Source of the DNA: Candidatus Latescibacterota bacterium
GTDB taxonomy: Bacteria; Latescibacterota; UBA2968; UBA8231
Length of the DNA: 64,000 nt
Direction of reading: 5' to 3'
NCBI GenBank assembly: GCA_965217585.1
Contig: OZ244561.1
Span: forward strand, 5,504,001-5,568,000
The translations under genes and the position numbers were made by a program. Below the pieces are notes generated by a model. The model was not told the DNA's origin and did no database searches. It saw only the letters and a program-made list of their open reading frames with translations. This document shows, piece by piece, positions 1-64,000 of this stretch; positions within the stretch are counted from its first letter, which is position 1, and each line of letters opens with the position of its first letter.

Positions 1-251
1 GCCGGCCCCCCAATCCCCAAGATGTGCTCATCGGCCGTCTGAAAGGCATAGCCAGCCAATTGCTTGATGTGCTCCACCAGCCGATCCATCGTCGGCCCCA
101 AGTGGTTGATGACCATGCCGCCAGCCCGCGCGACCTCCGCCGCCACCGGCACCGGCCCAGCCCCCATCAGCAGCAGTGGCTCGGCCGGCAGAAGCTGGTC
201 CAGCGATGGCAGCACGGGGGCCTCTATCCCATGCCACTCTACATTCCCCAT
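1..251 (-). CDS. Alanine-glyoxylate/serine-pyruvate aminotransferase family (class V PLP), N-terminal part, runs off window
   Basis: Manual translation of a frame absent from the ORF track: MGNVEWHGIEAPVLPSLDQLLPAEPLLLMGAGPVPVAAEVARAGGMVINHLGPTM...YAFQT; LLMGAGP motif typical of this family; starts just downstream of the lpdA stop. Confidence 0.75.
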   Translation of the reverse strand, partial: MGNVEWHGIEAPVLPSLDQLLPAEPLLLMGAGPVPVAAEVARAGGMVINHLGPTMDRLVEHIKQLAGYAFQTADEHILGIGGP

Positions 252-260
252 TCCCCATTC

Positions 261-1655
261 CTAATAGTTAATCGCCTCGCCAAAGGCCTGCCCGGCCGCT
301 TCCATCACAGCCTCGGACAGCGTCGGATGGGCGTGCATTGTAGCCAAAAGCTCTTCATACGTGGCTTCGAGCCGGAGCGCCAGCGTCAATTCGGCGATCA
401 ATTCCGTGGCCTCGGCCCCCAGAATGGCCCCGCCCAACAACTCGCCGTAGCGCGCGTCAAAAACCAGTTTGACCAGCCCCTCGGTTTCCCCGGCCGCTTG
501 TCCCTTGCCGCTGGCTGCAAACGGAAAGCGCCCGACCTTGACGTCGTACCCGGCTTCGCGTGCTTGGCTTTCGCTCAGGCCGACGCTGGCTACTTGCGGC
601 TGGCAATAGATGCAGTTGGGCACTTGGCGTGGGTCCAAGGTGGGCCGGTCGCGGCCAGCTATAAACTCGACGGCCGCGATCCCTTCCTGCGTGGCCGCGT
701 GCGCCAACAGCGGCGGGCCGGCCACGTCGCCAATCGCGTAGATGCCCTTGGCACTGGTCTGCATCCGCTCGTCAACCACAATCGCGCCGTCGCGGGTGCG
801 AATGCCCAGCACTTCCAGCCCCAGCCCCTCGATATTGCCCTGGACCCCAGTGGCGACCAGCACATGATCTACTCTCCGCGTCTGCTCCTCCTCGCCGACC
901 CGATAGCGCAACGCAACCCCGCGCTTTTGCCTTTTGACTTCCTCGACCCGGGCTCCGGTCACCACTTCGATTCCCTGCTGTGCCAAGCTCTCGGCCAGCC
1001 CTGCGGCGATTTCCTCGTCTTCGCGCGGCAAGACCTGGGGCAGGGCTTCCAAGAGCAGCACCTTGCTGCCAAAGGCGCGATAGAAATAGGCGAATTCTAC
1101 GCCGATAGCCCCGGCCCCGATGATGGCGAGGGAGGCGGGCTGCTTGGCGACGATCATGGCCTCGCGGCTGGCGATGATCCGCTCGCCATCGAATTCGACG
1201 CCCGGAATGGATTTGGGGCGACCGCCAGTGGCCAGCACCACATGCGCGGCCTCCAACTCGGCCACGACCTCGCCCTCGGCGTCCTCAACCGCAACTTGGC
1301 GGCTGGGCGTCAACCGACCCCTTCCAGCGAATACCTCGACTTGGTTCTTCTGCATCAGATAGGCCACGCCTTTGGACAACTGCTCAGCGACTTGGCGGCT
1401 CCGGCCAATGACCGCATCCCAATCCACCTCGGGCTTATCAGCGCGCAAGCCGAATTCCTCGGCGCGCAAGAAAAGCTGGTACACTTCGGCTTGCTTGAGC
1501 AGGGCCTTGGTGGGAATGCAGCCCCAATTGAGACAGGTGCCGCCCAACTCGGCGTCCTCAATCAGCGCGGCTTTTAACCCCAACTGCCGCGCGCGAATGG
1601 CCGCTGAATACCCGCCTGGGCCGCCGCCAATAACTACCACATCATACGCTGCCAT
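261..1655 (-). CDS. lpdA: Dihydrolipoyl dehydrogenase
   Basis: GGGPGG FAD motif, GGTCLNWGCIP redox disulfide, GAGAIG NAD motif, C-terminal HAHPTLSE. Confidence 0.97.
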   Translation of the reverse strand: MAAYDVVVIGGGPGGYSAAIRARQLGLKAALIEDAELGGTCLNWGCIPTKALLKQAEVYQLFLRAEEFGLRADKPEVDWDAVIGRSRQVAEQLSKGVAYLMQKNQVEVFAGRGRLTPSRQVAVEDAEGEVVAELEAAHVVLATGGRPKSIPGVEFDGERIIASREAMIVAKQPASLAIIGAGAIGVEFAYFYRAFGSKVLLLEALPQVLPREDEEIAAGLAESLAQQGIEVVTGARVEEVKRQKRGVALRYRVGEEEQTRRVDHVLVATGVQGNIEGLGLEVLGIRTRDGAIVVDERMQTSAKGIYAIGDVAGPPLLAHAATQEGIAAVEFIAGRDRPTLDPRQVPNCIYCQPQVASVGLSESQAREAGYDVKVGRFPFAASGKGQAAGETEGLVKLVFDARYGELLGGAILGAEATELIAELTLALRLEATYEELLATMHAHPTLSEAVMEAAGQAFGEAINY

Positions 1656-1857
1656 ATTGCATTTTCTTTCTAAGGTTCAGATAAAGGAAGCCTCTAATCT
1701 AAAGGCAATCACCTTGGACACAAATAGGACTGACACCTACGGCGGCAGAGAACCATGAATACCCGCCTCAATTGCCCCCGCCCGCGCCGCCGTGTTTTAT
1801 TATAGCAATCCTGCATGATTGAACGATTCGAGATGCGGATCGTCTTGTTGCTACTAT

Positions 1858-1884
1858 TCTGCGTCCATCTGCGTCCATCTGCGG
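1858..1884. repeat. Short 10-bp tandem intergenic repeat (TCTGCGTCCA x2 + TCTGCGG)
   Basis: tctgcgtccatctgcgtccatctgcgg read directly in the lpdA-rnhA intergenic region. Confidence 0.6.
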
Positions 1885-1930
1885 ATCATCTTGTGAATCC
1901 AGCGGCGCACCCTAAATAAAGGCAATCCCA

Positions 1931-2407
1931 GTGATACAACAGCAAACCAACCTCTCGCAAACACTGACCATTTTCACCGACGGTGCCTGTTCGTGCAACC
2001 CAGGGCCGGGCGGCTGGGCGGCACGGCTGCTCTACGGCGCTGGCCGCATCGTGGAACTGGGCGGCTTTGCCCCGAAGACGACCAACAACCGCATGGAGCT
2101 GCAAGCGGCCATCGAGGGTCTCCGCGCCGCCCCGTCCGGCGTCGCTATCACGCTCGTTACGGACAGTGAGTACCTACGCAGGGGCATTACCGAGTGGATT
2201 CACGGCTGGAAGAAGCGGGACTGGCACACATCCACCAAAAAGCCCGTACGCAACCAAGACCTGTGGCGCACCCTAGACGAGCTCAACACGCACGCCGTCC
2301 AGTGGCGACACACCCAAGGCCACGCTGGCGACCCAGACAACGAACGCTGCGACCAGATCGCCCAAGCATTTTCGCGCGGGGAGACGCCCTCCCTGCACAA
2401 CGCTTGA
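1931..2407 (+). CDS. rnhA: Ribonuclease HI
   Basis: FTDGACSCNPGPGGW, TTNNRMEL, TDSEY, N.DLW, GHAG...NERCD motifs. Confidence 0.97.
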   Translation: MIQQQTNLSQTLTIFTDGACSCNPGPGGWAARLLYGAGRIVELGGFAPKTTNNRMELQAAIEGLRAAPSGVAITLVTDSEYLRRGITEWIHGWKKRDWHTSTKKPVRNQDLWRTLDELNTHAVQWRHTQGHAGDPDNERCDQIAQAFSRGETPSLHNA

Positions 2408-2437
2408 TCCGACCTCCACCACCGGAAAGGATTGACC

Positions 2438-3199
2438 ATGCTCTACAGTCTGCTTTTCGCCCTCGTCCTCGCTGGCCCCGCCAGCACCCAAGAGTCCACC
2501 CGCGTCCAAACCCCGCTACCCACCTACCAAGTCCTCCGCACTGACCAAGGGATCCAAGTCGATGGCCGCCTAGACGAGGCCGACTGGCAGCGCGCCGCGC
2601 CCATGGCCTTTGTAATGCCTTGGAGCGACCTCGAAAAAGAGGAGCCGCAATCCACGACCGCCCGCTTGCTCTGGGACGACGACAATCTCTACATCATCTA
2701 CGAGTGCGTCGATCCGTATCTACATTCAGAAGTAACCGAGCACGATGGAGCAGTGTACCAAGAGGACGCCGTCGAGATTTTCGCCACCCCCAACATGGAC
2801 GTCCCCGGCAACTACTATGGCTATGAGATGAACATCAACGGCACGCTGCTTGACTACATCGCCTTCCGCGGCGGCAAGGAGCGCACCAAGGCCATTCATC
2901 CGTCCTGGCAGAGCGAAGGCGTGGTCATTGCCACGACCTACGACGGCACCCTCAACGACCACTCGGACACCGACCAAAGCTGGATCCTCGAAATCTCCAT
3001 CCCCCACGACAACTTCCGCCACTTGGGTGGCCAAATCCCGCCCCAAGACGGCGACCAATGGCGCGCTGGACTCAACCGCACCAAGGGCTACCAAGGCCAA
3101 TTTGGGCTGTGGTCCGATACCGGCACGCCCCAAGCCGACTTCCACCGCGCCACCCGGTTCGGCATCCTCACCTTCTCTGACGCCGTCGTCGGCCGCTGA
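2438..3199 (+). CDS. Secreted carbohydrate-binding family 9-like (CBM9/DOMON-like) protein
   Basis: Signal peptide; IQVDGRLDEADW, LLWDDDNLY, DAVEIF, YGYEMN, WILEISIP, FH...FGILTF motifs. Confidence 0.85.
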   Translation: MLYSLLFALVLAGPASTQESTRVQTPLPTYQVLRTDQGIQVDGRLDEADWQRAAPMAFVMPWSDLEKEEPQSTTARLLWDDDNLYIIYECVDPYLHSEVTEHDGAVYQEDAVEIFATPNMDVPGNYYGYEMNINGTLLDYIAFRGGKERTKAIHPSWQSEGVVIATTYDGTLNDHSDTDQSWILEISIPHDNFRHLGGQIPPQDGDQWRAGLNRTKGYQGQFGLWSDTGTPQADFHRATRFGILTFSDAVVGR

Positions 3200-3248
3200 A
3201 GTGCTGCGGCGGCTGGGTAGGGCGAGGAGCTAAGAAAGCCGCTTTTTC

Positions 3249-5426
3249 ATGGTTGCGCGGCACATGCGACGGATGATCTCAAGCCTGAAGACTTGGGCCG
3301 TGAGGCTTAAAGGCTGGCGCGGTAAAAGGCAACGGCTGTGGCTGCGCCTGCTGGGCTATTACCTCGCCTTGGGGCTAGTGCCCGTGTTGCTGGTCGATCT
3401 CGTCGTGTTGAACGCGGCCCGCGATGCCATAGAAGAGGCCGTGCTGGACAGCCGCCGCGAAATGGCGCACCGCACAGCCGCGGAAATCGCCCGCATCTTT
3501 GCCGCTGTCGCCTCCGACTTGCAACTCCTCACACGAACTGTGGGAACCGAGCCGCAGGATGTGCGTGCTTTGCTCAAAAAAGCTGCCCTCGTATCTAGCG
3601 AGGTGGAGGTGCTCTACCTAGTGGACGCCCCCAACCAAATACAGGCCGCGAGCGCGTCGGTTGCGCTACCCGCTGCCTACGACTGGGACGCAACATGGGC
3701 GAAGGTGGCAGCCGATGGCCTATACGTTGCCCTGATCGAAGAATTCAAGGAAACGCCCAAGCTCTTTGTCGCGCTGCCAGTGGAACGGGATGGCCAGCCA
3801 CCTCAACAAGCCCTAATAGCTCGCCTCGACTTTCACCGAGTCTGGCAAAAGATAAATCTCGTCCGCATCGGCAAAACCGGCTACGCGACCTTGCTCCACG
3901 CCGACGATGGGCACTATCTGGCGCGGCCCATACGTCATTCCTTCTACACGTGGGTCCACCACCCGCACATAGAGGCCATGCGCGGGCCAGCGGGAACCCT
4001 CTTGTGGCGCGATGTGGGAGGCATGAAGTGGGTCACGGGTTTTGCTCCCGTGCGCGATGTGGGAGGCACCGTCACGGGCTTTGTTCCCGTGCGCGATTGG
4101 GACTGGATCGTCGCCATTGAACAGCGCGAAGACGAGGCGTATGCCCCGTACACAGTCGTGCTGTACTCCATCTATGCGATCATCGCGCTTTTTGCACTAG
4201 GGGCACTGATTTTGGGCGGGCTGACGCGCAGCTCGGTCGTCGCGCCTCTCGTCTCGCTTACGTATGCCGTGCGTCGCCGCCGGGACGGTTATCCCCTCAT
4301 AGGAACGCCCGTGACGCGCCGAGACGAGATCGGAGAACTAGCCGACGCTTTTGTCGAGATGGACCAAACGCTGGCCGAGCGCCAGCGGGACTTGGAAAGC
4401 ACCTTGAACTTGCAGCGCCATCTGATCGAGGACAATCCCCTCGCCATTGCCGTGCTCGACGCCGAGTACCGCATCGTACAGAGCAACAAAGCGTGGGCTA
4501 GCTTGCTGCTACCGGAACAGGCCGCCGAATTGAGCGCGACCCACGCCGGTGCCCAAACACACGCTTGGCTAGAGGCCCACCCGCATCTGCAAGTAGTGGA
4601 CAGCCTCGCAATCGAGGACGCCGAAGGCGTTATGCGCTATTGGAATCTGCGCAAGGCCGAACTGAGCGAGGGCCATCGCGGCAAGGTCTTGCTAGTCGTC
4701 GAGGACCGGACTCAGCAGCACCTACTCGAACTGCACTACATGCAGGCCGAAAAGCTATCGGCGCTCGGCGAGGTGGCCGCTGGCGTAGCGCACGAAATCA
4801 AAAACCCCCTCGCCATTGTGCAGAACACTTGCGACCTGCTGCCTCGATTGGGACCCGAAGAAGAAAAGGAGCGCGACGAGACTTTGCGCATGATGCGCGA
4901 GGCCATCCGCCGCATAGACGAGCGCGTCGGCAGCCTGCTCGACTTCGCCCGACCGGCCCAGCACCTAGTAGAGCAGCTAGACGCGGCCGAGGTGCTGGAG
5001 CAGTTGCTCGACTTGGAGACCAAACACGCCGAGCACTTAGGCATCTCGATTGAGCGACAGTTTGAGCCGGTGCCAGCCGTGCGCATAAACCGCGACATGC
5101 TCAAGGACATCTACCTCAACATCATCCGCAACGCCTTCCAAGCCATGCCCCAAGGCGGCCGCTTGCAGGTAAGCGCCCGCCCCGAGCAGGAGGGCGTCGC
5201 CATAAAAATCTGCGACACCGGTGCCGGCATTGATCCAACCCAGATCTCCCGCATATTTGAGCCGTTCTTTTCTACCAAAGCTCCGGGGGAGGGCACGGGC
5301 TTGGGGCTGGCCATCGCCCAGCGCCAGTTGCGGGAAATCGGCGGTCACATAGAGGTTACAAGCCGTGTCGGCAAAGGCACCTGCTTCGCGCTCTTACTGC
5401 CTTACAATAAAAAAGAAAAGGCATAG
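3249..5426 (+). CDS. Membrane sensor histidine kinase (Cache-HAMP-PAS-HisKA-HATPase, NtrB-like)
   Basis: Two TM segments, HAMP (RRDEIGELADAF), H-box AHEIKNPL, N/G1/F/G2 boxes; exact start uncertain. Confidence 0.93.
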   Translation: MVARHMRRMISSLKTWAVRLKGWRGKRQRLWLRLLGYYLALGLVPVLLVDLVVLNAARDAIEEAVLDSRREMAHRTAAEIARIFAAVASDLQLLTRTVGTEPQDVRALLKKAALVSSEVEVLYLVDAPNQIQAASASVALPAAYDWDATWAKVAADGLYVALIEEFKETPKLFVALPVERDGQPPQQALIARLDFHRVWQKINLVRIGKTGYATLLHADDGHYLARPIRHSFYTWVHHPHIEAMRGPAGTLLWRDVGGMKWVTGFAPVRDVGGTVTGFVPVRDWDWIVAIEQREDEAYAPYTVVLYSIYAIIALFALGALILGGLTRSSVVAPLVSLTYAVRRRRDGYPLIGTPVTRRDEIGELADAFVEMDQTLAERQRDLESTLNLQRHLIEDNPLAIAVLDAEYRIVQSNKAWASLLLPEQAAELSATHAGAQTHAWLEAHPHLQVVDSLAIEDAEGVMRYWNLRKAELSEGHRGKVLLVVEDRTQQHLLELHYMQAEKLSALGEVAAGVAHEIKNPLAIVQNTCDLLPRLGPEEEKERDETLRMMREAIRRIDERVGSLLDFARPAQHLVEQLDAAEVLEQLLDLETKHAEHLGISIERQFEPVPAVRINRDMLKDIYLNIIRNAFQAMPQGGRLQVSARPEQEGVAIKICDTGAGIDPTQISRIFEPFFSTKAPGEGTGLGLAIAQRQLREIGGHIEVTSRVGKGTCFALLLPYNKKEKA

Positions 5427-5428
5427 AC

Positions 5429-6835
5429 ATGGCCCGGCACGACGGCAAAATACTCATGATCGACGACGAGCAGGACCTGCTGAAGCTGTCGAGCAGCATC
5501 TTGCGGCGCGAAGGCTTTGCTGTGGAAACCCGCTCGGACGCGCGCGAGGCCCTCGCACTCCTGCGAGAAGAATCCTTCGACATCATCCTGCTCGACTTGC
5601 ACATGCCCGAGATGAGCGGCCTCGAATTTCTGCGGCAGCTCAATGTGCGCGAGCGGCCCGAAGAAGTGCTCATCTTAACGGCGTACGCGGATCTCCAAAG
5701 CGCGGTAGAGACCGTCAAGCTGGGCGCGTATGGGTATCTCGCCAAGCCCTTTAACGCCGAAGAAATCCTCAGCCACATCAGCAATATCCGCGAGCTGCAA
5801 AAGCTCCGGGCCGAGAACGAGCGTCTGCGCCAAGCACAGGGCGCGGGGTTGGGCATGGTCGGCGAGACTGAGCAGATGCGGCAAATCTATCGGCTGGTTC
5901 AAGACGTGGCCTCCACCCCCCTGCCGGTGCTAATCTGCGGCGAAAGCGGCACCGGCAAGGAGCTAGTAGCCGCGGCCATCCACCACGCCAGCGACCGCGC
6001 CGCCGGCCCCTTTGTGCGTTGCAACTGCGCGGCCTTGAACCCGGGCGTACTAGAGAGCGAATTGTTCGGGCACGTAAAAGGCTCTTTCACCGGAGCAGTA
6101 CGCGACCGCAAAGGGCGTTTTATGGAGGCCGATGGCGGTACCTTGTTCCTCGACGAAATCGGCGACATGGAGGTAGGGCTGCAAACCCGGCTTTTGCGCG
6201 TGTTGCAGGAAGGGGAGTTCGAGATGGTGGGATCGACCGAGACTCACAAGGTCGATGTGCGCGTCCTTTCCGCGACCCACCGCAATTTGACGCAGGCCGT
6301 AGCCGAGGGCCAGTTCCGCGAGGATTTGTTCTACCGACTCAACGCGGTCACCATCGAGGTGCCACCGCTGCGCCAGCGCAAGGGCGACATCCCTTTGTTT
6401 TGCCACTTTTTTATCGATCGCCTAAACGACCGCTTCGACAAACAGATACAAGGGGTCAGCAAGGAGGCCCTAGAGTATCTCGAAGCCTACAACTGGCCGG
6501 GCAATGTGCGCGAAATGGAGAACGCGATCATGCGCGCCATAGCCCTCGCCAAGGGACGAGAAATCGAGGTGGAGGATCTGCCGACGACTATCGTAGAGAA
6601 CGCTCCCCTGCGGGATGAGCCAGCAGCGGCAGAAGAGGAAGCGGTGGAGCAGCCCGACTCGCTCTTCCACGCGGCGCGCCAGCACTTTGAGGAGCAGTTT
6701 ATCCGAGACGCCCTAGAGAAAACGGGCGGCAACATCAGCCAAGCCGCTCAGCAGATCCAGTTGGGGCGACGCAACTTACAGCGCAAGATCAAGCAGTTCG
6801 ACATAGACGTGAGCCAATACAGCCGCCGGCCCTGA
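5429..6835 (+). CDS. Sigma-54-dependent response regulator (NtrC/AtoC family)
   Basis: Receiver domain, GESGTGKE, GSFTGA (GAFTGA variant), FLDEIGD, WPGNVRE, Fis-type HTH. Confidence 0.96.
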   Translation: MARHDGKILMIDDEQDLLKLSSSILRREGFAVETRSDAREALALLREESFDIILLDLHMPEMSGLEFLRQLNVRERPEEVLILTAYADLQSAVETVKLGAYGYLAKPFNAEEILSHISNIRELQKLRAENERLRQAQGAGLGMVGETEQMRQIYRLVQDVASTPLPVLICGESGTGKELVAAAIHHASDRAAGPFVRCNCAALNPGVLESELFGHVKGSFTGAVRDRKGRFMEADGGTLFLDEIGDMEVGLQTRLLRVLQEGEFEMVGSTETHKVDVRVLSATHRNLTQAVAEGQFREDLFYRLNAVTIEVPPLRQRKGDIPLFCHFFIDRLNDRFDKQIQGVSKEALEYLEAYNWPGNVREMENAIMRAIALAKGREIEVEDLPTTIVENAPLRDEPAAAEEEAVEQPDSLFHAARQHFEEQFIRDALEKTGGNISQAAQQIQLGRRNLQRKIKQFDIDVSQYSRRP

Positions 6836-6851
6836 ATCATTCCCACTCCTT

Positions 6852-6879
6852 CGTCATTCTCGCGCAAGCGGGAATGACG
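6852..6879. repeat. REP-like hairpin / probable terminator after the response regulator
   Basis: cgtcattctcgc-gcaa-gcgggaatgacg inverted repeat (ATTCYC-N8-GGGAAT type), followed by a half copy gcgcgggaatgacggattg. Confidence 0.65.
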
Positions 6880-6987
6880 GATTGCGCGGGAATGACGGAT
6901 TGATTCTCCATTTCCCCGTCAGTAACTAACGCAAGTTTTAAGAACGCTTCTTAGAAGTCTCCCCCGTTCCGCATCACCAACCCCTAC

Positions 6988-7024
6988 TGTCCGCTAGCGA
7001 ACACCTGCTGTCCGCTGACGCACA
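6988..7024 (+). promoter_or_regulatory. Tandem enhancer (UAS) sites TGT-N10-ACA for a sigma-54 activator
   Basis: tgtccgctagcgaaca (6988-7003) and tgtccgctgacgcaca (7009-7024), 21 bp apart, about 145 bp upstream of the -24 box; conserved at 17537-17573. Confidence 0.7.
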
Positions 7025-7168
7025 GTGATTAGATCGTCCAAATGGCCGATAAAAAGAATTTGAGAGACAAATAAAAAATAGGCTTACTTTCATAACGTAT
7101 TATTTAACAGCTATTTAGGAGTCAATAGTAAAAGAATCGGCGCAATTGGCGACCCCTAGCCCCCTCCT

Positions 7169-7185
7169 TTGGCACGATAGTTGCG
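7169..7185 (+). promoter_or_regulatory. Sigma-54 -24/-12 promoter
   Basis: TTGGCACGATAGTTGCG matches TGGCACG-N4-TTGC; about 50 bp upstream of the 7235 ATG. Confidence 0.9.
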
Positions 7186-7234
7186 ATAGTGCTTACCGAA
7201 GCAACAACCCGCACTCTTCCACAAGGAGGGCATC

Positions 7235-8047
7235 ATGCAACGCTTAGCCATTCGCATCCTATCTCTCGCGCTGATCGCCGTCTCCAGCACAGCGGCCGTC
7301 GAGACCAATTACCCGCAAGGGGGCTTTGATCCCCGTCTCGACAAGCTCCAGGACTTGCTTGCCCATATCCGCACCGTGGAGAAGATCAAGGTCAAAGCCG
7401 GTCCCAAGTTGTGGCAGGCCATTGCGACCATCCCCGTCGCGACGGGCCCCATCGCAACGGGCGTCCCCATCACCCCCGAGCAAGAAGCCGACCTGCGCGG
7501 CTGGCTCTACGACTTTCTCGTCGCCTTTTCGGTCTCTGGCAATGACAGCCTCGCCGCTCAGTTTTACCTGCGCGAGGGCGTCAACAACCCCACGGCCTTA
7601 AAACACATGAAAGAGACCCTCGAGAACTGGGACATCCCCAAAGGCGACACGCCCTTTGCTCTCTTCCAAGCTATGCACCGAGCCATACTCGACCACCAAG
7701 GCTATGAATACTGTTTTGGCAATGCCTTCTTTCGCCACAGCACGTTCAAGGTGTTCGAGATGCAGGGCCACTACGAGCGCTATCAGGCTTACCCGAGGGA
7801 CGTTGTCAAGGCCAGGTTCAAATTGCAGCAAGAGGTTGAATCGGCGCTGCGGGCTGGCGAGAAGCGGGTCTTCACCGACATCGCGTTCGTCACCGAAGAG
7901 CCTGCGGAGTTCGCCGGGTCGGAAGGGCCGATCTGCACGCCCTTCTTTTGTCGGCTGGTCTGGGATCCCGAGCGGACGATGTGGCGCTTTGTAGAGGTTT
8001 TCTACACCTCCAAACGGCCGAATCCTTTTCTATTCTCGGCCATATAA
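7235..8047 (+). CDS. Secreted hypothetical protein, paralogue 1 of an uncharacterised family (possible NTF2-like fold)
   Basis: RBS aaggagg; signal peptide; shared motifs ITPEQEADLRxWLYDFLVAFSVSGxDSLAAxFYLR and PFFxRLVWxP. Confidence 0.85.
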   Translation: MQRLAIRILSLALIAVSSTAAVETNYPQGGFDPRLDKLQDLLAHIRTVEKIKVKAGPKLWQAIATIPVATGPIATGVPITPEQEADLRGWLYDFLVAFSVSGNDSLAAQFYLREGVNNPTALKHMKETLENWDIPKGDTPFALFQAMHRAILDHQGYEYCFGNAFFRHSTFKVFEMQGHYERYQAYPRDVVKARFKLQQEVESALRAGEKRVFTDIAFVTEEPAEFAGSEGPICTPFFCRLVWDPERTMWRFVEVFYTSKRPNPFLFSAI

Positions 8048-8063
8048 GCACATTTTGACCCCC

Positions 8064-8091
8064 GTAGGGGCGACCGGCCGGTCGCCCCTAC
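8064..8091. repeat. Perfect 28-bp GTAG-type REP palindrome
   Basis: gtaggggcgaccgg|ccggtcgcccctac; identical copy at 18653-18680. Confidence 0.85.
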
Positions 8092-8196
8092 AACCATTCA
8101 CACGAATCGCCCCTACCAACCACGAATCGCCCCTACCAACCATCCACACGAATCGCACCCATCCATTCACACGAATCACCTCTACCATCCACACGA
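8092..8196. repeat. Degenerate tandem repeats of REP half-sites (cacgaatcgcccctaccaac...)
   Basis: 4-5 imperfect units of 20-27 bp between the REP and the paralogue 2 RBS. Confidence 0.7.
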
Positions 8197-8206
8197 GGAG
8201 GACACC

Positions 8207-9058
8207 ATGAGACCCGTAGCCATTTTCGCCCTAATCGCCGCTTGGTTCACCGTCGGCACGGCTGCTGCCGTCCCTAGAGGCTTTCCACCCGATACCGACG
8301 GACACCCGACGATCAAGATCGAGGCCGGCGACGAATTGCAACAGGCCGTCGAGGCCATCCCCGTCGAGGCGGACATTTCCATTACCCCCGATCAAGAAGC
8401 CGACCTGCGCGCTTGGCTCTACGATTTCTTAGTCGCCTTTTCCGTCTCGGGCAGCGACAGCCTCGCGGCCGAATTTTACCTGCGCGGAGGCGTCAACCCC
8501 GAAGGAATAGCGGATATAAAAAGGCAACTTGCAGCCATTAAACGGGGTGGCCCCTTAACCGCCCAGCAGCTACAGGCCATGGGGATACAGATGCCCGAGT
8601 TACCCGTTGGCGCGACGCCCTTTGACCTCTTCAAAGCCATGCACCGATTCGGCCTCAACCTAAAGAGGAACGAATCCCATCTAAACAGGCGCGATTACTT
8701 CTTCGGCAACGCCTCCTTTTTCGACAGCGCGTATAGAGTGTTCGAGCTGCAAGGCGACTATTATGAAAGCTATGGGGACTACGCCACGACCCACGGCCTG
8801 CTCCCCATGCGCTATACGGAGTGGTCGCCCGAGCTGAGAGGCGATATTGAGGAAGGGCTAAAGTTGGGCGGACAGTGGGTGGCGGCCGAGTTCATGTTCA
8901 TCGCCGAAGAACCCGAGGAGTTCGCCAGCTTTGCGGAGCCGGTGCGCCACCCATTTTTCGTGCGACTCGTCTGGATCCCAGGGCAAGATATATGGCGTCT
9001 TGTAGAAGCCTTCGCGCCTAATGACGCGCCGGTTCTGTTTCTATTTGATGCCACGTGA
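8207..9058 (+). CDS. Secreted hypothetical protein, paralogue 2
   Basis: RBS gaggagg; signal peptide; same family motifs as 7235..8047. Confidence 0.85.
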   Translation: MRPVAIFALIAAWFTVGTAAAVPRGFPPDTDGHPTIKIEAGDELQQAVEAIPVEADISITPDQEADLRAWLYDFLVAFSVSGSDSLAAEFYLRGGVNPEGIADIKRQLAAIKRGGPLTAQQLQAMGIQMPELPVGATPFDLFKAMHRFGLNLKRNESHLNRRDYFFGNASFFDSAYRVFELQGDYYESYGDYATTHGLLPMRYTEWSPELRGDIEEGLKLGGQWVAAEFMFIAEEPEEFASFAEPVRHPFFVRLVWIPGQDIWRLVEAFAPNDAPVLFLFDAT

Positions 9059-9080
9059 TCCAGCCCTTATAAGCAACACA

Positions 9081-9123
9081 GCAGAGGCGGGCAGTTCATA
9101 GATGGACTGCCCGCGCTTCTGTG
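9081..9123 (+). terminator. GC-rich hairpin after paralogue 2
   Basis: gcagaggcgggcagt...actgcccgcgcttctgtg; a homologous hairpin lies at 19030-19070. Confidence 0.6.
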
Positions 9124-9302
9124 ACCGCCCGCCCCGAAATCTCCCCTGCCTGTCAATCTTCACCATCCACTGAGTCGCATCCCAAACATGGCGCAGACAT
9201 TTCTATCTGCGCTTCCCCGCCCCCGGCTGCCTCGCTTAGATGCACAGGTACTTAGGTATGGGATGCTGAGCGGAGCGAAGCATCTCCTGACCAAGAAGCC
9301 CA

Positions 9303-9362
9303 TGCGATGTTTGGACGCACTAAAAGCGATGATTCGACGCACTTGTGCGATATATTGTCGCA
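9303..9362 (+). promoter_or_regulatory. Three phased 17-bp enhancer sites (WGCGA-N7-WCGCA)
   Basis: tgcgatgtttggacgca (9303), agcgatgattcgacgca (9325), tgcgatatattgtcgca (9346); spacing 22/21 bp, about 145 bp upstream of the -24 box. Confidence 0.7.
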
Positions 9363-9442
9363 CTTTTAGGATACTAAGGGAACTGTACGAAGGGCCAAAG
9401 AGACGGAGGAGAAATTTAGTCCACTTTTTATAAAGCATTATT

Positions 9443-9455
9443 TATCAATAATTTA
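9443..9455 (+). promoter_or_regulatory. IHF-binding site
   Basis: TATCAA-TAAT-TTA is an exact match to WATCAANNNNTTR, in an AT-rich tract between UAS and sigma-54 promoter. Confidence 0.65.
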
Positions 9456-9505
9456 AACCTATAAAATCGAAGGAGTCGGCGCGATTGGCGACCACCAGCC
9501 ACTCA

Positions 9506-9522
9506 TTGGTACGATAGTTGCA
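9506..9522 (+). promoter_or_regulatory. Sigma-54 -24/-12 promoter
   Basis: TTGGTACGATAGTTGCA; the leader is homologous to those at 7169 and 17749. Confidence 0.85.
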
Positions 9523-9572
9523 ATAGCCCTGACAGAAGCAACAACCCACACTCTTCCCTGAAGGAGGGCATC

Positions 9573-10469
9573 ATGCAACCCGTAGCCATTCGCACCCTGT
9601 ACCTCGCCCTGATCACCGCTTGGTTCGCCGTCTCCAGCACAGCTACTGCCGAGCCTAAAAGCCAGTACGGCGGCTTTTCCCCCGATGCCGACGGTCACCA
9701 AGCCTATCTCGACTACATCAACGGCTTGGAGATGATCCAAGTCGAAGCCGGAGCCGAGTTGCAGCAGGCCGTCGAGGCCATCCCCGTCGAGCCGGGTGTC
9801 CCCATCACCCCCGAGCAAGAAGCCGACCTGCGCACTTGGCTCTACGACTTTCTCGTCGCCTTTTCCGTCTCTGGCAGCGACAGCCTCGCCGCTACTTTCT
9901 ACTTGCGCGAAGGTGTCGATGACCCGGACCAGATACAGCGGATGAAAAAGGACTTGGAAAGCGGTCCCAGTCTCAAAGATAAAGCCGCACTAAAAGCACT
10001 AAAGGCGGTGGGGATAAGTATCCCCATCCCCGAGCCGGTCCCCGATGCGGGCGATACGCCCCTTGCCATTTTAAAAACCCAGCACAGGCAAATCCTCTAC
10101 ATGAAGGGACGCGATTACTTCTTCAGCAACATCTCCTTTTTCGACAGCAAGTACAGCGTGTTCGAATTACAAGGAGAGTATGAGAGCTATGTAGACTACA
10201 TCAAGACCCACGGCCTGCTTCCCATGGGCTATATGGGTTCGTTTCCCATGGGAAACGAGATTGAGGAAGCTCTACAGGCCGGCGAAAAGTGGGTGGCGGC
10301 CCAATTCATGTTCATCTTTGCAGAGCCTGAAGAGGCCGCCGACTTTGAAAAGGGGCCGATGCGCTGCCCGTTTTTCGTGCGACTCGTCTGGAGCCCAGAG
10401 AAGGCTACGTGGTGCCTTGCAGAAATCGTCATGCCGAATAACGCGCCGGTTCAGTTTTCATTCTTGTAG
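9573..10469 (+). CDS. Secreted hypothetical protein, paralogue 3
   Basis: RBS aaggagg; signal peptide (ATA-E); family motifs; first gene of the exporter operon. Confidence 0.85.
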   Translation: MQPVAIRTLYLALITAWFAVSSTATAEPKSQYGGFSPDADGHQAYLDYINGLEMIQVEAGAELQQAVEAIPVEPGVPITPEQEADLRTWLYDFLVAFSVSGSDSLAATFYLREGVDDPDQIQRMKKDLESGPSLKDKAALKALKAVGISIPIPEPVPDAGDTPLAILKTQHRQILYMKGRDYFFSNISFFDSKYSVFELQGEYESYVDYIKTHGLLPMGYMGSFPMGNEIEEALQAGEKWVAAQFMFIFAEPEEAADFEKGPMRCPFFVRLVWSPEKATWCLAEIVMPNNAPVQFSFL

Positions 10470-10544
10470 CCCACGCGAAAGTTCGGAGACCGCCTCCGAG
10501 ACAACGCTATCAGCCTGAAAAGACGAACAAACAGGAGCCGCGCC

Positions 10545-12116
10545 ATGATAGGCATTGTATTCAAAAAAGAGATGCTCAGCCATCTGCTCAGCCAGCGCTT
10601 CGCCGCTTGCACCGTACTCGCCGTCGTGCTGATCATCGCCAATGGCGTCCTCACCAGCCAGACCTATGTCCACAAAAAGGCCAGCTATCTCACACAGCGG
10701 GCCGTTGAGGAAACCAAACTGCACGAAATCACCTATTATTCGGTCCTAGGCTGGGACTGGTTGATGTCGCCTAACGCGGGTTTCAAGCCAAAGGCGGCTC
10801 CACGCGCTCTACGGGCCCCGCGCCCCCTAGCGGTGTTCGCTCAAGGTGCCGAACGACAGGCAGGACAGGCGGTCAAGGTGATGCTCTTCAACGTGCCCTA
10901 CCAAGCCGAGGAGGTCTCGCCCTTCCAGTCGAGCAACCCCTACCTCGCCATCTTTGCCTTCTTCGACATGGTGTACATCTTCCAACTCGTGCTCGGCTTG
11001 CTGGCCGTCCTCATCGCCAGCGAGGCCATCTCCGGTGAGAAGGAAGACGGCACCCTGCGGCTGATGCTAACGACCAACGTCAGCCGTGCCCAAGTCCTCG
11101 TCGGCAAGATCCTCGCTGGCCTGACGACGCTGGCTATTCCGGCGGCCTTGGGCTTTATCCTGCTGACGATCTTGCTATTGGGCACTGAGAACATCGAAGT
11201 CGGGGTCGGCGAGTGGGTGCGGGTGGGTCTGCTGTTCGCGCTATCGCTGCTGTATCTGCTGGTGTTTTACCTGATTGGGCTGGTGATCTCGTGTGCGACC
11301 CACCGCTCGGCAACCAGCTTGATTTACGCGCTGTTTGCGTGGGCGTTGCTGGCGATTGTGCTGCCCAACAGCATCTCAGCCTTGCTCAACGAGCAGGCCA
11401 ACATGGGTGAAAAACATGCCCAAGCCCACCACAAGGCCGCACAAGTGTGGAAGGAGTTCGATCAGGAGGTCACGGACCTCGCTCGGGCGCACGGCCAGAC
11501 CAAGTACTTTCCCACAGACATGGTCGAGCATGTCCATACGGAGGGACGCGGAACTGTAATCTATCGTGCCGGAACTGAAACCTACTCCAAAAGAGACGGG
11601 CAGATGCCCAAGATATATTTATCTAACGTCGCCGATTCACCCTCGCTTGCGAAATTCCAAGACATCGTCCGCAGCGGCGAGCGGTTGCGATTGCAGTACG
11701 CCCAGCGCGCCTGGAACGAAAAGGCCCCCCTCATTGAAGGCTTCCCCCGCCGCATCGAACGATGGAATGACCAACTCCAACGCCTCTTTCCCGCTGGTGC
11801 CTTCGCTCAAGCCGCTAGTGCCTTCGCCGGCACCAGCCGACGCGAATACTACGACTTTATCGACCAAGTGCGCGCCTATCGCGGGCAGATCATCACCTTT
11901 CTCGAAGACCGCGACGCATTTGGTTCCCGCGAGTGGTTCAACGACGACGAAGGCTGGCGCGCTGACCTGCGCGACCTGCCGAGGTTTCACGAGCACGCCT
12001 GGACGACCGTCGAGAGCTTGAGCTACGCTTTGCCGGCTCTAACGGCTCTGCTGCTCTATGCGGCCGTGCTCTTTGTCCTCGCTAATCGGCTCTTCGCGCG
12101 CTACGATGCCATGTGA
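10545..12116 (+). CDS. ABC-2 type transporter permease with large extracytoplasmic domains
   Basis: KKEM N-terminus, AISGEKEDGTLRLML...GK motif, about 6 TM segments. Confidence 0.9.
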   Translation: MIGIVFKKEMLSHLLSQRFAACTVLAVVLIIANGVLTSQTYVHKKASYLTQRAVEETKLHEITYYSVLGWDWLMSPNAGFKPKAAPRALRAPRPLAVFAQGAERQAGQAVKVMLFNVPYQAEEVSPFQSSNPYLAIFAFFDMVYIFQLVLGLLAVLIASEAISGEKEDGTLRLMLTTNVSRAQVLVGKILAGLTTLAIPAALGFILLTILLLGTENIEVGVGEWVRVGLLFALSLLYLLVFYLIGLVISCATHRSATSLIYALFAWALLAIVLPNSISALLNEQANMGEKHAQAHHKAAQVWKEFDQEVTDLARAHGQTKYFPTDMVEHVHTEGRGTVIYRAGTETYSKRDGQMPKIYLSNVADSPSLAKFQDIVRSGERLRLQYAQRAWNEKAPLIEGFPRRIERWNDQLQRLFPAGAFAQAASAFAGTSRREYYDFIDQVRAYRGQIITFLEDRDAFGSREWFNDDEGWRADLRDLPRFHEHAWTTVESLSYALPALTALLLYAAVLFVLANRLFARYDAM

Positions 12117-12147
12117 GTGACCCAAATTATAAAGAAGGAGTCATCTG

Positions 12148-13602
12148 ATGCTAGCAGCTATCGTAAAACGCGAACTGATTGACCACCTCATCAGCCTGCG
12201 TTTTGGCTTAGCCCTCGTGTTGACGGTGGGGTTAATGGTGCTCAACGCGCTCGGCTTTGTCGGAGGCTCGTACGAGTTCAGACGCGACCACTATCTCGAA
12301 CAGGTCCAAGCCGAGCAAGAGGTGCGGCGCAGCAACGCTCAACGGGGCCTGTGGAAGCTGATCCTCCACGGGGGACAGAACTATATCTATAAAAAACCAA
12401 GTGCCCTCATGTTCTGCGCCGCTGGTGCCAACGATGCCCTACCCGAACGCTTCAGGACAGCGGGAGGAGAAACCACCTACAATGGCACCAAATTCTACAG
12501 TCCCTTTGTACTCGTCTATTGGGACATCATAGACATCTGGGCACCGAAGGCCAGCCAACTGCTGGAGACCCAAGCCACCGACTGGGTCTTTATCATCGGC
12601 GTCCTGCTCAGCCTCATGGCCTTGTTGTTCACCTTTGACGCCTTCATCGGCGAAAAAGAGCGCGGCACCCTCAAACTGGTCATGGCCCAAAGCCTGCCGC
12701 GCCACACCCTCCTACTGGGCAAATTCCTCGGCGCAATGCTGGCCCTCGCGATCGTGTTGAGCATCGCCATCATCGTCAATTTACTCATCGTCCTCGCGTT
12801 GTCGAAGGTGAACTTGGGCCTCGTCGAGGCCGGGCGCTTGGTTGGCATAGTCGGCCTATCGCTACTCTACCTCGCCTGCTTTGTCGGCTTGGGGCTGTGG
12901 GTGTCGATACGGAGCAGCACCACGCGCTCTAGCCTGGTGGGAGTGCTATTGCTGTGGACCTGCGGGGCGTTGCTCTGGCCAGCCACTGGCGGCGCACTAG
13001 CCGCCCGTGTGTTCGTCAGCGAATTCGAGGAGGAGCTAACACTAGGGTTGGGCTTCGCAAACTTCTATAACACGCCAGCCGACCAAAAACTCATTCATCT
13101 TAAGAACCGTTTGCGGAATCGCGATCTGAGAAAACCCGAGAAAGTGCGCCAGTTGGCCGACGCCCAACGCGCCGTGCGCCAGCTCCACCAAGACCGAGAA
13201 GACCGCTTTTTGGCTCACAGCCTCGGCGAGGTCGAAAAAGCCCGCCACATCGTGCGCCTGTCGCCGACGGGCTGTTTTCAGTACGGCATGGAGGCCCTCG
13301 CCGGCACCGGACTAGCGCGCCATCGCAGCTTCGTCGAGCAAACGCGCACCTACGTCCAGCAATTCGAGCAGACCATGCTAAACCTCGACCGCGACGATCC
13401 CAAAAGCATGCACATCCACCTCGTCGCCCAGGGGCTGTCGAAGCAGAAAATCGATCCCGACACCTTACCCGTTTTCACCGAGAACCTGTCGGCGACAACC
13501 TTGCTGCGTCACGCCGTCGTCGATGTGATCGGCCTATTTTTCTTCGCCGTTCTCACGTACATGCTGGCCTACCGGTCGTGGCTGCGTGCCAGCATTATCT
13601 AA
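12148..13602 (+). CDS. ABC-2 type transporter permease (second)
   Basis: KRELID, DAFIGEKERGTLKL...LLGKFLG, LSPT motif, TM pattern. Confidence 0.9.
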   Translation: MLAAIVKRELIDHLISLRFGLALVLTVGLMVLNALGFVGGSYEFRRDHYLEQVQAEQEVRRSNAQRGLWKLILHGGQNYIYKKPSALMFCAAGANDALPERFRTAGGETTYNGTKFYSPFVLVYWDIIDIWAPKASQLLETQATDWVFIIGVLLSLMALLFTFDAFIGEKERGTLKLVMAQSLPRHTLLLGKFLGAMLALAIVLSIAIIVNLLIVLALSKVNLGLVEAGRLVGIVGLSLLYLACFVGLGLWVSIRSSTTRSSLVGVLLLWTCGALLWPATGGALAARVFVSEFEEELTLGLGFANFYNTPADQKLIHLKNRLRNRDLRKPEKVRQLADAQRAVRQLHQDREDRFLAHSLGEVEKARHIVRLSPTGCFQYGMEALAGTGLARHRSFVEQTRTYVQQFEQTMLNLDRDDPKSMHIHLVAQGLSKQKIDPDTLPVFTENLSATTLLRHAVVDVIGLFFFAVLTYMLAYRSWLRASII

Positions 13603-13614
13603 AGGAGTACAGCA

Positions 13615-15126
13615 ATGTCTTTGATCTTCTACATCTTCGGACTGCTGCTGTGCGCCCTCGCGGCCCAAGCCGAAAACTTGACCAAGGAACAGCAGCGCAT
13701 CCTGCTCGACCTCCAAGAGGCCCACTTAATTCTAGAGCAGGCCAAAGCGCGCGAGGCCGAAGTCGAAATCGAGCACGAGCAGATGATCGGCCTCAAGGAG
13801 CGCGGCGTGGTCACCGGCCAAGAGCTACGCATGGCCCGCGAGCGCTACGAGCGCGCCCGCCAAGAGCGGCAACGGGCCGACTTAAACCTACAGCGCGCCT
13901 TCCTCAACTCGCTGGCCGACGCCACCCATCTGACGGTCGTCAACGGCCAAAAGTACGGCGTCGAAGGCGACAAGGTGCGCGTGCGGCTCACCTTGCGCAA
14001 CGACTCGGATCTCCACTTGGCGCAAATGGTCGATCAGGCCCGCCGGCGCTACGAGATCAACGGCCTCGACCAAGACGCCGCGTCGCTGTTGCAGGTGAAC
14101 AACATCTTCGTCACCATCCTCGCCGACCACGTCATGGTCGGCCGGCCCTACCAAGTCCACATCCCCGTGCTAGCTCTCGGCGAGGAAGTCGAAGTCGAGG
14201 TCGGCTTGCAGCGTCCCGAGGTCGAGGACCTCACGGTGCAACTCCAATACCTCAACCGCACGGACGAGCACGTCATTCACCTAGAAAAGGCTTCGGCCCG
14301 CGACGTAGTGCGCGTGTACGCCACCCAGTTCTCTCAAGAAGGTCCTTTGGGCAACTCGGTGGCGTACGAGCTACAGCTAGAGCGGCTGGCCGAAGACGAA
14401 AAGATTTTCCAGCTCATGGCGCACGGACTGCCAGACGACTTCCGCTGGGAGTTCGAGAGCGGGGGCCGCAACCTGTCGCGGCTGCGCTTTTCCCGCGACC
14501 ACTCCAGCGACTCGCTCATACTCAACGTGTACGTCCCCGAACAGGCCGCGAGCTTTGCGGTGGATCAGCCGATCCTATTCTCGGTGCTGGCCTACGAGCC
14601 AAAGACCGTGGACACAGAGGTTTTGGCCGCGGCCGACCCAGAGCGCTTGCAAGCCATGGGCATTGGCTACGAACAACTGCAACTGGTGCCCACGGGCCGC
14701 GCCGAATTGGAACTGACCACCCTCAATCTCGACCTCTCCGTGAATGGCGAAGGCGAGTCGCAGTCCGTTTGGCATCTACGCAACCTCGGCACGGTTGAAT
14801 TGCTCGACATCCGCCTGCAAGCCCTCTCACCACCCGGCTGGGAGGTCGTCTTTGAGCCGCAGGAAATCGCCCTGCTCCCGCCGCGCGAGGAAATAGAAGC
14901 CGTGCTGACCGTGCGGCCCATCAACAGCGCCGAAATCGGACGCTACGAAGTCAAGACCAGCGCGAGCACCCAGCACAAGGGGCAGTGGGTCGAGTCGGTC
15001 GAGCGCACCGTCAACATAAACATCAAGAGCGATGGGTCGTTTTGGGGCATAACGGGGTTGGTGATCTTGCTGGTGAGCATCGTGCTGGGCATCGCCGTCT
15101 TCACCGTGCAATGGAGCAAGCGATGA
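13615..15126 (+). CDS. Exported protein: N-terminal coiled-coil hairpin, Ig-like/NEW3-like domains, C-terminal membrane anchor
   Basis: Signal peptide AQA-E; helical 25-100; LRNLGT...PPGWEVVFEPQEIALLPP...GRYEV NEW3-like repeat; C-terminal TM ending WSKR. Confidence 0.7.
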   Translation: MSLIFYIFGLLLCALAAQAENLTKEQQRILLDLQEAHLILEQAKAREAEVEIEHEQMIGLKERGVVTGQELRMARERYERARQERQRADLNLQRAFLNSLADATHLTVVNGQKYGVEGDKVRVRLTLRNDSDLHLAQMVDQARRRYEINGLDQDAASLLQVNNIFVTILADHVMVGRPYQVHIPVLALGEEVEVEVGLQRPEVEDLTVQLQYLNRTDEHVIHLEKASARDVVRVYATQFSQEGPLGNSVAYELQLERLAEDEKIFQLMAHGLPDDFRWEFESGGRNLSRLRFSRDHSSDSLILNVYVPEQAASFAVDQPILFSVLAYEPKTVDTEVLAAADPERLQAMGIGYEQLQLVPTGRAELELTTLNLDLSVNGEGESQSVWHLRNLGTVELLDIRLQALSPPGWEVVFEPQEIALLPPREEIEAVLTVRPINSAEIGRYEVKTSASTQHKGQWVESVERTVNINIKSDGSFWGITGLVILLVSIVLGIAVFTVQWSKR

Positions 15127-16514
15127 CGGCTTATCGATCAGCCTTGGCAGCCCTCTGCTGCTTGACGAGCATCGTCCACGCAGAGGAGTGGGATCTAACG
15201 ACTTGTCAGCGCGAAGCGGGCCACCACAGCCCAGTACTCGGAGCGGCCCGCGCCCGCTGGAACCAGATGGCGGCACGCACCCGCCTCGATTATGCCGAGC
15301 AACTCCCGACCATCGGCCTGAACGCGGATTACGAGCGCAGCGAATTCGCCGACGCGAACGCACCAGAGGCCGACCAACGCGAGCTTTTCTTGCAAGCCCA
15401 GCAAGAGATCGTGCGCTACGGAGCCACCACCCCATCGCGCTTTGCCGCCAAGCACCGGGAGCAGGCAGAAAAGGCGCGCTACCGCGAGGCCATCATCGCC
15501 GTGGATAGCAAGGTGCGCCAAGCGTATTACCGCCTGCTGCTAACGCGCGACGAGATCGCCAGCCGCGACGAGTTGCTCGCCTACTTCCGCGCTAAAATGG
15601 ATCGGGTGCAAACGCGCCTCGACGCTGGCTTGGCACGGCCCGTAGAGCTGCACGAGGCCGAGCTAGAGGTATTGGAGGAGCAGACGCGGATCAACAACCT
15701 CCAGCGCGAGTTGCGCGCCCTGCATCTGAAGCTCTTCACCGAGATCGGCCTCGTGGGCAAACGCTCGCTCCGCGACATCGAGGTCGTCGGCCCGCCCTAC
15801 GAGCAACTACAGCTACTCGACCCCAGCGAAGAGGACCTGTCCGTCCTCATCGAGGAAGCGCGCACCAACCGGCCCTACCTCGCCGAACTCGTCTGGCAAA
15901 TAGGCCAACAGCAGCACCAAGCGCGCAGTATTTTCTGGCAGTGGCTGCCCCACGTCGGCCTGCAACTGACCAAGGATTTCCAAGACACCGACCTCGGCTT
16001 GAACTGGAGCGGCAACGGCCAAACTTGGAAGCTGGTAGGATCCGGTCGTCGCTCGCTCGCCAGTGAGGGCTTGGACCCCGCACTGGACATGGGCGAGAAC
16101 TGGCGCGTGATGGCCAACGTGTCGCTGCCCCTGTTCCAAGGCGGTCGGCGGTTGGCGCAAGGGACCGAGGAGCGGGCGCGGCTCCACGAACTGCACCAAG
16201 ACCGCGACCAGACCCGCAACTTGATTGAACTCGAAGTGGTCGAGGCGTTTTACGCTTTGAAAAGTCGGCGGGAAAACACGCAGATTCTGCGCCGACGCGC
16301 CGATGTAGCCCGCCAGCGTTTGGACACAGTCGAAGAGCTGTTTGAAAACGCCATGGGCTACCTCAACTTCGACGACATCCGCCGCCAGCGGGTCGCCGTC
16401 AACTTCGCCGAGCAGAGCTATTTTGCCGAGCGCTTGGCTTACATCCTCGCGGCTGAAGAGCTGCGGCGGGTACTGGGCCGCGCCCTCAACAGCGAGTTTT
16501 ACAAAACCCCTTGA
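15123..16514 (+). CDS. TolC-family outer membrane efflux protein
   Basis: Start overlaps upstream stop (ATGA); signal peptide; LPTIGLNA, VRQAYYRL, VSLPLFQGG, EVVEAFY OEP motifs. Confidence 0.88.
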   Translation: MTAYRSALAALCCLTSIVHAEEWDLTTCQREAGHHSPVLGAARARWNQMAARTRLDYAEQLPTIGLNADYERSEFADANAPEADQRELFLQAQQEIVRYGATTPSRFAAKHREQAEKARYREAIIAVDSKVRQAYYRLLLTRDEIASRDELLAYFRAKMDRVQTRLDAGLARPVELHEAELEVLEEQTRINNLQRELRALHLKLFTEIGLVGKRSLRDIEVVGPPYEQLQLLDPSEEDLSVLIEEARTNRPYLAELVWQIGQQQHQARSIFWQWLPHVGLQLTKDFQDTDLGLNWSGNGQTWKLVGSGRRSLASEGLDPALDMGENWRVMANVSLPLFQGGRRLAQGTEERARLHELHQDRDQTRNLIELEVVEAFYALKSRRENTQILRRRADVARQRLDTVEELFENAMGYLNFDDIRRQRVAVNFAEQSYFAERLAYILAAEELRRVLGRALNSEFYKTP

Positions 16515-16528
16515 GAAAGGATCGCATC

Positions 16529-17251
16529 ATGTTGGAGATCATCGGACTTTCCAAGCACTACGGTGACGTCAAAGCAGTCACCGACCTCAACCTGACCATC
16601 GAAGGCGGCGAGATCTTCACCATGCTCGGGGCCAACGGTGCCGGCAAGACGACCACCTTGATGGTCGCATTGGGCTTTACCGATCCCACCCAAGGGACGG
16701 TCAAGCTGTGCGGCATCGACATCACCGAGCAGCCCTTAGAGGCCAAAAAGCACGTGGCCTATGTCTCGGAAAACGTCATGCTCTACGGCAACTTTAGCGC
16801 GCGGCAGAACTTGGACTTCTTTACCCGCTTGAGCGGCCAGCCACCCCAAGACTCCGAGCACTACGACGAGATCATGGCACGCGTCGGCCTGCAACAGGAG
16901 GCATTCGACCGGCGGGTCAAGGAGTTTTCCAAGGGGATGCGCCAGAAGCTGGGGATTGCCATTGCCATTGCCAAGGACGCCCGCATCGTGTTGCTCGACG
17001 AGCCTACGTCGGGCCTCGATCCCAAGTCCGGGGCCGAGTTTTTGGAGCTGTTGGATGAGCTACGCAACGAGGGCAAGGCCATCTGGATGACCACCCACGA
17101 CGTATTCCGCGCCCGCGTGATCGCCGACCGGCTCGGCATCATGGTCGAGGGCCACCTCGTCAAGACGCTCACCCGCGACGAATTCCAGGAAGCCGACTTG
17201 GAACGCCTCTACGTCGAATACGTAGAACGGCCCGTCCTGCCAGCAGCCTAG
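16529..17251 (+). CDS. ABC transporter ATP-binding protein
   Basis: GANGAGKT, FSKGMRQK, LLDEPTSGLD, H-loop. Confidence 0.96.
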   Translation: MLEIIGLSKHYGDVKAVTDLNLTIEGGEIFTMLGANGAGKTTTLMVALGFTDPTQGTVKLCGIDITEQPLEAKKHVAYVSENVMLYGNFSARQNLDFFTRLSGQPPQDSEHYDEIMARVGLQQEAFDRRVKEFSKGMRQKLGIAIAIAKDARIVLLDEPTSGLDPKSGAEFLELLDELRNEGKAIWMTTHDVFRARVIADRLGIMVEGHLVKTLTRDEFQEADLERLYVEYVERPVLPAA

Positions 17252-17269
17252 GATGGGAGAGGGCGCGTG

Positions 17270-17403
17270 AAGGGATACCAAGGCCAATTTGGGCTGTGGT
17301 CCGATACCGGCACGCCCAAGGCCGACTTCCACCGCGCCACCCAGTTCGGCATCCTCACCTTCCCGGACGCCATCGTCGGCCGCTGAAGCACTGCGGCGAC
17401 TGG
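17270..17403 (+). repeat. Displaced copy of the 3' end of the CBM9-like gene (3083-3216)
   Basis: Translates KGYQGQFGLWSDTGTPKADFHRATQFGILTFPDAIVGR* versus the gene's KGYQGQFGLWSDTGTPQADFHRATRFGILTFSDAVVGR*. Confidence 0.92.
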
Positions 17404-17536
17404 ACGCTTCTAAAAGGGTAGCCCACTTCCTCGTCAAAATCCCGCTACCCTTCAACCCGCACCAGCCGCCGACTCCCAAACGTGCTGCAGATATTCCATC
17501 TGCGATTCCGCCCATTCCGCATCAACTAACCCCTAC

Positions 17537-17573
17537 TGTCCGCTAGCGAACACCTGCTGTCCGCTGGCGCACA
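17537..17573 (+). promoter_or_regulatory. Tandem TGT-N10-ACA enhancer sites (copy of 6988-7024)
   Basis: tgtccgctagcgaaca and tgtccgctggcgcaca, 21 bp apart. Confidence 0.7.
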
Positions 17574-17748
17574 GTGATTCGATAATCAAAACGGCAGATA
17601 CCGCCAGATCTAGAGTATTAAGGGATGACAGAAGGGATTTGAGAGGTGGACGAAAAATTATCTTATTTTTTATAAAGCATTGTTTAACAGAAATTTAGAT
17701 GTATAAATTCAAAGAAATCGACGCGATTGGCGACCGCTGGCCCCTTCA

Positions 17749-17765
17749 TTGGCACGATAGTTGCG
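17749..17765 (+). promoter_or_regulatory. Sigma-54 -24/-12 promoter
   Basis: TTGGCACGATAGTTGCG, identical to 7169-7185. Confidence 0.9.
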
Positions 17766-17815
17766 ATAGTCCTCACTGAAGCAGCAACCCACACTCTTCC
17801 ATCAAGGAGGGCATC

Positions 17816-18640
17816 ATGCAACCCTTAGCCATTCGCATCCTATATGTCGCCCTGATCGCCGTTTATGGCGGCGTCTCCAGCGCAGCGGCAGTCGAGACCA
17901 AGTACCCGAACGGCGGCTTTGCGCCCCGTCTCGACAAGCTCCAGGACTTGCTTGCCCATATCCGCACCGTGGAGAAGATCAAGGTCAAAGCCGGGCCCAA
18001 GTTGTGGCAGGCCATTGCGACCATCCCCGTCGCGACGGGCCCCATCGCGACGGGCGTCCCCATCACCCCCGAGCAAGAAGCCGACCTGCGCGACTGGCTC
18101 TACGACTTTCTCGTCGCCTTTTCGGTCTCTGGCAATGACAGCCTCGCCGCCCAGTTTTACCTGCGCGAGGGCGTCAACAACCCCACGGCCTTAAAACACA
18201 TGAAAGAGACCCTAGAGAACTGGGGGATTCCCAAAGGCGACACGCCCTTTGCTCTCTTCCAAGCCATGCACCGAACCGTACTCGACGACCAAGGCTATGC
18301 ATACCGCTTTGGCAACGCCTTCTTTCGCCACAGCACGTTCAAGGTGTTCGAAATGCAAGGCCGCTACGAGAGCTATCGGTCGTACCCAAGGGACGTTGTC
18401 AAGGCCAGGTTCAAATTGCAGCAAGAGGTTGAAGCGGCACTGCGAGCCGGCGAGAAGCGGGTCTTCACCGACATCGCGTTTGTCACCGAAGAGCCGGCGG
18501 AGTCCGCCGGATCGGAAGGCCCGATCTGCACGCCCTTCTTTTGTCGGCTGGTCTGGGACCCAGAGCGGGCGATGTGGCGCTTTGTAGAGGTTTTCTACAC
18601 CTCCAAATTGCCGCATCCTTTCCTGTTTTCGGCCATATAA
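17816..18640 (+). CDS. Secreted hypothetical protein, paralogue 4 (close allele of paralogue 1)
   Basis: Roughly 90% identical to 7235..8047 by visual alignment; intact ORF, RBS and promoter. Confidence 0.87.
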   Translation: MQPLAIRILYVALIAVYGGVSSAAAVETKYPNGGFAPRLDKLQDLLAHIRTVEKIKVKAGPKLWQAIATIPVATGPIATGVPITPEQEADLRDWLYDFLVAFSVSGNDSLAAQFYLREGVNNPTALKHMKETLENWGIPKGDTPFALFQAMHRTVLDDQGYAYRFGNAFFRHSTFKVFEMQGRYESYRSYPRDVVKARFKLQQEVEAALRAGEKRVFTDIAFVTEEPAESAGSEGPICTPFFCRLVWDPERAMWRFVEVFYTSKLPHPFLFSAI

Positions 18641-18652
18641 TCGTATTTTGAT

Positions 18653-18680
18653 GTAGGGGCGACCGGCCGGTCGCCCCTAC
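18653..18680. repeat. GTAG-type REP palindrome (second copy)
   Basis: gtaggggcgaccggccggtcgcccctac, identical to 8064-8091. Confidence 0.85.
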
Positions 18681-19004
18681 TCCGAAGGAATCGTGGAAAT
18701 GAAAAACGAGATAGAAAAGATAAGAAAGCAAATTACACCCGCAGCGGCCCAGCAGCTAGAGGCAATGGGGATAAGGGCAAGGGGCCCCGAGATTGAGGAA
18801 GGACTAAAGTTGGGCTTTGAGGGAGTGGCGGCCGAGTTCATGTTCATCGCCGAAGAGCCTGAAGAGTTCGCCGGCTTTGAGGGGCCAAGACGCCACCCAT
18901 TTTTCGTGCGACTCGTCTGGAACCCAAGGCAGGACATGTGGCGTCTTGTAGAAGCCTTCGCGCCTAATGACGCGCCGGTTCTGTTTCTATTTAATTCCAC
19001 GTGA
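18681..19004 (+). pseudogene. Truncated, internally deleted allele of paralogue 2 (paralogue 5)
   Basis: Begins mid-gene (matches about 8498-8590), then jumps to match 8845-9058 (IEEGLKLG...FAPNDAPVLFLF); no signal peptide. Confidence 0.85.
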
Positions 19005-19072
19005 TCCCACCTTGCTTGTAGAAAACGCGGCAGAAGCGGGCAGTTCATAGACGGGCTGCCCGCTTCTGCGTA

Positions 19073-19196
19073 CCGACCGTTTCGACATCATAGTCCAAGA
19101 CTACCTCTCAAGATGCTCACCCGCGACGAATTCCACGAAGCCGACTTGGAACGCATTTACGTCGAAAACTGGAATGCGCTCAGCCTAGGGTAGGAG
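19073..19196 (+). pseudogene. Remnant of the 3' end of the ABC ATPase gene (17123-17260)
   Basis: caagatgctcacccgcgacgaattccacgaagccgacttggaacgc...cagcctagg aligns with the 16529..17251 terminus, with indels. Confidence 0.85.
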
Positions 19197-19346
19197 AATA
19201 GGGCCTAAAGGAAACGCGGCGTCTGGGGAACGCTACATACGCCGACCACGCCGCCTGCCGGCTTCCTCTGTGTAACGCCACTGGCCCAAGTTTTGCATAC
19301 TCAATTTTTGAGCGTATTTTAATCTTTAACCAGAGGTCCCAATCCC

Positions 19347-19700
19347 ATGCCTGCCGAACAACCCCTTACTGAATTGACGACGCGCGACGTCTTACTCCAA
19401 GTAGATCGCCGCCTGACCCTCATCGAAGACGACCTACGCACCCTAGATCAAAAATGGGACCAGCGATTCGGGTCCTTGGACCAGAAGATTGACTCCCGGT
19501 TCGATACTTTGGACCAAAAGATTGACTCCCGATTCGGGACTTTAGACCAAAAAATCGACTCCCGAACCAACCAACTACGCCAAGAAATGAACACCGGGTT
19601 TGTGGGACTACGCCAAGAAATGAACACCAAATTTCACTGGACACTCGGCGTCTTCCTAGCCAGTTGGATTTCCACCATCGGGACGCTGTTGCTCAAGTAA
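19347..19700 (+). CDS. Small coiled-coil protein with 11-aa repeats and C-terminal TM (CCDC90/DUF1640-like)
   Basis: LDQKIDSRFxT x3-4 and LRQEMNT x2 on a 33-bp period; hydrophobic C-terminus. Confidence 0.75.
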   Translation: MPAEQPLTELTTRDVLLQVDRRLTLIEDDLRTLDQKWDQRFGSLDQKIDSRFDTLDQKIDSRFGTLDQKIDSRTNQLRQEMNTGFVGLRQEMNTKFHWTLGVFLASWISTIGTLLLK

Positions 19701-19749
19701 GCGACCAGAATCCTCCCCTACTCTCCAAACAACCTTAGCCTTTCAATCG

Positions 19750-19809
19750 TCGGCATCCTCGTCTTCGCGGACGCCGTCGTCGGCCACTGAAGGGCTGCGG
19801 GAGTCGGGT
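19750..19809 (+). repeat. Third, shorter displaced copy of the CBM9-like gene 3' end
   Basis: tcggcatcctcgtcttcgcggacgccgtcgtcggccactgaagggctgcgg = GILVFADAVVGH*. Confidence 0.8.
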
Positions 19810-19852
19810 GCTGGTATGTTATTCGGAATTGTCGCAGACAGTGATCGACACT

Positions 19853-20464
19853 CTAAGGTTCAACACCGAAGAGAATAAGCGGAACAGCGGGAACGCCGCG
19901 CCCTTGCCTCAAGACGTTCGTTAGATCGCGTTCGTAGTAGGGAACGCCCGAAGACATCTCCCTTTCTAGGGACTTCATTGGCAGAATTTCAATGCCCAAA
20001 TCTATGATGTTAGAGACAAAGAAAGCGAGATGCTTCACAAATAGGTCGTGCGCCACAAACGCGTACTTTCCGAACTGCACTTCGACCACTACGCGTTCTT
20101 TCACGAAGTCCGATTGATTGTAGGAATAAATCGGCTCAAGCCCTACTTCGACTATACGTTGCTTCTGTTCATTGGGAGGAAGCCCAATTATCCCCCGGAC
20201 AACCTGCTCGTCCCTCGTCACCCAAAATTCCGCTCGCCGTTCCTTCCAACCGCGCTTTCCCAACTCGTCTTTGAACCTCTGATTCATATCCACGGGCGAG
20301 AAAAGCAATCGCCCTTTTTTCGTTCTCTCTTTGGATTTCTTGGTGCGACATGTGTTTGCGTCCACGCTATCTATGACTTCATGGATTTCATCCCACAATT
20401 GCGGATGCCGGAAGCGCAGAAACTCCTCACCATTCAGGTGGGAGTAATAGGCCGCCACCTTCAT
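19853..20464 (-). CDS. Type II restriction endonuclease, BglII/BstYI family
   Basis: MKVAAYYSHLNGEEFL start; SYNQSDFVKERVVVEVQFGKY catalytic region; MSSGVPYYE. Confidence 0.88.
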   Translation of the reverse strand: MKVAAYYSHLNGEEFLRFRHPQLWDEIHEVIDSVDANTCRTKKSKERTKKGRLLFSPVDMNQRFKDELGKRGWKERRAEFWVTRDEQVVRGIIGLPPNEQKQRIVEVGLEPIYSYNQSDFVKERVVVEVQFGKYAFVAHDLFVKHLAFFVSNIIDLGIEILPMKSLEREMSSGVPYYERDLTNVLRQGRGVPAVPLILFGVEP

Positions 20465-21410
20465 CTTTAGTGCCCGCCATTGGGTTTTGTCGGATCGTAC
20501 ACGGGCTTTCCCATTGGGCGAGTTCGCAGCGTCCCATTGGCAAGGGTCTGCACTCGTTGCCACGCGATGTCACGTACGCCTGCTCAATATCGCAGCCGTA
20601 TCCGACGCGACCGTGGAGCAACGCGGCAATAACCGAAGACCCAACGCCCATGTACGGATCAAACACGCAATCCCCCTCATCGGTCAACGCGAGCACGAGC
20701 CGTTCGACCAATTCTACGGGAAATTGACAGGGATGGATTGTCTTCTCGACGTGGTTGCTCTTAACGTTTGGAAAGATCCACACATCGCCGGGGTTTTTTC
20801 CCTTTGGATTGCCAGACAGCTGGCCGGCATTCGGCCCTTTGAAATGGCGCTTCTTGGGGTACTTCGACGGGACGCGGATTGCATCCAAATTGAGCGTGTA
20901 GGTATCACTTTTCGTCCACCAGTTGATCGTTTCGTAGCGCCCCGAAAGCCTCTTGGTGCAGTGCAGGCCATGCTCGAAGTGCCAGACGATGCGGTTCCGG
21001 AGCTTAAATCCATGCGACTTGAATACCGGATACAAGACCGCATCAAGCGGCACGATCTCGCCTTGAGCCACGTAGTTGCCCGTCTGCCAACAGATCGATC
21101 CCCCTGGATCTAGCAAGCGGGCACACGCCTCGACTACGGCTTCTTGCTGGCGGACATACGCCTCCAAGGGTGCCTTCTTCTCGTAGTCCTTGCCGATGTT
21201 GTAGGGTGGCGACGTGACGATCAGCTTCATGGATTCGTCGGTCAAATCCTCCATGAAGCGCAGATTGTCTTGGCAAGCCATGTGCGGAGCCGTTCCCTTG
21301 AGCCGCGCTTTGGCCTGTTGCTCTGGTATCTCGCTACTTGGCGGAAACAAGCCGAGCGTCATTACGGCGTCCTCCTTGGTGTGCCGTTTGTTGGCAAAAA
21401 TCTCCATCAC
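20427..21410 (-). CDS. Site-specific DNA methyltransferase (beta class, N4C/N6A), apparent -1 frameshift near C-terminus
   Basis: TSPPYN motif IV, HPCQFP, DPYMGVGSS motif I; the family-like C-terminus lies in another frame ending at stop 20467. Confidence 0.88.
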   Translation of the reverse strand: MMEIFANKRHTKEDAVMTLGLFPPSSEIPEQQAKARLKGTAPHMACQDNLRFMEDLTDESMKLIVTSPPYNIGKDYEKKAPLEAYVRQQEAVVEACARLLDPGGSICWQTGNYVAQGEIVPLDAVLYPVFKSHGFKLRNRIVWHFEHGLHCTKRLSGRYETINWWTKSDTYTLNLDAIRVPSKYPKKRHFKGPNAGQLSGNPKGKNPGDVWIFPNVKSNHVEKTIHPCQFPVELVERLVLALTDEGDCVFDPYMGVGSSVIAALLHGRVGYGCDIEQAYVTSRGNECRPLPMGRCELAQWESPCTIRQNPMAGTKDEGGGLLLPPEW

Positions 21411-21419
21411 ACACCTCCC

Positions 21420-23102
21420 CTACTCCCCAAACAACGCCGCCACATCCCGCTCCACCTTTTCCCGCCGCTCCTCGGCCGGCAGGTCGTCCAAACAGCCCAT
21501 CGCGCTGTAGAACTGGGCATCGTAGTCACGGGTCTTGATCACCACCGGCATGGGCACGGCGTGGCCGAGGATCAGGGCCTGCTGCTTGGAGTCGAGACTG
21601 GCCAACACGCTGCGCAGCCCTTCGGTGCCGCTGACGCCAGTAAGCACCGCCTGGATGTCCTTTTCGTCGTTGAGCAGGGCCGTGATGCGCGTGCCAATCT
21701 GCGAGAGCACCTCGTCGTCAATGCTCGACGGCCGCTGATCAACCACCAACAGCGAGACATAGTACTTGCGCATCTCGCGGGCAATGGTGCCGAAGATGGT
21801 CTGCTTAGCCGCCATGGGGTTGAGGAACTTGTGCGCCTCCTCAATGGTGATCATGAGTTGACGCGGCTGGTCCTCGGCGCGCTGGGTGGCGTAGAAGCGC
21901 TCGCTCTTCTTGACGTACATCTCGTGGATGCGCCGCGCGATGATGTTGGCCACCAACAAATAGCACAGCATACTCGTCTGCTGCCCGAACTCCAGCACCA
22001 CGTTGATTCCCTTGTCGAGGTATTCCATGATGCGGTCCACCACGTCGCCGCCCCTGAGCTTGGAGACCATAAAGGGAAAGTTCTCGAGCCGTTTGAGCTT
22101 GCGATGCAGAGCGACTAAAGACCCAGCGTGCGCGCCGATCTCGCGGGCGAATTCCTCCACATCCGGGCCTTCCAACTTCAAGAGCGTGCTCAGCCAGCGC
22201 TCCTTGTAAATCGCGTACACCAAGTAGGCCGACTCCACGGCCGTGGGGTTGAGCTTGAGTTCGTCTTGCAGCGGGGCAATATCTTCGACTGTGATCTGGT
22301 CGTAGGAGATATAGACCTCGTGATCCGGCTGCACGCCGCGGGCGCGGGTCGATTGGGGGTCCAAGGAAAAAATCGCCACCCGCTCGCCGAAAAGCTGCTT
22401 GAGGCCCTTGACGAAAGTCGTGGTGGAGCCGTTTTCCTTCATGGCCTTGAAACCGTACTCGTTGTGCATGTCGAAGATCAGGTTGACGGCCTTGTCGTAG
22501 TGAATCAGCCCGCACAGTACCAGCCGCGTCAGGAAGGACTTGCCCGTGCCGGTCTTGCCGAATATGCCGTTGGAGCGCTCGGCAAAGCGGATCATGTCGA
22601 GGCAGACCTGCGTGTCCATGTCGAGTGGGTGGCCGATGCTGAAGTAGCGGCCCTCGGGATCGCCCTCGCTGCCGAATATCTTGGCCACGTCTTCGGCCAT
22701 GGCCTCTTGGACCTCGGAGAAGTGGCTCGGAATGGCCTTGACCGGACGCGGGCCTTCTTCGGCCCCTGCGTCCTTGGACATCATCAGCATGGGCCGCAGC
22801 GAGACGATGTTGTACGTGCTGGTGCCGGCGAGCACTTGGCGCAGCAGCGCATCTTCTTGGCCCGGAGGATGCAGGAGAATCTCTTGGTTGTTGGCGTCGA
22901 GGCGCATGTCGGTGACCATGGAGAAAAAGTCGTTTTTGTCGCCCTCAATGACCACGAATTTGCCGGCCTTCATGTCCTCGACGTTCTGCTCGGGGTCCAG
23001 CTTCATCTCCAGCCCCTCGACCAGCGAGCCTTTGGTAATTACCCCGATCTGCTGGCCGCGACTGGCTGCGGCTGGCACTCCGTTGCGCGCGTATTTTGCC
23101 AT
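21420..23102 (-). CDS. herA: HerA-family helicase/translocase ATPase (HAS barrel + DUF87)
   Basis: N-terminal HAS barrel, GKTGTGKS Walker A, IFDMHNEY, IEEAH, REMRKY arginine finger, DQRPS. Confidence 0.88.
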   Translation of the reverse strand: MAKYARNGVPAAASRGQQIGVITKGSLVEGLEMKLDPEQNVEDMKAGKFVVIEGDKNDFFSMVTDMRLDANNQEILLHPPGQEDALLRQVLAGTSTYNIVSLRPMLMMSKDAGAEEGPRPVKAIPSHFSEVQEAMAEDVAKIFGSEGDPEGRYFSIGHPLDMDTQVCLDMIRFAERSNGIFGKTGTGKSFLTRLVLCGLIHYDKAVNLIFDMHNEYGFKAMKENGSTTTFVKGLKQLFGERVAIFSLDPQSTRARGVQPDHEVYISYDQITVEDIAPLQDELKLNPTAVESAYLVYAIYKERWLSTLLKLEGPDVEEFAREIGAHAGSLVALHRKLKRLENFPFMVSKLRGGDVVDRIMEYLDKGINVVLEFGQQTSMLCYLLVANIIARRIHEMYVKKSERFYATQRAEDQPRQLMITIEEAHKFLNPMAAKQTIFGTIAREMRKYYVSLLVVDQRPSSIDDEVLSQIGTRITALLNDEKDIQAVLTGVSGTEGLRSVLASLDSKQQALILGHAVPMPVVIKTRDYDAQFYSAMGCLDDLPAEERREKVERDVAALFGE

Positions 23103-23104
23103 CG

Positions 23105-23761
23105 TTAGTTGACCACCCGTCGAATAATTGAGCTGAGCCGGTCGTAGTCGTCGCTGAGGAGCCGCGACAGCTCCTTGCCCATCTGCACCAAGTAGGACGG
23201 CGCGTGTCCATGGGCGCGCACCGCGTGGCGCAACACCGAGATTACCAGCTCGTCAGTGGGTATTTTGGAGGTATTGAGGATGCTGCGCAGATAGTCGTCG
23301 GTGCGGGTGAAGGCTCGCACTTGCTCGTCTGAGCACAAGTACACAAAGCTGTGGATGCGGGCCGGCTGCGGCGGCAGGATTTGCACGGACTCGTCGCCGT
23401 CCAAATAGCCGATGACGAGGGCTTGGAACTCCGTGCGCAACAGCTCGAAAATTTGCGGCTGCTCTAGGCGCAGTTCCTCTTCGGTCTTGCCATAGGCCGT
23501 GGGCCGGCGGTTCGCCTCGATGGAGTGCGTGAAGACGTTGAATACAATGCCGACCACCGGCATCGCGGCCTCCACGCGGACGAACTGACCAAAGGAGGGC
23601 GCACCGTGTAGCTCGCGCGCTTGAGCAATCAACTCGGCGGTGCTGCTCTCGACGACTTCGCCCACGTGGGTCCGCTCGGCCCCGGAGTCGCCGGGCAACG
23701 GCAGGGACTCGGACAGGAAGCGGCTCAGCGGGCCTCGCTCGCGCTCTTTGATCGTTTCCAC
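23105..23761 (-). CDS. HAS-barrel domain protein of bacterial NurA/HerA operons
   Basis: VGEVVESST...APSFGQFV, EQPQIFELLRTEF, LPPQPARIHSFV; located between nurA and herA. Confidence 0.8.
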   Translation of the reverse strand: METIKERERGPLSRFLSESLPLPGDSGAERTHVGEVVESSTAELIAQARELHGAPSFGQFVRVEAAMPVVGIVFNVFTHSIEANRRPTAYGKTEEELRLEQPQIFELLRTEFQALVIGYLDGDESVQILPPQPARIHSFVYLCSDEQVRAFTRTDDYLRSILNTSKIPTDELVISVLRHAVRAHGHAPSYLVQMGKELSRLLSDDYDRLSSIIRRVVN

Positions 23762-23773
23762 GGTGGGCCTCCC

Positions 23774-25009
23774 CTAAATGCCGGTGTAGCGCTTCTTGAA
23801 ACTCTTGGTTGACAAGCGGGTTTGCAGGTCGTTTTTGACAAAGGTGTCGCGCAAAAAGCGATAGAACGCCTCGCGGTCCGCGCTGCGCACCACGGCGCGC
23901 TCGTGCGCCTCGGCCAAGGCGACCGGATAGCCCTGGCCCTTTTCGGCTTGGTCGCACAGACAGGCGTGGACCAAATCGAGCAGCTCGCGGTCAGTCGCCA
24001 CCCATTCCGGGATTTCGACCCGGCCGATCTCGGCCCCTACGTGCAGATAGAAGTAGTAGATGTGATGCGGCCCGTACTCGGCAAGGATCTTGGACGCGCT
24101 GCGGTAGAGCGGCGTGCGCTGCCCTGGGCGGAGCACCTGCCGCACCAAAACCGCGTCGTTCAGCCCCTCAATGGGGCTACAGGGCAAGCCGCGGCCCTGC
24201 CACAAGTCCCCTTGCAGGGCGTCGATCTCTTCGCGGCTGAAGTGGAGCTGGTTTTCTTCCTGATAGGGGCAGCGGTCGCAGTTGGCCGCTACAAGCGGGC
24301 ACAGGCCCAGTTTGAGGGCGTTGATCAATTCTTGGCTCCCCGGCTGGCTGATGTAACCAGCCACCGGCACCCGCGCCTCGCGCAACCCGTCCATTGCCGC
24401 CAAGGTGGCCTCTAGGTGCGCGGCGCGGAAGTCTTGCGGCTTGCCCTCCAAGTTCCACAGAATCAGCGTGCCGTCGGAAAGCGCCAGCGTCCGGTGCCCC
24501 TCGGCGTGGGCCGCCAAAGCCAAATCGGCCAACTCGGTGAACTCCATGAGGCCGCGCTTGAAGCCGACGAGATCGCGATTGACGAAGAGCCGCACTCCGC
24601 CCCATTCCTCGTAGATTTCCTCCTCTCGGTAGTAGAGCCGCGGCTTGCTGCTCATCAGCGGCTTCTCGCCAGTGCCGTAGTGCAGCAAGATGTAGCCGAT
24701 ATTGATCAGAAAACAGGCCGAGATCTCATGGCGGTCGGGAAAAATTTGCGAGCCATCCGTGGCGGCGATGCTGATGGTGCTCGGGCGGGCGGGCGAGTCG
24801 ATTCCGCCGCCGAGGCCCTCGCTTAAGCCGGGCAACAGCCAAGAGGTGCGACTCTCGTCGATCTTGCGGGCCAAGCGCTCCCACTCGGGCAGCCAACGCT
24901 GGTATTGGGCCAAGGCCAATTCGAGCTTGGCGCGAAAGTCCTCTTGGACGCGGCGCTCGTCGGCCACCATGCCGTCTATTTGGGTTTTTACCGAATACAG
25001 ATCTAACAT
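23774..25009 (-). CDS. nurA: NurA-family double-strand-break repair nuclease
   Basis: ATDGSQI, LSDGTL, GYIS, RVEIPEWV, GYPVALAEAHERAVV motifs; Cys-rich insert (CPLVAANCDRC). Confidence 0.88.
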   Translation of the reverse strand: MLDLYSVKTQIDGMVADERRVQEDFRAKLELALAQYQRWLPEWERLARKIDESRTSWLLPGLSEGLGGGIDSPARPSTISIAATDGSQIFPDRHEISACFLINIGYILLHYGTGEKPLMSSKPRLYYREEEIYEEWGGVRLFVNRDLVGFKRGLMEFTELADLALAAHAEGHRTLALSDGTLILWNLEGKPQDFRAAHLEATLAAMDGLREARVPVAGYISQPGSQELINALKLGLCPLVAANCDRCPYQEENQLHFSREEIDALQGDLWQGRGLPCSPIEGLNDAVLVRQVLRPGQRTPLYRSASKILAEYGPHHIYYFYLHVGAEIGRVEIPEWVATDRELLDLVHACLCDQAEKGQGYPVALAEAHERAVVRSADREAFYRFLRDTFVKNDLQTRLSTKSFKKRYTGI

Positions 25010-25060
25010 GGCATTAGCCTTGCGGGCAGCTCTGGATCGGCCCCGTCGAGATGCGCGCAT

Positions 25061-25732
25061 TTATTCGGCCTCTTCCCACGTTTCGCCCCCATCAATCGAA
25101 AAGCGCGTGTGCTTGCGCCAAACCGCCCAGTCGTCGCCGGCGCGGACCAAGTCGGCGGCAGCGGTCGCGGCGATGTACTGGCCCACCTCGCCGCTGCCGT
25201 CGGGCCGGTTGGTCTCAATGCGGATTTCGCTGAACTCGACGCGGCCCTGCAACAGCTCGGCCGCACCGCGCTGCACGGCAAAGGCGCGCCGCTCCCAAGC
25301 CTCGCGCTCGATGTCGCGGACGCGAAACCGCAGCCACAGCCGACCGAAATCCTCGTCTAACCCAACCCCGTAGAACACCCCGTAGCGATCGTTGACCAGT
25401 TCCTTAATTCGGGGGCGTTCGTCTTGGAGCGGTGGAATCGGCTCCTCCTTCGGCGCGTCGCGCTCCTCCTCGGAGACGTAGCCTTCCAAGGAAGGCCCCC
25501 AAACCCAACCTTCGACGCGGAAGCGCACCCAGCGGCCCTCTTCGCCGATGGATTCGATCTCCGTGCCAGCCAGCAAGGTGCCCAGCTTGGTGCCGTTGGG
25601 CACGTCGCGAAAGTTTTCCACGCTAGCCTCGACGACGAAGGTGTGGTCGCTGCGCAGCTTGGCCGCCACGGCTCCTAAAGCCAAGGCGGCGACTAGGGCC
25701 GCTCCTAGGGAGTACTTAGACAATCGAGACAT
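25061..25732 (-). CDS. Exported/membrane-anchored hypothetical protein with SH3b-like N-terminal domain
   Basis: Signal/anchor, ENFRDVPNGTKLGTL...WVRFRVEGWVW SH3b-like pattern; overlaps upstream gene. Confidence 0.65.
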   Translation of the reverse strand: MSRLSKYSLGAALVAALALGAVAAKLRSDHTFVVEASVENFRDVPNGTKLGTLLAGTEIESIGEEGRWVRFRVEGWVWGPSLEGYVSEEERDAPKEEPIPPLQDERPRIKELVNDRYGVFYGVGLDEDFGRLWLRFRVRDIEREAWERRAFAVQRGAAELLQGRVEFSEIRIETNRPDGSGEVGQYIAATAAADLVRAGDDWAVWRKHTRFSIDGGETWEEAE

Positions 25733-26306
25733 AGTAGAATTGCCGTCCGCCGCCGGCGACCGACCCATCGCGCAGGCGGCACACCAACCCGAGGCGTTGC
25801 AGGGCGTTGAGGCGATTGCAGACGATGTTGATGTTTTTGCCGAGCGCGTCGGAGATCTCGGCCGAGGTCGCGCACTTGTGGGCTAGCAGCACGTCGAGCA
25901 CCTCGCGCATCGGCGTCTTGATTACCCCGAGCACCTCGACGTGCGCACCGTCTTTGTACAACGCGGCCAGCTCGCGGAGCTGCAACACGGCCGCGATGGT
26001 CTCGCGCACCGAGATATTGGCCCCGGCGATATAGACGTAGCGGTGCCCTATCTCGCCGCTGGTCAGGCGCAAGAGCAGCTTGTTGAGCATCTCGTCGGCG
26101 CACGAGACATCCATGAATGAAACGGGGGAAAAGTCGAGCGGCGTGGCTGAGTCGGCCGGGCCGCTGAGCAGGTGCTGCATCAATTCTTCAAGTAGCTCGG
26201 CCCCGCGAGGCCGCCCGCTGAATATGCCCTGCTCGCCGGCGAACAGGTACGCGGGGGCTTGATATATGGCCTGCTGTTGTACGCGCTCTTCAACGGCTGA
26301 ATCCAT
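25716..26306 (-). CDS. STAS-like (DUF4325-like) domain fused to winged HTH
   Basis: SGRPRG, LDFSPVSFMDVSCADE STAS-like phospho-loop; ATSAEISDALGKNINIVCNRLNALQRLGLV wHTH. Confidence 0.7.
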   Translation of the reverse strand: MDSAVEERVQQQAIYQAPAYLFAGEQGIFSGRPRGAELLEELMQHLLSGPADSATPLDFSPVSFMDVSCADEMLNKLLLRLTSGEIGHRYVYIAGANISVRETIAAVLQLRELAALYKDGAHVEVLGVIKTPMREVLDVLLAHKCATSAEISDALGKNINIVCNRLNALQRLGLVCRLRDGSVAGGGRQFYYVSIV

Positions 26307-26323
26307 GAGCCGCGCCTTTCCTG

Positions 26324-26387
26324 TAATTAAAAACAGCTTAACTGTATCCAATTAAAGAAACTTATGCGAGGATTTCCCGACTGTCAA
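26324..26387 (-). promoter_or_regulatory. Sigma-70 promoter with downstream inverted-repeat operator
   Basis: Minus strand TTGACA (26387-26382)-N17-TAAGTT (26364-26359); imperfect palindrome taattaaaaacag-N5-ctgtatccaatta at 26324-26354. Confidence 0.65.
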
Positions 26388-26444
26388 GCAAATTCTACCA
26401 CAAAATGAGCGATGCGGAATTAGATGGATACCAATATGATGGGG

Positions 26445-26576
26445 CTAGAAAGGAAATAGAATGCCCACAGCCACGTATGCAGCCACGGCGAGGCCGGCGA
26501 TGATCACCGCTAGGGCCAACAGCAACCAAGGCTCGTAGGGGGGCGGCTTCGGGGGCCTGTGATGCTGACCGAACAT
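26445..26576 (-). CDS. 43-aa single-pass membrane protein (missed by ORF track)
   Basis: MFGQHHRPPKPPPYEPWLLLALAVIIAGLAVAAYVAVGILFPF*; ATG 3 nt after the upstream stop. Confidence 0.55.
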   Translation of the reverse strand: MFGQHHRPPKPPPYEPWLLLALAVIIAGLAVAAYVAVGILFPF

Positions 26577-26579
26577 CGC

Positions 26580-27461
26580 TTACTCGCCGCCTTCGCGCTG
26601 ATAGAGTGCGATGGCAATCTGGGTGCCGGGAAAGTGGACCGAAGCGTGTTCCCAGTGCCGCCGACCGCGAATATAGACCCGAGTATCCCCCGAGCGGATG
26701 TGCAACGAGCCGTTGTAGCGATTGCAGATTTGATTGACGATATACAGCCCTAGGCCGCGGGTTGCGTCGCGGGAAAAGTGCTTCTGTAACGAGTTGAGTA
26801 TGGCCGTACCGTGCGACCAATCCGCCGCGTCGTAGCGCACCGATAGGCTCTTCTTGATACCGATTCCGAGGTCCCCCACCCCGATGACCACGTATTTTTT
26901 GCCCACCCGCGAGTCCAAGTAGCGCTGGGCCGTGAGGTAGCCCCAATTCTCGCTGTGGTCGAGAATGTTGTGGCACAGCTCGGCGACGACATTCTTGAAC
27001 TGGTTGATCTCCACCTCGGTGTAGCGCAATTCCTCGGCCAGAATCGCCTCTACGCGCTGGCCGATTTTGCCCAACACGGTCTCGATATCCACCCGCTCCT
27101 CAATCCGCGTGATTTCCAACAGGGCCTCGCTCTCTTCCTTTTCCCGCTCCTGATCCACGATGAGCGTCGGCCCGGCTAGCTCGACCCCATCCACGGCCGC
27201 GGCGAACCGCACTCGTCCCAGATAGGTGCGCAATGCAAAGGCGCGGGGCAAGTGGAAGACGACCCGCGACGAGAGCGCGTCCCCGTAGCGCGCCATCAAG
27301 CACAAGGCCACCAAGCCGTAGGGGTCAATAAAGTGCAGGGGACGCAAATCGACCTCCAAGGGCTGCCCAGGCACGGCTCCGTGCGCGTAGTCGAGAAACT
27401 CTACGAGGAATTCGTCGGCCGTGCGCGGCGTCAGCTTGTCTGTTGGCAGGGCTAGGATCAC
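26580..27461 (-). CDS. STAS-like + GHKL/HATPase protein (anti-sigma-type Ser kinase-like)
   Basis: VDLRPLHFIDPYGLV STAS-like; ELCHNILDHS N-box, VGDLGIGI G1, RGLGL G2, FPGTQI. Confidence 0.8.
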   Translation of the reverse strand: MILALPTDKLTPRTADEFLVEFLDYAHGAVPGQPLEVDLRPLHFIDPYGLVALCLMARYGDALSSRVVFHLPRAFALRTYLGRVRFAAAVDGVELAGPTLIVDQEREKEESEALLEITRIEERVDIETVLGKIGQRVEAILAEELRYTEVEINQFKNVVAELCHNILDHSENWGYLTAQRYLDSRVGKKYVVIGVGDLGIGIKKSLSVRYDAADWSHGTAILNSLQKHFSRDATRGLGLYIVNQICNRYNGSLHIRSGDTRVYIRGRRHWEHASVHFPGTQIAIALYQREGGE

Positions 27462-27552
27462 GGATAGCGTGCTCTCCTTGCTTTAGGAAACAAAAATATA
27501 CGCACTCGCTCGCACCTGCGCCCAGAGCACGTATCTAAACAACTTGTGGGTC

Positions 27553-28629
27553 TCACGTGGCCACAGCTCTGGCTACTTCATCCTCTACGATCTGAGGATC
27601 AGGCCATCCATGCCAGCGTATTCTGCCAGTCCGGTCAACCAAGAAAGCATACGGAATCTCATTGACTCCATAAGCGTCCTCGCTTGAAGTATTTGTGCCG
27701 ACGGGATAGCGGACGGCATGCTCCTCAATGACCTTCTCCATAAATGGCTTTCTCTCAAGCACCAAGCTAACTACTTGGAATCCGTCTTTGCGGTGCGCCT
27801 CGTGCATCTGGTTGAGATGCGTGATACCCACCAAACAAGGACCGCACCAAGTAGCCCAAAAGTCCAACAGCACAACCTGCCCACGTAGGGACTCCCAGTT
27901 CAGGCAACCATCGACATTGATCCAATCCTCGGCAATAATCTCGGGAGCCATCGCACCGATTTGCGGCTTCTGCATCGGCTTTGGTTTTGGTGCCTCCGAC
28001 CGATCATCCGGGATGTCGTGCGGATTGATCTCATGGCCAGAGAGCAGCCGGTAATCGTGGTAGTAGGTGAGTGGAATGGAGTGCGAGTAGTATATTTCGT
28101 CTTCTGGTTCGTATCCAACTGAGTTCACTCGTTGCACAGGATTAGGCGAAAAGCCCCAATAACAAAGCCCTACCCGATCTCCGGGGAACCTAGAGATTTC
28201 GGACAAAGGAATGAGGTAACTATCGACGCGCACCGGCTGGCTATCGCGGATTTCTACGTAGCGGATACACCCTCGTCCCTTGGAGTCTTCCTCGAGACCA
28301 GTGGTAATATTCTCCTCCAAAAAAATTGTGTAGTATAGCCCGGGAAGATGCGGCCAAGGATTGAGGTAATAGCTCCGATCCAGACCAAAGGACCGTTTGC
28401 CGTTAGTCGCTGCGATCACCAAATCAGACTTGTTGCCAATGTCTCTGTTATCCTCTGTCTTCCCAAGGGTGTGCTCTGACACCTGCCATAGGATTGCTTG
28501 CACAAAGAGGTATTCGCGATTGTTCCAAACGGACAGCCGCAGGGAATCATTATCGCACAGTACGCTGGCCTGATCCTGTGGAAATCCGCACACCCCATTG
28601 GTTTCGAGATCGGCTAGGGCAAACGACAT
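27553..28629 (-). CDS. TlpA-family thiol-disulfide reductase with long unknown N-terminal domain
   Basis: VLLDFWATWCGPC, YGVNEIP, LVDRTGRI; lower GC than flanks. Confidence 0.8.
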   Translation of the reverse strand: MSFALADLETNGVCGFPQDQASVLCDNDSLRLSVWNNREYLFVQAILWQVSEHTLGKTEDNRDIGNKSDLVIAATNGKRSFGLDRSYYLNPWPHLPGLYYTIFLEENITTGLEEDSKGRGCIRYVEIRDSQPVRVDSYLIPLSEISRFPGDRVGLCYWGFSPNPVQRVNSVGYEPEDEIYYSHSIPLTYYHDYRLLSGHEINPHDIPDDRSEAPKPKPMQKPQIGAMAPEIIAEDWINVDGCLNWESLRGQVVLLDFWATWCGPCLVGITHLNQMHEAHRKDGFQVVSLVLERKPFMEKVIEEHAVRYPVGTNTSSEDAYGVNEIPYAFLVDRTGRIRWHGWPDPQIVEDEVARAVAT

Positions 28630-28805
28630 GATGTTTCCTCCTAAGAATTGGGTTAACTACAGGAGACGCCTAAAATACGACTGCCGCCGCTCTAAAGCTA
28701 ATCCTGGCCTAGGAGGTTTGGCCTTCCCACTTGTCGTCTCCACCCCTCTGCGCTTCTTGACAAAGATACATCGCTAAGCTAGCATCTTTGTACATACCCA
28801 ACGCC

Positions 28806-29474
28806 ATGTTAGCTGCCCGCATCTTCAAGACGGTGCTCGCGCCCGCCCTCGTCTTACTCCCCTCCCCGAATCCAAACGTTGTGCGCGATACGGCCCGCGA
28901 CATCGACAGCTTGCAACGCGCCGAGTGCGAATACCGGGGCATTGTGGCCCGCTTCGACGAACTCACTCGCGCCTATATCCTGCAAGCGTACGAAGACGGC
29001 CAATTGCTCCGCTGGCAGGCCCAGCCCAGCCCCTATAACCCCGAGACCGAGACTTTGGTCACCGCGGTCTTTACCGCAGCCGGCCCCAAGGCATCCGCTC
29101 CGGTGCCCGAATTGGCCCATCTTCGCGCCCAGAGTGGGACGGCGGGTGCCGGGGTCACTTGGCGTTACAGCAAGCTAGCGGCCGTGCGGATCGCGCCCCA
29201 CGGCGACTTGGCCCGCGACGCCATGGCCGTGTTTAGAGCCACGGTTGACGACTTTGTCGAGCGCATGGTGTATGCGCCCGCAGGCGGCGTGCTACGCACT
29301 GCCCCCGATCCCAACTCCCCAGTGCTAGCCCGCGTCGAGGCGGGCGCAGTCCTGCTCGTCGAGGAAGAGCGAGTGGGCTATTTGCGCGTGCGCCAGCCAC
29401 CAGCGTCTGAGGCCGGGTGGCTGGAGCGGGGGCAAGTGCGAGCGGTTGAGGAGGCCGATGGACGCGATCATTGA
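28806..29474 (+). CDS. Hypothetical protein with C-terminal SH3b domain
   Basis: [18 protein letters not shown]...GYLRVR...GWL SH3b pattern; overlaps next gene. Confidence 0.6.
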
Positions 29475-30156
29475 AATACGCAACCTGACCAAGACTTACG
29501 ACATGGGAGCGACTGCGGTCCACGCCCTAAGCGAGGTGGACCTCTGCGTGGCTACGGGCGAATACGTAGCTATCATGGGGCCGTCGGGATCGGGCAAAAG
29601 CACCTTGCTCAATATCCTCGGCTGCCTCGACGTGCCCACCTCGGGCAGCTATGCCCTCGGCAATGTCCGCGTCAGCGATATGGCAGATGACGACTTAGCG
29701 AGAATCCGCAATCAGGAGATCGGCTTCGTCTTCCAAACCTTTAACCTCCTACCCCGCGCCAACGCCTTGGGCAATGTCGAACTGCCGCTGATCTACAGCG
29801 GCCTGCCGGCGAGCCAACGCCGCGAGCGGGCTGCCCATGTCCTCGCGTCCGTAGGCTTGGCCGATCGCATCGACCACCGACCCAACGAGCTGTCCGGCGG
29901 CCAGAAGCAGCGCGTGTCCATTGCCCGCGCCCTCGTCAACGAGCCCTCCATCATCCTCGCCGACGAGCCGACCGGTGCCCTCGACTCCCGCACTGGCGAC
30001 GAGATCATGGACCTCTTCGACCAAGTACACGCTGCGGGCAATACCATCCTCCTGGTGACGCACGAAGAGCACCTCGCCCGCCGCAGCCACCGCATCGTCC
30101 GCTTCCTCGATGGCCGCATCGAAAGCGATCATCTGACCGAGGAGGCCGCCCAGTGA
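29458..30156 (+). CDS. MacB/LolD-type ABC ATP-binding protein
   Basis: [36 protein letters not shown]. Confidence 0.95.
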
Positions 30157-31334
30157 GAGCGGTCTTTTGCGCCTTCGTGCTGTGCGCCTGTCAGGGCGCA
30201 CCGCCCGACCTGCCCACGGCCGAGGTCGTACGCGGTGATTTTGCAGTGACGCACTTTGAGGGAGGTGAGGTGCGAGCGGCCAGTGGTGAAGTCGTGGCGT
30301 CGCCGCGGATCGGCGGCCGACTCAAGATCGTCCACCTCTGGCCCGAAGGGGAGCACGTGGATGTCGGCGACTTGATCCTCCAGTTCGACCCAGCCGAGTT
30401 TGAACGGGAGATGCTCGACCGCGAAGGCCAGCTCGAACATGCCCACTCGGACTTCGCCAAGGCCAAAGCCGAGCGCGGGCAACGCTTGGCCGACATCAAG
30501 CGCAATATCCAGCAGCGGCAGGCCGAGCTCAAACTCGCCGCGCTCAACCGAGAACGCCAGGAATTCGCCTCGATCATCGACCAAGAGCAAGGGCGCATCA
30601 AGTTGCAAAAGGCCCGGCGCGCCGTGGCGGAAGCGCGGCAGGAATCCATAGCCCAGGAAGTGGTCAATCGCGTAGATTTTCGCAAGCACGAGCTGAACAT
30701 TGCCCGCAGGCAGGAGCGCTATGAAAGAGCGCGGCGCGACTACGAACGCACTAGCATCCGCGCCGAAAAGCCGGGGATCGTGGTCTATCGCAAAATCTGG
30801 AAACCCGGCACCGACGAGGATGGCAAAGTCGCGGTCGGGGACCAAGTCTGGGGCGGCCGGGCCTTGCTCGACATACCCGATTTGAACAAGATGCAAGTGC
30901 TCTGCCTGATCGGCGAAATGGACATCGAGCGCCTGCGCGTCGGCCAGCGGGCCTACATCCGGCTCGAAGCCTTTCCCGGCCCGGTCTTTAATGGGGTGGT
31001 GTCCGAACTGGCACCCATGGCCTCACCTCAGCCCGGTGCGCCCGATATCCACGTCTTCGAGCTAGTAATCGACATTGACGAGCAGGACGAGCGGCTCAAG
31101 CCCGGCATGTCGGCCGAGGTCGAAATCGTCCTAGAAACCATCCTCGAGGCCCTCTCGGTGCCGCTGAATGCCCTCTTCGAGCGTGAGGATGGCCTAGTCG
31201 CTTTCCGCCTCGCCAACGGAAAATTCGCGGAAGTGCCCGTAGTGATCGGGCACAAAAACGCCACCGCGGCGGTCCTCGCCTCTGGCTTGGCCGCAGGCGA
31301 TGTCGTCGCCCTGCAAGACCCCAATACGCGCTAA
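30153..31334 (+). CDS. Efflux periplasmic adaptor (MFP/HlyD family), lipoprotein
   Basis: LCAC lipobox, EGEHVDVGD lipoyl motif, hairpin, LKPGMSA. Confidence 0.88.
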
Positions 31335-31349
31335 AGCGAAAGAGCTTTT

Positions 31350-32702
31350 ATGATACAGATCAAACGCCGATGGTGGATCCTCGCCCCGCTCTTAGTCCTC
31401 GTCCTAGGCGGGGCCTGGCTTGGTGAGCATCTGATAGACAACGAAGCCGAATCCTCCATCCCCACGTATCCAGTCCAGCAGGGCGAGTTCATCATCGCGC
31501 TCAAGCTCAAGGGCGGCGAGTTGGAAGCGGTAGAGGCCGAAAACGTCGTCGCGCCCCGCGTTAGAGGCCAGCTCAAAATCGTCGAGTTGTTTCCCGAAGG
31601 AGAGCAGGTCGCAGTGGGCGACTTATTGGTCCAATTTGAACAGACGGATTTTCAGAAGCGAGTCATGGACGCCGAGCAGCAGGTCGAGTCCTCCAAGGCC
31701 GACCTAGAGAAAACGCAAGCCACCCACAAGGCCGAAATCGCCAAGCTCGAAGCCGATATTGCCAACGAGGAGGCCAATTTGCGCTTGGCCGAGCTGCAGG
31801 TAGAGCGCATGGTCTTTGAGGCCACCGTGCAAAAGGAAGAAGCCGAAATTGAGGCCTACAAAGCCAAGCTGGGCCATCAGCAGGCCATCGAAAAGCTGGC
31901 CTCGCAAAAGATCGTCAACGGCGCTGAAGTCAAAAAGCGCCAACTCGAAATCGAGCGCAACGAACGCGAGCTGGCAAAGGCGCGCGACGATTTGGCAAGC
32001 ACGACCATCAAGGCCGAAAAGCCCGGTTTAGTCGTGTACGGCAAGGTCTGGAAGGGCGAGCGGCCGGAAAAGATCCGCGTCGGCGACGAGATCTGGGGTG
32101 GCGTCAACGTCATTTCCCTGCCCGACCTCTCACACATGCAGGTCAAAACCTACGTCAACGAGGTCGAAGTCGATAAGCTCGACACCGGACAAGTCGCCAC
32201 CATCAAGCTCGACGCCCTGCCCGCACCAGCGTTCCACGGCAAAATCAATAGCATCGCCTCGCTCGGCCGCGAGAAGGAAGGCGAAAAAAACGTCAAAGTC
32301 TTCGACGTGATCATCCAGATCGAAGAAGAAGATGTCCGCCTCAAACCCGGCATGACCGCCACCTGTCACGTCGTCGTCGAGACCATCCCACCTAGGCCGA
32401 CGGCCGATCCAGACTCCGTGCAAAGCGAGGCCGCCGAGGTCGCAACCCCCGCACCCATGCCCCTCTACATCCCCATAGACGCGGTCTTTGAGAAGGATGG
32501 GCGCACCCTCGTCTATCGTCTAGTGGGCGGTCAGCCCAAGAAGCAGGAAGTGAAGCTGGGCCAGAAAAACGAGGACTTTGTCATCGTCGAAGAAGGGCTT
32601 GCGCCCGACGACCGCATCGCCCTGCGCGATCCGCTCCAAGCGGCCGACGCCAGCGGCCTCATGGAGGAGGCCGACGCCTTGCCCTCGCCCCAGGCGCACT
32701 AA
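31350..32702 (+). CDS. Efflux periplasmic adaptor (MFP/HlyD family), second
   Basis: N-terminal TM, EGEQVAVGD, LKPGMTA, IPIDAV. Confidence 0.88.
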   Translation: MIQIKRRWWILAPLLVLVLGGAWLGEHLIDNEAESSIPTYPVQQGEFIIALKLKGGELEAVEAENVVAPRVRGQLKIVELFPEGEQVAVGDLLVQFEQTDFQKRVMDAEQQVESSKADLEKTQATHKAEIAKLEADIANEEANLRLAELQVERMVFEATVQKEEAEIEAYKAKLGHQQAIEKLASQKIVNGAEVKKRQLEIERNERELAKARDDLASTTIKAEKPGLVVYGKVWKGERPEKIRVGDEIWGGVNVISLPDLSHMQVKTYVNEVEVDKLDTGQVATIKLDALPAPAFHGKINSIASLGREKEGEKNVKVFDVIIQIEEEDVRLKPGMTATCHVVVETIPPRPTADPDSVQSEAAEVATPAPMPLYIPIDAVFEKDGRTLVYRLVGGQPKKQEVKLGQKNEDFVIVEEGLAPDDRIALRDPLQAADASGLMEEADALPSPQAH

Positions 32703-33946
32703 TGGACCTACGCGAAACCGTCTCTTTGAGCCTAGTCGGCCTGCTCTCGCACAAGCTGCGGACCCTGCTGACCATGCTCGGTATCATCTTCGGCGTGGCC
32801 GCGGTCATTGCCATGCTGTCCATCGGCGAGGGTGCCAAGCAGGAATCCCTCGAACAGATCCGTCAGATGGGCATTAGCAATATCATCGTCCAGCACTGGA
32901 AAAAAGAAGCCGACGAGGAGACCGAAGCCGACGGCGACCAGAATCGCTCTCCGGGCCTGACTTGGGACGATGCGCGGTCGATTGCCCGCATCTGCCTTTT
33001 GGCGGACTACGTCACCCCCCAGCGCGAGTTCAAAGTCAAAGCCCAAGCCCAAGACCACACCTTCCGCACCATGGTGGTGGGCACGACCCCCGACTATCTG
33101 ACCGTGCTCGACGCCCGCATGGGCAGCGGGGTATTTTTTTCTACCGAGGACCTGAATACTGCTAAGCGCGTCTGCGTATTGGGCGCAGACGCCAAACGAG
33201 CGCTGTTCTTTTTTCACAATCCCTTGGGCGGCCGGGTCAAAATCCGCAACCAGTGGTTTACGGTCATCGGCGTGCTCCAAGACAAGGGCGCGGCCGGCGG
33301 CAAAATCGGCGGAGTGCTCGAAGTGCGCAACACCGACGAGGACATCTACGTCCCGCTGACGGCCCTACTCAACCGCTTCCACCGAGAGCCGGGCGCGCCC
33401 GAGCTAACCCAAGTCACCATCAAGATCCCCAACTCCGACCAACTGCCAGAGGCCGCGGCCATCGTCCGCACCATCCTCAACCGGCGGCATCGCGGCGTCG
33501 AGGACTTCAAGATCGCCATTCCCGAAGAGCTGTTGCGCCAGAGTCAGAAAACTCAGCAGATCTTCAACATCGTCATGGGCTGCATCGCCGGCATCTCCCT
33601 GTTGGTCGGCGGCATCGGCATCATGAATATCATGTTGGCCTCGGTGCTCGAACGCACGCGCGAAATCGGCATCCGCCGCGCCTTGGGCGCACGGCGGCGC
33701 GATATCCTCTCGCAGTTTTTGGTCGAATCGCTGTTGGTCAGCCTGATCGGCGGCCTGATTGGAGTGGTGCTGGGCTACGCCATCCCGGAAGTGATCACCC
33801 TGTACGCGGGCTGGCGCACCATCGTCCAGCCCTGGACCATTGCCCTCGCCTTTGGGGTCTCGGCCGCGGTCGGTATTGGTTTTGGCATCTACCCGGCCCG
33901 TCAAGCCGCCTTCCTCAACCCCATAGACGCCCTGCGCTACGAATAG
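32702..33946 (+). CDS. MacB/FtsX-type ABC permease
   Basis: LTMLGIIFGVAAVI, GGIGIMNIMLASVLERTREIGIRRALGA, LNPIDALRYE. Confidence 0.95.
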   Translation: MDLRETVSLSLVGLLSHKLRTLLTMLGIIFGVAAVIAMLSIGEGAKQESLEQIRQMGISNIIVQHWKKEADEETEADGDQNRSPGLTWDDARSIARICLLADYVTPQREFKVKAQAQDHTFRTMVVGTTPDYLTVLDARMGSGVFFSTEDLNTAKRVCVLGADAKRALFFFHNPLGGRVKIRNQWFTVIGVLQDKGAAGGKIGGVLEVRNTDEDIYVPLTALLNRFHREPGAPELTQVTIKIPNSDQLPEAAAIVRTILNRRHRGVEDFKIAIPEELLRQSQKTQQIFNIVMGCIAGISLLVGGIGIMNIMLASVLERTREIGIRRALGARRRDILSQFLVESLLVSLIGGLIGVVLGYAIPEVITLYAGWRTIVQPWTIALAFGVSAAVGIGFGIYPARQAAFLNPIDALRYE

Positions 33947-34009
33947 CCTTTTGACGACGACCACCGTGTGTCCTTACTTACTCATCCTACCCGCAAGCGA
34001 GGAGGCCGC

Positions 34010-34198
34010 ATGATCCGCTTTAAGAGAGAAGAAATCGAACAGATGCTCGAAGAGCGCAAACCGGAAATCAATCTGACCACTTATCAGCACATCAAAAAGG
34101 CCATCGACCAAGGCACGGAGGGCATGGACCCGTACACCCTGTCCAATATATGCCGGGATCTCAAGTGCCTGCCCACCGACATCGTCGAATATGTCTGA
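34010..34198 (+). CDS. Small Cro/C1-type HTH-like protein
   Basis: RBS gaggagg; TLSNICRDLKCLPTDIVEYV C-terminus typical of YozG/HTH_26. Confidence 0.6.
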   Translation: MIRFKREEIEQMLEERKPEINLTTYQHIKKAIDQGTEGMDPYTLSNICRDLKCLPTDIVEYV

Positions 34199-34249
34199 GG
34201 GCCTCGTTGCAGCTCGTAATTTTCTACGCGACCGCTCGGGCACGCTTCA

Positions 34250-34606
34250 ATGCAGGCCATAGGTCGCCATCTGCTCGTCGATCTCTATGGCTGCGACCGC
34301 GAGCGGCTCGACGACTCAGACTATATCGCCGCCGAGTTGCAGGCCGCGGCCCAAGCGGCCGGCTCTCGCGTCTTGGGCACTGCGTTTCATCGCTTCAGTC
34401 CGGGGGGAGTCACCGGCGTGCTCATCGTCCAAGAGAGCCACTTGGCCGTCCACACGTGGCCTGAGCGCGGTTATGCCGCCCTCGACCTCTTTACCTGTGG
34501 CCGCCAGACAGACCCGTGGGCAGCCTATCAACGGCTCAAGTGCGCCTTCGGCGCGACGCGAGACAATGTAGTGGAAGTCAGCCGAGGGTTGTGCGCGGGC
34601 GAGTGA
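34250..34606 (+). CDS. speD: S-adenosylmethionine decarboxylase proenzyme (prokaryotic class 1B)
   Basis: GRHLLVDLYGC, FSPGGVTG, ESH self-cleavage site, HTWPE, DLFTCG. Confidence 0.92.
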   Translation: MQAIGRHLLVDLYGCDRERLDDSDYIAAELQAAAQAAGSRVLGTAFHRFSPGGVTGVLIVQESHLAVHTWPERGYAALDLFTCGRQTDPWAAYQRLKCAFGATRDNVVEVSRGLCAGE

Positions 34607-34668
34607 GACTCCTCGCCCCCCCAAATCCTCTTCATCCCGTTCATCCATGTTAAACGCGGAAGAGCGGA

Positions 34669-35556
34669 CTATTCCTCGCCTTCTAACATGCTGCGCAAGT
34701 AGAGCCGGAACGCCTCGGCGCGTTCTTCGACCACGGCCCGTATCTGGAGGATTTCCTGCTGGCGCGCCTTCAGCTTGTGAATTTTCAACGCGACTTCAGC
34801 GATCGACGACTCGAGATCAAATTCGGCCACGGACTCGTCTCGCTTGAGAAACCGCACTTGCTCACGCGGCTGTTCCCCGCTCACCAAAACCCGCTCCTCG
34901 GGCCGCGCTTTGGCCCGCGCCTGCTCCGCCCGGGCGCACAGCCGGTACTCGGCCTCGAAGCGACGCAGCAGGTCGGCGTTGGCATTCCATTCGGCCTTGA
35001 GGCGGTCGGCGATATCCTCCAGTAGCTCTTGCTTTTGCTGGATATCGTCCGGCCCGTCGTCCACCTCGATCTTCATCTGCTCGTTGTAGTGCAAGTTCGC
35101 GCTGTATATCCCGACCCCGAGCAGTTCCCGCGCCTCCTGATAGAGCGTGAGTTGGGCCGACAGGCCCCGGTCTGGTTGCTCGGCCAACTTCTGGATGAGT
35201 ACGCCAATTTCCCAGTCATAGGCGAGGCACAAGCGCTCGGCCAAACTGTCCTGCTGCACCTCTAAGGCCGCCAACTTCCAGTCGATCTGGACCATGTGCT
35301 GCACCAACCCGAGCGAGGAGCGCAGAGCTTCTCTCAGCGCCGCGGAATTCGCCGCACTCAGCTTCAGGCTGTCGATCCGGGTCGACAGCGCTTCGGCTTT
35401 GGCAGCAACCTGCAAACGCTGGCCGGCGAGGGAATCGCGCTGGCTCTCCAAGGCGCGATATTGGGCCTTTAGGTCGCCCAACCCAACCGAATCCCCATGC
35501 GCGGATCCGGGCAGTGCCAACCCCAAGACCAACAAAAAAATGAATGGGCTTTTCAT
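34669..35556 (-). CDS. Secreted coiled-coil hypothetical protein
   Basis: Signal peptide AHG-D; long heptad-rich helices; 2 nt after the regulator stop. Confidence 0.7.
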   Translation of the reverse strand: MKSPFIFLLVLGLALPGSAHGDSVGLGDLKAQYRALESQRDSLAGQRLQVAAKAEALSTRIDSLKLSAANSAALREALRSSLGLVQHMVQIDWKLAALEVQQDSLAERLCLAYDWEIGVLIQKLAEQPDRGLSAQLTLYQEARELLGVGIYSANLHYNEQMKIEVDDGPDDIQQKQELLEDIADRLKAEWNANADLLRRFEAEYRLCARAEQARAKARPEERVLVSGEQPREQVRFLKRDESVAEFDLESSIAEVALKIHKLKARQQEILQIRAVVEERAEAFRLYLRSMLEGEE

Positions 35557-35558
35557 CG

Positions 35559-37004
35559 CTAATCTAGACCGTATTTGTCGAGTTTGTAGTACAGAGCACT
35601 CGTCTTGATTCCCAAAAGCGAAGCCGCCTTGGTCTTGACGTGCTGCGCTTCCTCCATCGCCCGAGCAATTAGGTCGCGCTCCACCTCGTCGAGGCGCTCG
35701 TTGAGTTGCAAGCCCCCGTCATCGGTGCCCCCCGCCCCTTCCTCAGTAGGCCCCTCGTCAAAGGTCAGCGGCAGATCGTGGTAGCCAATTTCCTCGCCGT
35801 CAACCAACACCATCGTGCGCTCGATGACGTTTTCCAGCTCGCGCACATTGCCCGGCCACGGGTAGTTTTTTAAGCCGGTCAAGGCTTCTCTGGTTAGACG
35901 CTTGGGCGGGATGTTCATTTCCCCACATTTTTTTTCCGTAAAGTGTTTCACCAACAGCTCGATGTCCTCGCGCCGCTCCCGCAGCGGCGGCAAGGTGAGG
36001 GGAATGACCTCCAGCCGATAGAAAAGATCCTCGCGGAAGGTGCCCTCTTCAACCATGCGTTTGAGCGGCCGGTTGGTGGCCACCACCACCCGCGCATCTA
36101 CGTCGAGCGTCTGCTCGCCGCCCACGCGGTCGAACTGCTTTTCCTGCAACACCCGCAACAACCGAACTTGGATCTCCAAAGGTACATCGCCGATTTCGTC
36201 CAAAAAAATCGTCCCCCCCTCGGCCAGTTCAAACTTCCCCTTCCTGCTCCGCACCGCGCTGGTAAAGGCCCCGCGCTCGTGTCCAAACAACTCACTTTCG
36301 ACCAACCCAGTCGGCAGGGCACCGCAGTTGACCTTGACGAACGGCCCCTTGCTGCGGCGGCTCTGGTAGTGGATGGCGCGGGCGACCAACTCCTTGCCGG
36401 TGCCGCTTTCCCCGTAGATGAGCACCGACGACGACGACGACGCCACCTTATGTACCCGCTCGCGCACGGCCTTGATCTGCGGGGATTGACCGACGATCTC
36501 GCCGAAGTTGTAGCGGCTATCGATCTCTTCGCGCAAGTAGCGGTTTTGTTCGAATAAGTGCTCCCAGTCCCGCAGCTTGGCCTCGGCTTCATGGCGAAGG
36601 GTTTGGGCTTCCTGTAGCTTGGCTTGGGCTTCCCGCAGCTTGGCTCGATAGTCGAGTCGCTTATTGACCTTCAGCCACAATTCGTCGGGCGGGAAGGGTT
36701 TGACGATAAAGTCTATCGCCCCCCGCTCCATCGCCTCTACGGCCAATTCCCGGGTGTCGTAGGCCGTCATCATCATCACATCGGTGTCTGGTGCTTGGCG
36801 CTGTACCGCCTCCATCACCGCCAAGCCGTCCATCTCATCCATGCGGTAATCGGTAATGACTAAATCAAAGGAACGATCCTTCATCTGCACCAAACCTTCG
36901 CGACCGCTCCCTGCGGCGACGGCTTGATGCCCCATCTTGTTCAAGCTCAACACCAGCCCGTCGCCGAGGCTTTGGTTGTCGTCGATAATCAGAATCCTGC
37001 CCAT
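35559..37004 (-). CDS. Sigma-54-dependent response regulator (NtrC/AtoC family)
   Basis: MGRILIIDD receiver, GESGTGKE, GAFTSA, FLDEIGD, WPGNVRELEN, Fis HTH. Confidence 0.95.
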   Translation of the reverse strand: MGRILIIDDNQSLGDGLVLSLNKMGHQAVAAGSGREGLVQMKDRSFDLVITDYRMDEMDGLAVMEAVQRQAPDTDVMMMTAYDTRELAVEAMERGAIDFIVKPFPPDELWLKVNKRLDYRAKLREAQAKLQEAQTLRHEAEAKLRDWEHLFEQNRYLREEIDSRYNFGEIVGQSPQIKAVRERVHKVASSSSSVLIYGESGTGKELVARAIHYQSRRSKGPFVKVNCGALPTGLVESELFGHERGAFTSAVRSRKGKFELAEGGTIFLDEIGDVPLEIQVRLLRVLQEKQFDRVGGEQTLDVDARVVVATNRPLKRMVEEGTFREDLFYRLEVIPLTLPPLRERREDIELLVKHFTEKKCGEMNIPPKRLTREALTGLKNYPWPGNVRELENVIERTMVLVDGEEIGYHDLPLTFDEGPTEEGAGGTDDGGLQLNERLDEVERDLIARAMEEAQHVKTKAASLLGIKTSALYYKLDKYGLD

Positions 37005-38485
37005 GGCACCCCATCTTTGGACTGCGGCAGGCGCAAGCGGCACACCGTGCCCGCGCCTTGCCGACTGTCTATTTCGATCCGACCGCGGTTTTCCTCGACT
37101 GCCCGCGCCACTACCGCCATCCCCAAACCCGATCCCTTCTCTTTGGTAGTAAAAAAAGGCTCGAAAAGGCGCGCCTGCACCTCTTCCGACATCCCCGGGC
37201 CATCGTCGGCCACCTCGACGACGACCTCCTCGCCTGCGGCGGTGGCCCGCACCGTCAAGTGCCCGCCATCGCGCATGGCCTGGACGGCGTTCTTCATCAG
37301 GTTGACCAGCGCCCGCTCCACCTGCTCGGCGTCGATGTAGCACAGCAAATCGGGCGCGACGTGTTCCTCGTAGCGAATGCCCGCCGCCTGAATTTCCGGG
37401 GCCAGCAAAAAGGCCGCGTCGGCCACCAGCGGGGCTAGCGCCGTCGGCTGCGGCTGCGGCTGCGGCTGTGCCGGCCGGGCAAATTCGAGAAACTCGGAAA
37501 TTACGCCATTGAGCTGGCGCACTTCCTCGATGACCTTCTCGATGTGTTGCTTGCGCTCGTCGCTGGCGGGCAAATCGCCGGCGATCAGCCCGGCGTACAG
37601 CTCAATGCTGCCCAGCGGATTGCGGATCTCGTGGGCAACGCCGCCCAGCATGAGGCGCAGTTGGGCGTCGCGGGCGACCAGTTTGCGCCGCATCTCCTCC
37701 ATCGCTTCGCCCAAATAGCCGATTTCGTCGTCGGACGCGGTGACCACCTCTTGGTCCATGTTGCCCCGGCCGATTTCGCGCGCGGCCTCGACCAGCTTTT
37801 GGATGGGCCGAGTCAGCGTCCGCGCCAACCCCCACGCCACCCCGACGGTCAGCAACGCACCCAATCCGGCAAAGATCAGCACCGACCGCCCGAAGACGCG
37901 GATGGAGTCCACAAACCCGGCCCCGATTTCGACCCCGACGGCCGCGACGACCTCGTCGCCGTCAAAGATCGGGGCGTAGCCCGTCATGTACGGGACATCG
38001 CCGTCGTAAAAAAGCACCGAATGCGCGGTATAGCCCTTCCAAACTCTCTCCAGCTCCTGGCGATGGAAGAGCAGATTGGGGTACTCGCGGTCAATGGGCA
38101 TCAGGCCATCCGTGTCGAGCAGCGAGCGGTACTGGCGGTCGAAAACGAAGATGTGACGGGCACCGACCCCTTGTTCGGCACGCTGCAATTTACCCACTAG
38201 GGTCCGGTAGAGGTCGGAGTGCTCGCGGCCCGGGTGCAGGTAGCGCAGCACGTTGCCGGACAGGTTCGTGCTCACCAACGTGGCGACCGATACGAGGTGG
38301 TCGCGCATCTGCCGCTCCAAGCTGCGGTCCGTCAACTCGACGAGCACCCAGCCCGATAGACCCACGACGACCATAACCAGCAGCACGAAACTCAGAATCA
38401 GCTTGTGGCCGATCCGCGTCCGCGGACGCTCGCCGGAAGCAGGCTTGCCCTTGGTCACTTGGACAGACTCGACAAATTGGCGCAT
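36989..38485 (-). CDS. Membrane sensor histidine kinase (HAMP-HisKA-HATPase)
   Basis: Two TMs, HAMP, AHEIRNPL, NLMKNA, DDGPG, GSGLG; start uncertain. Confidence 0.92.
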   Translation of the reverse strand: MRQFVESVQVTKGKPASGERPRTRIGHKLILSFVLLVMVVVGLSGWVLVELTDRSLERQMRDHLVSVATLVSTNLSGNVLRYLHPGREHSDLYRTLVGKLQRAEQGVGARHIFVFDRQYRSLLDTDGLMPIDREYPNLLFHRQELERVWKGYTAHSVLFYDGDVPYMTGYAPIFDGDEVVAAVGVEIGAGFVDSIRVFGRSVLIFAGLGALLTVGVAWGLARTLTRPIQKLVEAAREIGRGNMDQEVVTASDDEIGYLGEAMEEMRRKLVARDAQLRLMLGGVAHEIRNPLGSIELYAGLIAGDLPASDERKQHIEKVIEEVRQLNGVISEFLEFARPAQPQPQPQPTALAPLVADAAFLLAPEIQAAGIRYEEHVAPDLLCYIDAEQVERALVNLMKNAVQAMRDGGHLTVRATAAGEEVVVEVADDGPGMSEEVQARLFEPFFTTKEKGSGLGMAVVARAVEENRGRIEIDSRQGAGTVCRLRLPQSKDGVPWAGF

Positions 38486-38592
38486 CCTATTTGGTAATGT
38501 ACGTCTTAAAAAAGGACGAACAAGCGGAGTAATGGTTTCTTGCTGTTGGGCCTGGACTACCAACTCAACCTCTTCTGAAAAAGGCATATTCC

Positions 38593-39309
38593 ATGAAATA
38601 CCTCATATTGGCCGCATGTTGCTTTTTGGTAGCCTGTGGCAACTCCGATGATGACCAAGGCGAGGTGACCGTCCACTTCAACCACACCGTCGCCGGTGCC
38701 GATCTCAAGCACGAGGATATCCTCTACACCAACGCCGCCGGCAACGAATACGGCGTCACCCGCCTGGAGTACATCGTCTCGGATATAGCCTTAGAGACGG
38801 CCGGGGGCAAGCGCGTCGAACTGGCCGAGTTCCACTACCGCAACGCCTTTGTGGATGCGACCCGCAGCGTTTCGGCCAAGGTGCCCGGTGGCGAATATAC
38901 TGCCCTGCGCTTTACCTTTGGCATCGACGGAGCCAAAAACGAAACCGGCGCGCTGCCGAGCGTCGATCACTTCAACAACATGGCTTGGCCTGCTCCTATG
39001 GGCGGCGGCTACCACTACATGCGCATGGAGGGCCTCTTCCGCACGACCGACGGCGAAGGAGCCTTCCTCACGCACACCGGGCCGGCGGGCGGGGAAGACT
39101 TTTCGTTTGCCGTCTCCTTGCCGCTTTCCCTAACAGTCAGCGGAGACGAGTGGGCAATCGCCGTGGTCATGGACCTCAACGAGTGGTACGACGCGCCATC
39201 CCTGTACGATTTTAACGGCCGCGGCGGGATTATGGGCAACGCCGACGCGCAATTGACCTTGCAAGGCAACGGCGCTACGGTCTTTTCCCTAGGGCACATC
39301 GGGCATTGA
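38593..39309 (+). CDS. MbnP-family lipoprotein
   Basis: LVAC lipobox, YTNAAGN, LEYIVSDI, FTFGID, MAWPAPMGGGYHYMRMEG; upstream of a di-heme enzyme. Confidence 0.8.
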   Translation: MKYLILAACCFLVACGNSDDDQGEVTVHFNHTVAGADLKHEDILYTNAAGNEYGVTRLEYIVSDIALETAGGKRVELAEFHYRNAFVDATRSVSAKVPGGEYTALRFTFGIDGAKNETGALPSVDHFNNMAWPAPMGGGYHYMRMEGLFRTTDGEGAFLTHTGPAGGEDFSFAVSLPLSLTVSGDEWAIAVVMDLNEWYDAPSLYDFNGRGGIMGNADAQLTLQGNGATVFSLGHIGH

Positions 39310-39401
39310 CTACGACCGAGACAGCCAAAATCACGGGAAAGAGGAAGTCGAACAAGATCAAGCAGCACAAGACCACGACGAGCAATTAGGAGGATAGCCG
39401 C

Positions 39402-40409
39402 ATGGGGCTTTGGGCACTGATCCTGTTAGGGCTAATCGCCTGCGGCAAAGACGCGGGCGTACCCCCTACCCCTCCACCCGCCCCAACCCCCTACGAACTA
39501 GCCGTGCCGGAGGGATTTCCCGCGCCGACAATCCCGCCGGATAACCCCCTGACCGTCGAGGGCATCGCCCTGGGGAAGCGGCTCTTTGCCGACCCCATCC
39601 TCTCCGTCGATAGCACCATAGCCTGCGCCTCGTGCCACCTGCCCGCCCACGCCTTCTCCGATCCGCGGCCCTTTAGCCAAGGCGTCGGCGGCGTCACCAG
39701 CCGCAACTCCATGCCGCTTTTTAACGTGCTCTGGAGTTCGTCCTTTTTTTGGGATGGGCGCGCCGCCAGCCTCGAAGACCAAGCCCTCGAACCCGTGCAG
39801 ATGCCCGTAGAAATGGGCGCGGACTGGGGTCGCGTGGTGGCCAAACTGGAGCGGCACGCCGACTATCCCGCGCTCTTCACCCGCGCCTTTGGCGACGCAC
39901 CCATCGACCGGCGACGCGTCGTCCAAGCCATTGCCCAATTTGAGCGCACCCTCATTGCGGCGGACAGCAAATACGACCGCTGGCTGGCTGGCCAAGCGGC
40001 GTTTACCCCAGAAGAAGAACGGGGCTTCTTCCTCTTCCACACCGAAAAAGCCGACTGCTTCCACTGCCACGGTGCGCCGCTTTTCACCGACAACGAGTTC
40101 CACAACAATGGGCTGGACCTAGATCCCCCGGATGAGGGGCTGGGCGCGCTCACCGGAAAACGCCTCGACCGCGGCAAATTCAAGACGCCCACCCTGCGCA
40201 ACGTAGAGTACACCGCGCCTTACATGCACGATGGCCGCTTCCAAACCCTCGAAGAAGTCGTCGAGCACTACGCCTCCGGCTTTCACCGCACGATCCTCAC
40301 CGACCCGCTGTTGCTCGTCCGGCCCAACCTCGACCTCGATCCGGCCGACAAACGCGCCCTAGTGGCCTTTTTGAAAACCCTTTCCGACCCTCAATTACAG
40401 GCCCCGTGA
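39402..40409 (+). CDS. Di-heme cytochrome c peroxidase/MauG/MbnH-like protein
   Basis: CASCH and CFHCH heme motifs, FWDGRA, FKTPTLRNV..TAPYMHDG. Confidence 0.9.
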   Translation: MGLWALILLGLIACGKDAGVPPTPPPAPTPYELAVPEGFPAPTIPPDNPLTVEGIALGKRLFADPILSVDSTIACASCHLPAHAFSDPRPFSQGVGGVTSRNSMPLFNVLWSSSFFWDGRAASLEDQALEPVQMPVEMGADWGRVVAKLERHADYPALFTRAFGDAPIDRRRVVQAIAQFERTLIAADSKYDRWLAGQAAFTPEEERGFFLFHTEKADCFHCHGAPLFTDNEFHNNGLDLDPPDEGLGALTGKRLDRGKFKTPTLRNVEYTAPYMHDGRFQTLEEVVEHYASGFHRTILTDPLLLVRPNLDLDPADKRALVAFLKTLSDPQLQAP

Positions 40410-40449
40410 AGCGCTTATGTCTTTGTTTCTTCTATTAGTTACTTTTCTC

Positions 40450-40477
40450 TTGATTAAGCCTCAGAATTTCGTATAAT
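40450..40477 (+). promoter_or_regulatory. Sigma-70 promoter for IHF/HU gene
   Basis: TTGATT-N16-TATAAT. Confidence 0.5.
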
Positions 40478-40534
40478 ACAAGCACTTATGAACAAAATCA
40501 GAGCCGATTCAGCTCCTCATCTAGAGAGGTTTTA

Positions 40535-40876
40535 GTGGCCACGATAACCAAGAAGGACCTAGCGCGGTCGGTAGCTGAAACGCTCGGCTGCAAAAACAAC
40601 CTGACTTTGCAGATGGTCGATAGCCTCTTCGAGACCATGCGCGAAACGCTTATCGAGGGAAATCGCATTGAGATCAGGGGTTTTGGCGTCCTCGAAGTCA
40701 AAGACACCAAGCCCAAACCCGCGGCGCGCAACCCGCGCACCGGTGAGGTCGTGTACGTGCCCGCCCGCCGCAAGACCCACTTCAAGCCGGGCAAACAACT
40801 CAAAGAAGCCCTACACGACACCCACTCCGCCGCCGACCAAGCCGCGCCAGACCCCGGCGGCTCCTGGTCCCCCTGA
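40535..40876 (+). CDS. Integration host factor/HU family DNA-binding protein
   Basis: TKKDL, RIEIRGFG, ARNPRTGEVVYVPARRKTHFKPGK. Confidence 0.93.
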   Translation: MATITKKDLARSVAETLGCKNNLTLQMVDSLFETMRETLIEGNRIEIRGFGVLEVKDTKPKPAARNPRTGEVVYVPARRKTHFKPGKQLKEALHDTHSAADQAAPDPGGSWSP

Positions 40877-40881
40877 TATCG

Positions 40882-41988
40882 TTGGAAATTCGTCCCGAAA
40901 AATTAAAAGCCGGCTCTTTGCGAGTCGGCTTTTCTCGTATCTGCGTTGGCCTTGCGCTGCTAATGGCTTCCGGCGTCCACGCCGAGCAACGCCTGCACAT
41001 CGGTGCCGATCCGCGCCTCGAATTGCTCACCGCGGTCCAACTCCTCAGCCAGTATCGCTATCTTACGCCCTATCGGCTGGATTACGCGCGCGACCTCATC
41101 ACCCACTTCTCGCGCTATCCCCCCCAGCAGGCCGTCGCCCTCTTTCGCAGCCTGAGCTTGGACACTGGGTGGTCCGATGCCTACCCAACCGCCATGCTCT
41201 ACCTGTCCGACCCACCCATACTAGAACCAACCCAACCCATTCCCCCCCACATCTTTCGCGCCTTCCGCGGCGAGGAAAACTTTACGCGCTTCGTCCACGC
41301 CTTGCGCAATTTTGCTCGCCAGACCCAATTCAACCACTTTTTTACCCGCAGCCAAAAGCTCTATAGCCTCCTCAGGGCCCGCCTCCTCGAGGAACTGGCC
41401 GGTGCCGATCCCACCGGCGAAGTCGAGGCCTATTTCGGCACCCGCCAACTCAGTTACCACCTCGTCCTCAGCCCGCTTTTGCACCACGGCGGGTTTGGCC
41501 CGCACATCGGCCGCCATGGGGGGCCATACGATGTCTATACGCTGCTCGGCCCCACGGATGCCACGCGTGGCCTACCCGAATACGGCCCCCGCGATCAGCT
41601 TTTGCAGATTATATGGCACGAATTCAGCCACGCCTTCGTCAATCCCCTCAGCGAGGAGTACTATCCAATGCTGAGGCCCCATGCCGATCTATTCACCCCG
41701 CTGGCCGAACAGATGGCCGGTATCGGCTATACCCACTGGCTCGACTGCGCCAACGAACACCTCATCCGCGCCGTCACCGCGCGCCTTGCCCACCATCACC
41801 TCGGCGCGGAAGCGGGTCGCCGTGCACTGCGCGAAGAATCCGCGCGCGGCTTCCGCTATATCCACGCCATAGCACGCCGCCTCGAAGAATACGAATCCCA
41901 GCGCGACCGCTACCCGACCTTCGCCGCCTTCTTCCCCCGCTTAATCGCCGTCTTTGCCGAGCTTACTCCCGAGGCTTTAGCGCACTAG
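40882..41988 (+). CDS. DUF4932-like secreted protein with HExxH motif
   Basis: DPRLELL, WHEFSHAFVNP, NEHLIRAV; start uncertain. Confidence 0.7.
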   Translation: MEIRPEKLKAGSLRVGFSRICVGLALLMASGVHAEQRLHIGADPRLELLTAVQLLSQYRYLTPYRLDYARDLITHFSRYPPQQAVALFRSLSLDTGWSDAYPTAMLYLSDPPILEPTQPIPPHIFRAFRGEENFTRFVHALRNFARQTQFNHFFTRSQKLYSLLRARLLEELAGADPTGEVEAYFGTRQLSYHLVLSPLLHHGGFGPHIGRHGGPYDVYTLLGPTDATRGLPEYGPRDQLLQIIWHEFSHAFVNPLSEEYYPMLRPHADLFTPLAEQMAGIGYTHWLDCANEHLIRAVTARLAHHHLGAEAGRRALREESARGFRYIHAIARRLEEYESQRDRYPTFAAFFPRLIAVFAELTPEALAH

Positions 41989-43308
41989 CCGCCGGAACAG
42001 ATCCTCCTGAGGCGGTACTTCGAGCAGTTCGTCCAAGGTTCCGCGCTCCAGGCCCTCGGCAATAACGGCAAAACTCTCCCGCACCACGGCCGCAGTCTGT
42101 TCGACCTCGGCCTCACCGTGGGCGCAATTGAACATAAACCCAGCCGCCAAGATCACGCCGCGGCGGGCGTTCTCCTGGATGAACAGCGTGTGGACCTTGG
42201 CAGCCGTCACGGCATCCTCCGCGCCCAAGCGGATGCGGGGATGCGCAGCCACCCCCTCGCAGCTAGCGTCGAGCCCAGCGGCCGCCGCTGCCGCGTCGAT
42301 CTGCTCCTTAAAGAAGGTGCCGATGCGCTGAAAGTGACCCACGGCGTCGCGGCGCTCCAACTCGCGCAAGGTCGCCAGCGAGGCCGCCACGCCGATGTTG
42401 TCGTCCCAATAGGCGCTGGAGATAAACATCTGCGCAGCCGGTGCCATAAACTCCCGCTTGCCGACCACTGCGCCCATTGGATAGCCGTTGGAGATGGCCT
42501 TGGCAAAAACGGACATATCCGGCGTCACACCCGTGTATTCCTGGGCGCTGCCCAAGGCTACGCGGAACCCCGACGACACCTCGTCGAAGATGAGCACCAC
42601 CCCGTAGCGCGACGCCAACTCCCGCACGTTTTCCAAGTAGCCCGGCGGCGGCTCTTCGGAGCGCATCGGCTCCATGATGATGCAGGCCAACTCGCCGGCG
42701 TGCTCTTCGAGCAGGGCGGTGAGTTCATCGACATCGCCATAGGTAAAGGGCAGGGCCGTGCCCTCCAGACAGCGGGGCACGCCAATCGGCTCAATGCCAT
42801 TAAAGAGATGAGAGGCCAGCCGCTCGGCCCCGATATTGGCGGCCTGGTACCAGTCGTGCCAGCCGTGGTAGCCGCAAAACAGCACCTTGTCGCGGCCGGT
42901 GACCCCGCGCGCGATCCGCACCGCAATGGTGCAGGCCTCGCCCCCGCCCTTGCAGTAGCGCACCATTTCCGCCGAGGGCACGATCCTCACTAGCTCCTCG
43001 GCCAGCTCCACGGCCGACTCCTGGACGATGCTGTAGAGCGTCCCTCGGTCAATCTGGGCGCGGACCGCGGCATCGACGACCTCGTCGGCATAGCCCAAGA
43101 TCACCGGCCCCACGGCACTGGTCCAATCGATGTATTCGTTGCCATCCACATCCCAGATGCGACAGCCTTTAGCGCGCTCGGCGTAGATGGGGCTGACACC
43201 GAGCGCGGCCCGGGCGGGCCGCCGGCTGATGAGCTGGGTGGTGCCGGGGATGAGCGCTTTGGCGCGCTCGTAGATTTGCAATGAGCGGCGCACCGAGTGT
43301 TCTCGCAT
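41977..43308 (-). CDS. Class III aminotransferase (glutamate-1-semialdehyde aminomutase-like)
   Basis: DVDGNEYID, GYHGWHD, LIFDEVSSGFR, FAKAISNGYPMGA. Confidence 0.9.
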   Translation of the reverse strand: MREHSVRRSLQIYERAKALIPGTTQLISRRPARAALGVSPIYAERAKGCRIWDVDGNEYIDWTSAVGPVILGYADEVVDAAVRAQIDRGTLYSIVQESAVELAEELVRIVPSAEMVRYCKGGGEACTIAVRIARGVTGRDKVLFCGYHGWHDWYQAANIGAERLASHLFNGIEPIGVPRCLEGTALPFTYGDVDELTALLEEHAGELACIIMEPMRSEEPPPGYLENVRELASRYGVVLIFDEVSSGFRVALGSAQEYTGVTPDMSVFAKAISNGYPMGAVVGKREFMAPAAQMFISSAYWDDNIGVAASLATLRELERRDAVGHFQRIGTFFKEQIDAAAAAAGLDASCEGVAAHPRIRLGAEDAVTAAKVHTLFIQENARRGVILAAGFMFNCAHGEAEVEQTAAVVRESFAVIAEGLERGTLDELLEVPPQEDLFRRLVR

Positions 43309-43322
43309 GACACAGGCTCCTT

Positions 43323-45182
43323 CTACCGCCCGCTGCGGAGCGGATTCTCGCGTGAAAAAGGCGTTTGGGGCGCGTTGGCAACACAAAGCCAAGAGCAATA
43401 CGGCGAGCCGCCCTCCCCGGCACTGGCAAAGTCGCACAAGCGTAGCTTGCTGCCGTCTGCGGCGACGACATCCAGTGCCACCATAGCCTCGGCCTCCACC
43501 AAATTCCCCCGCAAGCCCACCGCGTCGAGTGCCGGCACCTCATCCGGGTCCACGGCGTTGAGCCGGCGGTCGTAGGTCAAAAGCACCGGTCCCCTAAAAA
43601 TTGAGACCTTATCGCGGCACTCATTTTCGCCCTGCCAGTAGTGCATGGACATGTCCAGTTCGATGTCAATGGTATCGCCGGGCTGCCAGCACCTAGCCAG
43701 CGTTAGGTACGCCCCGGCCCGTACCTTGCTTACGGCCGCGCCGTTTATTCGCACCTTAGTCCGCTGCGACCAGTAAGGCACCCGCAATTTGAGCGCAAAC
43801 TCCGCCGCCCGAGAGGGATCGATGCGGATGCCCACGCGCCCGCTGCGGGGATACTCCGTCTCCTGGGTTAGTGCCACTGTCAGGCCGCGCCGCAGCCCCA
43901 CCCGCATCTGGCTCGGGCCGTACCAATTGAGCACCAGCCCCTCCTCGTCGCGCATCAGCGCCCAGTCCGAGACCATCCCCAACCCGCGCGGCCCGTTGAC
44001 GCTGCAACAGTTCAGCTCCGGGCTACCTTCGCGCGCTTGGAAGACGATGTCGTGAGCACTGGCCTTGCGCACCCCGTCCATCGGGGTGTTGTACGTAACC
44101 CAGCGACCACTCGCCGAATGCAGCCCGAGAATGGAATTGAGGGTCGATAGCTCAATCTCGTCGGCCACAAGCGAATTGCCGGTCAGCTTGAGCATCTCCA
44201 CGCTCGCGGCCACCCAAGCAATGGTGCAACAGGTCTCGATAGCGCCCTGATGGTAGGGGTTGCCTTGGGCGGCCTCGCCCGAAGAAAAGCCGCCGTTGTT
44301 GTGCCGGTCGAGTTCGACAATGCTCCACCAGATCTGCTCGAAAGCCCGGCGGTAGCGTTCCTCGCCGGTGATCCAGTACAACTCGGCCAAGGCCATGATC
44401 GGATGTAGGCTTTCCCAGCGCGGCTTGGGCGTTTGGAAGAAGGGATGACCGGCCAAGGCTTGGTTGAGGTAGTCGCCGGCGAGCGGCTGCTCGTCTGCGT
44501 CCAATGCGGCGAACTCATCGACCCATTGCAAGGCCAATTCCAGATAGTGCTCTTTGCCGGTCTGGCGATGGAGGATGCACAGGACGTGGACCGGGGCCAT
44601 GTTCATCTCCGTGCTGCCGGTATCGACCAGCCGCTGGCGCGGCTTGCCCATAAACTTCCGGCACAACAGCTCGGCCATGGACTCGACGCAGCGCAATACC
44701 TGTGCGTCGCGGCTATCCTCGTGCCAGAGCAACAAGCCCAGCATGGCGTGATAATGCCCCCAAGCATCCCACGTGGAACCGCGCTTGTTCATGACGTTGG
44801 GCGCGTACCCAGTCAGGCAGTGGCGGTGCGGCCAGGGGCCGAGATAGCCGTTTGCGTCTTGGTGCGCGATGAGCTTGGCGACGAAAGCCTGGAGATGTCT
44901 TTTCAGCGCTGGGTCGCCGGTCAGCCGCAGGATTTGCACCGCACTCGTCAGGTATTTGCCGGCAAATTCTCCGGCCCAAGGCACTTGGTCGCGGTAGGGC
45001 TTGCGGTCGCGGTCGGCAAACATGTCCAAGATCGCCGGATTGGCCGCGGGCGCGATGAGTAGCCACTGCTCGGTGACGGCGCGCAAATAGGCCGCAAAGG
45101 GACCGTCAAAGGCATAGCGGGTGCGGGATAAGCGGGTCAGTGCTGGTTGCACCGCCTGATGGCGGCCAGAGAAACCTTGCAT
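43323..45182 (-). CDS. Glycoside hydrolase family 127 (beta-L-arabinofuranosidase-like)
   Basis: ETCC and NCC..NGPRG metal/catalytic motifs, TQETEYP, LRVPYW, RGPVLL. Confidence 0.88.
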   Translation of the reverse strand: MQGFSGRHQAVQPALTRLSRTRYAFDGPFAAYLRAVTEQWLLIAPAANPAILDMFADRDRKPYRDQVPWAGEFAGKYLTSAVQILRLTGDPALKRHLQAFVAKLIAHQDANGYLGPWPHRHCLTGYAPNVMNKRGSTWDAWGHYHAMLGLLLWHEDSRDAQVLRCVESMAELLCRKFMGKPRQRLVDTGSTEMNMAPVHVLCILHRQTGKEHYLELALQWVDEFAALDADEQPLAGDYLNQALAGHPFFQTPKPRWESLHPIMALAELYWITGEERYRRAFEQIWWSIVELDRHNNGGFSSGEAAQGNPYHQGAIETCCTIAWVAASVEMLKLTGNSLVADEIELSTLNSILGLHSASGRWVTYNTPMDGVRKASAHDIVFQAREGSPELNCCSVNGPRGLGMVSDWALMRDEEGLVLNWYGPSQMRVGLRRGLTVALTQETEYPRSGRVGIRIDPSRAAEFALKLRVPYWSQRTKVRINGAAVSKVRAGAYLTLARCWQPGDTIDIELDMSMHYWQGENECRDKVSIFRGPVLLTYDRRLNAVDPDEVPALDAVGLRGNLVEAEAMVALDVVAADGSKLRLCDFASAGEGGSPYCSWLCVANAPQTPFSRENPLRSGR

Positions 45183-45337
45183 GGCGTCTCCTCCGAAGGT
45201 GCGGCTGTGTTGCGCTTTGGACTATCTCGCCGCTGTAAGGGGGCATTTCTTGCCGGTAGCGGTGTTATATAATTTGACAGCCCGTTTAAGCTCCTCTTGT
45301 TTGCCTAACCAACCTCATCCCTAACTGGAGCTTCATC

Positions 45338-45940
45338 ATGCAACGCGCCTTGCCTCTTCTCGCCCTCTTGCTCGCTCTGCCGCTGGCTACCCACGCCTTT
45401 GATGAAAGACGCGAGGGCTTTCTGTTCGGTTTTAGCCTCGGGCCGGGCTATCAGTTCATCGAGCAGGAGTGGCTCATCGCCGGTGAGCCATCTCGGCGCG
45501 AAGACCGCGATTCAATATTCGGGGCCACTCTCCGACTCGGCTACGGCCTGACCGACCACCTCGTCCTAGGCTGGGTCTTGGACTTGGGCAGCGACACCGA
45601 CGACGACGAGATCAAGCTCCTCGGCACGGAAATCGAAAGGGGCAGCACCAGCTTTGAGATCAACGGCTTTAGCGCGACCTATTTCTTCAAAAAACGCGCC
45701 CCGTCGCCCTTCGTCGAGGCCGTCATCGGCACCGCGCGCTGGAACGACGGGGGCAACAACGTCCTCGACGGCCTTGGGCTGGCCGGCAGCATAGGCTACG
45801 AGATGCGCAAGCACTGGACGGTCCAAGGCACCCTCGGCTGGGGCACGCCAAACGCCGAGGCCACAATCGACGACCAAGCGGTCACAGCCGATGTCACGGG
45901 CTTGGCCATCGCCTTCAACGTCAGCTATCTCTGGTACTGA
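45338..45940 (+). CDS. Small outer-membrane beta-barrel protein
   Basis: Signal peptide THA-F; alternating beta strands; aromatic C-terminus YLWY. Confidence 0.75.
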   Translation: MQRALPLLALLLALPLATHAFDERREGFLFGFSLGPGYQFIEQEWLIAGEPSRREDRDSIFGATLRLGYGLTDHLVLGWVLDLGSDTDDDEIKLLGTEIERGSTSFEINGFSATYFFKKRAPSPFVEAVIGTARWNDGGNNVLDGLGLAGSIGYEMRKHWTVQGTLGWGTPNAEATIDDQAVTADVTGLAIAFNVSYLWY

Positions 45941-45946
45941 ACCGGC

Positions 45947-46939
45947 TCACTCCTGCTCTTCCATCTGGTCGTAGAACTGGACGATCTTGCCCCGGTCTTC
46001 AGAGGCGTTGAAAGCCATGCCGGACCGCGGGTGCTGGTTGAGCAGGCCGGTGATCATGTAGGGATAGTCGTAGCCCCACATCAGCTTGGAGCGCAGCGAC
46101 TCAACGTGCTGCTCAATGCACTTGAGCACTGGGCGCAAGCGAAATTTCGGATTGTGTAAAAAGCCCAACAAAAGCTCCATCTGGCAATTGCCCGCGCCGC
46201 GACCCAAGCCGGCAAAACTCGCGTCCACGCAATTGGCCCCCAGTATCGCGGCTTCGATGGTATTGGCAAAGGCCAGTTGCCGATTGTTATGGGCGTGGAT
46301 CCCGACCTCGATCGGGGTACCCTCGAAGTATTCGAGAAACATGTTGCACAGCGCGCGGATTTGCTCGCTATAGAGCGAGCCAAAGCTATCGACCACGTAA
46401 ACAGCCCCCACGTCTGAGTGCACCAGCATCTCCAGCGCGCTCTTGACCTCGGATTCCGGCACGGTGGAAACGGCCATTAAATTTAGGGTCGTCTCATAAC
46501 CCTTGTCGCGGGCGTCCTTAATCATGTCCAAAGCCAGCGACATCTGGTGGATATAGGTGGCCACGCGGATCATGTCCAACACGCTTTCAGACGCCGGCAG
46601 TATGTCCGTCTTGTAATCGCTTTTCTCGGCATCGGCCATGGCCGCCAACTTCAGCGAGGTATTGTTGTCGCCGACGATGCGGCGGATGTCCTCCTCGCGG
46701 CAGTGCTTCCACGGCCCAAACTCGCCGGGCGGAAACTGCTCCCGCGAGTTGATATAGCCGATCTCCATGTAGTCGATCCCACTCTCGATGCAGGCCTCGT
46801 ACACGCCTTTGACCACCTCGTCGTCGAACCCATGGTCGTTCATCAGGCCGCCATCGCGGATCGTGACATCGACGACCTTGATTTCCTCCCGGTACCCGAG
46901 CCAATTATCGGCCCAAGTCGCGCGGTTTTCCTCGCTCAT
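45947..46939 (-). CDS. HMGL-like (DRE-TIM) aldolase, 4-hydroxy-2-oxovalerate aldolase-like
   Basis: DVTIRDGG, DSFGS, GIHAHNN, GLGRGAGN. Confidence 0.85.
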   Translation of the reverse strand: MSEENRATWADNWLGYREEIKVVDVTIRDGGLMNDHGFDDEVVKGVYEACIESGIDYMEIGYINSREQFPPGEFGPWKHCREEDIRRIVGDNNTSLKLAAMADAEKSDYKTDILPASESVLDMIRVATYIHQMSLALDMIKDARDKGYETTLNLMAVSTVPESEVKSALEMLVHSDVGAVYVVDSFGSLYSEQIRALCNMFLEYFEGTPIEVGIHAHNNRQLAFANTIEAAILGANCVDASFAGLGRGAGNCQMELLLGFLHNPKFRLRPVLKCIEQHVESLRSKLMWGYDYPYMITGLLNQHPRSGMAFNASEDRGKIVQFYDQMEEQE

Positions 46940-47046
46940 TGCTCTCTCCTGTTTATGTATGTAACTCAAGTATTGTCGAAAGGATATATACTGCGGCACA
47001 ACCGGCGAAAGGTCAAACCGGCCACACCATGTCGCAGCCGATGGCT

Positions 47047-48123
47047 CTAGGCTTTCTCTACAATTATTGCGCTTAGCTTGTCCGCGTCGATCTCCACGCC
47101 CAAACCCGGCCCTTCAAACGGATACAAGTAGCTGCCCTCGGCCCGCACCCTTTCCGCGGCCGGCGACGCCGTGTACAGCACCGGCCCCATTGGGTCGCAA
47201 GGCAAGTTGGTGTTGGGCATGGCAATGCCAAGGCTGACCTGCGCCGAAACCCCCAGCGTCGATTCTTGGTCGGTGCCGATCAGGCAGCGGAATCCGGCCG
47301 CCTCCGCTAGGGCGAAAAGCCGGCGGATATGGGTCGGGCCGCCGCAGACGCAGGCGACGTTAAAGGCCGTGCAGGCCCTTCTTTCAATGGCTTCCATGCC
47401 CAGCTCTAGGCTGTTGATGTGCCAGCTCACCGGCAAGTCAACGCGCCGCACAAATTCGGCCGAGATGCGCAGACTGCGCGTGGGCTGCTCAAAGTGATAG
47501 GGCGCGTGATGGCGCAGGACATCGGCGTAGCGGACGGCTGTTTCCCAATCGGTGAAGCGCCCGGAAAAGTCGATGGACTTGAGCTTGAGCCGGTCGTCGA
47601 AGCGGCGTTTGGCTTCGCCTAAGAAGCGGTCGTCGAGCGCGCTATCGCCCGACACGTAGTAGCGGAACAGATGATGGCCCAAGTCGAGCAGCCGCTGGAG
47701 ATAGCCCAGCGTGCGCTCGAAGTCCTCTTTTACCTGCCAGCCAAAGATCGGATAGCAGCAATAGAGCCGGTCCCGCATCTTGCCGCCCAAAAGCCGATAG
47801 GCCGGCACTCCTTGGGCCTTGCCGTTGAGATCGTAGAGCGCCAGGTCAATCGCCGAGGCGAGGTGGAGGTCGGTTACTGAGCTGTGGAAGGTGTGGCCGC
47901 GCAACAGCTCGTTGATCTCGGTAATGGCCCCGGCGTCCCGCCCCACCAGCAGCTCGTTGTACTGCCGGGCAATGGCCGGCAAATCCTCGGCGCGACTGTC
48001 GGACGCCTCGCCCCAGCCCTCTGGGCCGTCATCGACAAAGACCTTGACCAACACGTGCCCGGAGATGTGGCCGTAGTAGCGCGGGGTCTCTATCTGAATG
48101 GTTTCTACTTTGGTGATTTTCAC
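47047..48123 (-). CDS. Mandelate racemase/muconate lactonizing enzyme family protein
   Basis: MKITKVE, GWGE, AIDLALYDLNGK..GVPAYRLLGG, PGLGVEID. Confidence 0.85.
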   Translation of the reverse strand: MKITKVETIQIETPRYYGHISGHVLVKVFVDDGPEGWGEASDSRAEDLPAIARQYNELLVGRDAGAITEINELLRGHTFHSSVTDLHLASAIDLALYDLNGKAQGVPAYRLLGGKMRDRLYCCYPIFGWQVKEDFERTLGYLQRLLDLGHHLFRYYVSGDSALDDRFLGEAKRRFDDRLKLKSIDFSGRFTDWETAVRYADVLRHHAPYHFEQPTRSLRISAEFVRRVDLPVSWHINSLELGMEAIERRACTAFNVACVCGGPTHIRRLFALAEAAGFRCLIGTDQESTLGVSAQVSLGIAMPNTNLPCDPMGPVLYTASPAAERVRAEGSYLYPFEGPGLGVEIDADKLSAIIVEKA

Positions 48124-48125
48124 GA

Positions 48126-48230
48126 CTAGCTCCTTTGCAAGCGGCCCAACGCCGCGAGTAGGTGGTCGATTGTGGCCTCAAGTAAGAAAAAGGCGATGCT
48201 GACGCGCAAGCCCTAGCGCCCGTGTGGCAG
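48126..48230 (-). repeat. Displaced copy C of aminotransferase (51731..52900) 3' end
   Basis: ctagctcctttgc...gtcgattgtggcctcaagtaagaaaaaggcgatgctgacgcgcaagccctagcgcccgtgtggcag aligns with 51731-51841; supplies the AGGAG RBS of the 48123 GTG. Confidence 0.88.
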
Positions 48231-48252
48231 GAATTTGTGAGCAGAGGCACCA

Positions 48253-49746
48253 TCAGTACACCATCTCCCGGTAGCTCTGTGCAATCTTCTCGATCGCCAC
48301 GACGTACGCCGCGGTGCGCAGGTCGCGCACCTTGTCATGACTCAAAAACACCTCGCGCAGCTCGTTGTACGCCTGCCGCATGGTGTCGTCCAGGCCGGAT
48401 CGCACCAGGTCCAGCTCGTCGGCTCCGCGCACCAGATCGTGCCGCTGGGTTTCGGGAAGGGGTTTGCCGACCGCAGTCTCGATGGCCTCGACGATGCGCT
48501 GCCCGCGCAGCTCGTCGATACGCCGGTCCATGCGGCCGAAGCGAATGTGGGACAGGTTCTTGATCCATTCGAAGTAGGAGACTGCCACGCCCCCTGCGTT
48601 CAGGTAAGCGTCCGGAATCACCACTTTGCCGCGGTCGCGCAGGATTTTGTCCGCCTCGAAAGTGATCGGACCGTTGGCGGCCTCGGCGATCAGCGATGCC
48701 TGGATGCGCTCGGCGTTTTCGGTGGTGATCACCGACTCAGTGGCCGCGGGGATCAGGATGTCGCAGTCTGCTTCCAGCAAAAAACTGCCGTCCTCCACGA
48801 ACTCGGAGTCCCGAAAGCCCTGGCCGCCGCCCTTTTCGCGGCGATAGGTGGCGAGCTCCTCGATGTCTAGCCCATCCTCACACACCACGGCCCCCTCGCG
48901 CTCGATCAGGGCAACCACCCTGACGCCATCCTCTTCGGACAGGAACTTCGCGGCGTGGTACCCGACGTTGCCCAGGCCCTGGATGATTACGCGCTTGCCC
49001 TCCAGATCTCCATCCATCCCGGCCCTCTGCACATCTTCGGGATGGCGGAAGAATTCCCTGAGGGCGTACTGCACCCCGCGCCCCGTCGCCTCGGTACGGC
49101 CGCGGATTCCGCTCATGTGCACGGGTTTGCCGGTGACACAGGCGACGGCGTTGATGTCGTTGGGATACAGGGCGCGGTAGGCATCCGCGATCCACCCCAT
49201 CTCGCGCGGGCCCGTGCCCATGTCGGGAGCCGGTACGTTGAGGCTGGGGCTGATGTAGCCCTTCTTCGCCAGCTCCATCGTGAAATTACGAGTGATCAGC
49301 TCGAGTTCGGCGGCGTCGTAGTCGCGCGGATCGATCTGCAGGGCACCCTTAGAGCCCCCGTACGGGACGTCGACGATGGCGCACTTGTAGGTCATCAGGG
49401 CGGCCAGGGCCTCGACCTCGTCCTGGTCGGCGATCGGCGCATAGCGGATGCCGCCTTTCACCGGCAGGTAGTGCTCGCTGTGGACGGCGCGCCAGCCGGT
49501 GAAGACCCGGAATTCGCCCCGTATGTGAACGGGGAAGCTGACCTGGAACACGGAGTTGCAGGTCCTGATCTGGTTGGCGAGGCCCGGCTCGAGCTCCATC
49601 GTGGCGGCGGCCGCCTCGAACATCCGGTCGACGCTGCCCTTGAACGAATTCCTTAGCTCTTTCAAACCGGACCTCGCAGAACCTCTTTTTTGTACATGCT
49701 CTTCAACCCCTATTCTTCGATGATGGCCAGAGTTCGGTTTCTCCAT
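48253..49746 (-). CDS. gdhA: Glu/Leu/Phe/Val dehydrogenase (glutamate dehydrogenase)
   Basis: KGGIRY, MTYKCA, GGSKG, VPAPDMGT, GRTEATGRG, QGLGNVG, EAANGP, NAGGV; start uncertain. Confidence 0.9.
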   Translation of the reverse strand: MEKPNSGHHRRIGVEEHVQKRGSARSGLKELRNSFKGSVDRMFEAAAATMELEPGLANQIRTCNSVFQVSFPVHIRGEFRVFTGWRAVHSEHYLPVKGGIRYAPIADQDEVEALAALMTYKCAIVDVPYGGSKGALQIDPRDYDAAELELITRNFTMELAKKGYISPSLNVPAPDMGTGPREMGWIADAYRALYPNDINAVACVTGKPVHMSGIRGRTEATGRGVQYALREFFRHPEDVQRAGMDGDLEGKRVIIQGLGNVGYHAAKFLSEEDGVRVVALIEREGAVVCEDGLDIEELATYRREKGGGQGFRDSEFVEDGSFLLEADCDILIPAATESVITTENAERIQASLIAEAANGPITFEADKILRDRGKVVIPDAYLNAGGVAVSYFEWIKNLSHIRFGRMDRRIDELRGQRIVEAIETAVGKPLPETQRHDLVRGADELDLVRSGLDDTMRQAYNELREVFLSHDKVRDLRTAAYVVAIEKIAQSYREMVY

Positions 49747-49767
49747 GCCGCGTAATATATGGCTATC

Positions 49768-49838
49768 GCGCCGCGAACAGTTCGTCGATTTCGGCCTCAA
49801 GTAAGAAAAAGGCGATGCTGGCGCGCGCACAAGCGGCT
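49768..49838 (-). repeat. Displaced partial copy B of aminotransferase 3' end
   Basis: gcgccgcgaacagttcgtcgatttcggcctcaagtaagaaaaaggcgatgctggcgcgc aligns with about 51760-51820. Confidence 0.85.
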
Positions 49839-49840
49839 GA

Positions 49841-51141
49841 TTACTCAATCAAGACCGGCTCACTCGCATTGACAAACAGCACGTCGTTCGCCCCGTTATA
49901 GCACCGGAGCGTTTGCTCCACCTCGCCCGATTTGATTTCGTCATCGGTCAGGCCCGCGATGACCAGATCGGCCTTAGAGGATCGGAGCGATACCTCAAAT
50001 TCGAGAGCTTCACTGGTCGTGCAAGGAACCGACGTCACATTCTGCTTAGAGATCGGCAATCGTCCCTCCATCATCAAATTGGAGAGCTTCTGCGTTTCGC
50101 GTTCTGCGTCTCCAGAGTCGAGGCATGCGAAGAGCCGAATCTCGTCTGGAGCGTCTGCGCCAGCGCCATCTGGAACGAAGGACAAATCAGGGAATCCACG
50201 AAAATGCCCGCCCCGCTGACCTCGGTCCGCTCGATCAGTCTGCCCACATGGAGGCGGGCCTCGATCTCTTCAGTGAACGAGTATTCTCCCTGAAAAAACT
50301 GAATGAAGTGCCCAAACCCATGCCGGTGGCTGATCCAGCGCAGCAGGTCGAAGTGCCCCAGCCGGCGTTCGCCGAAACGGGTCACCGCGATAATCGAGGG
50401 CCGCCAGCCCCCTTCCGATTTCACCGCGCGGCTCTTCTGCAGCGTGATCTGCAGACGGCGAGTCAATTGGAACATCGTCCCTTGGAAAATCGCCGTCAGG
50501 TCGCGCTCGCCCCGCCGCGAGCGTCGCAGTCCGAAGTAAGTCGCTACCATGAGAGAGATCGCTACAAGCGCGTATAGCGCGTTCATTTGGATCATCATCA
50601 GGCCACACATTACTGCGCCTAGCAGCGATAGGTACCAGCGCGAATGGAAGGTAGGGCGGTACGACGGATTGCCAGCGAAATATTCTAGGAATGATACCGA
50701 GCAAAGGGCACCATAAGTCACCATGAAGAACATGCTGAGAATATGGGCGATAAAGTCAATGTCTCCCAAAACAACGAATGCGATGGCGATGGCACTCGAC
50801 ACGCAGGTCGCAGACACCGGCTCCTGTGCCCGGCCCCAACCTTTCGCCAGCAGGCGATTCAGTTTTGGAACGGGCAGCACGTTGTCGCGCGCTAGCGCTT
50901 GCAGAGTTCTGGGAGCGACGAGGATCGAACCAAGAATGGTCACGAGATGCCCGATAACGATGATCATGAGGCTGCCCCAAAGGCCGACATGCGCAACCGC
51001 GTATCCGAATCGCAGGAAGAGGATCGCTCCGAGGATCGTGCTGATTGACGCGAGAAAAACAGGCGCGGTGCCAAAGCCGTGCCCCACTTGGGAAGATTCA
51101 GATGGGCTACCTGTAGCCGGTCCAGTTTGTTGTGATGTCAA
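49841..51141 (-). pseudogene. Amino acid permease (APC/SLC12-like), two internal deletions
   Basis: FGTAPVFLASISTILGAILFLRFG N-terminus is fused directly to SILVAPRTLQALARD (junction about 50935); frame break near 50150; C-terminal remnant to 49841. Confidence 0.75.
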
Positions 51142-51146
51142 CGGGC

Positions 51147-51258
51147 CTTGCTCCTTTGCTTGGCCAAGCTGTTCAGCGCTGCGCGCAGTTCGTCGATTTC
51201 GGATTCCAGTAAGAAAAAAGCGATGCTGGCGCGCAAGCCCTCGCGCCCGCGCGGCAGC
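51147..51258 (-). repeat. Displaced copy A of aminotransferase 3' end
   Basis: Translates LPRGREGLRASIAFFLLESEIDELRAALNSLAKQRSK versus the gene's LPHGREGLRASIVFFLLESEIDELLAALGSLAKQRS*. Confidence 0.92.
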
Positions 51259-51290
51259 CTTTTGAGCACGGCCAATTCCATGTTGTGAAT

Positions 51291-51379
51291 TTGACAATCA
51301 CCAGATTGTATATACATTTAAATAGTATTAATTGGCGACAGAAGAGAGGCCCACAACTATGTCAAAAGTCAAGCGTGAC
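51291..51379 (+). pseudogene. brnTA promoter/operator and collapsed brnT toxin remnant
   Basis: TTGACA at 51291, palindrome TGTATATACA at 51307-51316; residual frame [13 protein letters not shown] overlaps the brnA ATG. Confidence 0.55.
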
Positions 51380-51676
51380 ATCGTCCTCCCGACCCCAGAG
51401 GAAGACGCTGCCATCCGCGCTGGCATCGCCGCCGATCCAGACACGCGAGAACTCACCGCCGAAGAGATTGCTCGTATGCGCCCGGCAAGTGAGGTCGTCC
51501 CTCATATCGTCGAACGCTATCAGCTCACCCGCGGCAAACAGAAAGCCCCGACTAAAAAGCACATATCGATTCGTCTTGACGCCGACCTTGCGGAGCATTT
51601 CCGCAACAGTGGTCCAGGCTGGCAGACGCGGTTGAACGACACGCTGCGGCGCGCGGTTTTTGGCGATGCGGAATGA
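51359..51676 (+). CDS. BrnA antitoxin family protein
   Basis: PTPEEDAAI...[38 protein letters not shown]. Confidence 0.9.
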
Positions 51677-51730
51677 GCGGCTGGATTGCAGGAGATTGGT
51701 GCGTCGGCGTTGAGCGGGCGACCTTCACTC

Positions 51731-52900
51731 CTAGCTCCTTTGCTTTGCCAAACTGCCCAGCGCCGCGAGCAACTCGTCGATTTCGGATTCGAGTAGGAAA
51801 AAGACAATGCTGGCGCGCAAGCCTTCGCGCCCGTGCGGCAGCGGCTTGATCACCATGTTCCACTCTTCTCGCAGGGCTTGACTCAATTCCTCCCCCTTCC
51901 ATCCTGCCAACCCAAAGCTGACCAGCGCCGCAGACCGCTGCGGAGAGCGCGGAGTGTAGAGCACTGCGCCCGGGATCTGCGCCAGTCCCTCCTTCAGCCG
52001 CCCAGCCAACGCCCCCGTCCGCGCCCAAATCGCCTCCAGCCCGATGGCCGACAGATACTCAACGGCAAAGGCCCAAGCCAGCACCAGCGGCCAACACCAA
52101 GGGCCGTACTGAAAGCGCTCGGCTGTCTCGTGTAGCGCGAAGGTATCCGCCACCGGGTCCAGCCACTGTTCGGCCCGCCCGCCGGCATAGCGCACCTGCA
52201 CCGCGTCGAGGGCCTCCTGCCGCACGTAAAGCAAGCCCGCGGCATACGGTGCGTACATCCACTTATAGGAGAGCAAACCGGCAAAATCGCACCCCAGCGC
52301 GTGCAAGTCCAAAGGGTACAGCCCCGCCGAATGCGCCAGATCCACAAAGCTGCGCACCCCCCGCGTCCGCGCTGCCGCGCAAATCCGCTCCACCGGCAGG
52401 CGGTATCCCAAATCCGTCGTCACATGGCTCAGGGCCACCAGCTTGGTCCGCTCCCCCAGCCGCTCCTCCACGGCCTGCACCTGCCCATCGTCGTCGTCAA
52501 TCAGCGGCACCTTTATCACCTCGACCCCGTACAAATCCCGCAAGTGCAGAGCCGGCAAAAGCAACGCCGCTTCCTCATCCGCGCTGATCACAATCTCGTC
52601 CCCAGCCGCCCACTCCATCCCCCGCACCACCGTCTGAAATCCCTCGCTGACTCCCCGCATCAGAGCCAATTCCCCAGCCTCCACGCCGAAAAACTGCGCC
52701 AGCCGCTCCATCGCCGCCTTGCGCCGAGGATACTCTTCCTCTGGATAGACGATGTGCAAAGGCCCCCGCCGCACCATCTCTTCCGTCCACCGCGTGTACT
52801 CAGCAGCCACCGGCACCGGCGTAATACTCACTCCCCCATTCTGGAACCAAGTGTACTGCTCCAGCGCGGGAAAATCGCGGCGAATCGCTTGGACATCCAT
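51731..52900 (-). CDS. Class V PLP-dependent aminotransferase / cysteine desulfurase-like enzyme
   Basis: IRRDFPAL, LVALSHV, FVDLAHSAG, SYKWMYAP, LRASI. Confidence 0.88.
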   Translation of the reverse strand: MDVQAIRRDFPALEQYTWFQNGGVSITPVPVAAEYTRWTEEMVRRGPLHIVYPEEEYPRRKAAMERLAQFFGVEAGELALMRGVSEGFQTVVRGMEWAAGDEIVISADEEAALLLPALHLRDLYGVEVIKVPLIDDDDGQVQAVEERLGERTKLVALSHVTTDLGYRLPVERICAAARTRGVRSFVDLAHSAGLYPLDLHALGCDFAGLLSYKWMYAPYAAGLLYVRQEALDAVQVRYAGGRAEQWLDPVADTFALHETAERFQYGPWCWPLVLAWAFAVEYLSAIGLEAIWARTGALAGRLKEGLAQIPGAVLYTPRSPQRSAALVSFGLAGWKGEELSQALREEWNMVIKPLPHGREGLRASIVFFLLESEIDELLAALGSLAKQRS

Positions 52901-52905
52901 TGCAT

Positions 52906-54084
52906 TTAATCCGGGGATACGACGCCGCAATAGTCAGCCGCGGCCAGCGCGTACACTTGCGCCGCCTTCTCCAGCCGATCCACCTCCACCCACTCCACAT
53001 CCGCGTGTGCCGTCTCGTTCGAGGGGCCGTAGTAAAAGGTCGGCAACCCCGTCCCATGCACGTATAAATTGGCGTCCCCCACAATCCGCATCCCTACCAG
53101 CTCTGCCTCTCGCCCGGTCACTTGCTCGTGCGCCCGTCCCACCGCTTGCACGACCCCATCGTCGGCGGACGTCTCAAACGGCTCGCGCTCGTGCTCCATT
53201 TTGACCCGCAGGCCCAACCCCCCAGCCTCAGCTAACGGCCGCGCCAAGGCTTCCAACTCCGCTAGTACCTGCGGCGCAACGCGCCCGGGCAACCAGCGCC
53301 GGGTCCCCGTCAGCGTGCAGCAAAGCGGCGTGCGATTGAAATAGTCGCCCCCGGCAACCATGCCTAAGTCGATTCGCTCGGCACCGGCCAAGGCATGTGC
53401 CGGCCCTGCGTCGAGCTCGAGTTGATACTGGTGGATCCGCTCGATGAGCGCGCCCACAAAGCGGAGTGGATTTTCCGCAAAGGGTACGTACTGGGTGTGC
53501 TTGCCGCCAGCGGCCGATTCGAGCGCGATGGTAAAGACCATAGACCCCATGCTCATCACCCACAGCGCGTCGCGGCCCTCGACAATCAAGATCCGGTCGC
53601 CGCCAATCCGGCCGCTGTTGCGATCGGCAATCAGCGCCAGCGGCCCGTCCTTTTGCGCCTCGACCTCTTCGTGCCCCACAATCGCCGTCAGCCACAAGTC
53701 GCCCTGCAACTCTACTCCGCTTGCCAAGAGCGCCTTGACTGCGCCCAACGCCGCGGCCATTCCTCCCTTCATGTCGGTCGCCCCTCGTCCGTACACGCGG
53801 TTGCCCTCGCGGCGGGCGGGTGGGCAGGCCCCCACGGGAATGGTGTCGAGATGGCCATTGAGCATCAGCGTGGGGCCATCCCCTCGGCCCGCGATGCGCG
53901 CGTAGAGGTTATTGCGTCCCGGAGTCACCTCCCGCACATCGACCTCTAAGCCGATCTCGCGCATCATGGCTTCATAGGCGTGGCATACTTCGGCTTCGGC
54001 CATGGTTACGCTGTAAATATCGACCAATTCCCGGGTCCGCTCGACCACCCATTCTCGGTCGATAGCTGCGATTAATTTTTCCAT
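52906..54084 (-). CDS. M20 family metallopeptidase/deacylase (ArgE/DapE-like)
   Basis: LNGHLDTIP, YGRGATDMKGG, GHEE, GP...AHADVE. Confidence 0.9.
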   Translation of the reverse strand: MEKLIAAIDREWVVERTRELVDIYSVTMAEAEVCHAYEAMMREIGLEVDVREVTPGRNNLYARIAGRGDGPTLMLNGHLDTIPVGACPPARREGNRVYGRGATDMKGGMAAALGAVKALLASGVELQGDLWLTAIVGHEEVEAQKDGPLALIADRNSGRIGGDRILIVEGRDALWVMSMGSMVFTIALESAAGGKHTQYVPFAENPLRFVGALIERIHQYQLELDAGPAHALAGAERIDLGMVAGGDYFNRTPLCCTLTGTRRWLPGRVAPQVLAELEALARPLAEAGGLGLRVKMEHEREPFETSADDGVVQAVGRAHEQVTGREAELVGMRIVGDANLYVHGTGLPTFYYGPSNETAHADVEWVEVDRLEKAAQVYALAAADYCGVVSPD

Positions 54085-54241
54085 TTTTGTTGATCCATCC
54101 TCTCTCTCGTGCTCTCGTCTAGCCGAGACGCCTCGTTTGCACTGCCGGTATTAGGGGCCTTCTTTAGGCCATAATATATATCGACTATCGCAGCCAACAA
54201 TTAGCCTTCATTTGGCACCCTGAATACGCAACTAAATCGCC

Positions 54242-57200
54242 ATGATGACCAAAACGACGACGCGACTGACGACAGCGGTTGAAACCTATCTCGCCGACCT
54301 GCAACGAATCCGTGCCTCCGGCGGCGCGACTGGCGAGCGATCGAGCTATGGACCGCTCGCCAACCTGCTGAATGCTATCGGCGCAACGCTCAAGCCCAAG
54401 GTGTTTTGCGTTGGCGAGTTGGCCGATCAGGGAGCGGGGCATCCCGACTTTGGACTTTATGCAGCAAAGCAGGTGCAGAAGGGGCAACCGAAACAGGGGC
54501 AGGTGCCCGAAGGCGGCGTGGTCGAGGCGAAGGCGGCTGACGATGACGCTTGGCTGACGGCGGCGGGCGATCAGGTCAGCCGCTATTGGGACCATTATCG
54601 GCTGGTGCTGGTGACCAATACGCGCGACTTCGTGCTAATGGGTGAGGATGTGGCAGGGCGACCGGCTAAGCTCGAAACGTTTCGGCTGGCGACAAGCGCG
54701 GCGGAGTTCGCGCAACGGTTGGAGAGTCCGCGTGCCTTTGCCGGTGAGGTCAGCGCGGGTCTAGGGGAATATCTGTGCCGAGCGTTGTCGCATCGGGCGC
54801 GGCTGGCCGAGCCGAAGGACTTGGCTTGGCTGTTGGCGTCTCATGCCCGCGATGCGCTAGCGCGGGTCGAAGCCGCGGGCGATGCGCCGTCGTTGGCAGC
54901 GGTACGGGCGGCACTGGAAGAGGCGCTGGGCGTCCGCTTTGAGGGCGAACGGGGGGCGCGGTTTTTCCGTTCGACGCTGGTGCAGACGCTGTTCTACGGG
55001 GTGTTTTCCGCTTGGGTGCTGTGGGCGCGGCAAACACCGCCGCCCGTAAAAGCGTTCAATTGGCGCGAAGCGGTTTGGTATTTGCGGGCACCAGTGCTAC
55101 GGGCACTGTTCCAACAAATCTCCGATCCCGGTCGGCTGCAACCGCTCGGCCTCGTCGAGGTGCTGGACTGGACGTCTGCTGCGCTCGACCGGGTGGATTG
55201 CGACGCCTTTTTTGCCCGCTTCAACGAGGGCGAGGCCGTAACCTATTTCTACGAGCCGTTCCTCGAAGCCTTTGATCCCGATTTACGCAAGCAGTTGGGC
55301 GTTTGGTACACGCCAGCCGAAGTGGTGCGTTACATGGTTGCCCGGGTCGATAAGGCGCTGCGGGATGATCTCGGCATTGCCGACGGGCTAGCCGCGGAAA
55401 ACGTCTATGTGCTCGATCCGTGCTGCGGCACTGGGGCGTATCTGGCGGAAGTGCTGCGCCGCATTGCCGCCAATCTGGAAAGTCAGGGGTTGGGTGCGCT
55501 CACTGGCGCACGGGTCAAGCAGGCGGCGACCGAGCGCGTATTCGGCTTTGAGATTATGCCTGCACCTTTTGTCGTCGCCCATCTACAAGTTGGGTTGACC
55601 ATGCAGGCGCTCGACGCGGCGCTGGCCGATGACGGGCAGGAACGCGCCCAAGTGTTCCTCACCAATGCGCTGACCGGCTGGGAGCCGCGCCCGACCAAGC
55701 CGCTGCCGTTCCCCGAACTGGAGGAAGAACGCGACCGTGCCGAGCGGGTGAAGCAGGAGACGCCGATTCTGGTGATCTTGGGCAATCCACCTTATAACGG
55801 TTTTGCTGGAATGGCGGTGGACGAGGAACGCGAGCTGTCGGAAGCCTACCGCATGACCAAGCGGGTGCGCCGACCTGAAGGCCAAGGGCTGAACGATCTC
55901 TATGTCCGCTTTTTCCGCATGGCTGAACGGCGCATTGCGAAGACGGGCCAAGGCGTGATGTGCTTCATTTCCAACTATTCTTGGCTCGACGGGCTGTCGT
56001 TTACGGGGATGAGGGAACGCTATCTGGAGGAGTTCAACGCGGTCCGTATTGACAACCTGCACGGCGACCGCATCATCTCGGAATATGCGCCTGATGGGCG
56101 GACCAGCGAAACAGTTTTTGCGCTTCAGGGACAATCGCCGGGCATCAAGGTTGGCACCAGCATCGCCTTGCTTTCCAAGTCGGGAATCGCCGCCGATACA
56201 TCGACAGGCGGACGTATTCTGTATCGTGATTTCCATCAGGCAAAAGCCGATGAAAGACGACAAGCGCTGTTGGACAGTCTCGACGCCACCGGAATCGATG
56301 CAGGCTATACAGCATTGAAACCCAATCTTCGCCTCGGCTTGCCATTCAAGCCAGCGGTCGTCAGCGAGGATTGGTTCGACTGGCCGGCGCTGCCCGATTT
56401 GTTTCCGGTGTCGTTTCCCGGCGTTCAGACTAAGCGTGACTCGTTCCTTATCGATGTCGATCTCGACCGACTCAAGGCGCGGGTCGCCGATTACTTCGAC
56501 GCGGCTTTGAGCCATGAAGACATCGCACGACGTTATCCGGGAGCGATGAAGAATTCGTCGGGATTCGTGGTACGTGAGGCCCGCTCGGTGCGCGACGCGC
56601 TACTCTCACGCGGTGGGCCGGTCGATACCGGCTTTGTTCGTCATGCCTACCGGCCGTTCGATAATCGCTGGCTCTATTGGGAAGCAGGGCACGGTCTGCT
56701 TGGTCGTCCAGTACCCGACTATAGGCCACATGTGTTCGTGGGGAATATGTGGTTATCCGCCTCCCAGCATCTTCGAAAAGGGGAGACGGAACCTCAGACC
56801 TGTTTCACACATCATCTTGGTTCGCTGCATATGATTGAGCGCACCGCCCTTTGGTTCCCCGCTTACCTCCTCGACGACGGCCTCGGAATCGGCGACAATG
56901 AAATACAACGCCGCCCCAATTTGTCCAGGGCCGCGCAACGCTATCTCCACCGTCTCGGCGCGAATGTAGAGGACCTCTTCCACCACGTCCTCGCCACCCT
57001 CCACGATCCCGCTTACCGCGAGGCCAACGCCGGGGCGCTCCGCATGGAATGGCCGCGCATTCCCCTGCCGGGCTGGCCCGACGGCGAAGCTGACGGCGCA
57101 GCCAAGACGCTCGCTGCATCGGCGGAGCGAGGCCGCGAACTGGCCCGCCTGCTCGACCCCGAAGCACCAATACCCGGCGTTACCCAAGGCACGTTGCGCC

Positions 57201-57622
57201 CAGAGATCGCCGCCATCGCCGTGCCCGCCACCACCGACAGCCGCAACATGACCGGCGACGATTTCGCGCTCACCGCCGGATGGGGCCATTACGGAACAGG
57301 CGACGCCGTAATGCCGGGCCAAGGCCGCATCGTCGAACGCGAATACATACCAGAGGAACGCGCCGCGCTGGGGGATGCCATATCCGCGCTGGGCGAAAAG
57401 ACGCTGGACGTGTATCTGAACGACCACGCCTTCTGGCGCAACGTCCCCGCCGCAATTTGGGACTACAAACTCGGCGGCTACCAAGTCCTCAAAAAATGGC
57501 TATCCTACCGCGAGCGCGATGTCTTGGGGCGGGCGCTGACGCCGGAGGAAGTGCTGTACTTTGCGGAGATAGCGAGGAGGGTTGGGGGGATGTTGCTGGC
57601 GAGTGTTCGGGATATTTCGTGA
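54242..57622 (+). CDS. Single-polypeptide restriction-modification enzyme (N6-adenine MTase with N-terminal PD-(D/E)xK nuclease and type ISP-like C-terminal specificity domain)
   Basis: HPDFG...VEAK, YEPFLEAFD...GVWYTP, LDPCCGTG, GNPPY, YKLGGYQVLKKWL; no helicase motifs. Confidence 0.85.
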   Translation: MMTKTTTRLTTAVETYLADLQRIRASGGATGERSSYGPLANLLNAIGATLKPKVFCVGELADQGAGHPDFGLYAAKQVQKGQPKQGQVPEGGVVEAKAADDDAWLTAAGDQVSRYWDHYRLVLVTNTRDFVLMGEDVAGRPAKLETFRLATSAAEFAQRLESPRAFAGEVSAGLGEYLCRALSHRARLAEPKDLAWLLASHARDALARVEAAGDAPSLAAVRAALEEALGVRFEGERGARFFRSTLVQTLFYGVFSAWVLWARQTPPPVKAFNWREAVWYLRAPVLRALFQQISDPGRLQPLGLVEVLDWTSAALDRVDCDAFFARFNEGEAVTYFYEPFLEAFDPDLRKQLGVWYTPAEVVRYMVARVDKALRDDLGIADGLAAENVYVLDPCCGTGAYLAEVLRRIAANLESQGLGALTGARVKQAATERVFGFEIMPAPFVVAHLQVGLTMQALDAALADDGQERAQVFLTNALTGWEPRPTKPLPFPELEEERDRAERVKQETPILVILGNPPYNGFAGMAVDEERELSEAYRMTKRVRRPEGQGLNDLYVRFFRMAERRIAKTGQGVMCFISNYSWLDGLSFTGMRERYLEEFNAVRIDNLHGDRIISEYAPDGRTSETVFALQGQSPGIKVGTSIALLSKSGIAADTSTGGRILYRDFHQAKADERRQALLDSLDATGIDAGYTALKPNLRLGLPFKPAVVSEDWFDWPALPDLFPVSFPGVQTKRDSFLIDVDLDRLKARVADYFDAALSHEDIARRYPGAMKNSSGFVVREARSVRDALLSRGGPVDTGFVRHAYRPFDNRWLYWEAGHGLLGRPVPDYRPHVFVGNMWLSASQHLRKGETEPQTCFTHHLGSLHMIERTALWFPAYLLDDGLGIGDNEIQRRPNLSRAAQRYLHRLGANVEDLFHHVLATLHDPAYREANAGALRMEWPRIPLPGWPDGEADGAAKTLAASAERGRELARLLDPEAPIPGVTQGTLRPEIAAIAVPATTDSRNMTGDDFALTAGWGHYGTGDAVMPGQGRIVEREYIPEERAALGDAISALGEKTLDVYLNDHAFWRNVPAAIWDYKLGGYQVLKKWLSYRERDVLGRALTPEEVLYFAEIARRVGGMLLASVRDIS

Positions 57623-57638
57623 GCCGTGGTCTATGTAG

Positions 57639-60086
57639 TCAGCGGCCCAAGCAGCACTTCTTATACTTCTTACCACTACCGCAGGGGCACGGTTCATTAC
57701 GCCCAATTTTCCGGCGTTCGGTCTTGGAGGTGGATATCCGCTTTTGGCGCAGGGCCTCCGCTTCCGAGCGCAATTTCGGTAGCTCGCTAGACGGAATACC
57801 GGCCAACTCAACCCATGTCCAATTGACATCTTGAAGCTCACCAGCCACCGAATAACTGAGTTCTATCAATAGGCGTCGCACCTCGTTATGCATCACGACA
57901 AGCTTTTGGGCATGGTAGAGTGCTAAAGATGCATTTCTAGGACCTGAATGCTCGGTCCAACAGAAAATTGTCAAGTTGAAATTGCCATGTATTGAAAAGG
58001 ACCTAGACCGCTTTGTGGTTGGTTGACTCACTAGTTCTTTATGGATGCTGGTGTCAATATCCGTTCGCCAAATACCTGAAAAATTAAGTAGATAGGCTAC
58101 AATTTCAGCACGTCCCGGTTTGTTGCTTTGAGATAGGATTTTGACGATCTCCAGAAGACGTGCCGGTGTATCCTGCTTTAGGGGACACGGCGTATTGGAG
58201 TCAAGCAGGCGTTTAGAAAAAAAATGGTCAATCTCCGAGCGATATCCAGTGAAGTTAATTTGAGCTTCAGAATCACCTTGAAGCTCCTCAGCATAGGTAC
58301 TGTAGTTATTATGCTCGAGATAGAGACCGAGATGGTCTAACTCATCATCACATTGAATGATATCGGAGTGGAAGGCTTGCATCCGCTGTTCGACATAATG
58401 AAGAAAGATCAAAGGATTCTCAAAAATGTCCGCATAGATACACAAGTCATCTAGGGATATGGCCCAAATAGGCTCAACACCAACGTTAACGCCGATCTTT
58501 CGAAGGTGCTGAGTCTGTGCAGCAAGTTCCGTGAATGGATCCAAAGTCACTGCACAAATTGTGATATGACGAAAGTCAGACTTGCTAAGTTCACCAATCT
58601 GGTTGTGGTTGCTGTCAAACAATGGAACATTTTCAGCATTCTTCAAATAGTTGAGGAATCTTTGACCCTGCGTTGCTGGCTTCAAAACGAGATTTTTAAG
58701 CGATGCTATGTACGCCTGAAAATCAGTCGCGGGAGGTGTGTAAGTGAAAGCACCTCCGCGTGCTTCGACGATAAATAGATGATCGTCGAAGATCAAAAGA
58801 CCGTCGGCTTCACACCAGTTAGTCTTACCATTGTCAGTTTTGCCACGATAGTAAACCTCTTTCAGTACTTTTGCTCCAGGAAGCAGACGTTCAAAATATC
58901 TGAATGGTAGATTTTCCGATTGACTTCGCTGAATTGTATTCCAAGTCTCCTGATAATCGGGTTTCAGACGCATGATAATGCGTTGCATGATGCGGTATAA
59001 ATTGTCGCGCAGACTATTGAGGTCAAAGCAATAATATTGACCTTCCAGCCGAATAAATGGACGTTTAAACACTGGCCAAATACGCAATGGCCAGCCACAA
59101 AATTCACCGTCGGCGAAGAAGTCTTTATCTTCGCCTGGTAGCCAACTCAGTTGTTCTAAAAGCTTTTCAGGAAGGTCAGTTGTCTCTTGGACATCGAATA
59201 GTTTCATGCCCAGAAAGCGTCCAAAGATATCGTTTCCGCGCTCTTCCCAAGCATTTTCTTTTATTACATCGGCCATCAGATTAGGGGGATTTGGTTTATA
59301 ATCCGAAGGCAATTCATCGACTTTCTTGGCGATGGCGTTCATCGTATCGTGCTGGAATTGATATAAGTCTTCAAGGAGGACTTGAATACCGAAAGAGAAA
59401 GTATGCAAAATTTTCTTGATCTCTGTGACGAAGTTATCGCTAGAGATTCCGAAAAGTTCTTGGAGGACTTCAGTATGTGGTAGGAACATATCCTCCAAGT
59501 AAATTGAATCGTGAACTTGATACCTTTTCCCTCTAACATTGCACCAATAAAACTGAGTTCTGATCTGAAACTCCTCGAAATCCATATCTAGATTAGGATC
59601 ATTAGCTCTATTCTTTGCAATACGACAAATCTGATAGTCAGTTCCGATCTTACGGAATAGATGTTCAATTTTGTTGCCGAAAAGTCCCCATTCTTCATCT
59701 GTTACATCATCTCGCAGGTTCTTAGCCGGTGGAACTGCGGCAATAACGCTTTGGACATAGTCGATCATGTGAGACGCGAAGGGGTCTTCTTCACCAATTT
59801 CATCCTCCGTATCAGTTCTTATAAGTACCATCATCTTTTCCCACCAAGCACGCTGCAGGAGCTTTTCAGGCGGTAGACCCTTAATAAGGTTCTTAATTTC
59901 GGAAACGAGTATATCAATTTCTTCGATGACCTTCGGATAGTTTTCGACTAGATATTTTTGGTATTCGTCAAATTCTCTCTCTTGCCAATTAGCTTCAAAG
60001 ACAACGTTTTTTCCAAAGCGTGCCACAGTAAAGGGGCCCTTAGAGAATGCTTCGTCTGGCTTCTGAGGCTTCAATTTCTTGGCCAT
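57639..60086 (-). CDS. Large low-GC protein with NERD/PD-(D/E)xK-like region and C-terminal SEC-C metal-binding motif
   Basis: EADGLLIFDDHLFIVEAR; KIGRNEPCPCGSGKKYKKCC; markedly AT-richer than flanks. Confidence 0.8.
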   Translation of the reverse strand: MAKKLKPQKPDEAFSKGPFTVARFGKNVVFEANWQEREFDEYQKYLVENYPKVIEEIDILVSEIKNLIKGLPPEKLLQRAWWEKMMVLIRTDTEDEIGEEDPFASHMIDYVQSVIAAVPPAKNLRDDVTDEEWGLFGNKIEHLFRKIGTDYQICRIAKNRANDPNLDMDFEEFQIRTQFYWCNVRGKRYQVHDSIYLEDMFLPHTEVLQELFGISSDNFVTEIKKILHTFSFGIQVLLEDLYQFQHDTMNAIAKKVDELPSDYKPNPPNLMADVIKENAWEERGNDIFGRFLGMKLFDVQETTDLPEKLLEQLSWLPGEDKDFFADGEFCGWPLRIWPVFKRPFIRLEGQYYCFDLNSLRDNLYRIMQRIIMRLKPDYQETWNTIQRSQSENLPFRYFERLLPGAKVLKEVYYRGKTDNGKTNWCEADGLLIFDDHLFIVEARGGAFTYTPPATDFQAYIASLKNLVLKPATQGQRFLNYLKNAENVPLFDSNHNQIGELSKSDFRHITICAVTLDPFTELAAQTQHLRKIGVNVGVEPIWAISLDDLCIYADIFENPLIFLHYVEQRMQAFHSDIIQCDDELDHLGLYLEHNNYSTYAEELQGDSEAQINFTGYRSEIDHFFSKRLLDSNTPCPLKQDTPARLLEIVKILSQSNKPGRAEIVAYLLNFSGIWRTDIDTSIHKELVSQPTTKRSRSFSIHGNFNLTIFCWTEHSGPRNASLALYHAQKLVVMHNEVRRLLIELSYSVAGELQDVNWTWVELAGIPSSELPKLRSEAEALRQKRISTSKTERRKIGRNEPCPCGSGKKYKKCCLGR

Positions 60087-60247
60087 GGTACTTATTTATC
60101 TACCTCCACCATTTTCAGATCGTCTTTTGGAATAGCGTTGCATGACTGCCTTTACGGCTTTGTCAAAGCCAGGGAAAAGACTCTCGCTCGTGATGTTGAG
60201 CAGGCCAGTCCGTCCATGAGGCATTTCTTGCTCTTCAATTGCTGCAT

Positions 60248-60646
60248 TTAGCCATCGATGCCCAAGGCCCCGACGACTTCCTTGATTCGAGCGAGACGGG
60301 CCGAGGCGTAGTCTGTGGCCTCGTACCGCTGTATCTGTTGCTCCTTCAGTCCGAGACGTTCAGCTAGCTCTTTTTGGCTCAGTCCTTGGGCGATTCGTGC
60401 TTTGATTAGAAGAGTCGGTAGCTCGGCGACGGCCTTGAGTTGATCGAGTTGAAACAGGCCGGCCTTTAGAGATTCATATTCGCGCAACTCCTCTTTCAGA
60501 TCGGCGATCTGGCTGCTCAGGGCCTCGCGCTGCGCCTTAACGATAAGCGGATGCACTCCGTCGGCCTCGCCGAGGCTTTGCAAGGTCTGCGAAAACCGAT
60601 TCGCCTGCGCTTTGGTGAGCCGATATTGCCTTTCGTTCTTGATCAT
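60248..60646 (-). CDS. XRE-family HTH protein
   Basis: MIKNERQY helical N-terminus; ARIAQGLSQKELAERLGLKEQQIQRYE. Confidence 0.88.
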   Translation of the reverse strand: MIKNERQYRLTKAQANRFSQTLQSLGEADGVHPLIVKAQREALSSQIADLKEELREYESLKAGLFQLDQLKAVAELPTLLIKARIAQGLSQKELAERLGLKEQQIQRYEATDYASARLARIKEVVGALGIDG

Positions 60647-61083
60647 TGCAAGTCTCCCAAGTCTATGGCAATAATTCCTTTAGGTCTGCCGGTGTGCTTA
60701 TCTGTTTGGAAGAATTCGTAAAACGACAATCCATTTGGGTCAGCAGTAATTGATGCGGGAAAGAACTCTCCCATGTACTTGGCTTTCTGTGTGGCTCTGC
60801 CAGGATCGAATGTCAAAAGGACGGGATCGAGAGCTGTCGGATCGACACCAATTTCTTCCCAGCAAGCGTCGTAGTCGTTTGGCCTGTTCTTGCTTGTTAC
60901 GAAGCTGCCATTGAGATAGACGGTCCGGCAACCTGCGCTCTTTAGATTTTTCAGTGCCGCTCTAAGACCAGCAATGAGGCGTTGTCTCCAAGGACTACCC
61001 CCGAATCTACTTGTCACCTCGTCCCAACTGGCCCAATATACTCCTAGTGGAAGGATTCCGGTTGCGTCGAACGGAGGTATCAT
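60643..61083 (-). CDS. DUF6932-like minimal nucleotidyltransferase-fold protein
   Basis: IPPFDATGILPLG, YLNGSFVTSK..PNDYD (GS...DxD), KGII; ATGA overlap with the HTH gene. Confidence 0.75.
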   Translation of the reverse strand: MIPPFDATGILPLGVYWASWDEVTSRFGGSPWRQRLIAGLRAALKNLKSAGCRTVYLNGSFVTSKNRPNDYDACWEEIGVDPTALDPVLLTFDPGRATQKAKYMGEFFPASITADPNGLSFYEFFQTDKHTGRPKGIIAIDLGDLQ

Positions 61084-61141
61084 AACACAACATTATCATT
61101 GTGTTGAAACCTTGTCAAGAGGAGGAGGGGAGAGATACCCG

Positions 61142-61432
61142 ATGAACGAACAGGATGTGCAGATTATCGAACGGGCATGGGCCGAGGACGCAGCAGGCGA
61201 GACGATTTCGGGCGAAGTTGTAAAGGCCATTCTCGCTGGTGAATCGCCCTTGCGCGTGTGGCGGAAGCACCGCGAATTCACGCTGGATGCGCTGGCCGAG
61301 CGAGTAGGTGTCTCAAAAGGGTATCTGTCGCAGATTGAAAACGGACAAAAGCCAGGGACCCTCGGCCTATTCCGCCGACTCGCGGGTGTGCTCAATGTGG
61401 CGCTGGACGAGTTAGCACACCCAACGAACTAA
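61142..61432 (+). CDS. XRE HTH antitoxin-like protein
   Basis: GESPLRVWRKHREFTLDALAERVGVSKGYLSQIENG; RBS ggagg. Confidence 0.85.
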   Translation: MNEQDVQIIERAWAEDAAGETISGEVVKAILAGESPLRVWRKHREFTLDALAERVGVSKGYLSQIENGQKPGTLGLFRRLAGVLNVALDELAHPTN

Positions 61433-61444
61433 TGAAACCCAACC

Positions 61445-61648
61445 ATGAAGACGCCACAGCCTGACCCGATCATCGCTGAAGTCCGGGCCATACGCGACCA
61501 ACACGCAGCTCGGTTTGGTTACGACGTCAAAGCAATTTTCAGAGATATTCAAGCCAAACAAGAGGCTTCTGGCCGCCAGTACGTTAGCTATCCCGCTCGC
61601 CGCACAGTCCCTGAGTCCGACGACCCGATTCAGTCTCGGCGGACATAG
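61445..61648 (+). CDS. Small hypothetical protein (type often paired with PIN toxins)
   Basis: DPIIAEVRAIRDQHAARFGYDVKAIFRDI motif. Confidence 0.7.
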   Translation: MKTPQPDPIIAEVRAIRDQHAARFGYDVKAIFRDIQAKQEASGRQYVSYPARRTVPESDDPIQSRRT

Positions 61649-61968
61649 ACCGTTTTGCCCTCGCGCATCGCGGTAAAAACAAAGGAAAGGGGCGACTGTT
61701 GGGCCTTTTTCATCTCTTCCGGAGTATAGACCAACAAGTCCATAGCGAATGGATAGGGACGTAGCGACTGATAGAGGGCGCGGCTGCGTTTGAAGCGCGG
61801 CAGGTCGCTTGGAGCGATCACGAGTAAATCGACGTCGCTGTGCTCGGTAGCTTCTCCGCGAGCATAGGAGCCGAATAGGACGACCCGTTCGGCATCTGCT
61901 TGGCGGCCAATGTGTTCGGCGACGCGCCGTATTTCTTGCTCTTCAATTTTCTTCATTACTATACTCAA
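61630..61968 (-). CDS. Minimal nucleotidyltransferase (MNT antitoxin)
   Basis: VLFGSYARGEATEHSDVDLLVI, DLLVYTPEE, EGKTVY. Confidence 0.88.
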   Translation of the reverse strand: MSIVMKKIEEQEIRRVAEHIGRQADAERVVLFGSYARGEATEHSDVDLLVIAPSDLPRFKRSRALYQSLRPYPFAMDLLVYTPEEMKKAQQSPLSFVFTAMREGKTVYVRRD

Positions 61969-61976
61969 ACCTCTTC

Positions 61977-63488
61977 CTATCGCGCCTCCGAGCGCAAAAC
62001 CTCCATCTCCAGCGCCATGTCCGGGTCCAGCGGAAAAAAGGGCCGCGTCCGCTGGACAAAGGGCAGGTGCCGCACCGTCGCCGGCGTCGGTCCCGGCGTG
62101 TCGAGCACAAAAACGGCCTGGGTTATGGCTCCGTAGGCGAGGCGATAGTTCATGGGATTCTTGGCGACGATAAAGCGCGCCTGCGCCGCGTCCATCCCTA
62201 GGGCCGCAAACTGCTCGTCATCCCACTCATAGGTCGGATGCGACGCCAACAGCACCTGTATCTGCCCCAGCGCGAGCACCGCCGCCGGCCCCATCTGCCC
62301 TTCGACCCCCTCCCAGATACCACCCCGATAGCGGAAGCGACCATCGCTCAACCGCAACACCCGGCCGCGCACGGCAATCGGCTGTCCCCAACGCGGATCG
62401 TGTCCGTGCCCCAGCGCCAACTCCACCTCGGCCCCAACGCCAGCCTGATGACAGGCCGCAGCCGCGCGGGCATCGACCAAGGGCACCAGCGCCGGACCAT
62501 CCAACTCCGCTTGCATCAGCGCGGCCAGCACAGCCACGCTATCGCCAGCCGCCCCACCGCCGCAGCAGTCCGCAGCTTCCACCAACACCACCGGGCCGCC
62601 TTGGACAGCCAAACCCGCGCGCACGGCATCCGCGGGCGCGTGCATCTCTGGCTCTAAGGCAAAGCGCCGCTCCCAGTACGCTGCAGCCAGCTCGCGGGCG
62701 AGCGCTTCGGCCTTGGCAAAGTCGCCGTCGGCAATCACCAACCCGCCGCTGCCCATACCAGCAAAATCGAGATAGGGATGCACCAAGATCGCGCTCGTCG
62801 AGAGGATTCCATCGCGCTGCTCACCGGCCTTGGCTAAGTCCATCACTTGTGCGAAGGGATCGTCGTCCTCGGTCGAGCCGTGAATGGCCCCGGTGAGCAC
62901 CGGCACCTTGGCCATGGCCATCGCGGGTTTGCACGCGCCAGCGAGCACGTCGCACAGCAGGCGCGCCCCGCGCTCGCCCGTGGAAAAAGCGTCGCGATGC
63001 GGATAGGTTTCCCAAGCTACCAAGCCGTCAGCAGCGCGCATCATCTGCGCGGAAATATGGGCGTGCAAATCGAGCGTGGCGACAATGGGCACGGCGTCGC
63101 CGACCACCGCCCGCACCGCAGCCAGCAAATCCCCTTCCAAATCGACGCCACCCTCCACCGCCGCCGCTCCGTGCAGCGGCATGAGGACGCCATCTACCGG
63201 GAGCGCCGCGTTGAGCCGCGCCAAAAGCTCTTCCTTGAGCGGGTCGTAACAAGCCCGCGTCAGCGGCCCACCGGGACAGGTGCTGGCAAACAACAAGGGT
63301 GCGACTTCCACGCCGCGCGCCGCCAGCACGCTGAGCATACCGCCGGCCACTCCGTCTTCGGCTGCGAGCACCTCGCGCCCGCGCCGCAACTCATAGCGCT
63401 CAAACCACGACAGATCAATCGGCTCGCCGCCGAATTGATTGCACTCGGTAAAAATGGCCCCTAGGGCTACGCGATGTTTGTCGGTCAT
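61977..63488 (-). CDS. M81 family metallopeptidase (MlrC-like)
   Basis: ECNQF, PLHGA, ATLDLHAH, TYPHRD, D..GGGAAGD, VDA, VAKN, TPG..RP.FPLD. Confidence 0.9.
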   Translation of the reverse strand: MTDKHRVALGAIFTECNQFGGEPIDLSWFERYELRRGREVLAAEDGVAGGMLSVLAARGVEVAPLLFASTCPGGPLTRACYDPLKEELLARLNAALPVDGVLMPLHGAAAVEGGVDLEGDLLAAVRAVVGDAVPIVATLDLHAHISAQMMRAADGLVAWETYPHRDAFSTGERGARLLCDVLAGACKPAMAMAKVPVLTGAIHGSTEDDDPFAQVMDLAKAGEQRDGILSTSAILVHPYLDFAGMGSGGLVIADGDFAKAEALARELAAAYWERRFALEPEMHAPADAVRAGLAVQGGPVVLVEAADCCGGGAAGDSVAVLAALMQAELDGPALVPLVDARAAAACHQAGVGAEVELALGHGHDPRWGQPIAVRGRVLRLSDGRFRYRGGIWEGVEGQMGPAAVLALGQIQVLLASHPTYEWDDEQFAALGMDAAQARFIVAKNPMNYRLAYGAITQAVFVLDTPGPTPATVRHLPFVQRTRPFFPLDPDMALEMEVLRSEAR

Positions 63489-63604
63489 TGTGATTAGTTG
63501 GTTGGTGGAGTGGAGTTGTGAAACCGCTTCTAATATAGCCAGACTAGAAATGACCGGCGAATTGGCTTGCGTCCGTCTCTCGTAGGGGCTACAATCGGCG
63601 GGCA

Positions 63605-63799
63605 ATGGATATTGTTTGGGAGTACCTCACCGACCTCCAAGGCCGCGGTTCGACCTACGCTATCGCCGCGTTGCTCGGCCTCGTCTGGTGGGTGGGCCGG
63701 AGTTTCGTCCGCCTCTACCGCCAGGCGACCAGCGGGGCCGACCGCTTAGAACGCCCCAAAGAAGAGGAGCGCCCGCGTCGGCGCTTGCCGCTCGATTAA
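63605..63799 (+). CDS. Small membrane protein
   Basis: One TM segment; adjacent to next ATG. Confidence 0.55.
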   Translation: MDIVWEYLTDLQGRGSTYAIAALLGLVWWVGRSFVRLYRQATSGADRLERPKEEERPRRRLPLD

Positions 63800-64000
63800 A
63801 TGCAGCCAGACCACTTCGCCGCCTGGCACGACGAGGATCTCGTCCGCGCCCTCACCCTAGAACGTGCCAACTATCAGGACCCCTACCTAGCCAGCGTCGC
63901 CGCCGAACTGGCACGCCGCAACGTCGATCCCCAAGCCTTCATCGACCAAGTCGAAGTCCGCTACCATGCAGACGCCTCCGCAACCTGCACCATCGCCCAA
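63800..64000 (+). CDS. Hypothetical protein, N-terminal part (runs off window)
   Basis: MQPDHFAAWHDEDLVRALTLERANYQDPYLASVAAELARRNV... open to the window end. Confidence 0.6.
   Translation, partial: MQPDHFAAWHDEDLVRALTLERANYQDPYLASVAAELARRNVDPQAFIDQVEVRYHADASATCTIAQ

Follow-up and report, generated by a model that had tools for sequence, protein, structure and literature searches.

A protein family not described before, and confined to one genus of uncultured Latescibacterota, has been identified in a 64,000-nucleotide stretch of the Candidatus Latescibacterota contig OZ244561.1 (the window). The family, here denominated F, comprises four full paralogues, ORFs 7235, 8207, 9573 and 17816 (fam1 to fam4), plus the truncated remnant 18693, all located in or around an exporter operon (Table 1). 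Most F genes alternate with the permease genes of this export machine, and F proteins are for this reason probably its periplasmic helper subunits. The reading we favour, although tentatively, is that they are Sec-exported ligand-binding or specificity partners of the permease ectodomains. The novelty resides in the F family and in a variant of tripartite ABC efflux.

Table 1. Features of the F locus (positions in the window)
Feature	Position	Strand	Basis
Sensor histidine kinase: 2 TM, periplasmic dCache, HAMP, PAS, HisKA, HATPase_c	3249..5426	+	Pfam, hydropathy
NtrC-type sigma-54 activator: receiver, AAA+ Sigma54_activat, HTH_8	5429..6835	+	Pfam
UAS1 tandem element, 2x CTGTCCGCTnnCGnACA spaced 21 bp, about 165-185 bp 5' of the -24 site	6987..7024	+	
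Sigma-54 -24/-12 promoter of fam1	7170..7184	+	pattern search
fam1, 270 aa; subfamily mostly standalone or array-edge	7235..8047	+	alignment, F tree
GC-rich hairpin 3' of fam1, recurring after fam4 (about 18655)	8064..8091	+	
fam2, 283 aa, without own sigma-54 site	8207..9058	+	alignment, tree
UAS2 inverted repeat GTGCGA-N7-TCGCAC	9345..9363	+	read from sequence
Sigma-54 promoter of the fam3-permease unit, TGGTAC variant	9507..9521	+	pattern search
fam3, 298 aa, opens the exporter operon; signal peptide, predicted NTF2-like fold with helical insert	9573..10469	+	alignment, tree, AlphaFold
ABC-2 permease P1, 523 aa, 6 predicted TM, ABC2_membrane_2/DUF3526	10545..12116	+	Pfam, hydropathy
ABC-2 permease P2, 484 aa, architecture as P1 (ABC2_membrane_2/DUF3526)	12148..13602	+	Pfam, hydropathy
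NEW3 (NPCBM_assoc) protein, 503 aa: signal peptide, helical hairpin, tandem beta-sandwich domains, C-terminal TM anchor	13615..15126	+	Pfam, hydropathy, AlphaFold
TolC-family outer-membrane factor (OEP)	15111..16514	+	Pfam, NCBIfam
ABC ATPase, DrrA/ABC-2 type, sole ATPase of the locus	16511..17251	+	Pfam, NCBIfam
UAS1 tandem element, second copy	17536..17573	+	genome search, repeats
Sigma-54 promoter of fam4	17750..17764	+	pattern search
fam4, 274 aa, 91% identical to fam1	17816..18640	+	alignment, tree, repeats
Truncated fam2-like remnant, 103 aa, C-terminal third only	18693..19004	+	89% DNA identity to 8842-9061
Relic of the 3' end of an ATPase gene, 92% identical to 17160-17221	19108..19169	+	repeat search

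The two sequence blocks on which a first-pass annotation had based the family are found in all four full copies, and the family is real. In full-length alignments fam2, fam3 and fam4 are 50, 52 and 91% identical to fam1, respectively. The high identity of fam4, reaching 96% at the DNA level over 300 nt in a repeat search, marks a recent duplication. The fifth copy that had been counted retains the C-terminal block only, without N-terminal block and signal peptide, and starts at 18693 rather than at 18681; it is the internally deleted leftover of a fam2-like gene. The downstream ATPase relic is the scar of an earlier array rearrangement. The hairpin found after fam1 is followed by a tandem repeat with units of 20-23 nt, at positions 8082-8191. 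The segments described earlier as highly variable do vary, but unevenly, fam1 and fam4 being close to each other and the core being conserved. Among 106 family members, column entropy is 0.6-0.8 bits at residues 81-120, and rises to 2.0-2.1 bits at residues 121-140 and 201-240. An insert at 128-163 ranges in length from 2 to 54 residues. About 20 polar residues, including Y110, R112, H171, Y182, S192, Q200, Y206, R270 and E284, are kept in at least 93% of the 106 members, a pattern that would be compatible with an enzyme as much as with a binder.

F N-termini combine a basic residue with a run of about 16 hydrophobic residues, and close with an Ala-x-Ala-like motif; Cys is absent. By eye and by hydropathy they look like Sec signal peptides, in agreement with the export assumed at first reading; the secretion beyond the periplasm and the effector or immunity role suggested on that occasion are not supported. 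F copies hit no Pfam or NCBIfam profile with E up to 10, and the initial failure to recognise a family is thus borne out. Seven F members gave no Pfam family at the same threshold, NTF2-clan families such as SnoaL, DUF4440 and DUF3828 included, and no PDB sequence match was found below E 0.89.

The AlphaFold model of F (pLDDT 84.7, pTM 0.81) is an alpha+beta cone, in which helices 80-96, 103-112 and 118-130 are followed by a curved antiparallel sheet (186-288). Foldseek alone retrieved nothing at E <= 0.001 with this model. The best match in a wide VIA-align search has Z 5.9 and rmsd 4.0 over 126 aligned residues, and the best one in a second list has Z 6.2 and rmsd 3.7 over 119 residues. NTF2-like proteins fill nearly all 50 top rows of each list, with 105-126 residues of their 120-140-residue domains aligned. 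Since a Z under 8 can mean a common arrangement only, and F matches are at Z 5-6.2, the predicted assignment of F to the NTF2-like cones is made with moderate confidence. Alignments are modest, but the dominance of NTF2-like proteins, together with the model, supports the NTF2/SnoaL-like fold guessed from the letters alone. F shares the helix, G-x-D, helix opening that characterises the NTF2-like superfamily. The nearest named Atlas clusters, DUF3828, DUF4864 and DUF4878, have scores of 0.82-0.83 and are leads only.

Structural matches include the C-terminal domain of Pgp2/Csd6, SO_0125, SnoaL-like proteins and the periplasmic domains of VirB8/TraM, and periplasmic members of the superfamily operate beside membrane machines, as proposed here for F. 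In contrast to these, F has no sequence-profile match to any family of the Pfam clan, is larger than a plain NTF2 domain (270-300 vs about 130 aa), and has about 50 additional N-terminal residues and the helical 2-54-residue insert. MlaC, the periplasmic lipid shuttle of the Mla ABC system, is a comparable protein, and is absent among the structural matches listed for F. The possibility that F are substrate-binding proteins of ABC importers was discarded, as no Pfam SBP family was matched and F is predicted to fold into one alpha+beta cone instead of a two-lobed structure.

The genes surrounding F had been correctly named at first reading, as Pfam confirmed the kinase, the NtrC-type activator, the two ABC-2 permeases, and the NEW3, TolC and ATPase genes. 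The TolC ORF is open from 14985, and translation probably begins at Met 15111 or 15123, shortly ahead of a signal-like segment. Hydropathy places the two periplasmic loops of P1 at residues 40-138 and 274-494, approximately (about 100 and 220 residues). Variation among permease paralogues is concentrated in loop patches (P1 61-80 and 321-360; P2 101-120 and 281-340; 1.6-2.0 bits), while TM segments and N-terminus are at 0.1-0.5 bits. This pattern agrees with many permease pairs working on one ATPase and diverging in the periplasm, the presumed site of F. Among solved structures, the closest to the permease core (E 3.6e-08, residues 148-280), and the only chain matching the permease profile, is NosY of the nitrous-oxide reductase maturation system NosDFY(L) (PDB 7o0y and related). 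NosY belongs to an ABC-2 complex acting through periplasmic partner proteins. The match covers the TM core only, as NosY lacks both large loops and DUF3526; the locus in turn lacks NosD-like and NosL-like genes and a copper-enzyme context.

MacAB-TolC and YbhGFSR, an ABC-2 pair with an MFP, are tripartite ABC efflux pumps. As in these, one operon encodes an ATPase, two permeases with extensive periplasmic portions and a TolC-family protein. Where such pumps have an HlyD/MFP adaptor, the locus has a tandem beta-sandwich/NEW3 hairpin protein with a C-terminal anchor, and no HlyD/MFP Pfam domain was detected in any ORF of the 3249-19004 region. The NEW3 hairpin (24-62/68-103, about 40+40 residues, pLDDT about 90 in the AlphaFold model) is long, and of the type with which adaptors reach TolC. 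The NEW3 protein may thus stand in for the missing membrane-fusion protein, as a candidate TolC adaptor. Foldseek matched it only to tandem Ig-like domains, and no PDB sequence relative was found. Unlike in the known pumps, many alternative permease pairs share one ATPase in the arrays of relatives. Additional NTF2-like subunits are not known from pumps of this kind.

Sigma-54 promoters were defined by GG and GC 10 bp apart (TGGCAC-N5-TTGC), upstream activator sites and a nearby activator gene. All these are found in the locus: -24/-12 sites are TGGCACGATAGTTGC at 7170 and 17750 and TGGTACGATAGTTGC at 9507, upstream repeats are conserved, and the activator gene is at 5429-6835. The loose pattern by itself shows no enrichment within the window, with 8 sites against 5.1 expected. 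The whole 7.3-Mb genome has just four copies of the exact extended site, all about 50 nt 5' of an F start codon; fam2 has none upstream. In relatives, a sigma-54 site precedes 29 of the 106 F genes, vs 0.03 expected per region. Three copies (fam1, fam3, fam4) have their own promoter, as reported in the first-pass annotation, and the signal-induced control it envisaged is backed by the sites found in relatives. UAS1 has only six matches in the window's genome, paired and ahead of three F genes. In relatives 20 matches are on the + strand and none on the - strand, and 19 of them are located 225-280 nt 5' of an F gene. The UAS2 palindrome, a candidate activator site for the fam3/permease promoter, has 17 occurrences at 13 loci of relatives, each ahead of an F, NEW3 or P1 gene internal to an array, about 0.3 being expected by chance by our estimate.

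Of the genus's other genomes, 24 of 30 carry F; none of 137 genomes elsewhere in the phylum does. At 52 loci of relatives the gene order starts with kinase and activator, continues with [F/P1/P2]n and closes with a single NEW3, TolC and ATPase. The kinase orthologue is found at the 5' end of the arrays, which are adjoined by activator orthologues (91-94% identity). Arrays reach about 40 kb and at least nine F genes. Among the 88 F genes flanked by 3 kb or more, overlapping loci being left unmerged, 65 have a permease gene within 3 kb, and both machine copies of the window's genome have F immediately 5' of P1. F subfamilies hold fixed positions beside particular permeases. In a FastTree tree with local support, three clades have support 100: all members of one (14 rows) are directly 3' of a P1 gene, all those of another (9 rows) are directly 5' of a P2 gene, and seven members of the third (9 rows) are directly 3' of a P2 gene. 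Label changes along the tree are 4 for 'P1|F' and 3 for 'F|P2', against shuffled means of 9.7 and 8.8, and none of 500 shuffles was as low. Conserved gene order among close relatives can also be inherited without physical interaction.

All 17 genomes of the genus with an orthologue-level NEW3 gene also host F. The coupling of F to an exporter of its own, claimed at first reading, is strong within the genus for ABC-2/NEW3/TolC, but the exporter does not belong to F alone: the machine spreads with NEW3 over 78 of the 168 genomes of the phylum, and F is found in one genus. Five distant loci feature permeases, NEW3, TolC and ATPase and no F. As the machine occurs without F in other genera and families, F is dispensable for its basic function. 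Conversely, the fam1/fam4-type clade is mostly standalone, 15 of 24 members having neither another F nor a machine gene as neighbour. Four genomes, near-complete at 93-95%, each carry a single F of this type but lack an activator orthologue (best identity 45-46%) and any NEW3-type gene at E <= 1e-5, and at least this subfamily thus acts alone. Of 20 standalone loci examined, 6 have genes for an ECF sigma factor and an anti-sigma-like protein with a single membrane pass downstream of F, a context also suiting a periplasmic binder that passes a signal to a membrane partner.

In the mechanism that we propose, F, with about 250 mature residues folded as an NTF2-like cone with a variable helical insert, would be exported by Sec, and would have been recruited in this genus as accessory subunit of an older, phylum-wide envelope machine. 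The latter would combine ABC-2 permease heterodimers, whose periplasmic loops are large, with one common ATPase, a TolC channel and the NEW3 protein, a hairpin-plus-Ig-like protein tethered to the inner membrane. The dCache kinase would sense a periplasmic signal, and sigma-54 activators would turn on transcription. Each F subfamily would most likely partner one particular permease or permease pair, capturing or presenting at its ectodomain a substrate, probably small and hydrophobic, which ATP would drive out through TolC. A broader interpretation, somewhat doubtful, is that the locus is a cassette-type exporter, in which one ATPase, the hairpin/Ig-like adaptor and TolC serve a variable set of ABC-2 permease pairs, each with its own NTF2-like 'reader'. 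If so, the genus would widen or change the compounds expelled or sensed by duplicating and shuffling [F + permease] modules.

It is unlikely that F are periplasmic NTF2-like enzymes (of the cyclase, isomerase, hydrolase or dehydratase type), modifying a metabolite before or after export, with substrates differing by subfamily. The fold class is rich in small-molecule enzymes, and F aligned structurally with SnoaL-like, ActVI-ORFA, Aln2, NsrQ and ketosteroid-isomerase-like entries, among others; the polar residue set is nearly invariant, and the standalone subfamily works without the machine. Yet sequence searches gave no match to an enzyme family, and arrays are not accompanied by biosynthetic genes. 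Moreover, variability falls in surface loops and in the insert, sparing the core, and a soluble enzyme would hardly pair fixedly with individual permease genes.

Rather unlikely is also that F are protective (immunity-like) or sensory periplasmic proteins, which would bind a toxic or signalling compound, either exported or met in the habitat, and sequester it or report it to an anti-sigma factor or kinase. The ECF/anti-sigma context of six loci, the dCache kinase opening the locus and the anti-sigma sensor RsgI9 (7sjy), which carries an NTF2 domain and is among the structural matches, fit this explanation, but the ECF context is limited to part of one subfamily and neither Imm-NTF2 nor any other Pfam family is matched at E <= 10. 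A precedent is provided by NTF2-fold immunity proteins (Pfam PF15655), cited in PMC8853679. Membership of F in Imm-NTF2 was rejected for lack of a profile match and of toxin neighbours, Pfam scans of four loci in the window's genome and of several loci of relatives having revealed no toxin-like gene beside F.

That F are cargo, brought by Sec to the periplasm and then expelled or displayed by ABC-2/NEW3/TolC in a two-step secretion, each with its own permease pair, and acting on host or competitors, would suit their signal peptides, strong inducible promoters, RNA-library matches (see below) and multi-copy, genus-specific, fast-varying nature, as often in secreted interaction proteins, but is improbable, as a folded 30-kDa alpha/beta domain is too big for a TolC channel, F has no recognisable secretion motif or repeat, standalone F are found in genomes lacking the machine, and the latter, kept phylum-wide without F, has another substrate. 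Known TolC cargo is unfolded in passage, and has no Sec signals.

Near-identical RNA-library contigs (0-3 differences, run X22) were found only on fam1 (7225-7690), fam4 and the remnant. The RNA library bears the label 'sponge metagenome'. Such a sponge-labelled match suggests that a cassette exporter would serve chemical exchange with an animal host.

The genome hosting the window is a single contig of 7.32 Mb, and all the genes of the island at 3249-19169 lie on the plus strand. Five paralogues of a family of predicted exported proteins, here called F, had been annotated. Four of them (fam1 to fam4) are full copies that align end to end with 50-91% identity, and all four carry both sequence blocks quoted in the first-pass annotation; the fifth is a remnant, which keeps the C-terminal third alone and lacks a signal peptide. 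To judge from the sequence, fam4 and the remnant are a decayed duplicate of fam1 and fam2. Promoters, hairpins and coding parts of the two pairs are 82-96% identical, and a 62-nt relic of the 3' end of the ATPase gene is found after the duplicate, at 19108. What had been observed earlier at the island is confirmed, and the interpretation given of it, variable secreted proteins served by their own exporter, is supported in part.

Coordinates of the features described (window positions, unless a contig or residues of F are indicated)
Feature	Position	Strand	Description
Histidine kinase	3249-5426	+	dCache/HAMP/PAS
Sigma-54 activator	5429-6835	+	NtrC-type
Direct repeat	6868-6902		18 nt, GCGGGAATGACGGATTGC, 1.9 copies, just 3' of activator gene
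F-gene leader	7188-7234 (example)		about 47 nt, ...GCTTACCGAAGCAACAACCCGCACTCTTCC..AAGGAGGGCATCATG
fam1, fam2, fam3	7235-8047, 8207-9058, 9573-10469	+	three paralogous genes, family unrecognised
GC-rich hairpin	8064-8091, also about 18655		28 nt, GTAGGGGCGACCGGCCGGTCGCCCCTAC, 3' of fam1 and fam4
P1, P2	10545-12116, 12148-13602	+	ABC-2 permeases, both also matching DUF3526
NEW3 protein	13615-15126	+	503 aa, NEW3 (NPCBM_assoc) domain
TolC-family gene	15111-16514	+	one copy in island
ABC ATPase	16511-17251	+	one copy in island
fam4	17816-18640	+	fourth paralogue
F remnant	18693-19004	+	103 aa
ORF	19347-19700	+	117 aa, repeated DQKIDSRF heptad-like units, hydrophobic C-terminus
Restriction endonuclease, DNA methylase, helicase	19853-23102	-	BglII-type (236 aa), N6/N4 (327 aa), HerA-like (560 aa)
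L011	G000:C1:2748000-2766000		standalone F with UAS1 and sigma-54 promoter
L012	G000:C1:6057126-6057932	-	standalone F, sigma-70-like TTGATT-17-TACTAT in place of sigma-54 promoter
L013	G000:C1:6080000-6098000	-	second complete machine: divergent 348-aa F, P1, P2, NEW3, TolC, ATPase
F model, N-terminal helix			low confidence, signal peptide
F model, small helix/strand region	residues 39-74		
F model, helices	residues 80-96, 103-112, 118-130		
F model, variable helical insert	after helix 118-130		
F model, helix	residues 163-177		
F model, six-stranded antiparallel sheet	residues 186-288		

We regard F as a new NTF2-like family that is restricted to one genus. Its copies match no model of Pfam or NCBIfam, even at E <= 10. 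A collection of 5.8 billion proteins hosts 407 relatives; the 120 matches listed are 58-100% identical, and none of these 120 has a domain or a name beyond "hypothetical protein". When 1.84 billion cluster representatives were searched exhaustively by profile, only 60 came up at E <= 0.001, and many of these are fragments. Among them P0163 and P0179, both giant repeat proteins that match via a low-complexity GSDSL stretch only, were judged spurious, and the 602-aa P0138, by its looks a fusion or else a chimeric gene call, is a doubtful member. In a search for longer, fused forms not one of 2579 candidates scored, a weak argument against such forms. By record title, 48 of the 52 loci recovered come from Latescibacterota/Latescibacteria and four from Gemmatimonadota/Gemmatimonadetes MAGs. 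When 168 genomes of the phylum were scanned in six frames, F turned up in 24/30 other genomes of the genus of the window, in 0/45 from further genera of the same taxonomic family and in 0/92 from other families. Matches per genome vary from one to at least 15, scoring having been capped at 14 candidates. The genome of the window has ten: those five of the island, two standalone copies accompanied by a fragment, and one divergent 348-aa copy.

In the 106 members compared, residues 81-120 form a conserved core; variability lies in residues 121-140 and 201-240 and in an insert that is 2-54 residues long. The N-termini feature a basic residue, about 16 hydrophobic residues and an Ala-rich end, and by eye and hydropathy read as Sec signal peptides plausibly cut by signal peptidase I. 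As the signal region is devoid of cysteine, the notion of a lipoprotein was dropped. AlphaFold, fed with a 27-sequence alignment, returned a model with mean pLDDT 84.7 and pTM 0.81. A profile of the five window copies found nothing better than E 0.89 among PDB sequences, and Foldseek retrieved no PDB structure at E <= 0.001. VIA-align was run on 48,161 representative chains, and then on the top 1000 of Foldseek. Nearly all entries in both lists are NTF2-like proteins, including the C-terminal domain of Pgp2/Csd6, SO_0125, SnoaL/ketosteroid-isomerase-like proteins, dioxygenase beta subunits, VirB8/TraM, the CaMKII hub and the OCP C-terminal domain, with 105-126 residues aligned and Z scores of 4-6.2. 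The NTF2/SnoaL-like fold guessed earlier therefore stands, as an assignment moderately supported and short of proven, because all Z scores fall under the comfort line of 8. About 20 polar residues are near-invariant across the 106 members; that F is a periplasmic enzyme is nonetheless unlikely.

The genes next to F encode a predicted export machine, which we regard as a form of tripartite ABC efflux not described before. Both permeases are predicted to cross the membrane six times, each with two periplasmic loops, one of about 100 and one of about 220 residues; in P1 the loops correspond to residues 40-138 and 274-494. NosY is the only solved sequence relative of the permease. No HlyD/MFP gene is found at the locus. 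The NEW3 protein has a signal peptide; next comes a hairpin whose two helices each count about 40 residues (modelled at pLDDT about 90), then tandem beta-sandwich domains and, at the C-terminus, a TM helix. The protein matches no PDB sequence, and Foldseek returned generic tandem beta-sandwich matches only. Because of this shape, and of the absence of an MFP, we propose that the NEW3 protein may substitute for the adaptor between pump and TolC. It ranges far more widely than F, being detected by six-frame search in 78/168 genomes and 30/49 genera; a word-based search, which retrieved only 15 clusters at >= 74% identity, underestimates this range, as the six-frame search reveals much more distant relatives phylum-wide. 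At five distant loci NEW3, TolC and ATPase genes accompany permease genes, which often number three or more; a kinase/activator pair is also present at two of these loci, and F at none. Given these distributions, the machine is old and phylum-wide, and F a genus-specific addition. Comparable systems are MlaC for F, and MacAB-TolC, YbhGFSR and, in its mode of action, NosDFY for the machine.

When the proteins of the window were mapped onto the 52 F loci, a recurring order emerged, with the kinase and activator genes first, F, P1 and P2 genes in a run of variable make-up next, and single genes for NEW3, TolC and ATPase, in this order, at the end. The window hosts the minimal form of this array. 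In other species the run is long: L017 and L024, which overlap on one chromosome, cover about 40 kb between them and include at least nine F genes and about six permease pairs. A permease gene lies within 3 kb of 65 of the 88 F genes with enough flank, overlapping loci being left unmerged and some genes counted twice. In a FastTree phylogeny of 112 rows, subfamilies of F resolve by position in the array: all 14 members of one clade are downstream of a P1 gene, all nine of a second are upstream of a P2 gene, seven of the nine of a third are downstream of a P2 gene, and fam3-like genes are upstream of P1. In the second machine of the genome of the window (L013), the F gene comes first, ahead of P1. 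The NEW3 protein encoded there is 97% identical to that of the window. The upstream neighbours differ, being a TPR/GH2_N sugar-binding protein, an OmpR-type regulator and a kinase, and no sigma-54 site was seen ahead of the F gene. Permease paralogues are nearly invariant at the N-terminus and in the TM segments, and hypervariable in short patches of both periplasmic loops, as expected if many pairs share one ATPase and differ on the side where F presumably resides. By the favoured, still tentative reading, F proteins would be periplasmic partners of the permease ectodomains that bind a ligand or confer specificity. The predicted complex of full-length P1 with mature fam3 (residues 27-298) scored 0.00, which weighs neither for nor against this reading.

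Part of the family is found away from the machine. Of the 24 rows of the fam1/fam4-like clade, 15 are standalone and eight sit at array edges or beside other F genes. Four genomes of 93-95% completeness carry a single F each; neither a NEW3-type gene at E <= 1e-5 nor an orthologue of the activator of the window (best identity 45-46%) was found in them. At six loci a standalone F precedes genes for an ECF sigma factor and for an anti-sigma-like protein with a single membrane pass; there the sigma-54 promoter is lost and the conserved leader is kept. The standalone F of L012 similarly retains the 47-nt leader despite its changed promoter. Given the standalone copies, machine-less genomes and ECF-sigma loci, at least the fam1/fam4-like subfamily must have a separate function. 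For the family as a whole, an immunity-like or sensory binder is a doubtful reading, slightly less favoured than the enzyme, and exported cargo is the least probable of these. An importer substrate-binding protein was discarded on fold and TolC context; a T1SS substrate was set aside too, the N-terminus being Sec-type and repeats being absent.

Neighbours of the standalone copies vary. At L012, F adjoins a GntR regulator, an ABC ATPase and an ABC-2 permease operon, and a short F fragment with a stop codon lies alongside. At L011, genes for two thioredoxin/redoxin-domain proteins and a 1042-aa Reg_prop sigma-54 activator are upstream of F, and those for two giant TPR/DUF7133/GSDH proteins follow it. 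In L058, L063 and L064, too, standalone F genes are flanked by redoxin paralogues.

The sigma-54 promoters assigned earlier to three copies correspond to exact sites ahead of fam1, fam3 and fam4. The extended site TGG[C/T]ACGATAGTTGC occurs four times in the genome, always about 50 nt upstream of an F start codon. Against a background of 0.03 per region, the motif precedes 29/106 F, 9/13 NEW3 and 2/44 P1 genes, and 0/36 P2, 0/10 TolC and 0/10 ATPase genes. Two kinds of upstream element accompany the sites. UAS1 is a tandem TGTCCGnTnnCGnACA with 21-bp spacing; its six matches, ahead of fam1, fam4 and a standalone copy, are the only ones in the genome. In relatives UAS1 was found 20 times on the plus strand and never on the minus strand, and 19/20 sit 225-280 nt upstream of fam1/fam4-like or fam2-like genes. 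UAS2, found ahead of fam3 in the window, is a palindrome, GTGCGA-N6-8-TCGCAC, with 17 occurrences in relatives ahead of array-internal F, NEW3 or P1 genes. The F leader is conserved between copies with different promoters and in relatives, and could be a translational or stability element; no Rfam family was found at positions 1-24000 of the window, leader included. The hairpin following fam1 is continued by 4-5 tandem copies of a 20-23-nt unit (8082-8191) containing its 3' arm, and the whole may be a REP-like element.

Contigs of RNA library X22 ("sponge metagenome") show 0-3 differences from fam1, fam4 and the remnant, and in libraries X20 and X21 contigs of about 90% identity, from relatives, cover much of the locus. 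As the libraries are available as contigs, in which levels, strands and transcript ends are unreadable, DNA carry-over is possible and operon gaps in X22 are uninformative, they give a weak hint of transcription.

To our knowledge, almost nothing is known of the envelope biology of this uncultured phylum, and no description of F or of the machine was found in the literature searched. If F proteins are partners of the permease ectodomains, a soluble NTF2-like periplasmic protein would be a new type of accessory subunit for ABC-2/TolC efflux; the adaptor would be a non-MFP protein made of a hairpin and Ig-like domains, and the exporter would be diversified modularly, one motor being common to many permease pairs. 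Should this reading be wrong, a clearly bounded orphan family for which there is a confident model would remain. F is a clean genus-specific marker with strong inducible promoters, and hence tractable for heterologous expression, structure determination and ligand screening.

The island is directly followed by restriction, methylase and helicase genes, the latter with DUF87/HAS-barrel domains, and GC drops to 0.53 at 19-21 kb; these genes probably make up a small defence island. At 19282, ahead of the 117-aa ORF, TGGCCCAAGTTTTGC resembles a sigma-54 site, from which it differs by one mismatch. The direct repeat next to the activator gene is probably a multi-copy repeat of the genomes of the community, since contig depth there is very high in all runs, about 2200 in the RNA libraries.
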